Shown: positions 1-60,983 of the stretch, piece by piece
How positions within the stretch are numbered: the stretch's first letter is position 1
Layout of the letters: each line of letters begins with the position of its first letter
Assembly: GCA_041613315.1 (NCBI GenBank)
Contig: JBFJHJ010000017.1
Coordinates: 1-60,983 of the forward strand
DNA: 60,983 nt
Source: Gemmatimonadales bacterium
GTDB lineage: Bacteria > Gemmatimonadota > Gemmatimonadetes > Gemmatimonadales > GWC2-71-9
Reading direction: 5' to 3'
The notes under the pieces: generated by a model
Told to the model about the DNA's origin: nothing
The model's input: the letters and a program-made list of their open reading frames with translations, nothing else
Databases searched by the model: none
Translations under genes and position numbers: made by a program

Positions 1-1145
1 CCCGCCTCCGCGGGCACGCCGAAATACTCCGCCGCCGTCGCGCCGATGTCGGCAAAGGTCTCCCGCACGCCGAGCGGCGCCGGCAGCACGCCGGGGCCGA
101 TCACCAAGATCGGGACCGCCTCCCGCGAGTGGTCGGTGGAGGGCGTCGTCGGATCGTTGCCGTGGTCGGCTGTGAGGACCATCAGATCGTTCTCCCGCAG
201 CTGTCCGACCAAGCCCGGCAGCTCCCGATCGAGTTCTTCGAGCCCCTGGTTAAACCCCGCAACATCATTGCGGTGCCCCCAGCTCTGATCGAACTCGATG
301 ACGTTCACGAAGAGCAAACCGTCGTCCATCTCCTCGAGCGCTCGCGCGATGAGCCGGTACGCATCCTGGTTCGTCGGCGTGTGCTCGCTCACGATCCCCC
401 GGCCGGCGAACAGATCGTCGACCTTTCCCACCCCGACCCGCGCGATGCCCGCTTCCGCCAGGCGGTCGAGCAACGTCGGCGCGGGCGGCACCAACGAGAA
501 ATCCCGGCGGTGGGGCGCCCGGGTGAACCGACCCGGCTCGCCAACGAACGGCCGGGCGATCACCCGCGACACCGCATGCTCCCCAACGAGAATCTCTTCC
601 CGAGCCACTCGGCACGCGTCGTACAACGCCTCCAGCGGCACCACGTCCTCGTGCGCCGCCACCTGGAAGACGCTGTCCGCCGAGGTGTAGACGATCCAGT
701 CCCCGCGCGCCAGGTGCTCCCGCCCGAATTCTTCGATCACCGCCGTGCCCGACGCCGGCTTGTTCGCCAACACTCCCCTGCCGGTGCGACGCGCGAAGGC
801 CGCGACGATCGAGTGCGGAAAGCCGCGGGGGTACGTGGGAAAGGCGTGCTCGAGCACCACGCCGCACAGCTCCCAATGCCCAGTCGTGCTGTCTTTCCCG
901 AGGGAGCGCGGCAGAGCGATCCCATGCGCGGCCGTGGGCGCGGCGCACCGCACGCCCTCCAGCGGCCGGCAGCAACCCAAGCCGAGGGACGCGAGATACG
1001 GGAGCCGCAGCCCCCGCACGGCCCGCGCGACGTTGCCGAGCGTGTCGCTGCCCTCGTCACCGAACGCGGTCTGATCGGGGGCAGCCCCGATCCCGAGACC
1101 GTCCAGCACGATGAGGGCGAACCGGCCCCGCCGGCGCCCGGTCAT
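1..1145 (-). CDS. deoB: Phosphopentomutase (3' end runs off the window)
   Basis: Not in the ORF track. Manual translation from ATG 1145 (overlaps alr TGA) gives MTGRRRGRFALIVLDGLGIG...DEGSDTLGN...GKDSTTGHWELCG...TADHGNDP...DHSREAVP, which are phosphopentomutase motifs. Confidence 0.93.
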   Translation of the reverse strand, partial: MTGRRRGRFALIVLDGLGIGAAPDQTAFGDEGSDTLGNVARAVRGLRLPYLASLGLGCCRPLEGVRCAAPTAAHGIALPRSLGKDSTTGHWELCGVVLEHAFPTYPRGFPHSIVAAFARRTGRGVLANKPASGTAVIEEFGREHLARGDWIVYTSADSVFQVAAHEDVVPLEALYDACRVAREEILVGEHAVSRVIARPFVGEPGRFTRAPHRRDFSLVPPAPTLLDRLAEAGIARVGVGKVDDLFAGRGIVSEHTPTNQDAYRLIARALEEMDDGLLFVNVIEFDQSWGHRNDVAGFNQGLEELDRELPGLVGQLRENDLMVLTADHGNDPTTPSTDHSREAVPILVIGPGVLPAPLGVRETFADIGATAAEYFGVPAEA

Positions 1146-2215
1146 GCCACGTACTCACGCATCAGCCGCGCGCCGAGGCGGGCCAGGGCTTCATACGAGA
1201 TGGTGCCGGCCCAGGCGGCGAACTCGTCCACGGTGATCTCATCGCCGCCGTCCGATCCGATCAGTGTGGCGGGTTCGCCCAAGCGCCCGCCGGTCCCATC
1301 GGGCCCGATGTCCACCATCGTGAGATCCATCGTGACGCGCCCGATGATGGGGCGTCGCACGCCACCCAGGAGCACGCGGGCCTTCCCGGCCGCGCTGCAG
1401 AACAGGCCGTCGGCGTACCCGATGCCGAGCGTCGCGACGGTCGTCGCCCGCGGCGCCACCCACTCGCCACCGTAGCTCACGCTCGTCCCGGCGGACACCC
1501 GCCTGAGGCTCACGACCGGCGCACGCAGCGTGGCGACGGGCCGCGGCGCCGGCAGGTCGGGCCCCGCCCGCCCGCCATACAGAAAAATGCCGGGTCGTGC
1601 GAGATCCAGTTTCTCGGCCAGGCGCCACGCCGCCGCGCTGTTGGCGGCGTGGATCAACGCGGGCCGGGACGGCAACGCCTCGAGCGCTCGACAGAAGCGC
1701 GTCCACTGCTCCGCCACCGAGTCGGGGCGCTCGTCCGCATGGTAGAAGTGCGTGAACACCCCTTCCAGATGCGGCGTCGCGCACGCCGCAATCGCCGCCG
1801 GCTGGTCCCACCGCACGCCGCACCGCGCCATCCCGGTGTCGATCTCCAGGTGGAATGGCAGATCCCAGTGCGACGCCACCTCGGGTGCGTCCAGCACCGC
1901 CCGCAAGTCGTGCTGCCGGTATCGCTCCCGAAGCGCCGCCGCCGCCGGCGTGAAGACGACGATAGGCCGGCTGCACCCCGCCGTCCGTAGCTGGAGGCCT
2001 TCCTCGAGGGTCGCGACTCCGAACCCCCACGGATCGAGGGCCTCGAGCGCCTGGACCACCGGGATCGCGCCCAGCCCGTAGGCATCCGCCTTGACCATCG
2101 GCAGGAGTCCGGCACCGCGCGCGGCCGCCTGCACCGTCCGCGCATTGGCGACCAGGTTCGCCAGGCTCACCGTGAGCCACGCGCGCGTGCTGGGGTGCCG
2201 CGTTGACACGTTCAC
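1142..2215 (-). CDS. alr: Alanine racemase
   Basis: PLP-lysine motif MVKADAYGLG, HLEIDTGMAR, RPGIFLYG, GYADG, GRVTMD, GTISYE. Start set at GTG 2215 (or 2209); the longer ORF overlaps mazG. Confidence 0.95.
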   Translation of the reverse strand: MNVSTRHPSTRAWLTVSLANLVANARTVQAAARGAGLLPMVKADAYGLGAIPVVQALEALDPWGFGVATLEEGLQLRTAGCSRPIVVFTPAAAALRERYRQHDLRAVLDAPEVASHWDLPFHLEIDTGMARCGVRWDQPAAIAACATPHLEGVFTHFYHADERPDSVAEQWTRFCRALEALPSRPALIHAANSAAAWRLAEKLDLARPGIFLYGGRAGPDLPAPRPVATLRAPVVSLRRVSAGTSVSYGGEWVAPRATTVATLGIGYADGLFCSAAGKARVLLGGVRRPIIGRVTMDLTMVDIGPDGTGGRLGEPATLIGSDGGDEITVDEFAAWAGTISYEALARLGARLMREYVA

Positions 2216-2256
2216 GGATGGACGCGTATTGTACCGGCGCGAGTTCGCAAATGCAA
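2203..2256. promoter_or_regulatory. Putative bidirectional sigma70 promoter (mazG on +, alr on -)
   Basis: Plus strand: TTGACA(2203-2208)-N18-TATTGT(2227-2232). Minus strand: TTGCAT(2256-2251)-N17-TACAAT(2233-2228). The two -10 boxes overlap. Confidence 0.65.
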
Positions 2257-3135
2257 GAACCATCGGCGCTTGGACGCATCGTCGAATTGGTGCGCGACCT
2301 CCGGGCACGGTGCCCGTGGGACGCGGCCCAGACGCCCGAGACCCTGCGGCCCTATCTGGTCGAGGAGGCCTTGGAGCTGGACCATGCCATCGGCGCGCGT
2401 GACGACGAGGCCCTCCGGACGGAGCTGGGTGACGTGCTGCTGCACGTGGCCTTTCAGATCGTGCTCGCGGAAGAGCGGGGCGCGTTCGACGTGGAGACCT
2501 TGACACGCGCCGTGGAGGAAAAGATGTGGCGGCGGCACCCGCATCTGTTTCCCGCCGCCACCTCCCCTGCGCCACCGAGGGAGATGGGGCAGGAAGGGGA
2601 GCGAGCACAGGAGGGTGCCCAGGGGGAAGCGCAACGCCCCCTCACCGCCCGCCAGGTGGCACGGGATTGGGAGCGGCACAAGCTGGCCGAGCGCGACGAC
2701 GGACCCAGCGTGCTGGACGGCCTTCCGTCCACACTGCCGGCCCTGATCATGGCGTATCGGCTACAGGAACGGGCGGCGGGCGTGGGGTTCGACTGGCCGG
2801 ACGCCGACGGCCCCCGCGCCAAGGTGAAGGAGGAGTTGGCGGAGCTGGAGCACGAGCTGGCGCGCCCGGCCGGCACCGGGCGGGTCGCGGACGAGCTGGG
2901 CGACCTGCTGTTCGCGATGGTGAACCTCGGACGCAAACTGGGCTGCGACCCGCGGGCGGCGCTCGAACAGGCCAACGCGCGCTTCGCGGAGCGGTTCCGC
3001 CGGGTGGAAGCGCTCGCAGCGGCCCGAGGCATCGACGTGGGGCGGGCAGGGCTGGCGGAACTGGATCGACTGTGGGAGGAGGTGAAGCGCGATCCGCAGT
3101 CGGCGGTCCGCAATCCGGGCGCTCCGGACCGCTGA
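2251..3135 (+). CDS. mazG: Nucleoside triphosphate pyrophosphohydrolase MazG (tandem domains)
   Basis: CPWDAAQTPETLRPYLVEE, ELGDVLLH, GFDWP, EELAEL, ELGDLLF. ATG at 2251. Confidence 0.95.
   Translation: MQEPSALGRIVELVRDLRARCPWDAAQTPETLRPYLVEEALELDHAIGARDDEALRTELGDVLLHVAFQIVLAEERGAFDVETLTRAVEEKMWRRHPHLFPAATSPAPPREMGQEGERAQEGAQGEAQRPLTARQVARDWERHKLAERDDGPSVLDGLPSTLPALIMAYRLQERAAGVGFDWPDADGPRAKVKEELAELEHELARPAGTGRVADELGDLLFAMVNLGRKLGCDPRAALEQANARFAERFRRVEALAAARGIDVGRAGLAELDRLWEEVKRDPQSAVRNPGAPDR
3093..3117 (+). repeat. Degenerate heptamer repeat at mazG 3' end
   Basis: TCCGCAG TCGGCGG TCCGCAA TCCG, period 7, encoding PQSAVRNP. Confidence 0.4.
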
Positions 3136-3153
3136 TCGCGGGGTGCGCACCGC

Positions 3154-4452
3154 TCAGGGATACAGCTTCGTCATCATTCGCGGGAACGCGATCGCCTCGC
3201 GGATGTGCGGGATGCCGCAGATCCACGCAACGGTACGCTCGATCCCCAGCCCGAAGCCCGAGTGGACGAACGTGCCGTACCTGCGCAGATCGAGGTACCA
3301 GGCGTACGGCGCTTCCGGCAGACGCTCCTCGCGGATCCGGACGAGCAGCCTGTCGTAGTCGTCCTCGCGCTGGCTCCCGCCGATGATCTCGCCGTAGCCC
3401 TCGGGTGCCAGACAGTCGTTGTTGAGCACCGTGCTCGAGTCCGCGGGGTTCTCCTTCATGTAGAAGGCCTTCACCCCTTTGGGGTAGTTGTACACGAGCA
3501 CAGGGCGGTCGTAGCTGTTGGCCAGGAGCGTCTCCTCGTCAGCGCCCAGGTCGCGGCCGTATTGAACATCCGCCCCCAGGGTCTTGAGCTTCTGGAGGGC
3601 GTCGGTGTAGGTGACCCGGGGAAACGGTGGCGCCACGCGCTGGAGCGGCGCCGTGTCCCGCTCCAGTTCCTTGAGCTCCTCGGCGCGACGGTCAAGGCAG
3701 CGGCCCACGATCGCGGAGACGAACTCCTCCTGGAGCCGCATGTTGTCCTCGCTGTCGTACCACGCCATTTCGGGCTCCACCATCCAGAATTCCGCCAAGT
3801 GGCGCCGCGTCTTGGATTTCTCGGCGCGGAACGTGGGACCGAAACAGTAGACCCGTCCCAGAGCGGCCGCCGCCGCCTCGAGGTAGAGCTGGCCGGTCTG
3901 GGCGAGGTACGCCTTCCCGAGGTCGAAGTACTCCGTTTCGAACAAGGTCCCGGCCGACTCCCCGATGGAACCGGTGAGGAGTGGGGTGTCCACGAGCACG
4001 AAGTGCCGCTCGTAGAAGAAGTCCCGGATGGCCTGCACCACCTCGTGACGGACCCGCATGATGGCCACCTGGCGCCGGCTACGGAGCCACAGGTGGCGGT
4101 GTTCGAACAGAAACGCCGTGCCGTGCTCCTTCGGCGAGATGGGAAAATCCTCGCTGGGTCCCAGCACCTCGATGGCGTGCACGCCCAACTCCACGTCGCC
4201 GGGCGAGCGGGCGTCCGCCCGTACGACGCCGGTCACCGCCACGGACGTTTCCTGGGTGACGGCCCGGAACCGCTCCCACAGGTCCTCGCCCACCTCCTGC
4301 TTGACGAGGACGCACTGGAGGTACCCGTAGCCGTCGCGCAGCACGAGGAAGGCGATCTTCCCGCTGGAGCGGGTCGTCGCCACCCACCCGCGGACGGTGA
4401 TGGTCTCACCGATCCGGGTCGGAAGCTCGTCGATCGTCGCGGCGCGGGTCAT
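3154..4452 (-). CDS. asnS: Asparagine--tRNA ligase
   Basis: OB-fold start (VRGWV, LRDG), RHLWLR, motif 2 GPTFRAEKSKTRRHLAEFWMVE, GEIIGGSQRE, GFGLGIER. Confidence 0.96.
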   Translation of the reverse strand: MTRAATIDELPTRIGETITVRGWVATTRSSGKIAFLVLRDGYGYLQCVLVKQEVGEDLWERFRAVTQETSVAVTGVVRADARSPGDVELGVHAIEVLGPSEDFPISPKEHGTAFLFEHRHLWLRSRRQVAIMRVRHEVVQAIRDFFYERHFVLVDTPLLTGSIGESAGTLFETEYFDLGKAYLAQTGQLYLEAAAAALGRVYCFGPTFRAEKSKTRRHLAEFWMVEPEMAWYDSEDNMRLQEEFVSAIVGRCLDRRAEELKELERDTAPLQRVAPPFPRVTYTDALQKLKTLGADVQYGRDLGADEETLLANSYDRPVLVYNYPKGVKAFYMKENPADSSTVLNNDCLAPEGYGEIIGGSQREDDYDRLLVRIREERLPEAPYAWYLDLRRYGTFVHSGFGLGIERTVAWICGIPHIREAIAFPRMMTKLYP

Positions 4453-4461
4453 GCGGCCGGA

Positions 4462-4490
4462 ATCGTAGCGGCGTCCCGGAGGACTGTCAA
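4462..4490 (-). promoter_or_regulatory. sigma70 promoter of asnS
   Basis: TTGACA-N17-TACGAT, ending 9 nt before the ATG; no Shine-Dalgarno (SD) sequence. Confidence 0.8.
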
Positions 4491-4495
4491 CGAAG

Positions 4496-4524
4496 TTGCC
4501 CGCCGCAGCTCAGCCCGATAGCAT
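4496..4524 (+). promoter_or_regulatory. sigma70 promoter of phhB
   Basis: TTGCCC-N17-TAGCAT followed by SD AAAGGAG; back-to-back with the asnS promoter. Confidence 0.6.
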
Positions 4525-4544
4525 CAACGCAAAGGAGAGGGTGC

Positions 4545-4883
4545 ATGCCGAGTGAGCTCGCACAGAAGGAATGTGTCCCGTGCAAAGGCGGGGTCCCCGC
4601 GCTCAAGGGCGAGGCGATCGAGACGTTGCTCGCGAAGTTGGGCGGGGGGTGGCGGGTGAAGAACGAACACCACCTCGAGAAGGCATACCCGTTTCCGAAT
4701 TTCGCGGACGCGTTGGCGTTCACCAACCGCGTCGGCGCGATTGCCGAGGCGCAGGGCCATCACCCCGACATCTATCTGTCGTGGGGCACGGTCGGCCTGA
4801 AGATCTGGACCCACAAGATCGACGGGCTGACCGAGAGCGACTTCGTTCTGGCCGCCAAGGCCGACGCCGCGCTCGAGGCCTAG
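4545..4883 (+). CDS. phhB: Pterin-4-alpha-carbinolamine dehydratase
   Basis: N-terminal CVPC, AEAQGHHPDI, IWTHKIDGLTESDFVLAAK; strong SD. Confidence 0.93.
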   Translation: MPSELAQKECVPCKGGVPALKGEAIETLLAKLGGGWRVKNEHHLEKAYPFPNFADALAFTNRVGAIAEAQGHHPDIYLSWGTVGLKIWTHKIDGLTESDFVLAAKADAALEA

Positions 4884-5632
4884 GGCTTCCGCGCCCGGAC
4901 GAACGCGCTCATGAGCGAGCCGACGCCGGGCAGCGTGAGTTCCCGGATCGGTTCGATGGCGACGTCGGTGTAGCCCGCCGCCTCCAGCCGGCGGCGATAG
5001 TCCGCCGCGTCGAGCGCGCCGGCGACGCATCCCGCCCACAGCTCCAGATCACGCCGCACCGAGACCGGGAGCGGCTCGGCCGCCACCACGTCGGCGACGG
5101 CGAAGCGCCCGCCGGCCCGCAGCACGCGGAACGTCTCCCGCAGGACCACGTCTTTGTCGGCCGCCAGGTTGATCACGCAATTCGAGATGACGACGTCGAC
5201 CGCGGCGTCGGGCAGCGGAATGGCCTCCATCTCGCCTTTCAGGAACTCCGCATTGGTGACCCCGGCCTGGCGCTGGTGCTGCCTCGCGAGCGCGAGCATT
5301 TCGTCGGTCATGTCGAGGCCGTACGCCTTGCCCGTGGGTGCGACACGTCTGGCCGAGAGCAGCACGTCCAGCCCCCCGCCCGAGCCAAGGTCCAGCACGA
5401 CATCGCCGGGCCGGAGCTCCGCGAGCGCCGTCGGGTTCCCGCAGCCCAAGGACGCCTGCACCGCCTCTCGCGGCACGCCGTCCGCCGCCGGATCGCCGTA
5501 GTGCCCGGCGCCGAACGCACCGGTGTCGGGTGCGCATCCGCATCCGCAACCCGTGTGGTCGCCCCGCGCGGCGTGACGTGCCGCCGCGGCGTACTTCTGG
5601 CGGACGACTTCCTTCAGGCCTGGGTCCGTCAT
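4880..5632 (-). CDS. arsM: Arsenite S-adenosylmethionine methyltransferase
   Basis: SLGCGNP, VLDLGSGGGLD, GLDMTDEML, ISNCVINL, WAGCVAGA plus N-terminal CGCGC. SD GGAGGAG precedes ATG 5632. Confidence 0.93.
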   Translation of the reverse strand: MTDPGLKEVVRQKYAAAARHAARGDHTGCGCGCAPDTGAFGAGHYGDPAADGVPREAVQASLGCGNPTALAELRPGDVVLDLGSGGGLDVLLSARRVAPTGKAYGLDMTDEMLALARQHQRQAGVTNAEFLKGEMEAIPLPDAAVDVVISNCVINLAADKDVVLRETFRVLRAGGRFAVADVVAAEPLPVSVRRDLELWAGCVAGALDAADYRRRLEAAGYTDVAIEPIRELTLPGVGSLMSAFVRARKP

Positions 5633-5694
5633 GTGCTCCTCCCGGATCAGTCCACCATCTTGAGGGGCCGGCCCCGGTCGCGGTGCGCCAGAGC

Positions 5695-6048
5695 TCAGCA
5701 GCACCCCTGTCGCCGAGCCTCGGCGTCGCGCTGCGTCGCTGCGACCCGGGCGAGGGCCTGGCCCGCTTCTTCGAGGGTCCTCGGATCGAGCGCGTAATGC
5801 GTCCAGCGGCCGTTCCGCCGTCCCCGAATCAGGCCGCTCTCCCGGAGCGTCCGCAGGTGGAACGACAAGAGCGGCTGCGGCATCTCCAGTTCATCGGCCA
5901 GCTCGCACACGCACCGCTCGCCAGTGGCAGCCAGCATCTCCACGATGCGGGTCCGTGTCGGGTCGGACAGGGCCTGGAACCGCTGGCCGAGGTCAACCAG
6001 GTCCGGCGCGCGGGATGGCCGCCGCCGGACGGTGGTACGTCGGGACAT
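5695..6048 (-). CDS. arsR: ArsR/SmtB family As(III)-responsive repressor
   Basis: FQALSDPTR, ERCVCEL metal box, SFHLRTLRESGLI winged helix-turn-helix, C-terminal CC; lies upstream of arsM. Confidence 0.92.
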   Translation of the reverse strand: MSRRTTVRRRPSRAPDLVDLGQRFQALSDPTRTRIVEMLAATGERCVCELADELEMPQPLLSFHLRTLRESGLIRGRRNGRWTHYALDPRTLEEAGQALARVAATQRDAEARRQGCC

Positions 6049-6051
6049 AAC

Positions 6052-6083
6052 ATCAATATATGTACATGTATTGATATCATCAA
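6052..6083 (-). promoter_or_regulatory. arsR promoter with overlapping palindromic operator
   Basis: TTGATG(6083-6078)-N17-TATATT(6060-6055), 6 nt before the ATG. Palindrome ATCAATATATGT|ACATGTATTGAT at 6052-6075 (11/12 symmetric). Confidence 0.8.
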
Positions 6084-6149
6084 CCCCCTGACCGCCGAGT
6101 CGTCGGGCGCCCGCCCACCGCCCGCTCGGTGCCAGACGCCCCCCCTGCC

Positions 6150-8224
<2,075 letters not shown>

Positions 8225-8228
<4 letters not shown>

Positions 8229-9124
8229 CCGCCGGCCAGCAATCGGTCCGCGAACCGCTCCGGATCGAACACCTCGAGGTCCTCGAGTCCCTCCCCCACG
8301 CCCACGAACTTGATGGGGACGCCCAACTCGCGCCGGGCGAGCAGGACCGCGCCGCCCCGGGCCGTGCCGTCCAGCTTAGTGACGACGAGACCGGTAAGGG
8401 GCACCGCGTCCGCGAACGCGCGGCCCTGATGGATCGCGTTCTGTCCCACGGTCCCGTCCAGGACGAGCAGCGCCTCATGGGGCGCCCCGGCGCGCTGGCG
8501 GGCGATCACCCGCGCGATCTTCCGCAACTCCGCCATCAGGTCGCCGTGGGTGTGCAGGCGCCCGGCGGTGTCCACGAGCACGACGTCCACGCCCCGTGCG
8601 GCGGCCGCCTCGACGGCATCGAACGCCACCGCCGCCGGGTCGCCGCCAGGCGTCCCGGTGACGCAGTCGATCCCCAGTCGCGCGGCCCACGCGCGGAGCT
8701 GCTCACTGGCGCCCGCCCGGAACGTGTCCGCCGCGGCCAGCAACACGCGCCGTCGGTCACCGGCCAGGCGGTGGGCCAGCTTCGCGATGAAGGTCGTCTT
8801 GCCCGCCCCGTTCACGCCCAGCACGAGAAACACCGTCGGCCCGTCGCCGTCACCGTAGTGCAGCGTGCTCTGGCCGTCGCCCGGCGGGAGCGCCGCCGCG
8901 ATGCGCGCGCGCAGCCACCCGCGCACGGCTTCCTCGGACCCGAGCGTCCCCCGGCGCCACTCGCGCCCCAGCTCCTCGGCGAGATCGAGCGCCTCCGCGC
9001 CGAAGTCGGCTTCCACCAGCACCCGCTCGATCGCGTCGAGCGTCTCGTGGTCCACCCCCGTGATCAGGACCGACACGTCGGTGAGGGCAAGGTCGCGGAT
9101 GCGCTGCCACAAGCCTCGCGTCAC
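8225..9124 (-). CDS. ftsY: SRP receptor FtsY (short NG-only form)
   Basis: GVNGAGKTT, DTFRAGA, DTAGR, TKLDG, GVGEG. GTG 9124 overlaps the upstream TGA. Confidence 0.95.
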
Positions 9125-10944
9125 GGCAGCCCTCGGCGCTGCCGCCAGCCCCACTCTCCCAGCAGCGCCATCACCGCGACGACGTACAGCCACCAGCGCT
9201 GCCGCGCGTGCCGCACGACCCGCACGAATCCCGCGTCGGGATCGGTCCGCAGGGCCGCCACCGTGGCCGGCGGGAACTCGTCGGAGTAGGGCTCGACCAC
9301 CGCCACGCCGGCCGCCCCGGCGGCGGACCAGCGGTACACGCCGGGCGCGAGCGGCACTCGGGCGCTACCCTGGGCGTCGAAGCGGAGCGTCACCGAACGA
9401 GCCTCGCCGCCGTCGCGCAGGGTCACGACAACGGAGTCGGCGACCGTATCACCCGCCCACCGGAAGACCACGGGCACGCCCCGCGGCACCACCGCACTCG
9501 CACCGAGCGGGCCGGCCGATCCCGGTATCCGGCCGGCCGCCAGCAGCCACTCGACGCCCGAGGCGAGGAGGGCGCGGTACGCCTCCCGCGCCGCGCCGCC
9601 GCGGAACGCCCAGCGCCACAGCCCCGCGCCCGCGGTGGTGAGATCGCGCCCCGCGCCCGTCGCATTCCCGACGATCACCGGCCGCGCGGCGCCCCGCCGT
9701 CCTTGGCGCGCCCGCAAGGCCACCCATTCGTCCGACGCCGGCGCGATCGGGACGAGGCCGGTGAGCGGCGGGAGGGAGTCCCACGGGACCGACGCGAGAC
9801 GCGCGGTGAGGGGCGACGGCGGCAGCTCGTCGGCGACGTACCAATCGCCAGCGAAGAACTCGGCCAGGGTGTCGCTGTGCGCGGGCCAGCGCCAGACCGG
9901 CCCGCGTCGGTCGGCCCCGATGCCCGCACGGGGCCCACGCACCACGAGCAGGCCGGCCGCCCCGGCGGCGTCCCGCACCGTACGCTCCGCCACTGGACGC
10001 AGCGTGCGCATGTCGCGCCACGTCGCTGGGCCCGTGCGCGCGTAGCCCCGAACCGTCGTTCGCGCGATCTCCGACAGCTCGCGGACCAGGAAGCGACCCT
10101 CCCAGTCGGCGGGATCCACGACCACCACGACGGCCGGCTGTTCCGACACCTCGATCACGCGCCAGCGCTCGTCGTCACGCTCCTCCTGGTCGCCGGCGGT
10201 CACGAGCCGGAAGCGCAGGACGTGCGCCCCCGGCGGGAGGGTTCGGGGCCGCAGCGTGACACCGCGCCGCGCGGTCCCGGGCGACGGCGGGAGCGCCACG
10301 TCCCGCGTCGCGAGCCGCCGACCCTCGGTCCAGATCTCGAGCGTCGCCGCCGTCGCGGCGAGCGCGCCCCACGTGCCGAGCGTGACGGTAACGCCGATCG
10401 AGTCGTCGGTCTGGACCCGCGCCGGGAGCGTGACGTCGAGGAGGGCCGCGTCGGGTACCGTGTCCCGCGGGAGTCGCACGACGTGGACACCGGCCAGAAG
10501 CGACGGCGCCAGGCTCGCGGCATCCGCGATCTCACCGTCGGTGACGATAACCACTGGGCGACCGAACGCACGGGCGGCGGTCAACGGTTCGGCGAGGCGG
10601 GAGCCGCCGGCCTCCGGCGGCGCCGTGTCGAACGGCGCCATCGTCTCACCGAACCGGACCACCGTGCCGCGGGCGCCGGCGAGCGCGCGGGCCGTATCCA
10701 GCGCCGTCGCCCACCGTCCGCCCGCCGTGGCCATGCTCAGCGAGGCGTCGAGCAACACGGTGGGCGGTCCGCCGGCAATCCGGCGCGTGCAGGCGGGATT
10801 GATGAGGAGGGCGAGCAGCGCCCCCATGCCCGCGGTCCGGAGCACGGCGAGTCCGACGCCGGCTGCCCCTTGGGCTTCGTGGATCAGGTAGACCAGCACG
10901 GCGCCCGCGGCGAGGGCGATCAGGCCGACGATCACCGCAGGCAT
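9121..10944 (-). CDS. Membrane protein with VWA-like domain, function unknown
   Basis: Two N-terminal hydrophobic helices, MIDAS-like LLDASLSM and VTDGE, beta-rich middle, C-terminal TM ending EWGWRQRRGLP. Confidence 0.7.
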   Translation of the reverse strand: MPAVIVGLIALAAGAVLVYLIHEAQGAAGVGLAVLRTAGMGALLALLINPACTRRIAGGPPTVLLDASLSMATAGGRWATALDTARALAGARGTVVRFGETMAPFDTAPPEAGGSRLAEPLTAARAFGRPVVIVTDGEIADAASLAPSLLAGVHVVRLPRDTVPDAALLDVTLPARVQTDDSIGVTVTLGTWGALAATAATLEIWTEGRRLATRDVALPPSPGTARRGVTLRPRTLPPGAHVLRFRLVTAGDQEERDDERWRVIEVSEQPAVVVVVDPADWEGRFLVRELSEIARTTVRGYARTGPATWRDMRTLRPVAERTVRDAAGAAGLLVVRGPRAGIGADRRGPVWRWPAHSDTLAEFFAGDWYVADELPPSPLTARLASVPWDSLPPLTGLVPIAPASDEWVALRARQGRRGAARPVIVGNATGAGRDLTTAGAGLWRWAFRGGAAREAYRALLASGVEWLLAAGRIPGSAGPLGASAVVPRGVPVVFRWAGDTVADSVVVTLRDGGEARSVTLRFDAQGSARVPLAPGVYRWSAAGAAGVAVVEPYSDEFPPATVAALRTDPDAGFVRVVRHARQRWWLYVVAVMALLGEWGWRQRRGLP

Positions 10945-11624
10945 GCCAGCGCCTCCGGGAGACTGACACGCCGCTCATGGAGCGCGCGCCCCATGATCAG
11001 CCCGTGCAGCCCGAGCGCCTGCGCGGCCCGGACCTCATCGAGCGCCCCGACGCCGCCGGCGGCGATCACCGCAGCGCCGGAGGCGAGTAGGCTGGCCGCC
11101 CCCTCGAGGTCGGCGCCCCCCAACTGTCCGTCGCGATCCAGATCACGATGCACGACGACCTCGATGCCCACCGCCCGAGCCCGCCGCGCGAGCTCGGCCG
11201 GAGCCACGTCCGGCGGGGCCTCACGTCCGCGGAGCACGACGCGGCCGCCGCGCATCTCGACCGCGAGCGCCGCACGTGCCGGCCCCGTCACCTGCACCAG
11301 CCGCTCCAGCAAGCCGGAATTGAGCGCCGCGGCGGTGCCCAGCACCACCCGAGCGGCCCCGACTTCGATCGCCTCCGCCACCCACGTCACGTCGGTGAGA
11401 TTACCGCCCACCTGCACGGCTCCCCGCCCGAGGGCGCAGATGCGCCGCAGCCACGCCGCGTTGTCCGACCCCGTGCGAAACGCGCGGTCCATGTCGACGA
11501 CATGGAGCCACCGCGCGCCCTGGGCGAGGTAGGTCTCCGCCTGGCCCACGGGGTCCGGGGCGGCCCCGGCCGCCCGGCGCACCACGCGGCCTCCCTTGAT
11601 GTCGATCGCGGGATACAGGTCCAC
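10932..11624 (-). CDS. HisA/HisF-family TIM-barrel protein (divergent HisA-like)
   Basis: YPAIDIKGG, WLHVVDMD, QVGG, VLGTAA, DLDRDG, AAGGV, GRAL. GTG start at 11624. Confidence 0.8.
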   Translation of the reverse strand: MDLYPAIDIKGGRVVRRAAGAAPDPVGQAETYLAQGARWLHVVDMDRAFRTGSDNAAWLRRICALGRGAVQVGGNLTDVTWVAEAIEVGAARVVLGTAAALNSGLLERLVQVTGPARAALAVEMRGGRVVLRGREAPPDVAPAELARRARAVGIEVVVHRDLDRDGQLGGADLEGAASLLASGAAVIAAGGVGALDEVRAAQALGLHGLIMGRALHERRVSLPEALACLR

Positions 11625-11650
11625 GGATTGTGTGTTACACCGGAGGGTCG

Positions 11651-12910
11651 TCAGTCGATGCCGGCGACGGTCTGCGAAGAGAACGCGGCGAGGAGCCGTT
11701 CGTAATACGTGCGCACCGAATCGAACTCGGCGCGGCGCGGCGCCGCCAGAGGCTCGCCGTCGCCGAAGCGCACAGCGGTGCTGGGGTTCACGTGCCGCCC
11801 GTTCTTCAGGAACTCGTAGTGAACGTGCGGCGCGGTCGCGAGGCCCGTGGACCCCACAAAGCCGATCCGTTGGCCCTGGCGCACCCGCACGCCCGCCGTA
11901 ATGCCGCGCTCGATCAGGCTCATGTGCGCGTAGCGGGTCTCGATGCCCTTGGGATGCCGCAGGACGACGACGTACCCGTATCCGCCCCACCACCCCGCCC
12001 GCTCCACCACTCCGTCGCCGGTGGCCGTGATCTCGGTCCCTTTGACGGCCGCGTAGTCGACACCCAGGTGCGGGCGACTCTCCCTGAGGATGGGGTGGTA
12101 GCGGTTGCGGCTGAACCCGGACGACATCCGCCGAAAAGCGACCGGGTAGAGCTTGAACGCGCGCTTGAGGGACCGTCCCTCGGCATCGTAGTACACGTTG
12201 CCGCCATTCTCGATCGAGAGCACGTACGCCGTGTTCTCGGTTCCAGCCGTCTCGATGTCGGCCGCCAGGATGCGCCCGAACCGCACGTCACCCAGGGCGG
12301 ACGTGAGCCGTTCGTAGAGCACGCGGAAGTTGTCGCCCGGGTGGATGTCCCGGGTGAAGTCGATCACCCACCCAAACACGCCGTCGGCGAGCTCCCAGGC
12401 GAGCCGCACCCGCTCCTCCGGCGGCAGGATCGAGTCGGGGATCAGCGCCGTGACCGTCTCGTAGAGCGACGAGGTGATCTTGCCCTGCGCCGCCTCCATG
12501 TGGACGGTCCACACGATGCTCTCCGACGCGCCGCGCCACGTGCCGGTCGAGTCGCGCCGCACCGTGAGGAGGTGCTCGTCCCCGAGGCGCACGCTCACCT
12601 GGTCCGGCTGGTCGGCGCCGACCGGATAGCGGAAGCGGTAGATCTGCTCGGGACGCACGCGGCGGGGATCGAGTCCGTGCGCGGCGTCGAGCACGGCGAG
12701 CAGCTCGGCGCCGGCGATCCCGTGTCGCTCGAACAGGTGCGAGAGCGTCTCCTTCGGACGGAGGGCGTCGGTGGCTTCGTCGTACGCCGTCGTCACCAGG
12801 AGGGGGAGCGCCACGGGCAGGGCCCGCACGGGCCACGCTTCGCGCGCCGTCCAGACCGCGGCCAGCAGGATCACCGCGGCCCCCGCCAGGGGGAGCGCCC
12901 GCCGCCGCAT
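11651..12910 (-). CDS. M23 family peptidoglycan endopeptidase (MepM/ShyA-like)
   Basis: N-terminal signal/TM; zinc motifs HLGVD and PHVHYE; SSGF...YHPIL, YAHM, GSTGLAT. Confidence 0.9.
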   Translation of the reverse strand: MRRRALPLAGAAVILLAAVWTAREAWPVRALPVALPLLVTTAYDEATDALRPKETLSHLFERHGIAGAELLAVLDAAHGLDPRRVRPEQIYRFRYPVGADQPDQVSVRLGDEHLLTVRRDSTGTWRGASESIVWTVHMEAAQGKITSSLYETVTALIPDSILPPEERVRLAWELADGVFGWVIDFTRDIHPGDNFRVLYERLTSALGDVRFGRILAADIETAGTENTAYVLSIENGGNVYYDAEGRSLKRAFKLYPVAFRRMSSGFSRNRYHPILRESRPHLGVDYAAVKGTEITATGDGVVERAGWWGGYGYVVVLRHPKGIETRYAHMSLIERGITAGVRVRQGQRIGFVGSTGLATAPHVHYEFLKNGRHVNPSTAVRFGDGEPLAAPRRAEFDSVRTYYERLLAAFSSQTVAGID

Positions 12911-14049
12911 CAGTCCATCTGCCGCCGGATGAACGTCGGGATCTCCATGTCGGACACCTCGGGATCCGTCTCCACCGGCGCCGGCTTCGGCACGGTCGAG
13001 CCGCGCGGCACCGGGCGCGCGGCCCGCTGAGGGAAAGGGAGCACGCCCGGGGTGCCGGGGCGCCCGAACGGTCCCTCCTGTTTGGCCACCTCGCGGTCGA
13101 AGCCGGTGGCAATGACGGTCACCCGGATCTCGCCTTGCATCGCAGGGTCGTGCACGGCGCCGAAGATGATCTCGGCCTGGTCACCGGCGGCTTCGTGGAT
13201 CAGATCGCTGATCTGATTCACCTCGCCGAGGGTGAGGTCTTCACCACCCGTGATGTTCACGAGGACGCCGGTGGAGCCGCCGATCGAGACGTTGTCCAGC
13301 AGCGGGCTCGCGATCGCGTGCTGTGCCGCTTCCACCGCGCGGTCGTCGCCGCGCGAAACGCCGGTGCCCATGAGCGCCGATCCGCCGTTCTGCATCACGG
13401 TCCGGACATCGGCGAAGTCCACGTTCACGAGGCCGGTGATGCTAATCAGGGTCGAGATGCCTTGCGTCGCGTGGAGCAGCACCTCGTCCGCCTTCTTGAG
13501 CGCTTCCTGAAAGGGCACGTTTTTCCCCACGACGGCGAGGAGCCGCTCGTTCGGTACGACGATCATCGTGTCCACGTGCTTGCGCATCTCCGAGATCCCA
13601 ATCTCGGCCTGACGCATCCGCTTGCGGCCCTCGAACAGGAAGGGTCTGGTCACGATGCCCACCGTGAGCGCGCCAACGTCGCGCGCGAGCTGCGCGATGA
13701 CGGGCGCCGCCCCCGTGCCCGTGCCACCGCCCATGCCGCAGGTCACGAAGACGAGGTCCGCACCCTCCAGCACGCGCAACACGTCGTCCCGGTTCTCCTC
13801 GATGGCCTGGCGGCCGATCTCCGGACGCGCCCCGGCGCCGAGCCCGCGCGTGAGCTTCTTCCCGATCTGCACCTTCACATCGGCCTTGTTCTGCCGCAGG
13901 GCCTGCGCGTCGGTGTTGACCGAGATGAACTCGACACCGGTGAGGTGCTCATCGATCATGCGGTTCACCGCGTTGCCGCCCCCACCGCCCACGCCAGTCA
14001 CCCTCATGCGGGCGTTTTGCGAGACCGATTCCTCGAGTTCGAAGACCAT
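12910..14049 (-). CDS. ftsZ: Cell division protein FtsZ
   Basis: [10 protein letters not shown], tubulin signature GGGTGTG, NVDFAD, C-terminal EIPTFIRRQ. Confidence 0.99.
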
Positions 14050-14070
14050 GGGCCCCTCGTCTTCCGCCGT

Positions 14071-15303
14071 TTAGAAGAAGTCCTGCAACCAGCGCTTGAC
14101 CGGGCCGAGAACGCGCTCGACCGTGCGATCGGCCGGTCCCTCCGCCTGGACGCGCTCCTGCGCGCCGTACAGCGCCAACCCCACCGGGACCGCGTAGCGC
14201 GGGGCCTGCACACTGTCGACCAGCCCCTTGATCCCCTGCTCCGGCGTCCCCTTCCGCACCGGCATCGCGAACACCTCGCGCCCCAACTCCAACAGGCCTG
14301 CCATCTGGGCGCCGCCGCCGGTGAGCACCACGCCGGCCGCCAACTCGCTGCCCAGCCCCGCCTTCGCGATCTCGTCCGCCACCAGCTCGAAGATCTCGCC
14401 GACGCGCTCCTGAATGATATGGGCCAGCACCTGCCGGCCGGCCCGCCGCACGCCCTGCCCCTGGGTCCCCGGGAGATCGATCTGTTCGTCCGGGTCGACC
14501 AGCGCCTCGTACGCCACGCCCCAGCGCTCCTTCAGCCGCTCCGCATCGCTCTGGGTGACGTTCAGCCCGTGCACGATGTCCTTCGTGACGTACGCTCCAG
14601 CAAACCGCGAGCTCGCGACGTGGCGCAGCTTGCCGTCGTGGAACACCGCCACCGTCGTCGACCCACCACCCAGGTCCACGAGGGCACACCCCAACTCCCG
14701 CTCATCGTCCGTCAGCACGGCCTGCGCGGCGGCCAGGGGTTCCAAGACGAGCGTCGTCACCTTGTAGCCGGCCCGCTCGACCGACCGACGCAGGTTCTGC
14801 GCCGGTCGCGCCTGGACGGCCACGAGCTGCATCTCCACCTCAAGCCGGATCCCCGTCATCCCGACGGGGTCGCTGATCCCGCCCTGCCGATCCACCGTGT
14901 ACTCCTGCGGCATCGGCAGGAGAAGCTCGTACTCCTCGCCCATGCTGACCGACTTGGCGACGTCGTGCACGCGCTCGACGTCTTGCGGCCGGATCTCCTC
15001 CCCCGCCACCGCCACCACACCGGTCGTGAGCTGCGTCCGCACGTTCTCCGCGGCCACACCACAGTAGACCGCCGGCACCGTCACACCCGCCATTCGCTCG
15101 GCGTCGCGCAGCGCTTGTTGAATCGCGCGGGTCGTCTCCTCGATGTCGCGCACGACCCCCCGGCGCACGCCTGTCGTCCGCGCCAGCCCCACCCCGAGGA
15201 TCTTCGCCCCCGACACCCGACCCTCTCCCAACGCATCCGCGATGACCGCGCAGGTCTTGGTGGTGCCGACGTCGAGCCCCGCGACCAGCGTGTCGCGCTT
15301 CAC
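14071..15303 (-). CDS. ftsA: Cell division protein FtsA
   Basis: GLDVGTTK, DLGGGST, AERLKE, VLTGGGA. GTG 15303 overlaps the ftsQ stop. Confidence 0.97.
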   Translation of the reverse strand: MKRDTLVAGLDVGTTKTCAVIADALGEGRVSGAKILGVGLARTTGVRRGVVRDIEETTRAIQQALRDAERMAGVTVPAVYCGVAAENVRTQLTTGVVAVAGEEIRPQDVERVHDVAKSVSMGEEYELLLPMPQEYTVDRQGGISDPVGMTGIRLEVEMQLVAVQARPAQNLRRSVERAGYKVTTLVLEPLAAAQAVLTDDERELGCALVDLGGGSTTVAVFHDGKLRHVASSRFAGAYVTKDIVHGLNVTQSDAERLKERWGVAYEALVDPDEQIDLPGTQGQGVRRAGRQVLAHIIQERVGEIFELVADEIAKAGLGSELAAGVVLTGGGAQMAGLLELGREVFAMPVRKGTPEQGIKGLVDSVQAPRYAVPVGLALYGAQERVQAEGPADRTVERVLGPVKRWLQDFF

Positions 15304-15980
15304 GCGCGAGCCCGCCGGACGACGACCCAACCGGCGAACCGGGCGTCGAGCGCGTCGAATGGCCGTCGGGTCAGCGCCAGGTGGCGCCGGACCGTCTCCA
15401 CGGCGCGGATATCGAACGTCGTCGGTATAGCCCGCAACAGCACCTGCTGTCGTCCGAGTTCGAGGATCACCGTGTCGTGGTCGCCGAGGCGCGCGGCATC
15501 CACCTCCTGAAACAGGACCGAGTCGGCGACTCGCACCAGCGCCAGCGTGCTCACGAGCACCGAGTCGGCGCGCCGGATCAGCGGGAGGTCGAGCCCCGTC
15601 GCCGCGGGATCGTACGGGAGCGGCGCACCGTCGCCGTCGACCGCGACCAGGCCCTCCGGACCCGGGACAAACGCCACCGGGAGCCGCTCGACGAACACGA
15701 GCCGCAGCGTTCCCGGCAGGCGGCGCTCCACCCGCACGTCCACGACGCCCGGCAGCGCCGCCGCCCGCCGCTCGAGCCCGCGGGCGCGGTCGAACAGATT
15801 CCGGTCCGCCGCGATCGCGAGCGCGTCCAACACACGCTCGGGCGCTTGGTAGCGCAGCCCCACCAGCTCCACGCGCCGCACGCGAAAGAACGCCACCTGG
15901 CGGAGCAGCAACGGTGCCAGCAGCCAGACCGCCGCCCCCACGAGCACTACCAGGGCGACGAAGCGCACCCGCGCCGTCAT
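15300..15980 (-). CDS. ftsQ: Cell division protein FtsQ/DivIB
   Basis: N-terminal TM, POTRA-like segment (FRVRRVELVG...RRLPGTLRL..VER), C-terminal LDARF; lies before ftsA. Confidence 0.85.
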   Translation of the reverse strand: MTARVRFVALVVLVGAAVWLLAPLLLRQVAFFRVRRVELVGLRYQAPERVLDALAIAADRNLFDRARGLERRAAALPGVVDVRVERRLPGTLRLVFVERLPVAFVPGPEGLVAVDGDGAPLPYDPAATGLDLPLIRRADSVLVSTLALVRVADSVLFQEVDAARLGDHDTVILELGRQQVLLRAIPTTFDIRAVETVRRHLALTRRPFDALDARFAGWVVVRRARA

Positions 15981-17356
15981 GCCGGACGTTCCGCGCCCCG
16001 GCGGACGAACTCCCTCCCCACCTCCGTCACATCCCCCGCCCCGAGCGTGAGCACGACGTCACCGGTCCGGACGAGCCCCTCCAGCTCCGCCACCAGCGCG
16101 GCGCGCTCGGGCACCCAGTGCACGGCCGCGCCCGCCCGGCGCGCGGCGTCGGCCACGAGGCGGCCGCTCACGCCGGGCAGCGGCGCCTCCCGCGCCGCGT
16201 ACACCTCGGTCACCACCACGACATCGGCGGCGGAGAGCGTGATCCCCATCGCCTCCCCCAGGGCGCGCGTGCGCGAGAAGAGGTGCGGCTGAAATACGAC
16301 CACGAGCCGCGCCTCCGGATAACGCTGCCGCGCCGCCCCCAGGGTCGCGGCCACCTCGGACGGATGGTGAGCGTAGTCGTCCACCACCGTAACGCCGCGG
16401 ACCGTTCCCAGAGTCTCGAAGCGCCGCCCGACCCCGGTGAACGCCGCGAGCGCGTCGAGCGCCGGATCCACATCCGCCCCTACCGCCACCACCGCGCCGA
16501 CCGCCATCGCCGCGTTGCGCACGTTGTGGAGCCCGGGCACCGCCAGGGCCAGCCGCCGGGTGGCGCCGTCCGGCAGCGTCAGCTTCGCAGTTGTCCGGTC
16601 CGCGTCGCGCCGCACGGCCGTCACGCGCAGCTCCGCGAAGGTCGCGAGGCCCACCCGCCACACCGGTGGGCGGAGCGCGCGCGCCACCCGCTGGGCACCG
16701 GCATCATCGGCGCCGACCAGCACCCGTTCGGCGCGATCCGCGAACTCGCGAAACGCCGCCTCCAGCGCGTCGAGGGACCCGTAACACTCCATGTGGTCCG
16801 CCTCGACGTTGGTCACGACGGCCACCGTCGGCCGCAATGACAGGAACGCGCGGTCGTATTCGTCGGCTTCCACGACGAACAGCGCGTCGGACCCGATCCG
16901 CGCGTTCCCGCCCCACCCCGCCACACGCCCGCCCGCGAGCGCCGTCGGGTCCCGGCCGGCTGCCCCCAGCGCGTCGGCGATCATCGCCGTGGTCGTCGTC
17001 TTGCCGTGCGTCCCCGCCACCGCGATGACCGTCCCGCCCTCGACCGCCGCCTGCAAGGCGTCTGCCCGGCGCACCACAGGTATGCCGGCGGCCCTGGCGG
17101 CCGCCAACTCGGCATGGTCGGACGGGACCGCAGCCGTGTAAACCACGGCACGAGCACCAGTTACGTGCCCCGAATCGTGCCCCGCGACTATCTGGGCACC
17201 CAATTGGGCCAGTTCGGCAGCCCCGCTCGGGTGGGTATCACAGCCGGTTACTGGCACCCCGCGGCGCCTGGCTATGAGCGCCAGCGCACTCATCCCCGCG
17301 CCCGCTATCCCCATGAAGTGGATGGGCCGGGGATCGTTCGGGGTGAACAGGTGCAT
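15977..17356 (-). CDS. murC: UDP-N-acetylmuramate--L-alanine ligase
   Basis: GIAGAGMS, GTHGKTTT, EADEYD, DDYAHHP, FQPH, GAGD. Confidence 0.97.
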   Translation of the reverse strand: MHLFTPNDPRPIHFMGIAGAGMSALALIARRRGVPVTGCDTHPSGAAELAQLGAQIVAGHDSGHVTGARAVVYTAAVPSDHAELAAARAAGIPVVRRADALQAAVEGGTVIAVAGTHGKTTTTAMIADALGAAGRDPTALAGGRVAGWGGNARIGSDALFVVEADEYDRAFLSLRPTVAVVTNVEADHMECYGSLDALEAAFREFADRAERVLVGADDAGAQRVARALRPPVWRVGLATFAELRVTAVRRDADRTTAKLTLPDGATRRLALAVPGLHNVRNAAMAVGAVVAVGADVDPALDALAAFTGVGRRFETLGTVRGVTVVDDYAHHPSEVAATLGAARQRYPEARLVVVFQPHLFSRTRALGEAMGITLSAADVVVVTEVYAAREAPLPGVSGRLVADAARRAGAAVHWVPERAALVAELEGLVRTGDVVLTLGAGDVTEVGREFVRRGAERPA

Positions 17357-17368
17357 CGGTGGGGAGCC

Positions 17369-17397
17369 AATATAAGACGAAGCCGAAAGTTGCGAAA
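17369..17397 (-). promoter_or_regulatory. Possible internal promoter for murC-ftsQAZ
   Basis: AT-rich 51-bp gap with TATATT 12 nt before the murC ATG; weak -35 (TTTCGC at N17). Confidence 0.45.
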
Positions 17398-17407
17398 GGT
17401 TTTGGAC

Positions 17408-18499
17408 TTAGCTCACTAGGCCGAGCAACGTCCGGGCGATCTGTTGGGCCGCATCCGGGCGCCCGCGGGCGAGCGCCTCGCGTCGCATCGCCTCCCGACG
17501 GGTGGGGTCGGCGAGGAGACTGCCGATTTGACCGGTCAGCGTTTCGACGCTCAGAGCAGCCTCAGGAAGGTGAATCGCGGCGCCGGCGCTGGCCAGCGCC
17601 TGGGCGTTTCGCGCCTGATGGTCGGCCGCCGCCGTCGGCAGCGGCACGAGCACGGCCGGCAGCCCCCAGGCGCAGAGCTCGGCGGTGGACATCGCGCCCG
17701 CCCGAGCGATCACGACGTTGGCTGCGGCGTACGCCTCGGCCACCGGATCCCAAAACGGTCGGACTTGGCGTCGGGGCGGGGCGTGATAGTGCCGGAACCG
17801 CTCCCACGTCAGAGCCCCGGTGCTCCACAGCAGGGTGACGTCGCCCAGCGCGTCCGTGTCGAGCGCCTGCGCGACGACCTCGTTGATCGCCCGCGCCCCC
17901 TGGCTCCCGCCCATCACGAACAGCACCGGCTTGTCCGGCACGCCGAGCCGCGCGCGGGCGCCCGCAGCATCCGGCCGCGGATCGGGAGGCGGGACGATCG
18001 GATTGCCGTACGTGAACACCGCCGTGTGTGGGCCGGGCCGCAGATGTACGCGCGCCTCAGGGAAGCCCAGGTGGATTTGCCGCGCGCGCGGCGCGAGCCA
18101 CCGGGTCGTGACCCCCGGGAGGGCGTTCTGCTCCTGCAAGGCGATCGGGATGCCGGCCCGGTGGGCGGCGAACAGGATGGGGCCGGCGGCGTAACCACCC
18201 GTGCCCACCGCCAGCGCGGGCCGCTCGTCCCGAATGATGCGCCGGCAGGCAAAGGCGAGGCGCCACGCGACCAGCGGCCATCGCACGTTCTTCCACCAGT
18301 GCCGGCGATACACCGGCTCGGCCGGGATCAAGTAGTGCCGGATCGTCCGCGACGGCAGCAGGGTGGCTTCGACGCCGCGCCGCGCGCCCACCAGGACGGG
18401 CTCGACGTCCGCGCGCTCCCGGGCGAGCGCCTCGGCCAGGGCCAGGGCGGGCATGAGATGCCCCCCGGTCCCGCCCCCGGCGATCAGGACGCCGGTCAC
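17408..18499 (-). CDS. murG: Lipid II GlcNAc transferase MurG
   Basis: GGGTGGH, GTGGY, EQNALPG, GGSQGA, RAGA, HQARNA. GTG start at 18499. Confidence 0.97.
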   Translation of the reverse strand: MTGVLIAGGGTGGHLMPALALAEALARERADVEPVLVGARRGVEATLLPSRTIRHYLIPAEPVYRRHWWKNVRWPLVAWRLAFACRRIIRDERPALAVGTGGYAAGPILFAAHRAGIPIALQEQNALPGVTTRWLAPRARQIHLGFPEARVHLRPGPHTAVFTYGNPIVPPPDPRPDAAGARARLGVPDKPVLFVMGGSQGARAINEVVAQALDTDALGDVTLLWSTGALTWERFRHYHAPPRRQVRPFWDPVAEAYAAANVVIARAGAMSTAELCAWGLPAVLVPLPTAAADHQARNAQALASAGAAIHLPEAALSVETLTGQIGSLLADPTRREAMRREALARGRPDAAQQIARTLLGLVS

Positions 18500-19629
18500 G
18501 CGGCGCGCGCCGTCGGTCGTCGGGCGGCCACGCTGACCAGCACGCCGGTGGCGAACAGCGAGACGATCAGGCCGGAGCGCCCGTACGAGACGAACGGCAG
18601 CGAGATGCCCGTCGTCGGGATGAGGTTCACGGTCACGGCGATATGCAGGATGGCGGCGAGGCCGATCATCACGGTGAGGCCGGTCGCGAGGAGCATCCCG
18701 AAGGTGTCCGGTGCGGTGCGGGCGATGCGAAAGCCCAGCGTGACGTAGACGGCGTACAGGCAGACGATAAGCGCGGCCCCCAGAAACCCCCACTCCTCGG
18801 CGATGGTGCTGAAGATGAAGTCCGAATAGGCATAGGGTAGGTAGCCCAGCTTCTGCAGGCCTTCGCCGAACCCGACGCCGAAGAGGCCGCCGGCGCCGAT
18901 GCCGGTAAGCGATTGGCTGATCTGCCAGCTCGTCTCGCCGCCGCCCGTCCCGTCGCTCAGAAACCCCACCATCCGTGCGAGGCGGTACTGCACCGACACG
19001 ATCTGATGCCAGAGCACGGCGGCGAGGGCGAGGCCGAGGACGAGAAAGTGCCCGACCCGGGCCTCGGCCGTGAAGAGCACGGTGCCGGCGAGGAGGGTCA
19101 GGATGAGCGCGGTCGAGAGGTCGGGTTCGAGCACCACGAGCCCCGCGATCGGCACGACGATCGCCAGAAACGGCAGCAGGCCGCGCCGGAAGTCGCGCAC
19201 GGCGACGCCCTTCTTCGTCGCGAGCATCGCGGTCCACGCGACGATCGCGAACTTCGCGAATTCCGAGGGCTGCAGCGTCAGGAACCCGAGATCGATCCAG
19301 CGGCGGGCGCCGTTCACCTCGGGAGCGATCCCGCGGGCAAATGGGAGCAGCGGCACGAGGAGCAGGAGCGCCACGGCCCCCAGCACCATCCACGCCGCGC
19401 GTTGCCACACGTGATAGTCGGCTCGGGCCGCGACGACCAGCAGGACGATCCCGAGCACGAGGCCGATGAGCTGCCGCAGGGCGAAGATCGCTCCCGGCTG
19501 TCCATTGCGCACCGCCCAGATGCTCGAGGCGCCGTACACCGCCGCGACGCCGAAGACCGCGAGCGTCGCCGCCACGATTCCCAGGAGCCGACCTTCCCAG
19601 GCGCCCGACAGGGCGATGGCCGCCTTCAC
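18496..19629 (-). CDS. ftsW: SEDS peptidoglycan polymerase FtsW
   Basis: NGARRWI, QPSEFAK, EPD, SDFIF, EEWG, PTTGISLPFVSYG. GTG start at 19629. Confidence 0.95.
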   Translation of the reverse strand: MKAAIALSGAWEGRLLGIVAATLAVFGVAAVYGASSIWAVRNGQPGAIFALRQLIGLVLGIVLLVVAARADYHVWQRAAWMVLGAVALLLLVPLLPFARGIAPEVNGARRWIDLGFLTLQPSEFAKFAIVAWTAMLATKKGVAVRDFRRGLLPFLAIVVPIAGLVVLEPDLSTALILTLLAGTVLFTAEARVGHFLVLGLALAAVLWHQIVSVQYRLARMVGFLSDGTGGGETSWQISQSLTGIGAGGLFGVGFGEGLQKLGYLPYAYSDFIFSTIAEEWGFLGAALIVCLYAVYVTLGFRIARTAPDTFGMLLATGLTVMIGLAAILHIAVTVNLIPTTGISLPFVSYGRSGLIVSLFATGVLVSVAARRPTARAA

Positions 19630-20975
19630 CCTGCCGCCGCCAGCCGGCGAAACCGCTCGCCGCGCTCCTCGAAGTTGGCGAACTGGTCGAAGCTCGCGCA
19701 GGCGGGTGCGAGCAGGAGGGCGTCGCCCGGCCGGGCGCGGTCGGCCGCCGCGCGCACGGCCTCGTCGAACGGTCCGATCACGACGAGCGGCGGGCCGCCC
19801 GCCAGCGCTGCGGCGAGGTCGGGGCCGGCTTCGCCGTAGGCGACGACGGCGCGACACCGCTCGTCCAGGCCGTCGCGGAGCAATCCGTACTCCTCGCCCT
19901 TGGCGCGCCCGCCCACGAGCAGGACGAACGGCCGCGTCATGCTCGCGACAGCCGTGCGGGCCGACGCCACGTTGGTCGCTTTCGAGTCGTTGATCCACAC
20001 GACCCCGGCCACGTCCGCGACGGGTTCGAGGCGGTGGGGCGGCGAGCGGAAGCGGCACAGCGCGTCGGCGAGCGCGGGCCGTGCCACGCCGGCGGCGGCG
20101 GCGGCCAGGGCGGCAGCCAGCGCGTTCGCGACGTTGTGATCGCCGAGGAGGGGGAGGGCGGACCGGTCGAGCAGCCGCGCATCCCCGAGCATCAAGCGGT
20201 CCGCACCGCGATCATACCACGCGTCGGCGCGCCGGGTCACGCTGAACAGGCGGCGGACGCCACGGGCGCCGGCGGCGAGCTCCAACACGGCGGGATCATC
20301 GGCATTCAGGACCCACACCGATCGGTCGTCCGCATTGCGAAACAGCAGCCGCTTGTCCGCGTAGTACGCGGCGAGCGTGCCGTAGCGGTCCAGGTGGTCG
20401 GGCGCCAGGTTGGTGAGAATGCCGACCGCCGGTGCCAAGTGCGGGGCATCGTGCAGCTGGTACGACGACGCCTCCACGGCGATCCACTCGGGCCGCTCGG
20501 GGAGCCCGGCAAGCTCGATGAGCGGCCGACCGATATTCCCCGCCGCGGCGGAGCGGCGTCCACCCGCCTCGAGGAGATGCGCGACCAGCGCCGTCGTGGT
20601 CGTCTTCCCGTTGGTCCCGGTCACGACGATGAGGTGCGCGCCTTCGAGCGCCCGGGCCGCAAGGTCGAGTTCCGCCACGACCTCGATCCCGGCCGCGCGC
20701 GCGGCGGCCACCGGGGGCGCGGCGGCCGGGACGCCAGGAGAGACGACCACGGCCGCGGCGCGGCGGATCCGCTCGAGGTCGTGGCGGCCGGCCTCCGTCG
20801 TCACCCCGGGGAGGGCCGCGAGTGCCGCCGCGGCGGCCTGTACCGACGCGGCGTCTCCCGCATCCGACGCGTAGACGTCGATCCCTTGGGCCGCGAGCCA
20901 GCGTGCCGCCGCCGTCCCGCTCCGCCCCAGCCCGATCACCGCGACCTCCCCCCGGCGCCAGGCCTCCGGAATCAT
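19626..20975 (-). CDS. murD: UDP-MurNAc-L-Ala--D-glutamate ligase
   Basis: GLGRSG, SPG, GTNGKTTT, GNIG, DHLDRY, NDSKATN, PACASFDQF. Confidence 0.97.
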   Translation of the reverse strand: MIPEAWRRGEVAVIGLGRSGTAAARWLAAQGIDVYASDAGDAASVQAAAAALAALPGVTTEAGRHDLERIRRAAAVVVSPGVPAAAPPVAAARAAGIEVVAELDLAARALEGAHLIVVTGTNGKTTTTALVAHLLEAGGRRSAAAGNIGRPLIELAGLPERPEWIAVEASSYQLHDAPHLAPAVGILTNLAPDHLDRYGTLAAYYADKRLLFRNADDRSVWVLNADDPAVLELAAGARGVRRLFSVTRRADAWYDRGADRLMLGDARLLDRSALPLLGDHNVANALAAALAAAAAGVARPALADALCRFRSPPHRLEPVADVAGVVWINDSKATNVASARTAVASMTRPFVLLVGGRAKGEEYGLLRDGLDERCRAVVAYGEAGPDLAAALAGGPPLVVIGPFDEAVRAAADRARPGDALLLAPACASFDQFANFEERGERFRRLAAAG

Positions 20976-22093
20976 CGGACCTTGAGCGTGGAGAGCGCGA
21001 GCAGCGCGCACAGAATACCGATGATGTACAGCCGGGCCACGACTTTCGACTCGGGCCACCCGAGTTGTTCGAAATGGTGGTGCAGCGGCGCCATGCGGAA
21101 GACGCGATGCTGATCGGCGTATTCCCGGCCGCGGCGCCGCTTATGCCAGCGGTACACGCCGGACTGGATGATGACCGAGAACGTCTCGGCGGCGAACACG
21201 CCGCCCGCCAGGAGCAACAAGAACTCGGACTTGAGCAGGATCGCCACCGTGCCAAACGCGCCGCCGATCGCGAGGCTCCCCGTGTCCCCCATGAACACCT
21301 GTGCCGGATGCGCGTTGTACCAGAGAAACCCCAAGGCCGCACCCATCAGGCTCGCGCAGAAGATCGTGAGCTCCCCCGCGCCGCGCAGGAAGTACACGTT
21401 CAGGTACCCCGCCGCATCGAACCGCCCGAACAGGTAAGCGAAGATCGCGAACGCGCCCGCCGCGATGGCCGTGAGACCGGTGGCGAGGCCGTCCAGGCCG
21501 TCGGTCAGGTTCACGGCGTTGCTGGTGCCCGTCATGACGAACGCCACGAACGCGACGTACAGCACCGGTGGGAGCGTGACCAGCACGTACTTGAAGAACG
21601 GCAGGGTGGTCGAGTTCGCCGGCAGGTTGTCGGCCAGCGGGAAGGACAGGAGGTAGAGGCCGAGCACGATCCCGAACGTCACCTGGCCCACCAGTTTGTA
21701 GCGCGCCACCAGACCACGTGACTTTCCTTCCACAAACTTGAGATAGTCGTCCACGAACCCGATGCAGCCCATCCACAGCGTCGCGATCGCCGCAACCACC
21801 ACGTACCGGTTGTCGAGCCGGGCCCACAGCAGCGTGGGCACCAGGATGGACACGAGGAGAATGAGCCCGCCCATCGTCGGCGTCCCGCGCTTCGTCTGAT
21901 GCGACGCCGGTCCCTCGGCTCGGATCACCTGGCCCACGTGGCGCGCCCGCAACCTCCGAATGATCGCGGGGCCGATGACGAAGGCCAGCACGATGGCGGT
22001 CACGGTCGCGCCCGCCGCGCGAAACGTGATGTAGTTGAACAGGTTGAAGGCGATGTGCTGCGACGCCAGCGGGGCTAGGAAGTGGTAGAGCAC
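20972..22093 (-). CDS. mraY: Phospho-MurNAc-pentapeptide transferase
   Basis: KRGTPTMGG, DDY, NAVNLTDGLDGL, FMGDTGS, MAPLHHHFE. Confidence 0.98.
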   Translation of the reverse strand: MLYHFLAPLASQHIAFNLFNYITFRAAGATVTAIVLAFVIGPAIIRRLRARHVGQVIRAEGPASHQTKRGTPTMGGLILLVSILVPTLLWARLDNRYVVVAAIATLWMGCIGFVDDYLKFVEGKSRGLVARYKLVGQVTFGIVLGLYLLSFPLADNLPANSTTLPFFKYVLVTLPPVLYVAFVAFVMTGTSNAVNLTDGLDGLATGLTAIAAGAFAIFAYLFGRFDAAGYLNVYFLRGAGELTIFCASLMGAALGFLWYNAHPAQVFMGDTGSLAIGGAFGTVAILLKSEFLLLLAGGVFAAETFSVIIQSGVYRWHKRRRGREYADQHRVFRMAPLHHHFEQLGWPESKVVARLYIIGILCALLALSTLKVR

Positions 22094-23436
22094 GGGATCT
22101 CGCCGCCGGGAAGAAGGTAGGGGAGCGCGCGTTCGAGGCGGACCCCGCGCGAGGCCTTGAGCAGCACGAGCTCGTGGCCCCCGAGCCGCGCCGCCACCGC
22201 GGCCCCCAACGTCTCGGGGTCGTCCGCGGTGATCAGCCGCGGGCCGAGGCGCGCGGCGTGGAACTGGAAGGCGGGCACGAAGGCGCCGACCACCGCCACG
22301 AGCGCCGGAGCGTAGGTCATCACGCGCTCCGCCATCCGCGCGTGCAGCGCGTCGCTCTCGGACCCCAGCTCGAGCATCGTGCCCAGCATCACGACCAGCG
22401 GGCGATCGGGCCCGAGCGCCCGGGCGGTCTTGAGGGAGACCTCCAACGACCCGGGGTTCGAGTTATACGCGTCGTGGATCACGACGAGGTCGTCGCGCCG
22501 CAGCACCTCACAGCGGCCAGGCGGCAGCGCCACGGTGGCGAGCGCGCGGACCGCGCGCTGGAGATCGAGCCCCAGCTCCCGCGCGACGGCCAGCGCGATC
22601 ATGGCGTTCTCGGCCTGATGCGCTCCCACGAGCGGGACGCGAACCGTCACTCCGCCTACGGTCAGCGTTGGGCAGGCGCCCTCGTCGAGGCTCCAGGTAT
22701 CGGGACGCATCTCCGCGCCGTCGCCCACTCCGGCGACCACGACCCGCCGCGCCCGGCGGCGCGCGGCGGCGGCGAGACTCGGCGGACGTGTGCCCACGAC
22801 CGCCAGGGCCACGCCCTCCACGAGTGCCGTCTTCTCCTCGAGGATCGCCTCGAGGGAACCGAAGCCCTCCACGTGCCCTTCCGAGACGTTCGTGACCACC
22901 GCGACGGTCGGCTCGATGATCCGCCGAAGGCGCGCGATCTCGCCCGGCACGCTGGCGCCGGCCTCGACGATCAGCGCCTCGGTGCCGTCCGGCGCGCCGA
23001 GCAGCGTGAGCGGCACCCCGACCAGGTTGTTGAGGTTGCCCCCCGTGGCGTGCACCCGCCACCGCGTCGCGAGGAGGCGGGCCAGCAGCTCCTTCGTCGC
23101 CGTCTTGCCGTTGGTCCCGGTGACCGCCACGACCGGCCCGGCGATCTCGCGCCGCTGCTCGCGGGCCAGGGCGCCGAGGGCGGCCAATGGATCGTCCACC
23201 TCGAACAGGGGCAGGCCCGGCACGGCCGGCGTGCCGCGGCGCACCACCGCCGCCCTCGCGCCTCGCGCCTCGGCCGCTGCCAGAAACGCGTGGCCGTCGA
23301 ACCGCTCGCCCGTGAGGGCCACGAAGAGCGCGCCCGGCTCCAGCACGCGCGTGTCCGTCCCGATCGCCGTATACCCGTCGCCTCGCGCCGTCGCCGTGCC
23401 GAGCACGCGGGCGACGCGGGCGGGATCCCACCTCAT
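22075..23436 (-). CDS. murF: UDP-MurNAc-tripeptide--D-Ala-D-Ala ligase
   Basis: GERFDGH, GTNGKT, NLNNLVGVP, DAYNSNP, MLELG, KASRG. Confidence 0.96.
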   Translation of the reverse strand: MRWDPARVARVLGTATARGDGYTAIGTDTRVLEPGALFVALTGERFDGHAFLAAAEARGARAAVVRRGTPAVPGLPLFEVDDPLAALGALAREQRREIAGPVVAVTGTNGKTATKELLARLLATRWRVHATGGNLNNLVGVPLTLLGAPDGTEALIVEAGASVPGEIARLRRIIEPTVAVVTNVSEGHVEGFGSLEAILEEKTALVEGVALAVVGTRPPSLAAAARRRARRVVVAGVGDGAEMRPDTWSLDEGACPTLTVGGVTVRVPLVGAHQAENAMIALAVARELGLDLQRAVRALATVALPPGRCEVLRRDDLVVIHDAYNSNPGSLEVSLKTARALGPDRPLVVMLGTMLELGSESDALHARMAERVMTYAPALVAVVGAFVPAFQFHAARLGPRLITADDPETLGAAVAARLGGHELVLLKASRGVRLERALPYLLPGGEIPCSTTS

Positions 23437-24902
23437 GCCGGCGCCCGCTCTTCGAGCGCCTCCCGCACGATCGCCCGCTCGTCGAACGGGTGATGCTCGA
23501 CCCCAACGACCTGATAGGTCTCGTGCCCCTTGCCGGCGAGCAAGAGGCAGTCTCCGGGTTGGAGCAGCCCGATGGCGCGATGAATGGCTTCACGGCGATC
23601 CACGATGCGCAGGTGTGATCGGCCTTCCATACCGGCCTCGATGTCGTCCAAGATCCGGTCCGGATTCTCGGTCCGGGGATTGTCCGACGTCACGACCGCG
23701 AGATCGGCGTCGCGTGCCGCGATCCGGCCCATGAGCGGCCGCTTGCCACGATCGCGGTCGCCGCCGGCCCCAAACAGCACGATGAGGCGTCCCGGCGTGA
23801 TGGGCCGGAGCGCGCCGAGCGCGACCTGTAGAGCGTCGGGCGTGTGCGCGTAATCCCGGAGGATGGTGAATCCCTCGGCTGCGAGGCGCTCCATGCGTCC
23901 CGGGACCTGGGGCGCCCGCGCGAGTCCTCGGGCGATCGCGTCGGGCGCGAGGCCCAGCGCCCACGCCGTCGCCGCCGCCGCCAGCGCATTGCTGACGTTG
24001 AACGCCCCGGGGAGCGGCAGGCGGGTCTTCGCGACCTCGTTCTCGAACGCCAGCGTGACGCTCGCGCCTTCCGCATCGAGCTCGGCGTCGAGGGTGCGCA
24101 CCTCGGCATCGGCCTGCCGGCCGTACCACACGCGACGGCGCCCGGGCATGTCGGGAAGCGCCCGCCAGGCCGGGTCGTCCACGTTCACCACCTCCACCCC
24201 GTGCGGCGCGAGGTAGGTCGAGAGCCGCAGTTTGGCCGCCCGATAGGCCTCGAGATCGGCGTGGTAGTCGAGGTGATCCTGCGTGAGGTTCGTGTACACC
24301 GCGGCGGTCAGCGTGAGCGTCTCCAGCCGGCGCTGATCTAGCGCGTGGGACGACGCCTCCATCACCAGCGTGTGGACCCGGCGGGCGCGCAGCTCGGCGA
24401 GCGCCGCCTGCAGCTCGACCGGTCCCGGGGTGGTGAGGGAACCGTACCCCTCGAGCGCCGCTCCGGTGCCGTCAAAGGCGCCGAGCGTCCCGACCGCTCC
24501 GACGTCGCGGTCGGCATTCAGGAGATGGCGGATCAGCGCGACCGTCGTGGACTTCCCGTTCGTGCCGGTGACGGCCACGAGGCGGAGCCCGTCGCCGGGC
24601 CGGTCGAACCAGGCGCGGGCGGCGACCGCGGCGGCGCGGCGTCCGTCGCGGACGACCAGCTGAACGAGGGGCGCCGCCACGGGTCGCGTGACGAGCGCCG
24701 CCGCCGCACCGCGCGTCCGCGCGTCCTCGACGTAGTCGTGTCCGTCCCGCGCGGTCCCGCTCACGGCGCAGAACAGTGTCCCGGCGGCGACGCGCCGCGA
24801 ATCGTCGGTCACGCCGGTGACCTCCGGCAGCGGCGCCTCCGGCCGCTGCACGAGCTGGCCCGCGGCGTCGAGCGCCGCCACGATTGCCTCGAGCCGGCTC
24901 AC
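23433..24902 (-). CDS. murE: UDP-MurNAc-dipeptide--meso-DAP ligase
   Basis: GTNGKST, LTTP, EASSH, DHLDYH, DYAHTPD, GDRDRGKR, DAP-specificity motif DNPR, GKGHE. Confidence 0.97.
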   Translation of the reverse strand: MSRLEAIVAALDAAGQLVQRPEAPLPEVTGVTDDSRRVAAGTLFCAVSGTARDGHDYVEDARTRGAAAALVTRPVAAPLVQLVVRDGRRAAAVAARAWFDRPGDGLRLVAVTGTNGKSTTVALIRHLLNADRDVGAVGTLGAFDGTGAALEGYGSLTTPGPVELQAALAELRARRVHTLVMEASSHALDQRRLETLTLTAAVYTNLTQDHLDYHADLEAYRAAKLRLSTYLAPHGVEVVNVDDPAWRALPDMPGRRRVWYGRQADAEVRTLDAELDAEGASVTLAFENEVAKTRLPLPGAFNVSNALAAAATAWALGLAPDAIARGLARAPQVPGRMERLAAEGFTILRDYAHTPDALQVALGALRPITPGRLIVLFGAGGDRDRGKRPLMGRIAARDADLAVVTSDNPRTENPDRILDDIEAGMEGRSHLRIVDRREAIHRAIGLLQPGDCLLLAGKGHETYQVVGVEHHPFDERAIVREALEERAPA

Positions 24903-26833
24903 TGCCCAGGTCCCGACGCCGCAGCAAACAGCGTCACGAGCGCACCCGCGGCGGCGGTCGCACCGGCCCTGGGATCGGTGCGCGTGGCCCGACCCCAGCC
25001 GTCGAGGCGGACCCGGAAGCCTGCGCGGTGCAGGTGGCGCACGGCATCCCGAAGCGACCGGCCTGCCACGTCCGGCACCGCCCGCGCGCCGTCGGCCGGC
25101 TCCGAGGCCGGGGGTGGCCAGTCCACGATGTATGGCACCGTGCCCGCCCCCATGGGCACGCCGGGCAGCGAAAGCCCGCGTCGGTCGGACAGCCGCCCGT
25201 GGTCGAGCGCGCCCGTCTTCGCGCCCAGCACCTGCTCCAGGACCGTGCGGCTCAGCGGTGCCGCCGTGAGTCGGGCGTAGCCCTGCTTCGGGTCATCCAA
25301 CTTCACCACCATCACGAGCTGCGGATCCTCCGCCGGAAAGAGCGACGCAAAGCTCGCCGTGTAGGATCCCGGAATGTACCCGCCAGGCCCCACCCGGCGG
25401 GCCGTCCCCGTCTTGCCCGCCACTTCGTAGCTGGACAGCGCCGCGGTCTGGCCGGTTCCGCCGCGGTACACGACGCCGTGCAACAGGTCGCGGAGCGTCC
25501 GCGCCACCGCCGCCGGGACCACGCGCCGGACCGGCTCGGGCACATGGCGATATACGGTCCTGCCCCCGGGCGTGCGGATCTCGCGCACGAGCGCCGGTTG
25601 CATCACGACACCGTCGTTGGCGATGGCCGCGTACGCCTGGGCGAGTTGGAGCGGCGTCACCGCCACCTCGTACCCCATCGCCACGCTCGCCTTGGTCGTG
25701 CCGCTCCACTCGTCCGGACGCTTCAGGATGCCCGGCGACTCAGCCGGATACTCGACCCCCGTGGGCGTTCCGAAACCGAAGTCCCGAAGCGTTCCGAACA
25801 ACACGGCCGGCGCGAGCGGTTCAGTGAGCTTGACGATCCCGATGTTGCTCGACTGCTCGATCACCCCCCGCAGCGTCAGCCACTCGTGGGGATGCTCGTC
25901 GCGGATCGTCCGCCGCCCGGTGCGGTACACGCCGCGCTCCGCCCACACGAGCGCCCCGGGGGTCGCCACCCCGTCCAGGAGGAGCGCGGCCGCGGCGAAG
26001 ATCTTCGCCGTCGAGCCCGGCTCGAAGATGGCCGTGAACGCGCTGGCCGTTGCCGCACCGCGCGCGGCGCGCGAGGCGACCGCCAGCACCTCCCCGGAGC
26101 GCGGGTCCAACACGACGACATCGCCGCCCTCGGCCTGAAACCGATCCACCGCCTCGGCCAGCGCGCGCTCCACGATCTCCTGGAGCCCGGCGTCGAGCGT
26201 GAGGAACACGTCGTGCCCGGGCACGGGGAAAGCTCCGCGCCGCGAGGGCGATTCGTACCGTCGCCCTTGGGGGTCGCGCAGCACCACGGCCCGCCCGTCG
26301 CGGCCCGAGAGCAGCGAGTCCAAGACACGCTCGATGCCGCTCGCCGAGCGCCCGTCGGCGGCCGGTCGGCCCAGGACGGGCTGCCCGAGGTCGCGATCGG
26401 GATAGAACCGCACGAGCTCTCCGCTCAGGTGCACGCCGCGCAGGTGCCGCAGCGGCTCGACCTGGGTCGACGTGAACGGTCCATGGAAATACCCGTAGGC
26501 GCGGCGCACCTGCCGCCGGACCACGTTTCGGGGCAGCCCCAGCTGCTTGGCGATCGTCGCGACGTCGGCCTGCGGGTCGGCGAGCTCGTTGGGCGCGACG
26601 CCCACGTGATAGACGTCATGGGTGAGCGCGAGCGTAACGCCGTTACGATCGTAGATCGTCCCGCGCCGCGCCGGGAGGATAACCTGCTCGGTCCGCTCAG
26701 CGCGCGCGGCGGCGCGGTGGCGGTCGCCCTGCACCAGTTGGACCTGCCCGAGCCGGAGCACGAGGACAAGGACGGCCAGCCCAAAGGCCGCCTGCACGGC
26801 GCGCATCCGCACGACGGCTCGCGCCCCGGTCAC
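24899..26833 (-). CDS. ftsI: Class B penicillin-binding protein FtsI with C-terminal PASTA-like domain
   Basis: RGTIYDRNG, SxxK (EPGSTAK), SSN, KTGT, C-terminal VPDVAGRSLRDA. GTG start at 26833. Confidence 0.93.
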   Translation of the reverse strand: MTGARAVVRMRAVQAAFGLAVLVLVLRLGQVQLVQGDRHRAAARAERTEQVILPARRGTIYDRNGVTLALTHDVYHVGVAPNELADPQADVATIAKQLGLPRNVVRRQVRRAYGYFHGPFTSTQVEPLRHLRGVHLSGELVRFYPDRDLGQPVLGRPAADGRSASGIERVLDSLLSGRDGRAVVLRDPQGRRYESPSRRGAFPVPGHDVFLTLDAGLQEIVERALAEAVDRFQAEGGDVVVLDPRSGEVLAVASRAARGAATASAFTAIFEPGSTAKIFAAAALLLDGVATPGALVWAERGVYRTGRRTIRDEHPHEWLTLRGVIEQSSNIGIVKLTEPLAPAVLFGTLRDFGFGTPTGVEYPAESPGILKRPDEWSGTTKASVAMGYEVAVTPLQLAQAYAAIANDGVVMQPALVREIRTPGGRTVYRHVPEPVRRVVPAAVARTLRDLLHGVVYRGGTGQTAALSSYEVAGKTGTARRVGPGGYIPGSYTASFASLFPAEDPQLVMVVKLDDPKQGYARLTAAPLSRTVLEQVLGAKTGALDHGRLSDRRGLSLPGVPMGAGTVPYIVDWPPPASEPADGARAVPDVAGRSLRDAVRHLHRAGFRVRLDGWGRATRTDPRAGATAAAGALVTLFAAASGPGQ

Positions 26834-27123
26834 GGCCTCTCCGGCGCCGGGGGGGCAGGCAGGATCACGATCTCGCTGTCCGCCGGGAGGCGCAGGCCGA
26901 GCGCCCGCGCGCGCGGCACGAGCACGGCGCGGCTCTCGCCCGCCCGGATCCGCCGCAGCAGCTCCGCGTGCTCCGCCTCGTCGACCGAGCGTTGGTGCCG
27001 CAGCTCGGCCAACGCCTCGGCCAGGGACACCGACGCCGTCTGCCGGGAGACCACCCACGCCAGCGTGCCCAGCACGAAGAGGAGCCAGAGGCCCACCCAC
27101 ACCCGGCCTCTAGGCGGGGGCAT
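26830..27123 (-). CDS. ftsL: FtsL-like bitopic division protein
   Basis: 97 aa with one TM, a coiled coil and ARALGL; lies between rsmH and ftsI. Confidence 0.75.
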   Translation of the reverse strand: MPPPRGRVWVGLWLLFVLGTLAWVVSRQTASVSLAEALAELRHQRSVDEAEHAELLRRIRAGESRAVLVPRARALGLRLPADSEIVILPAPPAPERP

Positions 27124-28015
27124 CGGTCCGAAAGCCGCGCAGCGTCGCGCTCCGCGCCCGCGGGTTGGTGCCGATCTCGTCGGCGCCCGGCCGGATCGGC
27201 GCGCGCGGATCGAGTCGCCCAAGCGGACGGCCGCGGCACGTGCAGATGGGCAGGCCGGGGGGGCACACGCACGCTTGCGCCCATTCCCGGAAGCGGTGTT
27301 TCACGATGCGGTCCTCGCCGGAATGATAGGTAATCGCGAGGAGCCGGCCGCCGGGGACCAGGGCGTCGCGATACGCCGGGAGGGCGCGCTCCAACTCGAC
27401 CAGCTCGTCGTTGACCGCGATACGCACGGCCTGGAAGAGTCGCGCGAAATGGGACGGACCGGTCCGTGGCCCCAGGGCTTCGCGGATGGCGCCGACCAGG
27501 TCGTCGCTGGTGGCGAACGGGCGGCGCGCGCGCCGGCGCCGGACGACGGCGGCGAGGCGGCGGGCGCGCCGCTCGTCTCCGTAGTCTCGAAACATCTGCG
27601 TCAGCCCCTCTGCCGGCAGCGTGTTCAGCAGATCCGCCGCCGTAGGACCCGCCTCGCCCATGCGCATGTCCAGCGCCACGCCGGGCCGGAACGAGAAGCC
27701 GCGGGCGTCCTGGTCGAGATGCGGCGACGAGACGCCCAGGTCGAAGAGCGCGACGTCGGGCCGGAATGCCGCGACCGCGGCGACGACCGCCGGGTCGGCG
27801 AAGCGGCCGAGGTGCCAGCGGATCCGCTCGTCGCCGAGGGCCGCGCGGGCGGCCGCGAGCGCCTGGGGATCGCGATCCACGGCGAGCACGAGCGCCCCGG
27901 CTGTCCGGAAGCGGGCGGTGTGCCCGCCGAGACCGACGGTGGCATCGACGACGCGCGACGCGCCGCCGGTGAGGCGGGCGACGGCGTCAGCGAGCGCCGG
28001 GTGGTGGTGGGTCAT
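27110..28015 (-). CDS. rsmH: 16S rRNA m4C1402 methyltransferase
   Basis: VDATVGLGGH, DLGVSS, RGFSF, LDMRM, FQAVRIAVN, YHSGEDRIVK, NPRARSA. ATG at 28015. Confidence 0.96.
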   Translation of the reverse strand: MTHHHPALADAVARLTGGASRVVDATVGLGGHTARFRTAGALVLAVDRDPQALAAARAALGDERIRWHLGRFADPAVVAAVAAFRPDVALFDLGVSSPHLDQDARGFSFRPGVALDMRMGEAGPTAADLLNTLPAEGLTQMFRDYGDERRARRLAAVVRRRRARRPFATSDDLVGAIREALGPRTGPSHFARLFQAVRIAVNDELVELERALPAYRDALVPGGRLLAITYHSGEDRIVKHRFREWAQACVCPPGLPICTCRGRPLGRLDPRAPIRPGADEIGTNPRARSATLRGFRTDAPA

Positions 28016-28031
28016 AGCGGTCGCCGCGGGT

Positions 28032-28071
28032 GGAAACGAGCGGCCCCGCTTGCGAGGCAAGCGGGGCCGCT
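28032..28071 (-). terminator. Hairpin after tRNA-Asp (probable intrinsic terminator)
   Basis: Perfect 15-bp stem 28039-28053/28057-28071 with a 3-nt loop, followed on the minus strand by CGTTTCC (weak U tract). Confidence 0.65.
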
Positions 28072-28127
28072 TCCCAACGGGCTTGTTTCGCTGGACGAGG
28101 TAGAACGCGTGCCCGCGCTCCACCCGA

Positions 28128-28201
28128 CGGGGCTGACGGGATTTGAACCCGCGGCCTCCGGTGTGACAGACCGGCACTCTAACCAGCTGAGCTACAGCCC
28201 C
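28128..28201 (-). tRNA. tRNA-Asp (GUC)
   Basis: GGGGCTG/CAGCCCC acceptor stem, TAGCTCAGCTGGTTAGAG D arm, CCGGT-CTGTCAC-ACCGG anticodon arm, GGTTCAAATCC. CCA not encoded. Confidence 0.96.
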
Positions 28202-28219
28202 CAATCGGCACAGCGTGGC

Positions 28220-28248
28220 AATGTAGCCGCCCCGCGTACGTGATTCAA
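28220..28248 (-). promoter_or_regulatory. sigma70 promoter of tRNA-Asp
   Basis: TTGAAT-N17-TACATT upstream of the tRNA 5' end. Confidence 0.7.
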
Positions 28249-28258
28249 GCCGCGCGCG

Positions 28259-30025
28259 TTACCGCCGCCGACAGAAGGCCTCACGCAGCTGCGGCACGCG
28301 TTGCTCGAAGTTCCGGTACTGCTGCAGCAGCTGCCGCGCCGTCTCCGGGGAGAGCGGGGCGCCGATCTCGAGCGCGGCTTTGCCCTTGGCGATCATCTCC
28401 GCCTCCTGCCGCACCAGGGCGCAGGACTCCTGGGCCGTGACCTGCGAGTCGAACTCGAAGATCTGGAACATCATCGCGAAGCCGATGAAGAAGTTCGTCT
28501 GCTGCAGGAGCCCTTCCAGCCGCAGGACATTGGTGGTGTTCGACTTCTCCAGCAGCCGCAACCCCCAGGGAAGTCGCCGCTGAATCCGCGCGAGCCCGAT
28601 GCCGGGCTGCGCGTAGAGCGCCGAGGCGTTCATCAGGATCGACGTGTCGCGGCTCATCGCGACGACCTGGTCGAGCAGCCGCTCCGCCTTCGCGAGCGAG
28701 AGCGTGTCGAGGGGCACCACCGTGTCAATCGTCAGCCCCTCCACCAGGATGCGCGCCGCGGCCAGGGGGCTGCGCACGTCGGTCGGGTCGCGCGCAAAGA
28801 TGTGTTCGTACACGGCGACGACCGAGTCCGTGCGGCCGGCGGTCTGCAGCGCCGTGGCGTGCGCCCGCCAGAGCGCCAGGGAGGACGGCACGCGGCGAAC
28901 CGCCTCGCCGGACCAGCGCAGCATGGCGGCCGTGTCCGGCACGGACGTTGCCGCGCCGATGATCTGCGCGTAGAACACCGTGTCGGCGATCTTGGTGGAG
29001 TCAATCTGGTACTGCGCGGCCAGCGCCTCGAGCGCGCAGGCCCACAGCGCGCCCTCGACGCACGCCCGCGCCCTGAGCTGGAGGACCTCGAGGTCGTCGG
29101 TGTGCCGCTTCAGCCAATCGTCGGCGAGCGCCGCCGCCCGGTCATACTTTCCGACCTGGATGAAGCCCGCGATGACGCCGCGCCAACGGGGACGATCGTT
29201 CGGATTGAAGACGAGGGCGCGCGTGTACGCGTCCAGTGCGGCGAGGGAGTCGCCTTTCTCCTGGTAGAGCCGTCCCACCCGCTCGAGCGCCCGCTCGAGC
29301 ATCGGGTCGCCCTGGAGGGCATGCTCCAACGCCTTGATCACGCTGTCGGCCGGGGCCCGGCGGGCCTCGAACAGCACCGAGACGCACATCCACGCCGACG
29401 GATGATTGGGGTACATCTCGAACACCCGCTGGGCGCGCTTGCGGGCGTCGTCGTAGTCGCCCTTGTCGCGCTCGTCGGAGCATTCGCGCGACCACTCGGC
29501 GGCCTTCACCTGATTGTCGAGGGTGTCCACGATGGCCGAGGCAAAGTCCTTGGCGGAGAGGTTGGCCGCCCCCGCGACCTGGACCCACCCCGACAGGCCG
29601 GAGCGCCGGACATCTACCAGCCGGAGCTGGACCGAAGGGACCCCACGTTCCCGGCGCAGGGTGCCGTAGATGTACGCATCGGCCTGGAGTGCGCGGGCGA
29701 GACGCTCCGACTCGGCCGCGCTGAGGATCGCGTTGCAGCGGTAGGCCGACGCCTCCAGCATCTCGCACACCGGATCGTTTCCCACCACCCGCAGCTTCGT
29801 GCGGAACTTGCCTTCCATCCGGCGCCGGACTTCGTGGGTCACCTCGGCGGTGAAGCTGGAGTCGGCCGTACGGTTGGCCGGCTCAGGCATCAGGAAGACC
29901 ACGCGTTCGGTAGCGCGATTGCCGCCCAACTGGGCCTCGAGGGTGCGCGGCGCCGTGACCATTGTAACCAGTGCCGCCGCCGCGGTCACGACCATTCGGA
30001 CGAGCGTCCCTATGCTGTACGACAC
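28259..30025 (-). CDS. Secreted TPR-repeat protein
   Basis: Signal-peptide-like N-terminus (LEA-Q), an alpha/beta N-domain, then TPR-like helical repeats and several Cys. SD GAGGAG precedes the GTG. Confidence 0.75.
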   Translation of the reverse strand: MSYSIGTLVRMVVTAAAALVTMVTAPRTLEAQLGGNRATERVVFLMPEPANRTADSSFTAEVTHEVRRRMEGKFRTKLRVVGNDPVCEMLEASAYRCNAILSAAESERLARALQADAYIYGTLRRERGVPSVQLRLVDVRRSGLSGWVQVAGAANLSAKDFASAIVDTLDNQVKAAEWSRECSDERDKGDYDDARKRAQRVFEMYPNHPSAWMCVSVLFEARRAPADSVIKALEHALQGDPMLERALERVGRLYQEKGDSLAALDAYTRALVFNPNDRPRWRGVIAGFIQVGKYDRAAALADDWLKRHTDDLEVLQLRARACVEGALWACALEALAAQYQIDSTKIADTVFYAQIIGAATSVPDTAAMLRWSGEAVRRVPSSLALWRAHATALQTAGRTDSVVAVYEHIFARDPTDVRSPLAAARILVEGLTIDTVVPLDTLSLAKAERLLDQVVAMSRDTSILMNASALYAQPGIGLARIQRRLPWGLRLLEKSNTTNVLRLEGLLQQTNFFIGFAMMFQIFEFDSQVTAQESCALVRQEAEMIAKGKAALEIGAPLSPETARQLLQQYRNFEQRVPQLREAFCRRR

Positions 30026-30081
30026 TGCAGTCCTCCTCAGCTAAGCTGTCGCGCGCTTGTTCCTCTGCCGTCGCTCCGCCA

Positions 30082-30155
30082 TGGGCGAAGAGGGATTCGA
30101 ACCCCCGACTTCCTGCTTGTAAGGCAGGCGCTCTCAACCCCTGAGCTATTCGCCC
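30082..30155 (-). tRNA. tRNA-Val (UAC)
   Basis: GGGCGAA/TTCGCCC acceptor stem, CCTGC-CTTACAA-GCAGG anticodon arm, GGTTCGAATCC. CCA not encoded. Confidence 0.96.
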
Positions 30156-30167
30156 GGTGTCGCCTCC

Positions 30168-30353
30168 TTACAGCGCCAGGCCCAGCGGCAACAGCACGCA
30201 GTAGCCCAATACCAGCAAGACCGGCGCCCACGCTGTGTCTCCCGCAGCGAGGAGCACGTAGCCGACGGTGAGCGACACGAGCGCGCCCGTCAAGACGAGC
30301 AAGTTACGGGCGCCAAATCGAAGGCGCGCGGGCGAACCTGCTCTCTCTGACAT
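30168..30353 (-). CDS. Small two-TM membrane protein (DUF3098-like)
   Basis: 61 aa: FGARN, a TM ending GYVLLA, then APVLLVLGYCVLLPL; own promoter directly upstream. Confidence 0.7.
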   Translation of the reverse strand: MSERAGSPARLRFGARNLLVLTGALVSLTVGYVLLAAGDTAWAPVLLVLGYCVLLPLGLAL

Positions 30354-30361
30354 AGACCCTC

Positions 30362-30390
30362 AGGCTAACCGGAGGTTCCAAGGCCGTCAA
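30362..30390 (-). promoter_or_regulatory. sigma70 promoter for small membrane protein and tRNA-Val
   Basis: TTGACG-N17-TAGCCT, 8 nt before ATG 30353. Confidence 0.7.
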
Positions 30391-31253
30391 GCATAGCGGT
30401 TCCACTCATCCTCCGGGACGACCCACCCCGCGTCTAAGGCCTCGCGTCGGCCCCGGTCGCGGCGGCGGCGCCACCACCACAGCGCGGCCAACAGCACGCC
30501 CGCGATCCCCCAAAAGGCGCTGAAGGAGGTGAACACGAGGAGCCACCCGTAGCGCGTCCGCAGGTCCTTCTGCCACAGTGCCTCGAATTGCCCGAGCGTG
30601 ATCTGGTGCGTCGCGCGGAGCGCCAGATCGAAATCCCCGGTACCGCCGAGCGTCGTGATAATGGGCTCCAGACCGCGGTCTCGACCAAGCCGCTCCAGGA
30701 GCAGGACCGCGGTGGCGGCCAGCGCGTAGGCGGCTTCCGCCTGCACGGCGCCCCCGCGCCGCAAGTAGCCGTCCAGCTCACGCAGCGACGGCCGGGCGCC
30801 GCGGATCACGGCCCAGTTGACCCGCAACGCCTCGAGCCGAGTCCACTCCCCCGCCGCCCGGACGGCATAGCCTTCGTCGAACCAACGGGGCACGTGCTGG
30901 ACGGCGTCATGCAGCGCCAGGTGCGCCAGCTCGTGCCGCAGGGTCCGCCGCAGGTCGCCCGAGCGCCGCAGCACGATGGTGCGGGTGGCGGGGAAGGCGG
31001 CGCCCACCCCCCACTCCGGCAACCGTCCCGCGGTGAGGGAATCGAACCGGGCGGCGGTGGGCGCCAAGACGATCCGGATCGGCCGTGCGTCGGAGGTCCG
31101 AATGCCGGGCCACGGGCCTGCCGCATCGGCGAACTCCCCGAGAGCGGCGGCCAGGGTCGCATCCCCCGGCCAGTAGACCGCGGTGACGCGGCCGACCTGC
31201 ACGACGGCGGGGTCCTGCTGGACGGCGACGGCGACGAGGAGAAGCGCTAGCGT
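30387..31253 (-). CDS. Membrane-anchored zinc metallopeptidase (MA clan/gluzincin-like); start uncertain
   Basis: RHELAH plus PRWFDEGYA; hydrophobic N-terminus and a C-terminal TM followed by RRRR. The best SD-linked codon is ACG at 31253. Confidence 0.75.
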   Translation of the reverse strand, partial: TLALLLVAVAVQQDPAVVQVGRVTAVYWPGDATLAAALGEFADAAGPWPGIRTSDARPIRIVLAPTAARFDSLTAGRLPEWGVGAAFPATRTIVLRRSGDLRRTLRHELAHLALHDAVQHVPRWFDEGYAVRAAGEWTRLEALRVNWAVIRGARPSLRELDGYLRRGGAVQAEAAYALAATAVLLLERLGRDRGLEPIITTLGGTGDFDLALRATHQITLGQFEALWQKDLRTRYGWLLVFTSFSAFWGIAGVLLAALWWWRRRRDRGRREALDAGWVVPEDEWNRYA

Positions 31254-32107
31254 GGCGGCTCCTGCCCCTGAGCCGCACGCTCCAGCGCCTCCTGACAGCG
31301 CTTCCCCCAGGGATTGAACTTGTTTTGCCGGACGCCCCGCTCCCAGGTGCTCTTGGCCGCCTCCGGGTCGCCGCCGAACCACTGGGTTCGCCCCAACTCG
31401 TAGTACGCTTCGATCAGGTTGGGCCCGAGCTTCAGCGTCTTCTCGAAGAACGTCTGGGCATCTTCGTGCATCTCGCGCTCCAGGTACACCAGCCCGAGGT
31501 AGAAGTGCGCGTACAGGGTCGCCTTCTTGTCGTTGTCCAGCCGGATCGCTTTCGACAGGTGCTCGATGGCCTCGCCGAAGATCTGCTTCTTGAGACAGAT
31601 GTACCCGACGTTGATCCGGGCGAGCGAGTTCGCCGGCTCCTTCATCAGCACCTTCTGAAACGTGGCCAGCGCGTCGTCGTACTCCTCGTTCAGCATCTGC
31701 GCCCACCCCAGCAGCGATTCCGCCTGCACTTCTCCCGGCGACAGTTGCAGCGCTTTCGTGAGCGCCTGAATAGCGCCGGGGTAGTCGCCGAGCGAGATCA
31801 GGCTCCAGCCCTTCTCGATGAACGTCGACGCCCCAAGGTGATCGGCGTGCGGGATCGGCAGGCTCCCGGTGAACTGCGGGACCTGGTCGCCGCTGTCGTC
31901 CTGCACCAGCCGCTTGTACTTGTCAACCAGCTCCCGGATGCTCTCCTTGAGCGTGGTCAAGTCGCCGATGCCCTGATCCACACGCTTGAACAGGCCGATG
32001 ATGTCGCGTTTGACGTGCTCGCGCTGCTCCGGGGTGCGTGCGGTGCCGAGCCGGCGCGCAATATCGTCGTAGGCCGACCGGAGGGGCCCGATGAGGGATT
32101 CACTCAT
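31247..32107 (-). CDS. Coiled-coil + TPR protein
   Basis: N-terminal amphipathic helices followed by about 5 TPRs (GWSLISLGDY..A, LGWAQML, VGYICL, LGLVYL, LGRTQW). Confidence 0.85.
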   Translation of the reverse strand: MSESLIGPLRSAYDDIARRLGTARTPEQREHVKRDIIGLFKRVDQGIGDLTTLKESIRELVDKYKRLVQDDSGDQVPQFTGSLPIPHADHLGASTFIEKGWSLISLGDYPGAIQALTKALQLSPGEVQAESLLGWAQMLNEEYDDALATFQKVLMKEPANSLARINVGYICLKKQIFGEAIEHLSKAIRLDNDKKATLYAHFYLGLVYLEREMHEDAQTFFEKTLKLGPNLIEAYYELGRTQWFGGDPEAAKSTWERGVRQNKFNPWGKRCQEALERAAQGQEPPR

Positions 32108-32576
32108 CGGCCGCCTCCACCGTGAGCTGTTCCAACGCCAGCTTCTCCTTGCTCGAGAGCAGTTTGGCGGCGGAGAGGACGACGATCGTACGCGAGTTGA
32201 GGGTCACGATGCCGGTGATGTACTTCGCGGCGAGCCCGCGCACGATCGCGGGCGGCGGTGTGACCTGTTCGGCGGCCACCTTGAGCACCTCGAGCACCGC
32301 GTCGACGACCACGCCGATCTTGCCGTCCTCCCACTCCAGGATCACGATCCGCGTCTCGTCGTGGATCGGCGCGTCCAGACTCACGCGTTTGCGGAGGTCG
32401 ACCACCGGCACGACGGTATTGGCGAACGACACGACGCCTTCCAAGAAGTCCGGCGCCTTGGGAAGCGCCGCCGGTCGCTGGTAGCGGAGGATGCGCTCCA
32501 CCTGGAAGATATTGAAGGCGAAGTCCTGCCCGCCCAGGCGGAACGTCACGATCTGGACCTCGTCGCCGGCGCTCAT
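32100..32576 (-). CDS. cheW: Chemotaxis coupling protein CheW
   Basis: QIVTFRLG, VERIL, LPKAPDFLEGV, VVPVVDLRKR, IGVVVDAV. Confidence 0.92.
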   Translation of the reverse strand: MSAGDEVQIVTFRLGGQDFAFNIFQVERILRYQRPAALPKAPDFLEGVVSFANTVVPVVDLRKRVSLDAPIHDETRIVILEWEDGKIGVVVDAVLEVLKVAAEQVTPPPAIVRGLAAKYITGIVTLNSRTIVVLSAAKLLSSKEKLALEQLTVEAADE

Positions 32577-33001
32577 ACCCGCTCACCCACATCCGCGGCC
32601 ATCAGGCGTTCAGCCAGTGCCGCCATGTCCACGATTGGAATCAGTCCCTCCGGCGACCGCGCCACGCCCGACGCCCACGGCAGGCGCCACGCGCCGGGCG
32701 CCGGCTCCGGGGCCTGCCGCACCACGGCGTCCGCCCCGTCCACCTGGAACGCGACGGGCTTGCCGCCACACAGCGCCAGCACCACGGTGTCGCACGGCCG
32801 GGGCGACCGGTCGGTCAAGTGGAGGAGCTGTCCCAGATCGACGAGCGGCACGAGCTGGGTGCCGAGCCGCGTGACGCCCAGGACGGCCGGATGGGCGCCC
32901 GGCGCCGCCGCCACCTCGCCGCGGTCGGCGACTTGCCGCACGTCTTGCAGCCGCAGGCCCAAGCGTTCCTCGCCCACCCGAATCAAAAGATAGCCCTTCA
33001 C
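32573..33001 (-). CDS. cheW: CheW-domain protein (divergent)
   Basis: [31 protein letters not shown]. Confidence 0.8.
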
Positions 33002-34080
33002 CGATCCCCTCGCTCCATAAGGCGCGCCTCGATCTGCTCGGCGATCTGCGCCAGCGGCACCGCCGCGTCGACGGCGCCGGCCGCGACGGCCGCCCGGGGC
33101 ATGCCGTAAATCACCGATGATCCTTCGTCCTGCGCCAGGCCGCTCCCACCCGCCTGCCGGATGGCCTGCAATCCGTCCGCCCCGTCACGCCCCATGCCGG
33201 TCAGCACCACCCCGATGGCGCGGCGGCCGAACACCTCGGCCACCGACCGGAAGAGCGGATCGGCGGCAGGGCGCACACCCCAGACGGGCGGGTGTTGGTC
33301 GAGCCGCAGGCGGGGCCCGTCGCTCGCCGCGACCACGCGCATGTGATAGTCCCCCGGCGCCACGTACGCCGTATCCGTCAGAAACGGCGTATCGTCGTCG
33401 GCCTCGACCACGCGGAAGGCGCTCGCGCCGTCGAGCCGCTCCGCAAGGCTGCGGGTGAAGCGCGGCGGCATGTGTTGCACGATCAGCACCCCCGCCTCAC
33501 GCCCCGGGCTCAGGCGCGGCACGACTTCGGCGAGCGCCCGCGGCCCACCGGTACTGGCCGCGATCGCGATCGCAATGCGGGCCCGTCCGCGCACCACCCC
33601 GGTCGGCGGAGATGGCCGGGGGGGCACGGGGGCCGCCGCCAGCATCGGCACGCGGCTCCAATCGGCGGCAACCGCGGCCTCCAGCGCCGCCAACAGGGCC
33701 GGCGCGATCGTCAGCAGCCCATCGCGCGTGCCGTCGGCGGGCTTGGCCACGACTTCCACGGCTCCCAGCTCGAGCGCGCGGATCGCCGCCTCGGTGCCGG
33801 GGCCCGCGTACGCACTGACCACAACGATCGGCCGGGGTGTCTCGCTCATGATGTAGCCGATCGCGCTCAGGCCATCGAGCTGGGGCATCTCGATGTCCAT
33901 CGTGACGACGTCGGGATCGTACCGATGCACCTTCGCGACGGCGTCGAGTCCGTCCCGCGCCGTGCCCACGACGCGAAACCGGTCCGTCCGTCCGATGATG
34001 TCGCTCAGGACGCGCCGCAGCAGCGCGCTGTCATCCACCACCAGGACACTCGCGCGCCCGCTAGAGGACCTGGGCGTCAC
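32998..34080 (-). CDS. cheB: Chemotaxis methylesterase/response regulator CheB
   Basis: Receiver domain (VVDDS, TMDIEMP, AKP) plus catalytic ASTGGP, QHMP and GMGRDG. Confidence 0.96.
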
Positions 34081-34561
34081 TGCCCACCGAGCGTACCGTC
34101 ACGGTCCCCCGCGCGACGTCGAACCACACCGAGCGCCCGACCGTGCCGCCGACCACCTCCCCCACGACCGGGATGCCCGCCGTGCGGAGGCCCTCCCGAC
34201 ACGCCAACACGTTGCGCTCCCCGATGTGGGGACTGCCGGCCGGCAGCAGGTCGGCGAACATCGTGGCACCGCCGACGAGCCGGGCTTCGACGCGCGCGAG
34301 GTTGGCGCCCTCCGCCCGCATGGCGGCCAGTACGGCGGGGATCGCCGTATCCGCGCAGCGCGCCGGGTTGGACCGCCCGCGCGACAACGCCTGCGAGGGG
34401 AGCAGCACGTGGGCCAGCGCGCCAATGCCCTTCCCCGGATCGTACAGCAACACCGCGACACAACTCCCCAGACCGAGCGTGGCGAGCACGCCCGCGCCGT
34501 CCGCGACGATGAAGTCGCCCATATGGACGACGAGCTGCTGCGCGCTGCGGACGACTGTCAC
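34061..34561 (-). CDS. cheD: Chemoreceptor glutamine deamidase CheD
   Basis: [10 protein letters not shown] (Cys), AHVLLP (His), GGATMF, IGERN. Confidence 0.94.
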
Positions 34562-35373
34562 GGCCGGCGGTAGACGCGCTCACGCGCGTTGACGAGAGTG
34601 AACCGCCTCCGGACGTCGCCCAACAACGTCTCTACCTTGCCGAGCACCAGGAACCCGCCCGGCCGCAGCGCCTCGGCGAACCGTTCGTACAGACCTTCCT
34701 GCGTGGTTCGGTCGAAGTAGATGACGACGTTGCGACACATGATTAGGTCGTACGGCGCGAGGGGCGGCAGGTCACGGGTGAGGTCGTGCCGAACCAGGCG
34801 GACGAGCCCGCGCACCTCGGGGCACAGACGCCGCGGGCCCGCGCCCGTGGAGTAGCGTGCGACCAGGGACGCCGGCATGTCGTCAAACGCGCGCTCGGGA
34901 TACTGCGCGGCGTCCGCTCGGCCCAGGCTCGTCACGTCGTAGTCTGTTGCGTCGATCGTCGCCGGCGGCGGCGTCGGCGCGCCGTGGCGGCGCGCTTCCT
35001 CGAGCAGGAGGATGGCCAGGGTGTACGGCTCCTCTCCCGACGAGCAACCGGCGGACCAGCAGCGGGGGCGACCCTCGCGCTGCGACCACAGCTCGGGGAG
35101 CACCTGGTCGGCCAACAGGGCCCACGTTTCCGGGTTGCGGTAGAACTTCGTGACGTTGATGGTGAGGGCATCCAGGAGGCGCTCGTACTCGGCACCGTCG
35201 GCATCCAGCACGCGGGCGTATTGCTCATAGGTATGTACGCCGCGGGCGCGCATGCGCACCGCGATGCGGCGGCGCAGGCACCCGGGCTTGTAGGCATCGC
35301 ACGCGAAGCCCCGGTCGCGCGCGATCTTGCCCAGGAGCGCCGTAAAGCCGGGATCCGGCTCCGCCGAGCTCAC
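34558..35373 (-). CDS. cheR: Chemotaxis methyltransferase CheR
   Basis: LRRRIAVRM, LTINVTKFYRN, WSAGCSSGEEPY, CRNVVIYF. GTG start at 35373. Confidence 0.95.
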   Translation of the reverse strand: MSSAEPDPGFTALLGKIARDRGFACDAYKPGCLRRRIAVRMRARGVHTYEQYARVLDADGAEYERLLDALTINVTKFYRNPETWALLADQVLPELWSQREGRPRCWSAGCSSGEEPYTLAILLLEEARRHGAPTPPPATIDATDYDVTSLGRADAAQYPERAFDDMPASLVARYSTGAGPRRLCPEVRGLVRLVRHDLTRDLPPLAPYDLIMCRNVVIYFDRTTQEGLYERFAEALRPGGFLVLGKVETLLGDVRRRFTLVNARERVYRRP

Positions 35374-36989
35374 GCCAGGGCGCTCATCGTCTCGAGGTTG
35401 GTTCGGGCGAGCTCGTGGTGCGGGTTGAGCTCCAACGCCTTCTTCCACATCTCGGACGCATACTGCCGGTCCATCCGCTTGTAGGCGATGTTGCCGAGCT
35501 TGAAGTACACGTCGTCGCCCAATCGCGGCTGCAGCTTGATCGCCCGATGGTAGGCCTGCCACGCCTCGTCGTGGCGGCCGGCCCGATAGAGGATGTCGCC
35601 GAGGTTCTTCGACAGCTGCGGGAGCGACGGGTCGTCGGCCAACGCCGTGCGGAGGAGCTCCTCGGCCGGCTCCAGCTTGCCGAGCAACTCGAGCAGCACC
35701 GCCAGGGTGTTGCGGAGCACCGCGTGCTCGGCATGGTGCTCGAGTCCCTGGCGCACCACGGTCTCGGCTTCGTCGAACTGCTCGAGCCCCGCCGCCGCCA
35801 GCGACCGGGCCCAGTACCAGACCGCCGGCAACGGCCCGTCGCCGGCCACCTCCCGAGCCCGGTCGAGCCGGCCCACGGCGACCTCATAGTCGCCGCGCTG
35901 CAGCGCCGCGATCCCCCATCCGGTCAGCACCCGGTGGTCCCGGCGGGACATCGAGGCCGCCTCGGCGTAGGTGCTTTCGGCATCGTCCAGCCGGCCGGCC
36001 TTCTCGTAGGCCAAAGCCAGGTTGTGGAGCACCCCGCGGCGCGGTCCGCCGTGCTCCAGCGCCCCCTTGAACGCCTCCATGGCGTCGGCCCATCGCGCTT
36101 GCCGCAGCGCGAGCAGCCCGAGATAGAAGTGCGTGCTGCCGTCGGTGGGTCGCAGCTCGGACACGCGCCGGAACTCCCGCGTGGCCTCGTCCAGCATGCC
36201 CGTCTTGTAGAAGGCGATCCCTAAGTTGCGGTGCTCGTCCACCCGGGCGTCACCGACCTGCGCGAGGCGCGGCGCCTCGCTGCGGCCCGTGCGGTGGGCG
36301 AACCCGGCAGTGATGAGACCGTAGAGCGCCTTGCCCACCTCGAACTCCCCCAGCGCCGAGTCCTCGACGAGCCGCGCGACGTCTCGCGTCCCGTCGAGCA
36401 AGGCCAGGATGCGGTCCTGCTCGGGCGTGAGCGTGACCTGGGACGCCTCAACGCGCTCCCGGTCGGCCGTGAAGATGATGTCGAACGACGGGATCTTCTT
36501 CTCGATCAGGCTCCATTCGTCGACGCGGCGCGCCCCCTCCAGGAGCAGCGATTCCGGGTTAATGGACACCAGGAAGTCTTGCCGCTCGGGCCGCACCTCC
36601 GCCTCGAAGTTGAAGCTCCCCCGCGACCAGGTGAACAGGAAGTAGACCGCCTCTTCGATTTGCACGCGCATGTAGTGCTCGAGGTCGCGGCGCGAGACGG
36701 CCCCCTGCTCGACCAGGATCTCGCCGAGCCGCTTGTCGCGCTGGTGCCCCTGCTGCTCGATCCCGGCGTCGAGCTGCTGCTGCGTGATCTTGCCGTTCTT
36801 GGTGAGGATATCGCCCAGGCGGTCGCGCCGGTTCACGATCGATGCATAGGTGATGCGGCCACGATCGAAGTAGATGTAGCCGAGGTTGGTGCGGTCGGTG
36901 ATCGACAGGCATCCCGTCTTCTGCCCCAGGGCGAGGAGCTGCAGCACGTCGGGCAGCGACGCTTCCTTGAGACTCCCCTTGATGGCCAC
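35370..36989 (-). CDS. DUF4388 (PATAN-like) + MshEN-like + TPR protein
   Basis: IKGSLKEASLPDVLQLL..GQKTG.L, tandem RLGxIL motifs, LLLEGARRVDEW, a wHTH-like segment and about 8 TPRs. GTG start at 36989. Confidence 0.85.
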   Translation of the reverse strand: MAIKGSLKEASLPDVLQLLALGQKTGCLSITDRTNLGYIYFDRGRITYASIVNRRDRLGDILTKNGKITQQQLDAGIEQQGHQRDKRLGEILVEQGAVSRRDLEHYMRVQIEEAVYFLFTWSRGSFNFEAEVRPERQDFLVSINPESLLLEGARRVDEWSLIEKKIPSFDIIFTADRERVEASQVTLTPEQDRILALLDGTRDVARLVEDSALGEFEVGKALYGLITAGFAHRTGRSEAPRLAQVGDARVDEHRNLGIAFYKTGMLDEATREFRRVSELRPTDGSTHFYLGLLALRQARWADAMEAFKGALEHGGPRRGVLHNLALAYEKAGRLDDAESTYAEAASMSRRDHRVLTGWGIAALQRGDYEVAVGRLDRAREVAGDGPLPAVWYWARSLAAAGLEQFDEAETVVRQGLEHHAEHAVLRNTLAVLLELLGKLEPAEELLRTALADDPSLPQLSKNLGDILYRAGRHDEAWQAYHRAIKLQPRLGDDVYFKLGNIAYKRMDRQYASEMWKKALELNPHHELARTNLETMSALA

Positions 36990-38971
36990 TAGGTGAGCTC
37001 CTCGATCAGTCGTTCGGACGGATCGGGCCAGTACCACACCATCTTCTCGCGGCTCTGCACACCACCCGATGGCGACACCACGACGCCGCTGGTGCGCACG
37101 GCGGCGGGACGGCGGCGGGGCGGCGCCGCGCCCTCGATGAGCTCCCGCGCGAGGCCGGCGCTGGGAGCGACGCCCTGCGCATCGGCCCCACCCAGCACCC
37201 GCTGCACCAACCCGAGCAGCGCTCGCAGAGAGTCGGCCGGCCGCGCCGCGAGGTAGTCCGCCAGCTCCTCGTCCGCCGTCCCGAGACGTTCCTCCAACTT
37301 GCGCACGATGATCGCGCGGCGGAGATCGCGGTCCGGCGGCCCGATGGTCGCCACCAGGCCGCCCTCGAGACGGGAAACCAGGCGCTCATCGAGCCCCGGC
37401 ACATCGCGCGGCGGCAGCAGCGCCGTGAAGACGATCTGGCGGTTGGCGTCGGCCAGAAAGTTGAAAAGGTGGAACATTTCCTCCTGCGAGCGGTCCTTTC
37501 CCGCCAACAGGTGTACGTCGTCCAACAGGAACGCGGTGACATTACGGAACTGCGACCGCCAGCGGTCCACATGCTCCTCGTCGATCGCCCGGACCACCTC
37601 GTCCAGCAGCTGTTGCGCGGGCAGACACGCCACCCGCTGCCGGCGGCGCTCGGCGATCCCGTGGCCGATCGCGTGTAACAGGTGCGTTTTCCCCACCCCG
37701 GTCGGCCCCACCAGCACGAGCGGGTTGTATCGCTTCCCGGGCTGCTTGACCACCGCCCGAGCGGCGGTTAGCGCCACTTTGTTCGCGTCGCCGCCCACGA
37801 AGCCGTCGAACGACCACGCCGGCGACGGGCCGGGCGGCGGTGCCAGGCCGCGTTCGGCGGCTTCGACCAGATCCACCGCCTCATCCACCCGATCGGGATC
37901 GTGGAACACGGGATCGCTCGCGCGGTCGGGATCGATCCGTTCCATCGCCTGCTGCAGCCCACGGAGGCGCTCGATGTCCCGCTCGAACGCCTGGAGGACG
38001 TGCTCCGCCGAGGCGGGGACGTCTTGCTGAATGAGCTCCTCCAGCCGGGCGGTGCGGTACCCCTCGGCGTCCCACTTGAGGATCCCCTTGCCGAGGCGGG
38101 AGCGCCACACTTCCACCTGCTCCGTCACCGTGTGCGTGACGTCGGAGAGGAAGTCGGCAAACTCGTCGGTCGCCGCCTTGGCACGGGCCGGTGTCGAGCC
38201 GGCGCCCTTCCGGCGCGTGGGACGCGGTGTCGCGGGCGCCGCGCCCTCGGGCAGGTCCCCTTCAAGCAGCGCCTGGGCGGCGTCAGGCGCGAGCGGCGCC
38301 TCGCTGACCGCTTGAAACGCCACGAGGCGATTGAGCAGGCCCAGCAGCTCACGCACGTTCCCCAGCTCGAACCCCGCCGCCGTTTCGAGCACCCCGTCCA
38401 CGAACACCGAGCCCCGCTCCTCCGCCCGGCGCCGCAGGATCGCGAGCCGCGTCTCGTAGTCGGGAGCGCCGATGTCCACCACCAGCCCACCGTCAAACCG
38501 CGCAATGAGCCGCTCGTCGAGGTCGTTGAGCTCCGAGGGCGGTCGGTCGCTCGTGAGCACCACCTGCTTACCCTGGGATTGGAGGTGCGAGATCAGCCGC
38601 AACAGCTCCGCCTGGGTCTCCCGCCGATTCGTGAGGAACTGGACGTCGTCCACGAGCAGCACGTCGACACCCGCGAAGCGGTTACGGAACGCATCGCTCT
38701 GACCCGCCGCGACGGCCGTATGATACGCCTCGACGAACTCGTCGAGCGTGAGGTATTCGGCATGCAACCGGGGGGAGAGCTGCTTGGCCGTCTGGCCGAT
38801 GGCCATGAGCAGATGCGTCTTCCCGAGGCCCGTAGCGCTGTACACGAAGAGCGGGTTATAGGCCGTCCCCGGGGACTCGGCCACCGAGCGTGCCGCCGTC
38901 ACCGCGAGCTGGTTCGCGGAGCCGACGACGAAGCTGTCGAAGCTGAACCGCGGGTTCAACTCGACGGTCAT
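36989..38971 (-). CDS. Tandem DnaA/Hda-like AAA+ protein lacking DnaA domains I and IV
   Basis: Two DnaA domain-III copies: [31 protein letters not shown] and [33 protein letters not shown] 38971 overlaps the mglA stop. Confidence 0.88.
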
Positions 38972-39567
38972 TCGGGCGGGGCCTGGGAGAGCTTGCGCAA
39001 CACGAGCTCCGAGATCGCCTTGAGCGTCTCGAAGACGCCCTGCCCACGCAGCGCGTCGGCCGCGAAGCTGGGGGCGCTGCGGAAGTTCAAGGCCTCGTCC
39101 AGCTCCGGCGGGGTGAGCACGAGGTCCCCGGGCAGGTCCTGTTTGTTGTACTGCAGGACGAGCGGTACCTCGCGAACGTCCACCCCCTGCTCGAGAAAGT
39201 TGGCTTGGAGGTTCTGCAGGCTTTCGATGTTCTCGTCCAGCTGCCGCGCCTGGCTGTCGGCGACGAACACCACACCGTCGGCCCCCTGCAGCACCAGCTT
39301 TCGCGTGGCGTTGTAGTACACCTGCCCGGGCACGGTGTAGAGTTGGAACCGCGTCGTGAAGCCGGAGATACTGCCCAACTCCAGCGGCAGGAAATCGAAG
39401 AAGAGCGTGCGGTCGGTCTGCGTCGCGAGCGACACCATCCGCCCGCGCCGATCCTCCGGCACGCGGGCGTAGACGTACTGGAGATTGGTCGTCTTCCCCG
39501 AGCGTCCGGGCCCGTAATAGACGATCTTGCACGTGATCTCGCGGGTCGTGAAGTTGACCAGGGACAC
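38968..39567 (-). CDS. mglA: Ras-like small GTPase MglA
   Basis: [47 protein letters not shown]. Confidence 0.95.
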
Positions 39568-39570
39568 GAC

Positions 39571-40041
39571 TCACCCTCCGAAGAGCGCTGAGAGACTTTC
39601 GTTCAACTCGCGCTCGAAGTCCGCCGCCAGCACGGGTTTCTTCCGCTCGACCGGCGGGCACGCCGCATCGAGCTGGGCCGCGAGGTCCTCGAAAAACAGC
39701 TGTACCAGACCCATGGACGATTCCGTCCCGTACACGACCAACGCGAGGAGACGCCCGCGGGGCGTCGCGAACCCCGCCAAGAAAATGCCGTGCTCCACAC
39801 CCTGATGGTTGAGCGCGGTGAACTCGCGCGTCTCCATCAGTTTGGCCAGCTCCACGGTGGAAGCCATGATCGCCGCCCCCAGCGCCGCGGCCGACATCAC
39901 ATCCACCGCCCGGGTGAACCCGTGCTGCGCCAGCACCTGCCCCGCCGGCGTCATGAGGAGCGTCAGCCGCGCGCCGGTCTCGCCGATGAACCGCTCCAGC
40001 GGCTCCAGCGTCCAGGCCTCGACCGCCCGCGTCTTCTTCAC
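39571..40041 (-). CDS. mglB: Roadblock/LC7 protein, MglB-like
   Basis: AGQVLAQHG, AAALGAA..AS..ELAKL, HQG, GLVQL, C-terminal amphipathic helix; directly upstream of mglA. Confidence 0.8.
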   Translation of the reverse strand: MKKTRAVEAWTLEPLERFIGETGARLTLLMTPAGQVLAQHGFTRAVDVMSAAALGAAIMASTVELAKLMETREFTALNHQGVEHGIFLAGFATPRGRLLALVVYGTESSMGLVQLFFEDLAAQLDAACPPVERKKPVLAADFERELNESLSALFGG

Positions 40042-40388
40042 TCGAGCACCTCCGCCGCCCGAAGCATCTCCAACCGGACGAGCCCGACGTTGAGGTCCGC
40101 GTCCCCTACGGCGACGACGAGCACGCCGTCCGCCGCCGGCACGCTCAGCAGCGTGCCCCCTTCCCCCTGCAGGTGCAGGAAGTCCGGCATGCCGGCGCCG
40201 GCCGCCTCGGCAGCCTGCCGGAACCGCTTGACGAGGCTCGCCGCAAGCGCCGCCACGGCATTGCCGCGCACACCTTCCATCAGCGATTCCGCCACGACCA
40301 GCCCGTCCTCACCGGCGACGAGCATCGCCCCGCGCACTCCCCGCACGCGCGTGACGCGGTCGAGCACCTGACGATACTGTTCCGTCAT
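40038..40388 (-). CDS. Roadblock/LC7 protein (second paralog, MglB/MglC-like)
   Basis: GVRGAMLVAGEDGLVVAE, VAALAASL, NVGLVRLEM. ATG at 40388. Confidence 0.85.
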   Translation of the reverse strand: MTEQYRQVLDRVTRVRGVRGAMLVAGEDGLVVAESLMEGVRGNAVAALAASLVKRFRQAAEAAGAGMPDFLHLQGEGGTLLSVPAADGVLVVAVGDADLNVGLVRLEMLRAAEVLE

Positions 40389-41191
40389 CGCTCCTGGGCC
40401 TCCAACCACGCGCGCGCGATGTCGGCGGCCCGGTCGGCGATGCGCGTGAGGCGGCCGGCCGGCACGCTGCGGTCCTTCAGCAGGAGGAGTAACGCGTCAT
40501 TCTTGGGCTGCGTCACGTAGAGGTTCGCGCTCGGGCCCTCCGCGACGAGCCACCGCCAGGCCCCGAGCCCCAGGAGCCGCGCCGTCCGCTCCGCCTCTTG
40601 CGCCGCCCCCGCCAGGTACGCGGCGACCGCGGCCGCGACGTCGCGCCCGTCCGCCGCCCGAAGCCCACCTCCCAGAATGCGCCCCCGGTCGTCGACGAGG
40701 AGCAGTCCGTGGTCCGCCCCCTCCAGTCCCTCGAACACGGCGGCGGGATTGGGCGCGGGCGGCTCGGGCACCGGCGCCAGTTCGGCTTCGTCGATCGTGC
40801 CCCGCACCGTTCGCAGCGCCTGCACGACGCTCCGGTCGGCCGGGTCGGCCGACAAGGCCATCTCGAGATGCTCCAGGGCGCGCTCCAGGTCGCCCGCTCG
40901 GTAGCACACGAACCCCAGCCCCTTGCGGGCGCCGGCGTGTCGCGGCTCCTGCGCCACCACCTCGGCCCATAGCTCCGCCGCGCGCTCGGGCTCGTCCATG
41001 TCCACCAGGATGCGCGCGTAGAGATCCTTCCCGTCCACGAGATCGGGGTGCCGCTCCAGGCCGCCGAGCGCCACCTTGGCGGCCGCCTCGAGCTGGCCGG
41101 CTCGACGCAGCGCCTCGCCGAGGGCCGAGAACACGAGGCTGTCCGGCTCGCTCGCCAGCTGAGCGCTCATCTGCCGGATCTCGTCAGACAC
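40385..41191 (-). CDS. TPR + C-terminal roadblock-like domain protein
   Basis: Three TPR-like repeats, a Pro-rich linker, then GLLLVDDRGRIL...AAYLAG.AQEAERTARLLGLG.W..LVAEG. Confidence 0.72.
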   Translation of the reverse strand: MSDEIRQMSAQLASEPDSLVFSALGEALRRAGQLEAAAKVALGGLERHPDLVDGKDLYARILVDMDEPERAAELWAEVVAQEPRHAGARKGLGFVCYRAGDLERALEHLEMALSADPADRSVVQALRTVRGTIDEAELAPVPEPPAPNPAAVFEGLEGADHGLLLVDDRGRILGGGLRAADGRDVAAAVAAYLAGAAQEAERTARLLGLGAWRWLVAEGPSANLYVTQPKNDALLLLLKDRSVPAGRLTRIADRAADIARAWLEAQER

Positions 41192-42335
41192 GGTTCCGCC
41201 TCAGCAGGGCATCCAGGGTCTGGGCCGCCTCGGTCGCGCGGCGGACGTGATCGGCGACGGCGGCATCGTCGCTCCGCTCACCGATCTTGAGCCAGCGCTG
41301 CCACCACTCGACCGCCTCCTGGAAGCGCCCCTGCAACGCCAACGCGTCCCCTAAGAGTCGATGCCCGGACACGAGCATCGGGTCCACGCGCAGGGCGCGG
41401 CGCAAGTGCTCCTCCGCCTCCGTCGGCCGCATCGCCGCCAACTCCACCTCCGCCAAGATGAGGTAGATGGACGCCTCGTGGGGCTGCACGGCGCGGGCCG
41501 ACTCGGCCCACCCCCTGGCGCCATCCAGGTCTCCGTGCTCCAGGGCCTGCGCCGCGCGCTCAATCAAGCGGTCGACCTCCCCCTCGGCCTGCCCCGTCGG
41601 CGCCGGCTGGGTGCCGCGATCTTGGACGGCCACGACGCCCGCGGTGGCCAAGCCGAAGATGGTCTTCGCCACCTCGAACTCCGATCGGCCCAGGGACGAG
41701 GAGATGCCGCGCACGTCGCGCTCGCCGTCGACCGCCGCCAGCACTTCCCACTCCGTTGGTAGCAGGTCCAGCTCGCCCGCTTCACCGCCCTCCGCCGGGG
41801 CGAGCGTCGGGATGACGCCGAGGTGCGGAATCTGGCTTTCGATGCGCGACCACTCGTCGATGCGCCGGGCGCCTTCCATCAGCAACGCTTCCGTCGGAAT
41901 GCGCACGTCGGCGTCGGCGGCGATGTCGGGGAGGGGACCCTCGACGAACGAAAAGTAACCCTCCCGCCAACTCATCACCTCGAACACGACTTCCTCGATC
42001 TGCGCGCGCACCTGACGCTCGAGCTCCCTTGCGTTGATGGCGCCAATGTCCACCAGGAGCTCGCCCAGACGGCGGCCGTCGCCCTGTCGCTGCATGTCGC
42101 GCGCGCGGTTGAGATCTCCCTCGGTGATCTTCCCCGATCGGACCAGCAATCCCCCGAGCGGATGGGGATTGCTGAGAATCTCGGCGTACACGAGGGCGCC
42201 GCCGTCGTAGTAGATCGTGCCCTGGTTGTGGCGAAGCTTGGACGTCACCGTCAGCACGCCGGTCTTGCGACTGAGGTCCAGCAGCTGGAAGACATCGTGG
42301 ATGCCCAGCTCTTTGAGGGGGCCCTCGATCGCCAT
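41184..42335 (-). CDS. DUF4388 + MshEN-like + TPR protein (paralog)
   Basis: IEGPLKELGIHDVFQLL..SRKTGVL, PLGGLL/RLGELL repeats, LLMEGARRIDEW, three TPRs. Confidence 0.85.
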   Translation of the reverse strand: MAIEGPLKELGIHDVFQLLDLSRKTGVLTVTSKLRHNQGTIYYDGGALVYAEILSNPHPLGGLLVRSGKITEGDLNRARDMQRQGDGRRLGELLVDIGAINARELERQVRAQIEEVVFEVMSWREGYFSFVEGPLPDIAADADVRIPTEALLMEGARRIDEWSRIESQIPHLGVIPTLAPAEGGEAGELDLLPTEWEVLAAVDGERDVRGISSSLGRSEFEVAKTIFGLATAGVVAVQDRGTQPAPTGQAEGEVDRLIERAAQALEHGDLDGARGWAESARAVQPHEASIYLILAEVELAAMRPTEAEEHLRRALRVDPMLVSGHRLLGDALALQGRFQEAVEWWQRWLKIGERSDDAAVADHVRRATEAAQTLDALLRRNRV

Positions 42336-42338
42336 GGC

Positions 42339-45026
42339 CTAGGCGGCCTCGGTCTGAAAGATCCGCTGCAGGTCGACGGCGGTGCGAGCGTGCTTGCGGG
42401 CGCGCTGCGCGAACGGGCCGCTGGGATCCAGCGCGATGACGCGCTCCCACCGCTCCACCGCTTCCGGATAGCGTTTGAGCCGGGCCAGCACCACGCCGGT
42501 GAAGAAGAGCGCACCCACGTGCCGATCATCGTAGGCCAGGATCTGCTCGAACGCCTCGAGCGCTTGCTCGGGCCGCTCGTCGTCGAGCAGCGCGTGTCCC
42601 AAGGCAAGGAGTGCGGCGAGGTCGGAGGGGTCGGTCGCGAGCACCTCCACCAGGAGGTTGACCGCCTTGCGCGCGCCGCCGGTCTTGCGGTACACGCTGG
42701 CCAGCGCCACGGCCGCATCGGAAAATGTCGGCAGCAGGTCCAGGGCCGCTGCATACGCCGCCGCGGCCGCCTCCCAGTCCTCGCGCTTCTCGTGCAGCTT
42801 GCCGAGGTCCACGTACACCTGGACGAATCGCGGGTCGAGCTCGAGTGCCTCGTCGTAGGCTTGGCGCGCCGATTCGAGGTCGCCGAGCCCCACGGTGATA
42901 TCGCCTTGGAGCTTCAGGATGTCCGGGCGTTGTGGCGCACGCTTGCGCGCGTCTTTGAGGGAGGCGAGCGCGGCCGCCGGGTCGCCGGCGGCGAGCTCGG
43001 TCTCCGCGAGGGCCAGGAGGACGGTCACGTCGTCGGGACAGTCGGCGGCGAGCGCCAGGGCGAGCGGCCGTGCTTCCGGCCCCCGCCGGAGCGCGAGGAG
43101 CGCACGAATCTCGCCGAGCCGCGCGTCGGGCCGGTCCGGGGCGAGCTGTTGCGCGGCGCGGAAGCGCTCGAGCGCCTCGCCGTGGAGGCCGCGCCGCGCG
43201 AAGACCGTGCCGAGGAGCGTGTGCGTCTCCACCAGGTCGGCCCCGCGGCCCAGCGCCCGATTCGTCTCCGCTGCCGCCAACTCGAGGAGCCCTTTGGTGA
43301 GGTAGTCGCGCGCCAACGCCAGCGCGTCGCCGGCGTCGCGCGAGGGTCGTTTCTGCGCCGGCTCCGCCAGCTCGGAGAAGAGGTCGTCCAGGAGGCTCTG
43401 ATCAAAGATCAGGCTCTGCGCGGTCAGGTCCGTGGTCACGTCGGCGGAGATCTCGGGCACGACCGCGATCGTGGATTCCTCGTACTGAAGGTCGATGGCG
43501 AGCCGGAACTTCTGGGGGACGTAATACGGATCCAGCGCCTGCGCGCGCGTCACCGCCCGGAGTGCGCCGTCGTAATCCCCGAGCCGCGAGAGCGCGAAGC
43601 TCAGGTTGTAATGGGCCTCGGCCGAGTCGGGGTCGCTTTCCACCGCCCGCGCGAACGCGTTGCGGGCATCTTCGGCGCGGCCGATCTCGGTGAGCACGAG
43701 CCCAATCCCGTTCCACGCCGGGCCAGAGTGCGCCTCCTGCTCCAGGACTTGGCGGAATACCTGCATCGAGAGCTGGAACCGCCGGAGCTTGAAGAGCAGC
43801 AGCCCGAGATTGAGCCGAGGGATGACCAGCCCGGGTTCCGCGTGGACGGCATCGCGTAGCGTTTCGACCGCTTCCTCGTGTTGCCCCACTTGCGCCAACG
43901 AGATTGCCAAGTTGTTCAGCGCGAGTGCGTACCGCGGGTCGATCTCCGCCGAGCGCCGGTAGGAGGCGATCGCCTCATCGAACTGGCCCAGCTGGTGGAA
44001 CACGACGGCGCGCTCGTTCCACAGTTTGGGCGAGTCCGCCACTTCAGCGACGAGGCCCTCGTACAGCTCCAAGGCGGCGACGTGGTCGCGCTTGAGGAGG
44101 TGCACCTCCGCCATCGCCTGGAGCACGAGGCGCCGATCCTCGCCGCGCTCGAGCGCCAGGCGATACTCGCGCAGCGCCTCGCCGTAGTAGCCCTGCTGGC
44201 GGAACGCCAGCCCGAGGTTGTAGTGCGCCAGCGCGCTTTGCTCCGCCACGCCGGGCTCGAGGGCGCGCTGCTCGGCCAAGCTCGGCCGAGCCCGCGCCCC
44301 GGACAGCCGGTCCAGCGAGAGGTTGGTCTGCGCCCGGGCGAACGTGGGATTGAGCTGGATCGCCCGCTTCGTCGCGGCCCGGGCCTCCTCGTGGCGGCCC
44401 ACGTCGCCCAGCGCGAACGCAATGAGATAATGGGCGTCTGCGTTCTCCGGATTGAGCTCGGTGGCACGGGTGAGCGCCTCCAACGCCTCGCTGTTCAGCC
44501 CGCGGTTGTAGAGCACCTCGCCGCGGTACAGTGCGACGACGCTGCTGTCGGGATCCAGCTCGGCCGCGCGGTCGAGCCACTCGGTGGCGACCTCGAGCCG
44601 GCCCCGGTTCTTCTCGGCCAACCCGAGCTGGATCAGCGCCGCCACGTCCCGGGCGTTGCGGCTGATCAGCGCCTGGAATTCCTCCACCGCCGGCTCGTAC
44701 TGCCCCAGCGAGGCGTACGCGCGCCCCAGCTCCCACCGCGCCTCCCGGTCATCGGGCTGCGCCCGCAGACGCTCGCGCAACTCGGCGATGCGCCGGTCGT
44801 AGTAGCCGGTCTCTTGGTAGGCGATCTCGAGGTTGCGCTGGGCGACCTGCATCTTCGAGTCGAGCTCCAGCGCACGCTTGAACTCGGCGATCGCCTCCTC
44901 GATCAAGCCTTTCTTGTAATAGAGAACGCCGAGGTTGTTGTGGGCGCCCGCATCCGACGGGTCGATTCGCTGCGCGAAGGACCGAAGGGTATCGCGATCC
45001 TTCTTGGAGATGCCCTGCGGTGGCAT
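42339..45026 (-). CDS. Large cytoplasmic TPR-repeat scaffold protein
   Basis: About 20 TPR-like repeats (AHNNLGVLY, AHYNLG, AWNGIG...); no signal peptide. Confidence 0.88.
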   Translation of the reverse strand: MPPQGISKKDRDTLRSFAQRIDPSDAGAHNNLGVLYYKKGLIEEAIAEFKRALELDSKMQVAQRNLEIAYQETGYYDRRIAELRERLRAQPDDREARWELGRAYASLGQYEPAVEEFQALISRNARDVAALIQLGLAEKNRGRLEVATEWLDRAAELDPDSSVVALYRGEVLYNRGLNSEALEALTRATELNPENADAHYLIAFALGDVGRHEEARAATKRAIQLNPTFARAQTNLSLDRLSGARARPSLAEQRALEPGVAEQSALAHYNLGLAFRQQGYYGEALREYRLALERGEDRRLVLQAMAEVHLLKRDHVAALELYEGLVAEVADSPKLWNERAVVFHQLGQFDEAIASYRRSAEIDPRYALALNNLAISLAQVGQHEEAVETLRDAVHAEPGLVIPRLNLGLLLFKLRRFQLSMQVFRQVLEQEAHSGPAWNGIGLVLTEIGRAEDARNAFARAVESDPDSAEAHYNLSFALSRLGDYDGALRAVTRAQALDPYYVPQKFRLAIDLQYEESTIAVVPEISADVTTDLTAQSLIFDQSLLDDLFSELAEPAQKRPSRDAGDALALARDYLTKGLLELAAAETNRALGRGADLVETHTLLGTVFARRGLHGEALERFRAAQQLAPDRPDARLGEIRALLALRRGPEARPLALALAADCPDDVTVLLALAETELAAGDPAAALASLKDARKRAPQRPDILKLQGDITVGLGDLESARQAYDEALELDPRFVQVYVDLGKLHEKREDWEAAAAAYAAALDLLPTFSDAAVALASVYRKTGGARKAVNLLVEVLATDPSDLAALLALGHALLDDERPEQALEAFEQILAYDDRHVGALFFTGVVLARLKRYPEAVERWERVIALDPSGPFAQRARKHARTAVDLQRIFQTEAA

Positions 45027-45030
45027 GCGG

Positions 45031-45651
45031 TCACGCGAGACGGATGGCGTCGAAAATCGCCTTGAGCGACGCCAGGTCGGGAAGCAGTAGGAAATGGCCC
45101 CGCAGCGCGTGGCCGGCCTCCTCGAACTGGAAGTCGGTCTCCACGCACAGCACGTAGTCGCGGTCCCGGCCGAAGTTGAGGTAGGCCGTCGTGACGACGG
45201 CCGCGGAAAGGTCGATCACCAAGCTCGGCACCGACGGGAGCAGCATCATTCCCATGAAATCCGACAGGGCGTTCATGTAGGCCCCACCCAGAATATTGCC
45301 CGCCTCCTTGAGGGCCGATTGCTCGAGTTCGTGGAACGAACCCGTGGTCGCCGGCGGTCGGCGCAGCAGCAGGTCGCACAACAGCCGGGCGGCGGGCTCG
45401 TCCATGACGAACAACGTGCGGCCGGTCAAATCGCCCAGCATATGCATCAGCACGGCCGCCACCACCTCCTCCGGATCCCCCAACAGCTCGTCTACGTCCT
45501 CCAGCGGGGTGATTGTGATCTGCGGCACACTGATCATGATGCGGCGGTTGGTGAGCTGCGAGAGGGCCGTGGCGGCGTGGCCCGCGCCGATGTTGGCCAC
45601 CTCGCGAAGCGCGTCCACCTGCAACGCCTTGAGCTCGCGCACGTCGTCCAT
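45031..45651 (-). CDS. cheC: CheY-P phosphatase CheC
   Basis: Two E-x2-N active sites: DALREVANIGAGHAATALS and SALKEAGNIL; PSVP. Confidence 0.95.
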   Translation of the reverse strand: MDDVRELKALQVDALREVANIGAGHAATALSQLTNRRIMISVPQITITPLEDVDELLGDPEEVVAAVLMHMLGDLTGRTLFVMDEPAARLLCDLLLRRPPATTGSFHELEQSALKEAGNILGGAYMNALSDFMGMMLLPSVPSLVIDLSAAVVTTAYLNFGRDRDYVLCVETDFQFEEAGHALRGHFLLLPDLASLKAIFDAIRLA

Positions 45652-45663
45652 GCCGCAGTCTCC

Positions 45664-47532
45664 CTACACCAAGCCGCCGGCATCCAGGATGAGGGCCGGC
45701 GCTCCGTCGCTGAGGATCGTGGCGCCGCTGAAGATCGGCAGCGTGCCCTGGGGCGGGTCGAACGCCTTGACCACGATTTCCTGCTGGCCGGCCAGGGCAT
45801 CCACCACCAGTCCGCCCCGCCGATCCCCGATCTCGAGGATGATCACCGGCCGCCGCGCCGGCGGCTCACCCCCCTGCTGGAGCAGTCGGCGCAGGTGTAT
45901 CAGCGGGACCACGTCGGCCCGAACCGACATGGCGTCCCGGTTGTCCACCCGGGTGACCAGGGCCGCGTCGAACGCCAGCGTTTCCGCCACATGGGTGAGC
46001 GGTACAGCGTAGCGCTCCCGCCCGACCTGCGCGATGAGCGCCCTCACAATCGCCAGGGTCGTGGGCACTCGGAGCGTAAACGTGGTCCCCTGGCCGGCTT
46101 CGGTCCGGATCTCCATCGAGCCCCCCAGGACCCGGAGCTGCACGGCCACGGCGTCGATCCCGACCCCGCGGCCGGAGACATCGGACACTCTGGCGGCCGT
46201 CGAGAACCCCGGTCGGGCCAGGATGCGCAGCAGCAGCTCGTCGGTCAGGTACTCGATCCCCTCCTCCACCATGCCCCGTTGCTTCGCGAGCTGGAGCAGC
46301 GCCGCCCGGTCGATCCCCCGCCCGTCGTCGCTCACCCGGATCGCCACCGACGCCCGCTCCCGCATGGCGCTCAGCACGATCCGCCCTTCGGGCGGCTTCC
46401 CGGCCGCGCGCCGGTCCGTGGGGGGCTCGATGCCGTGGTCCACGGCGTTGCGGAGCAGGTGCACCAGGGAGTCGCCCATCTCGTCCAGGATCGCGCGGTC
46501 GAGCTCGATCTCCTTGCCCTCCACCTCGAAGCTCACCTGCTTGTCCAGTTGTCTGGCGAGGTCGCGCACGAGGCGCGGGAACCGGTCGAAGACCTGCCAC
46601 ACGGGGGTCATGCGCGCCTGGACGATCTCGCCCTGCAGCTGCCCGCTGAGTTGGGCGATCTTGATCGCCAAGTCCTCGAGCGCCGGGTCCGCTCGCTGGG
46701 TCGACAACTCGATCAGCCGGTTCTTCGCCGTCGCGAGCTCACCCACCAGGTCCATGAGCGCGTCGAGCCGTTTGAGCGCCACCCGGATGTGTTGCGTGCG
46801 GCCCGCGCCGCCCTCGACCTGGGGAGCGGCGCTCTCGGCAGCGCCGATCGTGAGCTCCGCCACCTCCCCCACCTTGCGAAGCTCCGCCTCGAGCTCCTCG
46901 TCATCCCGCGAACTCTCGAGCCGAAAGACGAAGCGCCCGTCGAATTCCTCCGCCTCGAGGGCCACGGGCGCCGGCTCCACCGAGTGCACCGCGCCCAGGC
47001 CCTTGGCGCGGGCGAGGAGCAGGACGGCCCGCGCCCCCTTGAGCGGGGTCTCCGGTTGCAACACCACCCGCACCGTGCGCCCGGTCCCGGTCGGGGCGGC
47101 GACCACGGGGGCGGACGGCCGCGCACCCTCCGACCGCTGCGCCGCCGACTCGTGGCTGGCGGCTACCCGGTCGAGGGCGGCGGCAACGGCACCCACGTCC
47201 ACGTCCGCCTCCTGTCCCGACACAGCCGCTTGGATGGCGCGCTCCAGCGCGTCGGCGGTCCGGAACAGCAGCTGCAGCGTGTCCGGGGCGGGACCGGCGG
47301 CGCTACGGCGCAGGAGGTCGAGGAGGTTCTCGGTGCGGTGGGCAAGGTCGGCGACCGTCGCATACCCCATGGTCGCCGCCATGCCTTTGATCGTGTGGAT
47401 CGCCCGGAACACGCCGCCGACGGGTTCGGGGGCGTCCGGCCGCCGCTCCCATTCGAGGAGCAGCTGATTCACGGCATTGAGGTGCTCGCGGCTCTCCGCC
47501 AGGAAGAGTTCGGCGTACTGAGCGTGGTCCAT
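45664..47532 (-). CDS. cheA: Chemotaxis histidine kinase CheA
   Basis: P1 FRAIHTIKG, a P2 domain, LDALMDLVGEL, HLLRNAVDHGIE, DDGRG, PGFSTA, SGRGVGID, CheW-like P5. Confidence 0.97.
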   Translation of the reverse strand: MDHAQYAELFLAESREHLNAVNQLLLEWERRPDAPEPVGGVFRAIHTIKGMAATMGYATVADLAHRTENLLDLLRRSAAGPAPDTLQLLFRTADALERAIQAAVSGQEADVDVGAVAAALDRVAASHESAAQRSEGARPSAPVVAAPTGTGRTVRVVLQPETPLKGARAVLLLARAKGLGAVHSVEPAPVALEAEEFDGRFVFRLESSRDDEELEAELRKVGEVAELTIGAAESAAPQVEGGAGRTQHIRVALKRLDALMDLVGELATAKNRLIELSTQRADPALEDLAIKIAQLSGQLQGEIVQARMTPVWQVFDRFPRLVRDLARQLDKQVSFEVEGKEIELDRAILDEMGDSLVHLLRNAVDHGIEPPTDRRAAGKPPEGRIVLSAMRERASVAIRVSDDGRGIDRAALLQLAKQRGMVEEGIEYLTDELLLRILARPGFSTAARVSDVSGRGVGIDAVAVQLRVLGGSMEIRTEAGQGTTFTLRVPTTLAIVRALIAQVGRERYAVPLTHVAETLAFDAALVTRVDNRDAMSVRADVVPLIHLRRLLQQGGEPPARRPVIILEIGDRRGGLVVDALAGQQEIVVKAFDPPQGTLPIFSGATILSDGAPALILDAGGLV

Positions 47533-47535
47533 GCG

Positions 47536-47898
47536 CTAGCCGAGCACCCGCTGCACCGCCTCGAGCACGCGGGACGGCTGGAACGGCTTGACGACGAAGT
47601 CCTTGGCGCCGGCCTGGATCGCCTCGACGACCAGCGCCTGCTGGCCCATCGCGCTGCACATGAGAACCCGTGCCTCGGCATCGAACTTCACAATCTCGCG
47701 CACGGCGTCGATCCCGCCCATGTCGGGCATCACAATGTCCATGGTGACGAGATCCGGCTTCAGCTGCTTGTACTTCTCCACGGCCTGCACCCCGGTCTCG
47801 GCTTCGCCCACCACCTCGAACCCCGCCTGGGTCAGGATGTCACTGATCATGGTGCGCATGAAGATCGCGTCGTCGCAGACGAGCACCGTGTGGCTCAC
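47536..47898 (-). CDS. cheY: Chemotaxis response regulator CheY (Bacillus/Thermotoga type)
   Basis: DDAIFMR, TMDIVMP, CSAMGQQ, FVVKPF. Confidence 0.95.
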   Translation of the reverse strand: MSHTVLVCDDAIFMRTMISDILTQAGFEVVGEAETGVQAVEKYKQLKPDLVTMDIVMPDMGGIDAVREIVKFDAEARVLMCSAMGQQALVVEAIQAGAKDFVVKPFQPSRVLEAVQRVLG

Positions 47899-47906
47899 AC
47901 GTCCCC

Positions 47907-48341
47907 CTACAGACTGATGATTGGAGCGAGCAATGGTTCGAGATCGAGAAGCACGAACGGCAGGTCACCCCGCCGTCCAACCGCCCGCACAACCCGCGGG
48001 TCCATCCCCGGGAGCTCCGCGCGGTCCGACAGCTCCGCCTCGGCGGTCGCAAAGAGGTCCACCACTTCGTCCACCAAGAACGCGACGGTGCGATGCCCGA
48101 CGTCGAGCAGCAGCATGGAGCCCTCGCGGTCTGCCCGCCGCTGCTGCAGCGCCTGCCGCCCGTCCACTAGGGTCACCACTGTCCCCCGGACGTTGACCAG
48201 CCCGAGCACCGCATCCGCGGCGCCCGGCACGCGGGTCGCCGGCTGGACGGGCAGGATCTCACGGGCGGCCGACGCATCCACGGCGCACACCAGGTCCGCC
48301 ACCCGGAACGCCAGGATTCGATCGCCCGCCAAGTCGGCCAT
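47907..48341 (-). CDS. cheW: Chemotaxis coupling protein CheW
   Basis: TRVPGA..AVLGLVNVRG, VAFLVDEV, LLDL. ATG at 48341. Confidence 0.88.
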   Translation of the reverse strand: MADLAGDRILAFRVADLVCAVDASAAREILPVQPATRVPGAADAVLGLVNVRGTVVTLVDGRQALQQRRADREGSMLLLDVGHRTVAFLVDEVVDLFATAEAELSDRAELPGMDPRVVRAVGRRGDLPFVLLDLEPLLAPIISL

Positions 48342-48342
48342 C

Positions 48343-49335
<993 letters not shown>

Positions 49336-49339
49336 GCGG

Positions 49340-49864
49340 TCACGCCTCGGCCACGTCCACCGCGTCGGCGGCGGTCGCGGCTTCGTGCCGTCCTTCCTGC
49401 CAGAGTACGAGCGCCAGGGCAATCGCGCCGCAGCTCACGGCCATGTCGGCCACGTTGAACGTGGGCCAGTGAAGGGGACCGATCCACACGTCGATGAAAT
49501 CCACGACGCCCAGCGGGCTGCGGATCCGGTCCACCAGATTGCCGACGGCGCCGCCGCAGACGAGGGCCAGCGCGGTGAGGCGGAACCACTGCGCGCGGCG
49601 CGTCTGCCGCACCATGGACCCTAGGACCACGAGCGCCACGAGGGCGAGGATCATGAAGACCCAGCGTGAGTGTTCGCCCACGTTGATGCCGAACGCCGCA
49701 CCGGTGTTGTAGACCAGGCGGAGCGACAGCCACTCTCCGGCCACGGGGGCGGGGATGCGGGACAGCATCGCGACCGCGATCTGCTTCGTGAGGTAGTCGA
49801 TCGCGACGACGCTCAAGAGGATTCCCCAGAAGAGTGGGGACCGACTCCCGCTAGCGCTTGCCAT
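49340..49864 (-). CDS. lspA: Lipoprotein signal peptidase II
   Basis: DYLTK, NTGAAFG, GAVGNLVDR, VVDFI, FNVAD. ATG at 49864. Confidence 0.96.
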   Translation of the reverse strand: MASASGSRSPLFWGILLSVVAIDYLTKQIAVAMLSRIPAPVAGEWLSLRLVYNTGAAFGINVGEHSRWVFMILALVALVVLGSMVRQTRRAQWFRLTALALVCGGAVGNLVDRIRSPLGVVDFIDVWIGPLHWPTFNVADMAVSCGAIALALVLWQEGRHEAATAADAVDVAEA

Positions 49865-50231
49865 CTTCTTCTTTCGCCTTGCACTTGATGCAGAGGCGGG
49901 CGTGGGGGAGGGCGTCGAGCCGCTCGAACCCGATCTCGTCGCCACATTCGTGGCACGTGCCGAACTTGTCCGGACTGAAATACAGCCGCCGGAGCGCCTC
50001 GTTCACGTGCCACAGATAGCGGCCCTCTTTCGACGCGAAGAGGAACTGCTTTTCCCGTTCCATCGCGTCGGTGCCCTGATCGGCCATATGAAAGGAATAG
50101 GACGAGAGGTCGCCGTCAGAGGCCTGGAGCGTGCCGCTGAATTGCTCGCCGTAGTACCCGAGCTCCTTCATCACGCGGGCACGCTCCTCGAGTAGTCGGC
50201 TCTCGAGGTGCGCCAATTGCTTCTTGTTCAT
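49851..50231 (-). CDS. DksA/TraR family C4 zinc-finger protein
   Basis: Coiled coil with HMADQGTD tip; CHEC...ERLDALP.A.LCIKC. Confidence 0.9.
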   Translation of the reverse strand: MNKKQLAHLESRLLEERARVMKELGYYGEQFSGTLQASDGDLSSYSFHMADQGTDAMEREKQFLFASKEGRYLWHVNEALRRLYFSPDKFGTCHECGDEIGFERLDALPHARLCIKCKAKEEDGKR

Positions 50232-50258
50232 CGTTTCATCCCGCCGGCCGGTGCGGCG

Positions 50259-53434
<3,176 letters not shown>

Positions 53435-53435
<1 letters not shown>

Positions 53436-54265
53436 TACGCCATCCGCTGGAGCACGCGCGTGACGAGGCGGGTGAGGGCGGGCTCCGCCTTTGCGGCCGT
53501 GGCGATGATCGTCTCGACGTCCGCCGGCTCCAGCGCATCGGGGAGGCACGCGTCGGTGATGATCGAGATGCCGAGCACCCGCATGCCGCCGTGGACGGCG
53601 ACGATCACCTCGGGCACCGTGGACATGCCCACCACGTCGGCCCCCACGGTGCGCAGGAAGCGATACTCCGCCGCCGTCTCGAGGTTGGGTCCGGGCACGG
53701 CGACGTACACGCCCTCGCGCAACGTGATCTTGAGATCGCGCGCCACCTCGCGCGTGAGCCGGCGCAGGTCGGGATCGTACGCACGGGACATGTCGGGGAA
53801 CCGGGGCCCCAACGCCTCGTCGTTGGGGCCCACCAGCGGGTTGTCTCCCAGGAGGTTGATGTGGTCGGCGATGAGCAGCAGATCGCCCGGCGCCCAGAGC
53901 GGGTGCATCCCCCCGCAGGCGTTGGACACCACGAGGGTGTGCGCGCCGAGCGCACGCATGACGCGCACCGGAAACGCGATCTCGTGCATCGCGTAGCCTT
54001 CGTAGCGGTGGAACCGGCCCTGCATCGCCACCACCGGCTTCCCGCCGAGCGTGCCCAGCAGCAGGCGCCCGGCATGTGACTCCACGGTGGAGAGCGGGAA
54101 GCCGGGGATGCGCTCGTACCCGATCGCCGCCGCGGTGGCGATCTCCCGGGCGAGCCCGCCCAGGCCCGTTCCCAGGATCAGGGCCACGTCCGGCGCGAGG
54201 TCGGTCTCCGCGCGGATCGCCTCCACCGCGCGCTCGAGGCCGTCCGCCAGGCTGACGGTCGTCAC
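53435..54265 (-). CDS. punA: Purine nucleoside phosphorylase (trimeric family)
   Basis: ILGTGLG, HAGRL, QGRFHRYEGY, GPRFPDMS, GPNLETAAE, VGMSTVPE. Confidence 0.93.
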
Positions 54266-54753
54266 GTGGACTCGGGTGGCGTGCCGTCCCGCTCGTGGTC
54301 CGCGAGCGCATCCACCTCAGCGAGGTGGCGCCAGAGGAGCTGGCGGAAGGCGGCGAGGTATCCGCTGAACAGCCGCTGCGCCTCCTCGATGTCGCGGCGC
54401 ACCTGGCCCTCCGCCGTGCGCGCCTCGGCCACCATCTGCTCCGCCCGCGCGCCCGCTTCGCGGATGACGAGATCGGACTGTTGCTTGGCCGACTGCTCCG
54501 TATCGGCGCGGACCTGCTGGGCCAGGAGCACCGCGTCGTTCAACGCCTTCTCCTGTTCCCGGTAGGCCTTGAGCTGCTCGCGCAGGTTCTGGAGCCGTTC
54601 CTCGAGCATCGCTCGCTCTCGTACGAGCCGCTCCATCTCTTCGGCGACTCGAGCCCGAAAGTCCTCGACGGCGGCGACACCGTAACCGAACAGGCTCCGG
54701 CCGAACTCTTGCGCCCGCATGTCGGCTGGGGTGAGACGGAAGCCTTCGTTCAT
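54262..54753 (-). CDS. divIVA: DivIVA-domain protein
   Basis: LTPADMRAQEF.RSLFGY...VEDF N-terminal motif plus a long coiled coil (AQQ..A..EA). Confidence 0.85.
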   Translation of the reverse strand: MNEGFRLTPADMRAQEFGRSLFGYGVAAVEDFRARVAEEMERLVRERAMLEERLQNLREQLKAYREQEKALNDAVLLAQQVRADTEQSAKQQSDLVIREAGARAEQMVAEARTAEGQVRRDIEEAQRLFSGYLAAFRQLLWRHLAEVDALADHERDGTPPEST

Positions 54754-55442
54754 GGCGGTCGTTCTCCGAACAGCACAGTTCCCAAGCGCACCATCGTGGC
54801 GCCTTCGGCCACGGCGGCGCGGTAATCGCCGGACATGCCCATCGACAGCTCTGGGAGGGCGCGTCCCGCCCCCGCCAGTCGATCCCGAAGCTCGCGGAGC
54901 CGGCCGAACACCGCGCGCTGGGTCCCCTCATCGTCCGTGAGCGGCGCTATCGTCATCAGGCCACCGAGCCGGAGCTGCGGCTGGGCGGCGATGTGCCCAG
55001 CGATCTCGGCCGCCGCCGGCGGCGCGCAGCCGCTCTTCTGAGCCTCCGCCGACACGTTCACCTGGAGCAGCACGCCGAGCACAGGCGCGCCCGCCCGGTC
55101 CACCGCCCGCGCGAGCGCATCCGCCACCCGCAACGAGTCCACCGAGTGCACCATGGCGAAGCGACCGGCCACGTGCTTGGCCTTGTTCGTCTGGACGTGG
55201 CCGACCAAGTGCCACACCACCGGCAGCCCGGTGAGCGCCTCCTGCTTCGCCAGGGCCTCTTGCACCCGGCTCTCCCCAACGTCCGGCACCCCCGCCTCGA
55301 GGGCGGCGCGGACGGCGTTCACCGGGTGCCCTTTGGTGACGGCGACGATCCGCACCGTGCCCCGCAGCCCCTCCCGAGCCTGGACGCGGGCGATCTCCTC
55401 CCGCACCCGCGCGAGGTTGCCCGGGAGCACCGCGAATCCCAT
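54750..55442 (-). CDS. yggS: PLP homeostasis protein YggS
   Basis: VAVTKG, GESRVQE, WHLVGHVQTNK, HSVDS, GLMT, LSMGMSGDY, VRLGT. ATG at 55442. Confidence 0.95.
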   Translation of the reverse strand: MGFAVLPGNLARVREEIARVQAREGLRGTVRIVAVTKGHPVNAVRAALEAGVPDVGESRVQEALAKQEALTGLPVVWHLVGHVQTNKAKHVAGRFAMVHSVDSLRVADALARAVDRAGAPVLGVLLQVNVSAEAQKSGCAPPAAAEIAGHIAAQPQLRLGGLMTIAPLTDDEGTQRAVFGRLRELRDRLAGAGRALPELSMGMSGDYRAAVAEGATMVRLGTVLFGERPP

Positions 55443-55516
55443 AGCCAGTGAAAGTAGCGACCGCTCCGCCGCCCGACCACCCGCGCCGGCACCGCGAGGG
55501 CGGCTGCCGTGGGCGA

Positions 55517-57925
55517 TCAGGGCCGCGCCGCAGGGGGATCCAGCAGGGTATCCGCGAAGGCCGGGAGCGACTCGAGCTGCAGCAAGCCAGCGAGCTGGGA
55601 CAGGGGGTTCAGGTGGTAGGCCTTGCGCAGCGCCTCGACACTCCGCCAACGGTCGCCCCGGAGCTCGTACGCCTGGCCCAGGGCGTAGAAGGGGAAGCTC
55701 AGATTCGTCGTGATGTTCCGCTCGGTCGGCCCCAGCACGAGCGTGTCCACCGAGAACAGCCCGGCGTAGCGGTACACCTGGTTCACCAGCGTATCGGTAC
55801 GCGGCAGGTCGAGGGGCACCGCGAGCACGCCGGGCGTGAGCCGCGTGGAGTCCGGCGCCGCCACCGCATGCAGGCGCAACACCAGGGCCTCCTGGGTGAG
55901 GTGGGGCGCGAAGTGCTGCCAGCTGCCGCTTCCCGAGGTGAGCGAGAAGTACAGGGGCCGCCGATTCCAGTTCTCCTGGATCAGGCGCAGGATCAGGACG
56001 TCCTTCACGTAGATCGGTGTGTTCTCGGCAAGGACGGCGCTCACGCGGCCGGCGCGGAAGTGCACCGCCTGTGGGAGGAGCATGGCTCGCAGCTGGCCGA
56101 TGTTCTCGTCCGTCCACGAGTGAAGCGCCGGAGGCGGCGCCTCAGGGGCCAGGGTCGCGAACCACGGCGCCTGCTCGGGCTCGAACGGCCGCACCGGGTT
56201 GTCCCGCAGCTGCCGGATGTACCAGTCGGTGTTCCCCAGGGAGAGGTTCACGACCGAGACGTCCTGTCGAATCCCTTCCACCTCCTGCGCGTACCACAGC
56301 GGGAAGGTGTCGTTGTCCCCGTTCGTGAAGATGATGCCGTACGGCTCCGCCGACTGTAGCAGATCGTACGCGAAGTCCCGGGCCAACAGCGCCTCCGGCC
56401 CATGGGCCCGGCTCGCCGCCCGGGCATTGAACGCGAGCGGGACGAGCGCGAACACCAAGAGCCCCGCGGCAGCGCGCCCGCCCTCGCGCCCTCCCAGCCG
56501 GTCGCGCACCATCCGATACAGACCGGCGAGCCCCACGCCCGCGAAGATCCCCCACACCAGGAACGACACCGTGAAGAAGTAATCCCGCTCGCGGACCTCG
56601 TGCATCTCGAACGACGGGTACTGGTCGTACGCCAGGGAGAATCCCGGCTTGAAGTTCATGTACCCGACCAGCGCCGGCCCCGTGGTTAGGAAGAGCAGCA
56701 GCAGCAGCCAGAACAGCGAGCGGTCGCGCTGGTGCACGACCGACGCGCCGAAGACGCCCAGCGTGGTGAACGCCAGGGTAAACGGCAACCGCGATACCGC
56801 GAAGACCGGGTTGGACGTCTCCAGGCTGTTCGCCCATTGCCAGTCGAAGTACTGCAGGTAGTTGGCGATCTGCCAGAGGATCAGCCCCAGCGACCGCCCG
56901 GGGTTGTCGGGGCCGGAGAGAAAGATCGGGTTGTCGATCGGCGAGCGCGGCGGGTACTGCTCCCGGCGGATCACGGCCACGAGGCTGTCCCACGTCGACG
57001 GGTCGGCCTCGTTGATAAAGGGCCCCACTTGCGAGCGGAAATACAGGAACAGGTAGGTGGACGCGCCCACGGCAGCGATGCCGAGCACGGTGGCGGCGAA
57101 CGGCAGTGCGCCCACCCAGGCCGCGTAGATGGCCGCGGCGGCGAAGGCGACGCCCCCCACCACCAGCAGCTCCGTGCTCCCCAGCCCGGTGCCGATGAGG
57201 AGGGCCCATACCCCGCAGAGCACCCACCACTGGGCCCACTCGATCTGGCGGTCCTGCTCGCGAGGGAGCGGGTCCGCCCGGAGCACGTGCCACATGAAGC
57301 CGATGATCGCCGGCCCCACGAGCAGGGTGAGGAGATGGTTGCCGAGCGACACGGCCGCCAGGTAGACGATCAGCAACAGCAGGTGGGGCGCCCGTTCCCC
57401 ACCCCGACTCCGGCGCCATAGCCACGCGAGCCAGCACATGGCGGCGATGCTGAGCGTGGCCACCATGTAGACTTCGGTCTCGTTGGAGTTCTGCCAGACG
57501 GTGAAGGTGAAGGCCGAAACCAGCGCGGCGGCCATCGCGCCGCCCACCGTGAAGATGCGGTCGTCCGCCAGCTCGTCCTCCAGCGCTCGCCGTCCCCACC
57601 CGGTCAGGCCCCGGTTCACCAGCAGGAAGAAGAACCCCGCCGCGGCGGCGCTGAACGTCGCCGTCATGAGGTTGGTGCGATACGCCCAGCTGCCGACCCG
57701 GACGATGGTCGCCCACACGTGGCCGATGAGCACGAAGAGGGGCGTTCCCGGCGGATGCGGGATCCCGAGGATCTTGCTCGTCGCGATGAATTCGCCGGCG
57801 TCCCAAAACGTGACCGAGGGGGCCAGGGTCCACACGTAGATCAGGAGGACGACAGCGAACACCGCGAACGCCGCCCGGTACGGCGGCTGCGGGTCACGGA
57901 CGGACGGGGTGCCGGCGTGGGCCAT
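55517..57925 (-). CDS. DUF2723 / TMEM260-like GT-C membrane glycosyltransferase
   Basis: WDAGEF...GIPHPPGTPLF, ETEVY, RERDYFF, NGDNDTFPLWY; more than 10 TM segments. Confidence 0.82.
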   Translation of the reverse strand: MAHAGTPSVRDPQPPYRAAFAVFAVVLLIYVWTLAPSVTFWDAGEFIATSKILGIPHPPGTPLFVLIGHVWATIVRVGSWAYRTNLMTATFSAAAAGFFFLLVNRGLTGWGRRALEDELADDRIFTVGGAMAAALVSAFTFTVWQNSNETEVYMVATLSIAAMCWLAWLWRRSRGGERAPHLLLLIVYLAAVSLGNHLLTLLVGPAIIGFMWHVLRADPLPREQDRQIEWAQWWVLCGVWALLIGTGLGSTELLVVGGVAFAAAAIYAAWVGALPFAATVLGIAAVGASTYLFLYFRSQVGPFINEADPSTWDSLVAVIRREQYPPRSPIDNPIFLSGPDNPGRSLGLILWQIANYLQYFDWQWANSLETSNPVFAVSRLPFTLAFTTLGVFGASVVHQRDRSLFWLLLLLFLTTGPALVGYMNFKPGFSLAYDQYPSFEMHEVRERDYFFTVSFLVWGIFAGVGLAGLYRMVRDRLGGREGGRAAAGLLVFALVPLAFNARAASRAHGPEALLARDFAYDLLQSAEPYGIIFTNGDNDTFPLWYAQEVEGIRQDVSVVNLSLGNTDWYIRQLRDNPVRPFEPEQAPWFATLAPEAPPPALHSWTDENIGQLRAMLLPQAVHFRAGRVSAVLAENTPIYVKDVLILRLIQENWNRRPLYFSLTSGSGSWQHFAPHLTQEALVLRLHAVAAPDSTRLTPGVLAVPLDLPRTDTLVNQVYRYAGLFSVDTLVLGPTERNITTNLSFPFYALGQAYELRGDRWRSVEALRKAYHLNPLSQLAGLLQLESLPAFADTLLDPPAARP

Positions 57926-57970
57926 GCGTGACGGGTCTGGGGTCTGGAGTCCGATGGTTGGTGGTGCGCG

Positions 57971-58780
57971 TCAGGCGGGGGAAGGCTCGCGACGCGACGC
58001 CGCCAGCGCAAGTGCCTCCGGCTGGGAGGTCGTGAGCATCTGGCGCAATTGATCGGGCGTGATGCCGCGCTTGAGGACCCCGCGGACGGCAGTGGAGATG
58101 TGGGACGTCTCCTCCGAGACCACGATGAGCAGCGCGTCGCTCTCTTCGGAGAGGCCCAGGGCCGCGCGGTGGCGCGTGCCCAGCGACTTGTCCGACACCG
58201 GGAACTGCGTGAGCGGCAAGACGCACCCCGCCGCGACGATGTGGTCGCCGCGGATCACGACGGCGCCATCGTGCAGCGGCGAATACGGCGTGAAGATCGT
58301 CGTCAGCAGGTCCGCCGTAACACCGGCCCGCATCTCCGTCCCGCCCTCGACGTACTCGGTGAGGGACACTTCACGCTCGACAGCGATGATCGCCCCGGTG
58401 CCGTCCCGGGCAAGCCGTGCCACGGCATCCACGATCTCATCCGCCACCTCATCGGTGTGGCCGGTGCCGAGAAAGCTGCTGATGGCGCGGGAGCGGCCGA
58501 GCCGCGCGAGGGCGTGGCGCAGCTCCGGCTGGAAGACCACGACGGCGGCGAACGCCCCGTAGGTGAACACCAGTCCCAGAAGCGTCGTGATCATGTTCAG
58601 CTTCAGCAGGAGCGCGGCGAAGTACATCAATCCGAGCACCGAGAGGCCGATCAGGATCTGCAGGGCCCGTGTGCCGGCGAGAAACAGGAGCACGCGGTAG
58701 ATGACGTACGCGACGATGAGAATCTGAACGACATCGTACGCGTCGGGAACCAGGAAGCGCAGCTGCTCGATCCAGCGCAT
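57971..58780 (-). CDS. cdaA: Diadenylate cyclase CdaA/DacA
   Basis: Three N-terminal TMs, FQPELR, LHDGA, GTRHRAA, VSEE. ATG at 58780. Confidence 0.93.
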   Translation of the reverse strand: MRWIEQLRFLVPDAYDVVQILIVAYVIYRVLLFLAGTRALQILIGLSVLGLMYFAALLLKLNMITTLLGLVFTYGAFAAVVVFQPELRHALARLGRSRAISSFLGTGHTDEVADEIVDAVARLARDGTGAIIAVEREVSLTEYVEGGTEMRAGVTADLLTTIFTPYSPLHDGAVVIRGDHIVAAGCVLPLTQFPVSDKSLGTRHRAALGLSEESDALLIVVSEETSHISTAVRGVLKRGITPDQLRQMLTTSQPEALALAASRREPSPA

Positions 58781-59634
58781 CAGGCGCTCCGCACCGCGTC
58801 GGCCACGGCCAGCGCGTCTCGCACGGGACCGGGCGCATGCACGCGGAACAGCCGCGCGCCCAGCTCGTAGGCCGTGAGGCACGCGGCGGCCGTCGCGACG
58901 TCCCTGGCGTGCACATCACGGCCCGTCGCCACGCCAAGGAAGCGCTTGCGGGAGGGCCCGACCATGACCGGCCGCCCCAGGGTGAGGAGCGCCGGGAGGT
59001 CGTGCAGGATCCGGTAGCTATGCTCGGGTCGCTTGGCGAAGCCTAGGCCGGGATCCAACACGATCCGCTCCTCCGCGACGCCCGCCGCCAGCGCCCGCGC
59101 GATCGCCGCACGCAGCTCAGCGACCACCTCCGCGGTGACGCTCTGATAGACCGCGTGCTCATCGCTCGCCATGGTGCGCACCGTGCCGCGAGAGTGCATC
59201 AGGATCAGGCCGGCACCGGTCGCGGCGCACGCGTCGGCGATGCCCGGGTCGAGGCGGAGCCCCGAGACATCGTTCACCGCCCAAACACCGGCCTCGAGGG
59301 CCCGACGCGCCGTCTCGGCCTTCACCGTGTCCACGCTCAGCGGCACCTGCGGTAGCCGCTGGGCGAGGCCGGCCAGGACCGGCCGCAGTCGCCGCCATTC
59401 CTCGTCCGGCGGCACGGGCGGCGGCTGTCCGGGGCGCGTGGATTCCGCGCCCACGTCGAGCATGTCGGCGCCCTCGGCCACCAGCGCCTCGGCGTGGGCC
59501 AGCGCGTGCCCCGGATCGAGCCAGCGGCCGCCGTCGCTGAAGGAATCCGGGGTGACGTTGAGGATCCCGACCACAATCGGCCGGTCGAGAGGGAGCGTGC
59601 CTCGCGCCATCGACCAGCCGGCGGCCGACCTCAC
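58780..59634 (-). CDS. folP: Dihydropteroate synthase
   Basis: [47 protein letters not shown]. Confidence 0.97.
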
Positions 59635-60983
59635 GCGCCGGCGGGCTCCGCAGGCGGCGTGCCGAGGACCGGGCCCCGCTCGGGGCTCTGTGCCTTCTTG
59701 CTCCCGGCCGCGCCGGGCTTCACCGGGCCCGCCGCCGGCTCGAGCGCGGGCGCGCGCGGCGGGAGGTCCTCGCCACCGGCGAGAAGCTCGACCTCCTCCC
59801 GGTCGAGCGTCTCGCGCTCGAGCAGCGCCGCGGCCATGCGGTGCAGCGTCTCCAGGTCCGCCTCCAGGATGGCCCGCGCCCGCTGGTACGCCGCGTCGAG
59901 GAACCGCTTGACTTCCCCGTCCACCAGCTCGGCGGTTTTTTCCGAGACCTCGCGCCGCTGCGAAATCTCGCGACCCAGGAAGATCTGCTCCTCCCGGTCC
60001 CCAACCGCCACCGGGCCCACGACGTCGCTCATCCCGAATTGCGTGACCATCCGCCGCGCCATCTCCGTTGCCTGCTGGATGTCCTGGGCGGCGCCGGTCG
60101 TGACCTTCTCGTGCCCAAAGATGATCTCTTCGGCGACGCGCCCGCCGTACGCCATCGCCAACCGGCCGTGGATGTACTCCTTCGTGTAGTTGTGGCGGTC
60201 TTCTTCGGGCAGCGAGAACGTGATGCCGAGCGCCCGACCGCGCGGCACGATGCTCACCTTGTGCACGGGATCGAGCCCCGGGACGCGGATGCTCACCAGC
60301 GCGTGCCCCGCCTCGTGGTACGCCGTCAGCCTGCGCTCTTCCTCGGAGAGGACCAGGCTCTTGCGCTCGACGCCCAGCATCACCTTGTCCTTGGCGTCCT
60401 CGATGTCGACCATCTCGACGCGCTGCTTGTTGCGCCGGGCGGCGAGCAACGCCGCCTCGTTGACGATGTTGGCCAGATCGGCGCCGGCGAGCCCCGGGGT
60501 GGCCCGGGCGATCACGTCGAGCCGGACGTCGTCCGCGAGGGGGATCTTGCGCGAGTGGACCTTGAGGATCATCTCGCGGCCCCGGACGTCCGGCATGTCA
60601 ACGACGATCTGTCGGTCGAAGCGTCCCGGCCGCAGCAGCGCGGGGTCGAGCACGTCCGGGCGGTTCGTCGCCGCAATGAGGATCACACCCTCGTTGGACT
60701 CGAAGCCGTCCATCTCGACGAGCAACTGATTGAGGGTCTGCTCCCGCTCGTCGTGTCCGCCACCGAGCCCAGCGCCCCGATGCCGGCCCACGGCGTCAAT
60801 CTCGTCGATGAAGATGAGGCACGGTGCGTGCGCCTTGCCCTGCTCGAAGAGGTCCCGCACCCGGCTGGCGCCGACGCCGACGAACATCTCCCCGAAGTCG
60901 GAGCCCGAGATGGAGAAGAACGGCACGTTGACCTCGCCGGCGATGGCGCGCGCGAGCAGCGTCTTGCCGGTGCCCGGGGGTCC
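59631..60983 (-). CDS. ftsH: ATP-dependent zinc metalloprotease FtsH (5' part outside the window)
   Basis: GPPGTGKT at the window edge, [34 protein letters not shown]. Confidence 0.98.

Follow-up and report, generated by a model that had tools for sequence, protein, structure and literature searches.

An interleaved block of chemosensory and Mgl genes conserved in Gemmatimonadota, with a candidate link to the type IV pilus

How a chemosensory relay communicates with a polarity GTPase, and how MglA turns on the pilus motor, are open questions in Myxococcus, whose genes for these parts are dispersed in the genome; the step from SgmX to PilB has been called unknown (PMC11580455). In a 60,983-nucleotide stretch of DNA from a Gemmatimonadales bacterium (GCA_041613315.1 JBFJHJ010000017.1:1-60983), hereafter the window, candidate parts are gathered in one conserved operon.

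Gene content, boundaries and distribution

Nineteen genes, all on the minus strand, occupy positions 30387..48341, in the order and with the domains that an earlier note had read from the sequence (Pfam, NCBIfam):

47907..48341, minus: cheW1, receptor-kinase coupling, 144 aa (PF01584, E 9e-24)
47536..47898, minus: cheY, Thermotoga/Bacillus type, 120 aa (best PDB match T. maritima CheY 1tmy, E 4e-51)
45664..47532, minus: cheA, Hpt, P2, dimer, kinase and CheW domains, 622 aa (Pfam)
45031..45651, minus: cheC, CheY-P phosphatase family, both ExxN sites (Pfam, NCBIfam)
42339..45026, minus: T895, all-TPR scaffold, 895 aa (Pfam)
41184..42335, minus: D4a, PATAN(DUF4388)-MshEN-TPR protein 1, 383 aa (PF14332; NF053729 37.1 bits, cut-off 38)
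40385..41191, minus: TPR-roadblock fusion, 268 aa (Pfam)
40038..40388, minus: single roadblock protein, 116 aa, without C-terminal helix (PF03259)
39571..40041, minus: mglB-like roadblock, 156 aa, with an acidic tail at the C-terminus that resembles the MglB Ct-helix (Pfam, NCBIfam)
38968..39567, minus: mglA paralogue, Group 1 small GTPase, 199 aa (PDB 6h17, E 1e-75)
36989..38971, minus: tandem DnaA-domain-III ATPase, 660 aa (two PF00308 stretches)
35370..36989, minus: D4b, PATAN-MshEN-TPR protein 2, 539 aa (PF14332; NF053729 47.7 bits, cut-off 38)
34558..35373, minus: cheR methyltransferase, 271 aa (Pfam)
34061..34561, minus: cheD deamidase, 166 aa, Cys-His intact (Pfam)
32998..34080, minus: cheB, receiver and methylesterase (NF001965 above cut-off)
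32573..33001, minus: cheW2, 142 aa, fast-evolving (Pfam)
32100..32576, minus: cheW3, 158 aa (Pfam)
31247..32107, minus: T286, 286 aa, N-terminal helical region and TPRs (Pfam)
30387..31250, minus: HExxH+E metallopeptidase, signal-like N-terminus, C-terminal membrane anchor, start codon uncertain (PF13485 below cut-off)

Neighbouring genes overlap or lie at most 12 bp apart, as had been described (measured from -8 to +12 bp), with cheD-cheB depending on the start: a GTG at 34080 gives a 20-bp overlap and a GTG at 34041 a 19-bp gap. The separation of cheC from cheD by an eight-gene block was likewise recovered, eight non-che genes and cheR lying in between. The last junction, T286-peptidase, is an overlap, and the peptidase lacks an ATG, GTG or TTG ahead of its signal-like stretch. 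The upstream boundary assumed for the unit did not hold: only 1 bp separates the stop of rluD from the cheW1 start, and rluD continues into lspA, dksA and ileS on the same strand. The block is situated in a long series of housekeeping genes, with rluD on one side and the dcw cluster on the other, just upstream of rsmH-ftsI-murE; two tRNA genes, one TPR gene and a 231-bp gap precede rsmH. A scan inside the block displayed no terminator-like and no promoter-like site, the sigma-70 consensus being uninformative here. Pfam found no chemoreceptor (MCP) gene within the 19 genes.

The che and mgl halves proved to be linked in relatives, as the earlier note would have it, cheY, cheA, cheC and mglA being found together in 74 of the 83 complete Gemmatimonadota loci. 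Gene order was violated at none of the loci fetched from this phylum (unbroken in 88/88), implying that the block is kept beyond chance. Linkage extends to a second phylum, Ca. Edwardsbacteria, where the same interleaved order was observed in 13/13 genomes looked at, as far as contigs reach, between flanking genes other than those in Gemmatimonadota. In these loci MCP genes stand directly after the block, T286 is present too and the metallopeptidase was not found. It should be noted that the Gemmatimonadota loci were picked by a match to MglA or CheY, and total losses are therefore undercounted; with the CheY query, the block was not found in 26/26 genomes of six other families. A genome scan for distant CheA (at least 608 matches) gave one locus with the Mgl block among 80 examined, from Edwardsbacteria, while mglA was absent within 10 kb at the 79/79 other che loci retrieved; phyla beyond these two were sampled among the matches listed, and absence there is not implied. 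The Edwardsbacteria ATPase as metagenome query returned four matches, all close relatives, and a plasmid search returned only distant CheA references.

The claim that no characterised system has this composition agrees with the literature, in which a search for the block yielded nothing beyond one row of a 2014 table (PMC4316618) and turned up no experimental work on its proteins. This row, 'PATAN>MglA>-PATAN>' for G. aurantiaca GAU_1409 (supplement file 3), corresponds to the centre of a reduced form of the block; it names neither che genes, TPR scaffolds nor the ATPase and gives no function. The same source also records a separate MglB>MglA pair in G. aurantiaca.

Components of the block and their natural deletions

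The che genes belong to the Thermotoga/Bacillus type, as had been proposed, with a P2-type CheA, CheC, CheD and a CheY close to that of T. maritima. CheA matches PF07194 (P2, E 3e-12; origin of the model, PMC10782961) and comprises five domains without a fused receiver. In the CheA tree, the Edwardsbacteria CheA is the sister, with archaeal and Bacillota-type CheA as neighbours. The presence of CheC together with CheD is a feature of class F1, and both are found in the block; receptors of 44 heptads are a further feature of that class. Six receptors are encoded in the genome, all outside the block. Four of the six share the same tip-to-end length, and one of these aligned over 303 versus 303 residues with T. 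maritima 2CH7, which we take to be a 44H receptor. The membrane domains of one Edwardsbacteria receptor encoded in the cluster show a weak, composition-biased likeness to those of two orphan receptors of this genome, to which no weight is given.

The block MglA carries the P-loop, the intrinsic arginine in G2 (R53), TVPGQ and NKxD, all features of Group 1 as defined previously (PMC4316618); the role of the MglB Ct-helix has been described (PMC6785124). A canonical recR-mglB-mglA is located on another contig (G000:C39:8750-10818), and the block MglAs form a clade of their own that includes Edwardsbacteria (support 0.82). In M. xanthus, mglBA is linked to recR. Judged by sequence, the recR-linked copy is the canonical one and the MglA of the block its paralogue.

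The c-di-GMP motifs pointed out earlier are real sequence features (NCBIfam NF053729). In D4b, the tandem RLGxxL MshEN motif scores above the cut-off, with the first R in 82/87; in D4a, the score is just below, and the first arginine is a proline in 46/71. Both are predicted c-di-GMP-binding scaffolds, and the genome holds eight GGDEF matches. In D4b, the PATAN domain is joined to TPRs instead of a receiver domain (Pfam, structure model), and Foldseek of the model retrieved TPR proteins only. Complex prediction for CheY with full-length D4b scored 0.00 in two runs without folded controls and speaks neither for nor against binding.

The ATPase comprises two AAA+ modules, a helical linker and a conserved C-terminal helix. 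Its modules retain the DnaA domain III motifs, including the arginine fingers, and the model superimposes on B. subtilis DnaA domain III 8bv3 with TM 0.94 (Foldseek). At its C-terminal end the model has a disordered stretch followed by a single helix; the tail motif occurs in 67/82 and also in Edwardsbacteria. No Pfam match at E 0.01 was obtained to DnaA domain I or IV or to a DNA-binding domain. Databases often name this protein 'DnaA'.

The catalytic residues are preserved in the window and hardly vary among relatives: CheY D54 (82/82), CheA H46 (65/65), CheC E116/N119 (80/80), CheD C34/H51 (69/69), CheB S/H/D (69/69), MglA R53 (84/90), the Walker A lysines of the ATPase (77/77 and 76/77) and HExxH+E of the peptidase (78/78). 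These counts include the window itself, and that for MglA also paralogue loci. The most conserved gene of the block is cheY (median identity 88%).

Loss is observed on both sides. The che half was lost or decayed in 6 of 83 complete loci (cleanly gone in L057, L065, L082 and L084, fragments in L058, nearly gone in L031), and the mgl half was lost in two (L087, L088). The switch had been described as self-contained; this did not stand, with receptors encoded elsewhere, canonical mglBA on another contig and either half losable alone. T895 is lost with the Mgl genes and retained when che is lost, while D4b and T286 are retained with either half, D4b occurring in 82/83 loci. The C-terminal TPRs of D4b are intact in 80/80 loci with the ATPase and cut in 6/6 without it; these six come from three genera of one family and therefore represent one to three events. 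In two families (L008, L050), CheA lacks exactly the receptor-coupling P5 domain and CheW, CheR, CheD and CheB are missing, with CheY, CheC and the Mgl block intact beside it. In genome G035, no MCP match was found. In G039 (99% complete), the block is lost except for cheY, and no PilM, MCP or PilB-PilT pair was found; co-loss of block and PilB-PilT was seen in this one genome. In one genus, the catalytic arginine of MglA is lost in 6/6, with cheY, cheA and cheC still present. Two other patterns were rejected: D4b is not indispensable, being absent from L091 and L197 (the latter also without the ATPase), and cheR is not lost jointly with mglB, since L017 and L032 lack cheR and have mglB and L031 and L035 display the reverse.

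These deletions suggest how the block parts may be wired, pointing to three pairs: ATPase tail and D4b TPRs, CheY and scaffolds, PATAN and PilB-PilC. D4b is the candidate hub. Independent loss of the halves would also be expected of two co-expressed modules without cross-talk, an orphan-receptor relay with its own target beside a free-running MglA/PATAN block, and the long run from rluD to dcw is a region where synteny is generally kept. This explanation is nevertheless rather improbable: the halves are interleaved rather than adjacent, and remain so in a second phylum with other flanking genes; CheA, CheY and CheC stay with the Mgl block after receptor coupling is lost, in two families; and D4b and T286 remain with either half.

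A device for cell-cycle or division polarity, in which the DnaA-derived ATPase would couple MglA and c-di-GMP with replication, or with marking of the new pole at division or budding, is more improbable again. The two intact domain III modules, the proximity of rsmH-ftsI-murE and the localisation of PatA to division planes in Anabaena (discussion in 10.1101/2021.06.11.447907) are consistent with it. However, no DNA-binding domain was found in the ATPase, which co-varies instead with the D4b TPRs, tRNA and TPR genes and a gap intervene before rsmH, and the whole block can be lost, as in G039, and was not found with the CheY query in the 26 genomes of six other families. Among the outputs proposed earlier, pilus polarity was supported, while asymmetric division found circumstantial support only.

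Output and proposed mechanism

That the output is mostly other than the flagellum is borne out by gene content. A search for FliG gave no match in 53 of the 74 genomes of Gemmatimonadota with both halves (nearly all at least 90% complete), nor in any of 19 Edwardsbacteria genomes (completeness not given); with FliG not found in most carriers, flagella are not the main output. Moreover, another CheA lies 30-70 kb from fliG in 4/5 flagellated genomes tested. An ordinary Bacillus/Thermotoga-type system for flagellar chemotaxis, into which unrelated genes were inserted, is thus very improbable, although CheY is very like that of T. maritima, FliG is found in 21/74 genomes with both halves, and in one genome with FliG (G123) only the block CheA was matched. 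As for pili, PilB-PilT-PilC are present in the window's genome, and PilM in 137/151 Gemmatimonadota and 18/19 Edwardsbacteria genomes; PilM is near-universal in the phylum even without the block, and its co-occurrence therefore does not single out pili.

The reading preferred here, to which a probability of roughly one half is given, is that CheY-P, MglA-GTP and c-di-GMP converge on the PATAN-TPR adaptors, which would steer the pilus motor and set the pole of the type IVa pilus. It is favoured because the order is kept, FliG is mostly not found, PilM is common and block and pilus genes are lost together in G039; because a P5-less CheA persists beside an intact Mgl block, D4b stays with either half and the ATPase co-varies with D4b; and because precedents exist, the PATAN domain binding PilB1 and PilC in Synechocystis (10.1101/2021.06.11.447907) and the SgmX TPRs binding MglA and the FrzS receiver and activating pili (PMC11580455), along with the GGDEF matches. 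Against it stand the survival of each half alone, G123, the loci without D4b and the genus in which MglA lost its arginine while cheY, cheA and cheC persist.

From family knowledge and the intact residues, receptors encoded elsewhere would control CheA through the three CheWs, with CheR, CheB and CheD adapting the receptors, and CheY would be phosphorylated by CheA and reset by CheC. CheY-P may then bind a TPR scaffold (T895, T286 or the TPR part of D4b), on the model of the FrzS receiver binding SgmX, and thereby bias the GTP cycle of MglA run by MglB and the extra roadblocks. The PATAN-MshEN-TPR proteins would be loaded at one pole by MglA-GTP and c-di-GMP, where the PATAN domain may engage PilB/PilC. 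Judging by co-loss, the C-terminal helix of the ATPase possibly docks on the last TPRs of D4b, and ATP would be used to assemble or reset the D4b complex.

A broader reading is offered tentatively, as possible but doubtful. The block would represent an old and undescribed chemosensory kind that two or more phyla share. Its Thermotoga-type CheY would gate a dedicated Ras-like GTPase through TPR scaffolds rather than a motor switch, and a replication-initiator-derived ATPase would dock on a c-di-GMP-binding PATAN-TPR adaptor, building or resetting the complex that activates pili at the pole; the kinase, without its receptor-coupling domain in some lineages, would there have become internal to the polarity switch. 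More generally, the block would offer a Thermotoga-type system of an abundant phylum a non-flagellar role, and a DnaA-derived ATPase a role in signalling.

Comparison with known systems

The first four genes, cheW-cheY-cheA-cheC, follow the order difC-difD-difE-difG. As in the M. xanthus Dif (Che2) system, a non-flagellar P2-type CheA is accompanied by CheY- and CheC-like partners: DifE has a P2 domain (PMC3945109 Table 2), and DifD and DifG are CheY and CheC homologues, DifD acting as a phosphate sink (PMC4671073). The relay and MglA might accordingly control exopolysaccharide, adhesin or secretion, with pili as input or side branch and CheY mainly a phosphate sink, a role for which the c-di-GMP motifs would suit surface attachment. 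The block CheY is identical at 5/5 primary and 3/7 secondary DifD specificity residues (PMC4671073). The same five primary residues occur, however, in T. maritima CheY and are therefore a sign of the class rather than of Dif; in a tree without Dif sequences, no Myxococcota were among the close relatives of CheA that carry a name, which came from Edwardsbacteria, Acidobacteriota, Geothermincolia and archaea (8/20 clusters looked up having an organism name beyond 'bacterium'), and a polysaccharide gene is absent from the block. Such a Dif-like output is unlikely. Dif also differs from the block in having its own receptor, DifA, where the block has no MCP gene, in signalling to polysaccharide by way of EpsW and in being encoded apart from MglA.

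With class F1 (Bacillus, Thermotoga, archaea) the block shares the Thermotoga-type P2 CheA, CheC, CheD, a similar CheY and receptors as long as T. maritima 2CH7; it differs in mostly lacking a flagellar motor as target and in the parting of cheC and cheD. Like cyanobacterial PatA-type proteins (PATAN-REC, Tax/Pix), D4a and D4b combine PATAN (DUF4388) bearing a helical insertion with a chemosensory link, but the insertion scores as a MshEN motif, TPRs take the place of the receiver, and MglA and roadblocks are co-encoded. The ATPase has the domain III fold and motifs of DnaA/Hda, in two tandem copies here (one in Edwardsbacteria), with its own C-terminal docking-like helix.

The reading of convergence on a pilus motor has a close parallel in the Frz-MglA/MglB/RomRX-SgmX/FrzS system of M. 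xanthus, which likewise joins a chemosensory relay to a Group 1 MglA and roadblock regulators; there, TPR scaffolds bind a receiver domain and MglA, and TPR scaffolds are also encoded here (PMC11580455, PMC4316618). The genes of the M. xanthus system are scattered (PMC4316618), whereas these form one operon-like block. The kinase there, FrzE, is fused to a receiver and lacks a P2 domain (PMC3945109 Table 2), and the block CheA has P2 and no receiver; a RomR-type receiver fusion is likewise missing from the block. To the Myxococcus arrangement it adds CheC and CheD, a paralogous MglA, three roadblock domains, the PATAN-MshEN-TPR proteins and the DnaA-derived ATPase.

Organisation of the block in the window

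Nineteen minus-strand genes were found in the window in the order claimed in the earlier note. The tight packing it described was also observed, with block junctions measured at -8 to +12 bp, where the value for cheD-cheB varies with the choice of start. The features considered are as follows:

48341 to 30387, minus strand: the block, consisting of cheW, cheY, cheA, cheC, T895 (an all-TPR scaffold of 895 aa), D4a (PATAN-MshEN-TPR protein 1), TPR-roadblock, roadblock, mglB, mglA, a tandem ATPase of 660 aa, D4b (PATAN-MshEN-TPR protein 2), cheR, cheD, cheB, cheW, cheW, T286 (a TPR protein of 286 aa) and a peptidase
31202-31260, minus strand: peptidase frame overlapping the T286 stop
28259-30025: exported TPR protein of 588 aa, between tRNA-Val and tRNA-Asp

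The active-site residues of all block enzymes are intact in the window and near-invariant across relatives. Upstream, the rluD stop lies 1 bp ahead of the cheW start, so the same run extends beyond the block; rluD holds this position in 83/83 complete loci. It can also be observed that lspA is present twice upstream of rluD in L038-L040 and L055. Downstream lie tRNA-Val, the TPR gene, which adjoins the block throughout the Gemmatimonadota loci, and tRNA-Asp, then rsmH, ftsI and murE; a role of the block in division is considered improbable.

At the T286-peptidase overlap, the phase is identical in 74 of 76 loci, and the codon across the T286 stop is CTG (34), CTA (21), GTA (11), ATA (4), TTG (2) or GTG (2). 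ATG, GTG or TTG occurs at codons -10 to +3 in 12 of 74 loci (22 within +6); at ten other junctions such a codon occurs at -10 to +6 in 64/78 to 100%. The short hydrophobic, signal-like stretch of the peptidase begins at the codon over the T286 stop, and the peptidase possibly starts by re-initiation at non-canonical codons or by a frameshift fusion.

Conservation in two phyla

MglA at a minimum of 71% identity was present in 95 of the 151 genomes searched, that of the window among them. The 93 loci fetched comprise 78 block loci reached via the MglA match, 10 via the CheY match, from genomes without a close MglA, and 5 of the other MglA paralogue. Gene order is as in the window in 88/88 Gemmatimonadota block loci. 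Five of these reach a contig end and were excluded from the counts, leaving 83, in which complete losses of the block are undercounted, the loci having been picked by a match. The linkage of che and mgl claimed in the earlier note stood in 74 of the 83, with cheY/A/C and mglA together, and failed in eight with one half alone (mglA only in 6, che only in 2); one locus had neither. All 19 gene slots are filled in 45/83. With the CheY query at E 1e-30, no match was obtained in 26/26 genomes from six further families. Database matches to the ATPase bear Gemmatimonadota names.

Comparison of neighbourhoods beyond the phylum revealed the same interleaved order in Ca. Edwardsbacteria. In the CheA-core tree, the Gemmatimonadota sequences form a single clade (support 0.99) with an Edwardsbacteria protein as sister (0.97), further named neighbours being Acidobacteriota, Geothermincolia and archaea. 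A genome scan with distant CheAs recovered an Edwardsbacteria locus, in identical block order with different upstream neighbours; mglA lay within 10 kb in 0/79 other che loci, among the matches listed. Block MglA is found at 73% or above in 17/19 Edwardsbacteria genomes, while the G169 copy, at 64%, is also inside the block. The order is shared by 13/13 genomes inspected, as far as contigs extend. Here the block terminates cheB-T286-cheW, often followed by receptor genes, and the ATPase has a single AAA+ module; the peptidase was not found in these loci, and L197 is without ATPase and D4b. At L101:16878-17258, an HTH gene sits between D4a and TPR-roadblock, and at L185:6996-7784 cheD is separated from cheB by a lipoprotein-like gene.

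Components and natural deletions

The che half is of the Thermotoga/Bacillus type, as had been proposed. Block CheA carries a Thermotoga-type P2 domain by Pfam (domain background in PMC10782961), CheC and CheD are both encoded, and T. maritima CheA and CheY are the closest solved structures. The description of the block as self-contained was not borne out: no chemoreceptor gene lies within it, and the six receptors of the window's genome are encoded elsewhere: five are orphans, and the sixth belongs to a second che cluster, located on another contig (C13:13970-23093). One receptor aligns with T. maritima 2CH7 without net length difference, and the tip-to-end length is common to four of the six. 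The orphans are tied to block CheA because three genomes without che genes gave zero receptor matches. A P2-type CheA, CheC/CheD and such receptor lengths fit the class F1 pattern. The second cluster holds cheA without P2, cheW, receptor, a HEAT-repeat protein, cheR, cheB, cheY (60% to the window) and cheC (51%). A Dif-like matrix output was also weighed and is judged unlikely. M. xanthus offers a non-flagellar precedent in its Dif system, where DifE has P2 (PMC3945109) and DifD and DifG are CheY and CheC homologues (PMC4671073). The primary DifD specificity residues given there match block CheY, but T. maritima CheY matches them too.

Block MglA belongs to Group 1 as defined in PMC4316618. 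It is a paralogue: a separate ybaB-recR-mglB-mglA lies at C39:8750-11140 of the same genome, and block copies from both phyla cluster together in the MglA tree (support 0.82). Close to its C-terminus, the canonical C39 MglA carries ~30 inserted residues. Block MglB has an acidic tail resembling the Ct-helix, which confers exchange activity on M. xanthus MglB (PMC6785124). In D4a and D4b, the helical insertion of the PATAN domain scores as an MshEN motif (D4b above the cut-off, D4a slightly below), followed by TPRs; eight GGDEF matches occur in the genome. The ATPase is modelled as two DnaA domain III modules with a helical bundle between, and its end consists of a disordered segment plus a single helix; DnaA domains I and IV were not found in it by Pfam. 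A further DnaA-like gene on contig C33 is presumably the true initiator.

Regarding natural deletions, che is cleanly lost with the ten-gene block retained in L057, L065, L082 and L084, and reduced to fragments in L058. In L087 and L088, the Mgl block is gone and che, D4b and T286 are retained, while L031 (genome G110) keeps a minimal set, mglA-D4b-cheR-T286. These patterns indicate that D4b and T286 accompany either half. In L031, cheR remains between D4b and T286 with cheA, cheY, cheB and cheW gone from the locus, and the single receptor of G110 lies ~60 kb away. D4b has its final TPRs intact in 80/80 loci with ATPase and cut in 6/6 without (L056, cut by a contig end, excluded), and its MshEN insertion is also lost in 5/6 of the latter; the six ATPase-less loci are spread over three genera within a single family and so possibly represent only one event. 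The terminal motif of the ATPase is retained in 67/82, and also in Edwardsbacteria.

In L008 and L050, from two families, CheA stops after the kinase domain with P5 exactly missing, and CheW/R/D/B are all gone; CheY, CheC and the Mgl block are intact, and no chemoreceptor match was found in G035, the genome of L008. A relay surviving the loss of all receptor coupling suggests an internal task within the block. In one genus (L089-L095), MglA lacks the catalytic G2 arginine in 6/6 and other motifs in several, and is probably a pseudo-GTPase; T895 is shortened to a third, with cheY/A/C, mglB, ATPase and D4b retained. All three roadblock genes are absent from L034, L038-L040 and L055. The degenerate MglA beside retained cheY/A/C and the roadblock losses count against tight coupling. 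That the two halves are uncoupled modules is considered unlikely.

Output and proposed mechanism

Co-occurrence with flagellar genes, the comparison proposed earlier, was low: FliG was not found in 53 of 74 genomes having both halves, in 19/19 Edwardsbacteria genomes, or in the window's genome (83% complete). A second CheA lies 30-70 kb from fliG in 4/5 flagellated genomes tested, while in flagellated G123 the CheA match is the block copy only. The flagellum is therefore mostly not the output of the block, and flagellar chemotaxis is highly improbable. PilM matches occur in 137/151 Gemmatimonadota and 18/19 Edwardsbacteria genomes; since PilM is also found in block-less genomes, this means only that pili are available. 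The window's genome has pilB-pilT-pilC and no PilM match, and PilB- and PilT-sized ATPases are present in 4/4 block-bearing genomes without PilM match. In G039 (99% complete), only cheY and fragments of the block remain, and no PilM, receptor or PilB-PilT pair was found; this co-loss of block and PilB-PilT in one genome points toward pili. A second PilB/GspE-like ATPase of 791 aa with a C-terminal receiver domain (C15:51461-53836) is a possible candidate for direct phosphorylation. The one large ATPase remaining in G039 is similar to it in size.

As background, receptors signal through CheW, CheA and CheY, with CheC, CheB, CheR and CheD, and the MglA GTP cycle is governed by MglB. What can be read from sequence is the parts, their intact active sites, the conserved interleaving and the deletion patterns. 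In the favoured reading, to which we give about an even chance (roughly 0.5), CheY-P would bind a TPR scaffold and bias the MglA GTP cycle. MglA-GTP and c-di-GMP would then direct the PATAN proteins to a single pole, and there the PATAN proteins would engage PilB/PilC; the ATPase would dock on D4b and reset the complex. In Synechocystis, the PATAN domain by itself is sufficient for binding to PilB1 and PilC and for reversal of phototaxis (10.1101/2021.06.11.447907). The TPR protein SgmX of M. xanthus binds MglA and the FrzS receiver and also recruits PilB, by a route described as unknown (PMC11580455).

Literature searches, with most subscription papers outside reach, gave one relevant paper, PMC4316618. 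It notes that some mglA genes of Groups 1 and 5 have PATAN genes nearby, and gives G. aurantiaca GAU_1409 as 'PATAN>MglA>-PATAN>' (supplement file 3); che genes, scaffolds and ATPase go unmentioned there. The block is a real, conserved system without functional description in the literature searched. Its proposed way of working can be likened to the Myxococcus chemosensory-MglA-pilus circuit; in contrast to that circuit, it brings together in a single operon a che set of a different class, an MglA that is a paralogue and a so far unexplained ATPase derived from DnaA.

Follow-up and report, generated by a model that had tools for sequence, protein, structure and literature searches.

The gene at positions 36989 to 38971 on the reverse strand of the window (the whole 60,983-nt stretch of Gemmatimonadales DNA that was analysed) encodes a 660-aa protein built around two copies of DnaA domain III. 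Judged from its sequence it is not a replication initiator; at a probability of about 0.55 it is an adaptor, in which two short motifs would dock on a PATAN-TPR protein and the DnaA modules would serve as an optional ATP-gated switch, with type IV pili as the probable target. Across Gemmatimonadota the gene is conserved within a cluster of che, mglAB and PATAN/MshEN/TPR genes, and the following features of protein and cluster are needed below:

31247..35370, reverse strand: cheR, cheD, cheB, two cheW and a TPR gene
35370..36989, reverse strand: downstream PATAN-TPR partner gene (DUF4388/PATAN, MshE-type c-di-GMP motif, TPR array)
36989..38971, reverse strand: tandem DnaA-domain-III protein gene (P0001; 660 aa; ORF 38971->36989)
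36992..37051, reverse strand: C-terminal tail motif EKxxWxWP...RxIEE (aa 641-660; low confidence in the monomer model)
37133..37819, reverse strand: module 2, DnaA IIIa+IIIb (aa 385-613; degenerate sensor I and N-linker, but arginine-finger face retained)
37847..38107, reverse strand: helical repeat unit of ~90 aa in single copy (aa 289-375; WxxEGY ... DP)
38108..38167, reverse strand: motif 1, amphipathic helix EFxxFLxD (aa 269-288; retained in the mini-proteins)
38171..38260, reverse strand: flexible, unconserved segment (aa 238-267; pLDDT below 50 at 239-267; conservation 0.12)
38261..38959, reverse strand: module 1, complete DnaA IIIa+IIIb (aa 5-237; nucleotide site invariant)
38968..39567, reverse strand: mglA, small GTPase (M. 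xanthus MglA, E 1e-75)
39571..41191, reverse strand: mglB, a second roadblock gene and a TPR-roadblock gene
41184..45026, reverse strand: second DUF4388/PATAN-TPR gene and a gene for an 895-aa TPR protein
45031..48386, reverse strand: cheW, cheY, cheA and cheC

An earlier note on this DNA had described two DnaA domain IIIs without domains I and IV, and a Pfam search bears this out, as Bac_DnaA matches two stretches of the 660-aa protein (E 5e-103) and neither Bac_DnaA_C (PF08299) nor DnaA_N (PF11638) matches it. The protein begins directly at domain III, leaving no domain I; in the predicted monomer, which leaves the packing of the modules unfixed (pTM 0.53), module 2 is followed by coil and a single short helix and not by a domain IV. 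The canonical dnaA, which the note had expected elsewhere, was found on another contig (C33) with dnaN behind it; it is the sole Bac_DnaA_C match in the genome (83% complete), where Bac_DnaA has three matches only. No DnaA box occurs within the window, and neither dnaA nor dnaN is near the tandem gene. The missing domains, the dnaA-dnaN pair on its own contig and the separate clades described below agree with the note that the protein is not the initiator. A misassembly was considered and rejected: one contig of run X1, which may be the source sample, covers 37027-40500 with zero differing letters, and many relatives give full-length, stop-free matches. The start of the gene overlaps the stop of mglA (ATGA), as claimed, and its stop overlaps the start of the DUF4388 gene downstream by 1 nt, an arrangement found in 78 of 96 relatives (these 96 sequences are the closest relatives, from Gemmatimonadales, and not the whole family). 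Full-text literature searches, in whose coverage subscription papers are mostly not included, returned no publication on this tandem DnaA-like family.

Both copies contain the Walker A Lys (K51 and K428), the Walker B DD (108-109 and 484-485), the box VII Arg (R158 and R534) and the sensor II Arg (R207 and R583), all as noted before. Copy 1 has the sensor I Asp (D142), whereas copy 2 has Leu in its place (L518), so that the AAA+ set is complete in module 1 and lacks sensor I in module 2; the loss reported earlier holds for this protein but is not family-wide, as 27 of the 96 relatives keep the Asp. We take the essential residues of B. subtilis DnaA to fall on two faces, a split that follows our own understanding of a figure legend. 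On the nucleotide face, K51, D108, D109, D142, R207 and the equivalent of G317 are invariant in module 1 (96/96), while in module 2 the equivalents of R264 and L269 and the arginine finger R534 are found in 96/96 and those of R202 and R206 in 95/96, but the sensor I Asp in 27/96 and the equivalent of F218 in 25/96 only. By this measure module 1 keeps the nucleotide face and module 2 the arginine-finger face, and the interfaces are complementary, which together with the invariant nucleotide site fits the earlier proposal of a repurposed ATPase switch. The finger face of module 2 would complete the ATP site of module 1, giving one composite ATPase site, either within one chain (in cis) or across neighbouring molecules in the manner of a DnaA filament. 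This one-site model may be too neat, because the finger of module 1 (91/96) and the Walker A Lys and first Walker B Asp of module 2 (invariant in the 96) are conserved as well. The residues scored are those given as essential in the available part of PMC6669920, which together with PMC10721633 (also in part) names E183, N187, I190, K222 and R202 as the residues for single-stranded DNA and the DnaA-trio. In this numbering module 1 carries swaps at three reading positions (I190 to His, N187 to Glu, H231 to Arg); module 2 retains I190, K222 and R202, with Asp at the N187 position, and among the 96 relatives the I190 type (I/V) occurs in 92 and the K222 type (K) in 88. A pure signalling scaffold would need no ssDNA residues, yet module 2 retains these two types.

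The region between the complete domain IIIs comprises about 147 aa (238-384), not about 190 as the note had it, and although it does lie between the modules as a linker would, it also includes motif 1, which is conserved, and a repeat unit that is folded. This repeat is present in 4-22 copies in other proteins, some of them with a DnaA domain, and the combination of motif 1, repeat and tail is found behind an unrelated N-terminal domain in a protein that has no DnaA module (L173, P0209). The repeat has no match in Pfam or among PDB sequences, aa 262-385 have none in the Atlas, and neither the tail nor the mini-protein described below gives a significant match in PDB, Pfam or NCBIfam. Fold kinship of the repeat unit was rejected, the best Z in VIA-align being 6.6 (EzrA), followed by 6.3 and 5.8, values that do not indicate kinship between helical bundles. 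In the multi-repeat proteins the N-terminal domain aligns with PATAN in a plausible register at an hhalign E of 0.11, and Pfam gives this likeness no support.

The gene following the tandem gene encodes a protein matching NF053729 with 47.7 bits (cut-off 38). Among 80 hand-picked genomes searched for the repeat unit, 30 are carriers and 50, several of them closed, gave no match; in all 30 carriers a full PATAN-TPR orthologue lies within ~2.5 kb of the repeat-unit gene, and in 74 of 80 loci the PATAN-TPR gene comes after the DnaA-like gene, the remaining 6 loci stopping inside the gene. The most constant neighbour is this downstream gene and not mglA, which is missing from the locus in all 8 carriers of family f7. 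The coupling to mglA described in the earlier note is seen here in the overlap; mglA as an obligate partner was rejected on its absence from these 8 carriers and from 4 of 16 loci with mini-proteins. With the MglA GTPase and its cognate roadblock protein MglB, the cluster contains a polarity module; it has three roadblock domains, and the tail might bind roadblock proteins instead of PATAN-TPR. No MCP gene is found in the che-mglAB cluster, and six are located on other contigs. The cluster is flanked by divIVA-ileS-lspA-rluD and by the rsmH...ftsZ cluster. As to output, PATAN domains bind PilB1/PilC in Synechocystis (bioRxiv 10.1101/2021.06.11.447907, in the part available), and PilB/PilT-type ATPases are present in this genome; PilM occurs in 30/30 carriers but is not discriminating because it is nearly universal in the sample (75/80). 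A general flagellar role was rejected, since FlhA is found in 8/30 carriers only; it was not found in this genome (83% complete).

The relatives form a series leading from two intact modules via a decayed module 2 and a single module to a mini-protein of 60-75 aa that consists of motif 1 and the Trp tail and still abuts the PATAN-TPR gene, sometimes in loci devoid of mglA. Several families have a decayed module 2 or none, the mini-protein lineages have lost both modules while the rest of the cluster stays, and the C-terminal Trp tail is retained in all reduced forms. A single short ORF with both motifs occupies the position of the tandem gene in 16 of 201 genomes of family f2 (14 of the 16 were read directly); third-codon changes dominate in 7 of 7 pairs of these ORFs, and in a database search with the mini-protein the best 120 matches are 70-93 aa long and contain both motifs throughout. 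In a tree of the partner protein the mini-proteins nest among carriers of the full-length gene and are therefore reductions. The MshEN segment is also lost from 13 of 15 of their partners, and at the 4 of 16 mini loci from which mglA is gone, mini-protein and partner remain together. Shrinkage to two short docking motifs in some relatives speaks for a signalling adaptor and against a protein of replication.

In a careful tree modules 1 and 2 form clades of their own, separate from Gemmatimonadota DnaA, in line with what the note had proposed to check for each half; the tree comprised 69 rows after 12 long or truncated and 19 near-redundant ones were left out. A quick tree of all 100 rows groups the two modules against DnaA (SH-aLRT 80), a sisterhood that the careful tree does not resolve. 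In deep tandem relatives both sites are intact. A fusion of MshEN with two DnaA domains occurs in four other proteins; these lack the repeat and form their own clade, so that they support the adaptor reading by analogy and not as orthologues. Metagenome scans for the context of deep tandem and repeat-plus-DnaA proteins yielded either nothing or, for the most part, canonical dnaA (domain IV in 71 of 80), and an Atlas link of the repeat-plus-DnaA proteins to a Thermoplasmatota cluster (score 0.88) serves as a lead only.

A rather unlikely alternative builds on a possible likeness of the tail to RomR-C: tail and motif 1 would self-associate into a polar scaffold, bind roadblock proteins of the MglB/MglC type and position MglA, as RomR does in Myxococcus, with the DnaA modules standing in for the receiver domain of RomR as input. 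The tail has invariant E642 and K643 and, in 76 of 96 relatives, W646 at the published spacing of RomR-C, plus W648 and P649; the tail profile has no second carrier in the genome, hence no other RomR-C-like tail, and the three roadblock domains of the cluster would offer partners. According to the accessible parts of the respective papers, RomR-C, a C-terminal helix rich in Glu in which Trp and Pro are invariant, suffices for polar targeting (PMC3441718) and binds the roadblock protein MglC via E390, K391, W394 and E402 (PMC12719032). However, the putative likeness is drawn from published residue numbers, the searches of PDB, Pfam and NCBIfam with tail and mini-protein matched no RomR, the mini-proteins lack the first tail Trp and often the EK pair, and at three mini loci (G071, G073, G183), where the mini-protein lies between cheC and the PATAN gene, the fetched region contains no roadblock gene.

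The earlier note's alternative is a pseudo-dimer capping or modulating DnaA filaments and thereby coupling polarity signalling to initiation; it is widened here to a protein that might join the filaments or inactivate ATP-DnaA independently of the clamp. Such direct modulation of DnaA is improbable, and less likely than the adaptor. The finger face and ssDNA-type residues of module 2 and the nucleotide face of module 1 could both pair with DnaA, no separate Hda-like gene was found in the genome (83% complete), the cluster sits between divIVA-ileS-lspA-rluD and the rsmH...ftsZ cluster, and HdaB, a DnaA-related protein that has no initiator function and can act on initiation, sets a precedent (PMC7049699, in part). 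Yet the modules are only ~40% identical to the genome's DnaA and fall into separate clades, module 2 or both modules are lost where the cluster persists, 50 of the 80 genomes searched gave no repeat unit, and dnaA, dnaN and DnaA boxes are missing from the surroundings. The N-terminal beta-clamp binding pattern matches none of the 96 family members and does find the motif of E. coli Hda as a positive control; in this the note was right. A double-ring AAA+ remodeller of the p97/NSF kind, which would use ATP to disassemble MglA-TPR or chemoreceptor complexes recruited by the tail, is very unlikely. Each chain does have two AAA+ modules, with two intact sites in deep relatives, and Foldseek ranks p97/Cdc48/Rix7 behind DnaA entries; with 14-16% identity and an rmsd of 15-18 A, however, these matches show no more than the presence of two AAA+ folds, and the cluster persists where one or both modules are lost. 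Initiator-clade modules form open helical filaments and have no pore loops.

The preferred reading is that of a signalling adaptor within the chemosensory/MglAB polarity module. It is made from an old pair of domain III copies, each a lineage apart from Gemmatimonadota DnaA. Motif 1 and the Trp tail would be its working core, docking on the downstream PATAN-MshEN-TPR protein; nucleotide-gated assembly of the optional DnaA modules would cluster the docking motifs, held out by the rigid helical spacer, and in this way concentrate the PATAN/c-di-GMP/MglA complex, with type IV pili as the most likely site. More tentatively, the filament-forming domain III of DnaA may have been recruited several times, in different lineages, to polymerise signalling scaffolds under ATP control as a general module: in Gemmatimonadota, in the MshEN-fused proteins and in the repeat and DUF835 proteins, which are probably archaeal. 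In Gemmatimonadota it would multimerise a portable two-motif docking peptide that organises the c-di-GMP/PATAN/MglA complex at the pole, the mini-proteins being the constitutive, ATP-free form of the adaptor; co-assembly with DnaA might even let replication state gate polarity. The known settings of initiator-clade AAA+ domains are replication and transposition (DnaA, Hda, DnaC, IstB); a conserved DnaA-derived protein in a polarity/chemosensory cluster would add signalling to these, and in an abundant phylum. The assignment also corrects a common mis-annotation as "DnaA", which the summed TIGR00362 score (483 bits, above cut-off) may explain for database entries of relatives. Since nature has pared a double ATPase of 660 aa down in steps to a peptide of 60-75 aa, the residues that count can be named from the series, and the mini-proteins are ready minimal constructs with which partner and ATP role can be tested on small purified proteins.

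Compared with DnaA, the modules have the same fold (8BV3, rmsd 1.6 A over 233 columns in Foldseek; further comparators are 8BTG of B. subtilis, 2Z4R of T. maritima and 1L8Q, 3R8F and 2HCB of A. aeolicus), share Walker A/B, box VII and sensor II with it and are 41% and 39% identical to the genome's own DnaA. The tandem protein differs in having two modules without domain I or IV, in the missing trio-reading residues of module 1, in its added motif, repeat and tail, in its signalling cluster and in its patchy, reducible distribution. Hda/HdaA and HdaB (RIDA) are likewise DnaA-related AAA+ proteins with an intact arginine finger and no domain IV; the tandem protein, by contrast, is duplicated, has an intact Walker A, is ~20% identical to E. 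coli Hda and scores 179 bits with TIGR03420 (two stretches summed), below the cut-off of 194.8. From p97/NSF type II proteins, whose classical-clade AAA modules form stacked hexamers, it is set apart by modules of the initiator clade and by the high rmsd of the p97 superpositions. The Thermoplasmatota proteins joining a DnaA domain to DUF835 (inactive KaiC-like; a signalling output domain according to the available part of PMC5847659) also have domain III without domain IV, and the multi-repeat proteins (one DnaA domain, zinc ribbons) share the ~90-aa repeat; both differ in a single near-canonical DnaA domain, their own clade (99/99) and 5-8 detected repeats. With the MglA/MglB/MglC/RomR system of Myxococcus xanthus and the MglA-TPR(Bd2492)-CdgA c-di-GMP hub of Bdellovibrio (PMC3983030, in part) the cluster has in common MglA (E 1e-75), MglB and roadblock genes, TPR proteins and a c-di-GMP motif, all alongside a chemosensory system; PATAN genes near mglA were noted before (PMC4316618, in part). 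The che set, which includes CheC and CheD but has no MCP gene beside it, differs from that of both comparators, for whose systems no DnaA-derived component is described in what was read ("DnaA" has 0 mentions in the available part of PMC4316618). RomR has a receiver domain, for which the 660-aa protein gives no Response_reg match; here the RomR-C-like tail is carried on AAA+ modules or stands alone.

A minus-strand gene (38971 to 36989) encodes P0001, a product of 660 aa. Pfam places two Bac_DnaA matches in it and detects no DnaA_N or Bac_DnaA_C domain, in keeping with the earlier note, which had read it as two DnaA domain IIIs without a DNA-binding domain; every motif named there is present.

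38971 to 36989, minus strand: gene for P0001
aa 5-237: module 1 (DnaA domain III)
aa 269-288: motif 1
aa 289-375: repeat unit
aa 385-613: module 2 (DnaA domain III)
aa 641-660: Trp-rich tail
35370..36989, minus strand: downstream partner gene (DUF4388/PATAN, MshEN, TPR)

In the AlphaFold model (mean pLDDT 88.9, pTM 0.53) both domain IIIs are complete and a helical segment is folded at 270-375; residues 239-267 and 625-643 are disordered, and the tail has low confidence. The top Foldseek match is B. subtilis DnaA domain III (rmsd 1.6 Å over 233 columns). The stretch between the modules, described earlier as an acidic/helical linker of ~190 aa, measures about 147 aa and holds motif 1 and a folded helical repeat unit. 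The source genome (83% complete) contains three Bac_DnaA matches, two in the P0001 gene and one in a complete dnaA on another contig (C33), the canonical copy that the earlier note had proposed to look for elsewhere in the genome; dnaN comes next, and the sole domain IV match of the genome lies there. Further, an IQ-TREE phylogeny built from 69 domains, after 31 rows out of 100 were omitted as long, truncated or redundant, united all module-1 rows (98/97) and all module-2 rows (100/96), both apart from Gemmatimonadota DnaA (89/86), a group of repeat-plus-DnaA proteins (99/99) and MshEN fusions, the base of the tree being poorly supported. Each half, as the earlier note had proposed to examine, is thus a clade of its own; the tandem is therefore old and, since P0001 also falls outside DnaA by its membership tests, the view that it is not the replication initiator is supported. 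When all 100 rows were used in a quick tree, the single-module forms clustered with module 1 (two with long branches); they are most simply losses of module 2.

For B. subtilis DnaA, PMC6669920 lists I190 and K222 as required for ssDNA, and R202, R206, F218, H231, R264, L269, G317 and R321 for the filament interface; E183, N187, R202 and E228 read trio bases, according to PMC10721633. By our reading of a figure legend in PMC6669920, R202, R206, H231, R264 and L269 are assigned to the arginine-finger face and F218, G317 and R321 to the nucleotide face. Among 96 full-length Gemmatimonadales sequences (B. subtilis numbering), the nucleotide residues of module 1 are invariant, as is its counterpart of G317; F218 is present there in 85 and R321 in 91, with I190 replaced by His (88/96), N187 by Glu (82/96) and H231 by Arg (94/96), and R206 not conserved. 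In module 2, R264 and L269 are invariant (96/96) and R202 and R206 nearly so (95/96); F218 is found in 25/96, G317 in 64/96 and the sensor I Asp in 27/96, so that its loss from copy 2, claimed from P0001, holds for this protein and not as a family trait. Because the arginine-finger face is kept in module 2 and the nucleotide face in module 1, module 2 would seem made to activate module 1; such one-way activation is, however, at odds with the finger of module 1 (kept in 91/96), with the Walker A Lys of module 2 (96/96) and with the mostly intact ssDNA-type residues of module 2.

Relatives form a reduction series. Deep relatives (P0233-P0237, P0239, P0240, P0254, P0257, P0259; taxon mostly not on record) have two mostly intact modules and share motif 1 and the repeat, with a related tail; in Gemmatimonadales, sensor I of module 2 is largely lost; at four loci of other families (L122-L125) module 2 lacks lid and Walker A, and at four more (L126, L134, L171, L172) it is missing. 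Two more Gemmatimonadota families have a single divergent module and a Trp/Glu tail ahead of a TPR-only gene. Finally, 16 of the 201 genomes of family f2, a tally including genomes flagged unpublished, carry at the P0001 position one short ORF consisting of motif 1 and the tail, nothing more; nine of the 16 built the detection profile. Genomes flagged unpublished enter just this tally and that of 121/125 below, and single-genome claims concern published genomes only.

L162-L170, L266, L267, L270-L274 (family f2): mini-protein loci replacing the 660-aa gene, annotated hypothetical where named

The 14 mini-protein ORFs read directly are 60-75 aa long, counted from the probable start where one was assigned, and are flanked by the PATAN gene on one side and by mglA (in some, mglB or cheC) on the other. 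They behave as genes, because third-position differences are the commonest class in all seven pairs compared and the best 120 of 1,020 database matches (70-93 aa) hold both motifs; many of the remaining matches may be long-form fragments. In a FastTree of the partner protein, mini-protein lineages make up one or two groups nested among Gemmatimonadaceae that have the full-length gene, and are therefore derived. MshEN is missing from 13 of 15 of their partners and mglA from 4 of 16 loci, with an mglA paralogue elsewhere in the three genomes checked of these four. Genome G049 encodes motif 1, repeat and tail once more (L173:4363-6363), here preceded by an unrelated N-terminal domain, whose relative P0209 has a weak Fe_hyd_lg_C match, and with no DnaA module; the divergently oriented gene beside it is presumably Crp/Fnr-like. 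Taken together, these forms show motif 1 and the tail to be the indispensable part and the AAA+ modules to be an exchangeable input.

A search of 1.84 billion representatives with a profile built on aa 266-384 gave 478 matches. Of the top 150, 24 contain 4-22 matched stretches each; a single Bac_DnaA domain is also present in five of these (accompanied by zinc ribbons in four), DUF835 in two and a weak match of KaiC type in two. Further repeat-plus-DnaA proteins were found beyond these five.

P0081, P0085, P0108, P0156, P0199, P0227, P0232, P0241-P0253, P0256, P0263: several repeats, one near-canonical DnaA domain III, mostly zinc ribbons
P0228-P0231: about 1,880 aa; MshEN, DnaA domain III, long helical region, second DnaA domain III; separate clade

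The DnaA domain of P0227 is 63% identical to Priestia DnaA. DUF835, the zinc ribbons and an Atlas neighbour cluster (Bac_DnaA 100%, DUF835 99%, Thermoplasmatota; at a score of 0.88 no more than a lead) suggest that the repeat-plus-DnaA proteins are probably of archaeal origin. A taxon is on record for just two related proteins, from Ca. Wallbacteria; P0131 and P0188/P0226 of that group, 2,300-3,100 aa long, are mostly this repeat. The unit is predicted as a helical bundle (pLDDT 86.8), structure comparison gave no convincing match, and the simplest role would be a rigid spacer. The four MshEN fusions lack it. A metagenome gene (L214:1-1767) joins a DnaA domain III without domain IV to a Cys-rich knuckle and an unassigned C-terminal domain; two receiver-like genes come next.

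Going by record titles, relatives of P0001 belong to Gemmatimonadota, and by the author's reading of the match table, genomes flagged unpublished included, 121 of 125 other genomes of the same family have a match with E no higher than 2.4e-79, far below the roughly 1e-50 to 1e-63 of canonical DnaA. Of 213 loci, the best 80 were compared: mglA is the immediate upstream neighbour in 79 (the remaining contig begins at the gene), and the PATAN-TPR gene the immediate downstream neighbour in 74 (the other six contigs stop inside the gene). The downstream gene encodes an MshE-type c-di-GMP motif that scores above its curated cut-off. The gene order is mostly cheW-cheY-cheA-cheC-TPR-PATAN-TPR/roadblock-roadblock-mglB-mglA-[gene]-PATAN-cheR-cheD-cheB-cheW. 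Stop and PATAN-TPR start overlap by one base in 78/96 relatives. In 80 genomes hand-picked, not at random, for carriers and non-carriers, the repeat unit was detected in 30, and in every one of them a full PATAN-TPR orthologue lies no more than about 2.5 kb away; that orthologue occurs in 32, the two extra cases being one gene at a contig edge and one genome with a mini-protein. As all 30 carriers keep it nearby and all eight carriers of family f7 have their sole mglA away from the locus, the constant neighbour is the PATAN-TPR gene, not mglA; the earlier coupling to mglA does not hold for f7 or for the four mini-protein loci without mglA. In some lineages the adjacent mglA is strongly diverged (43-48% identity; G036:C20:38836-39399, L273, L274); unlike it, a second mglA elsewhere in G036 is conserved. 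In one genome (G220, L133/L143) the family gene is interrupted at sensor I of module 1 by an in-frame stop, either a broken gene or a sequencing error. Positions 31247-48386 of the window hold a complete che set including CheC, CheD and three CheW genes. Chemoreceptor genes are absent from this set, and six MCP genes of the genome are found elsewhere, on other contigs. The signalling cluster is flanked by divIVA-ileS-lspA-rluD and an rsmH ... ftsZ cell-wall/division cluster (window 12910-28204, 48343-54753), whose end genes were checked by Pfam; the labels of the genes between them are tentative.

We favour, at a probability of about 0.55, an adaptor in which motif 1 and the tail, on genomic grounds, would dock on the PATAN-MshEN-TPR protein, the DnaA modules would add ATP-dependent clustering, and the output would likely be type IV pili. 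PilM was detected in 30/30 carriers and FlhA in 8/30, although PilM, present in 75/80 of the hand-picked set, is not confined to carriers; the source genome has PilB/PilT-type ATPases, and FlhA was not found in it (83% complete). PATAN domains of Synechocystis bind PilB1 and PilC (bioRxiv 10.1101/2021.06.11.447907), PATAN genes close to mglA are already known (PMC4316618), and Bdellovibrio has an MglA-TPR-c-di-GMP hub (PMC3983030). The main alternative, held at a low probability, is a scaffold like RomR-C that would bind roadblock proteins. In its favour, E642, K643 and W646 of P0001 are spaced like the published RomR contacts E390, K391 and W394 (PMC12719032, PMC3441718), a likeness of spacing that may or may not reflect homology. 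Placed below it, and rather improbable, is direct action on DnaA, for which HdaB (PMC7049699) is a precedent; the interface faces are intact and the genome, 83% complete, has no separate Hda-like gene, but some lineages lose both modules and keep the cluster, the clamp motif is absent from all 96 family members scanned and DnaA boxes from the window. Of the earlier choice between a repurposed ATPase switch and a DnaA-modulating pseudo-dimer, the switch fits the invariant nucleotide site of module 1 and the complementary faces of the two modules; the pseudo-dimer is weakly supported, as the cluster persists in lineages that have lost both modules. The literature searched gave no description of the family, and P0001 is taken to be an undescribed DnaA-derived component of a polarity/chemosensory module; by the membership tests of each, it falls outside DnaA (domains I and IV absent), Hda (clamp motif absent) and RomR (receiver domain absent).
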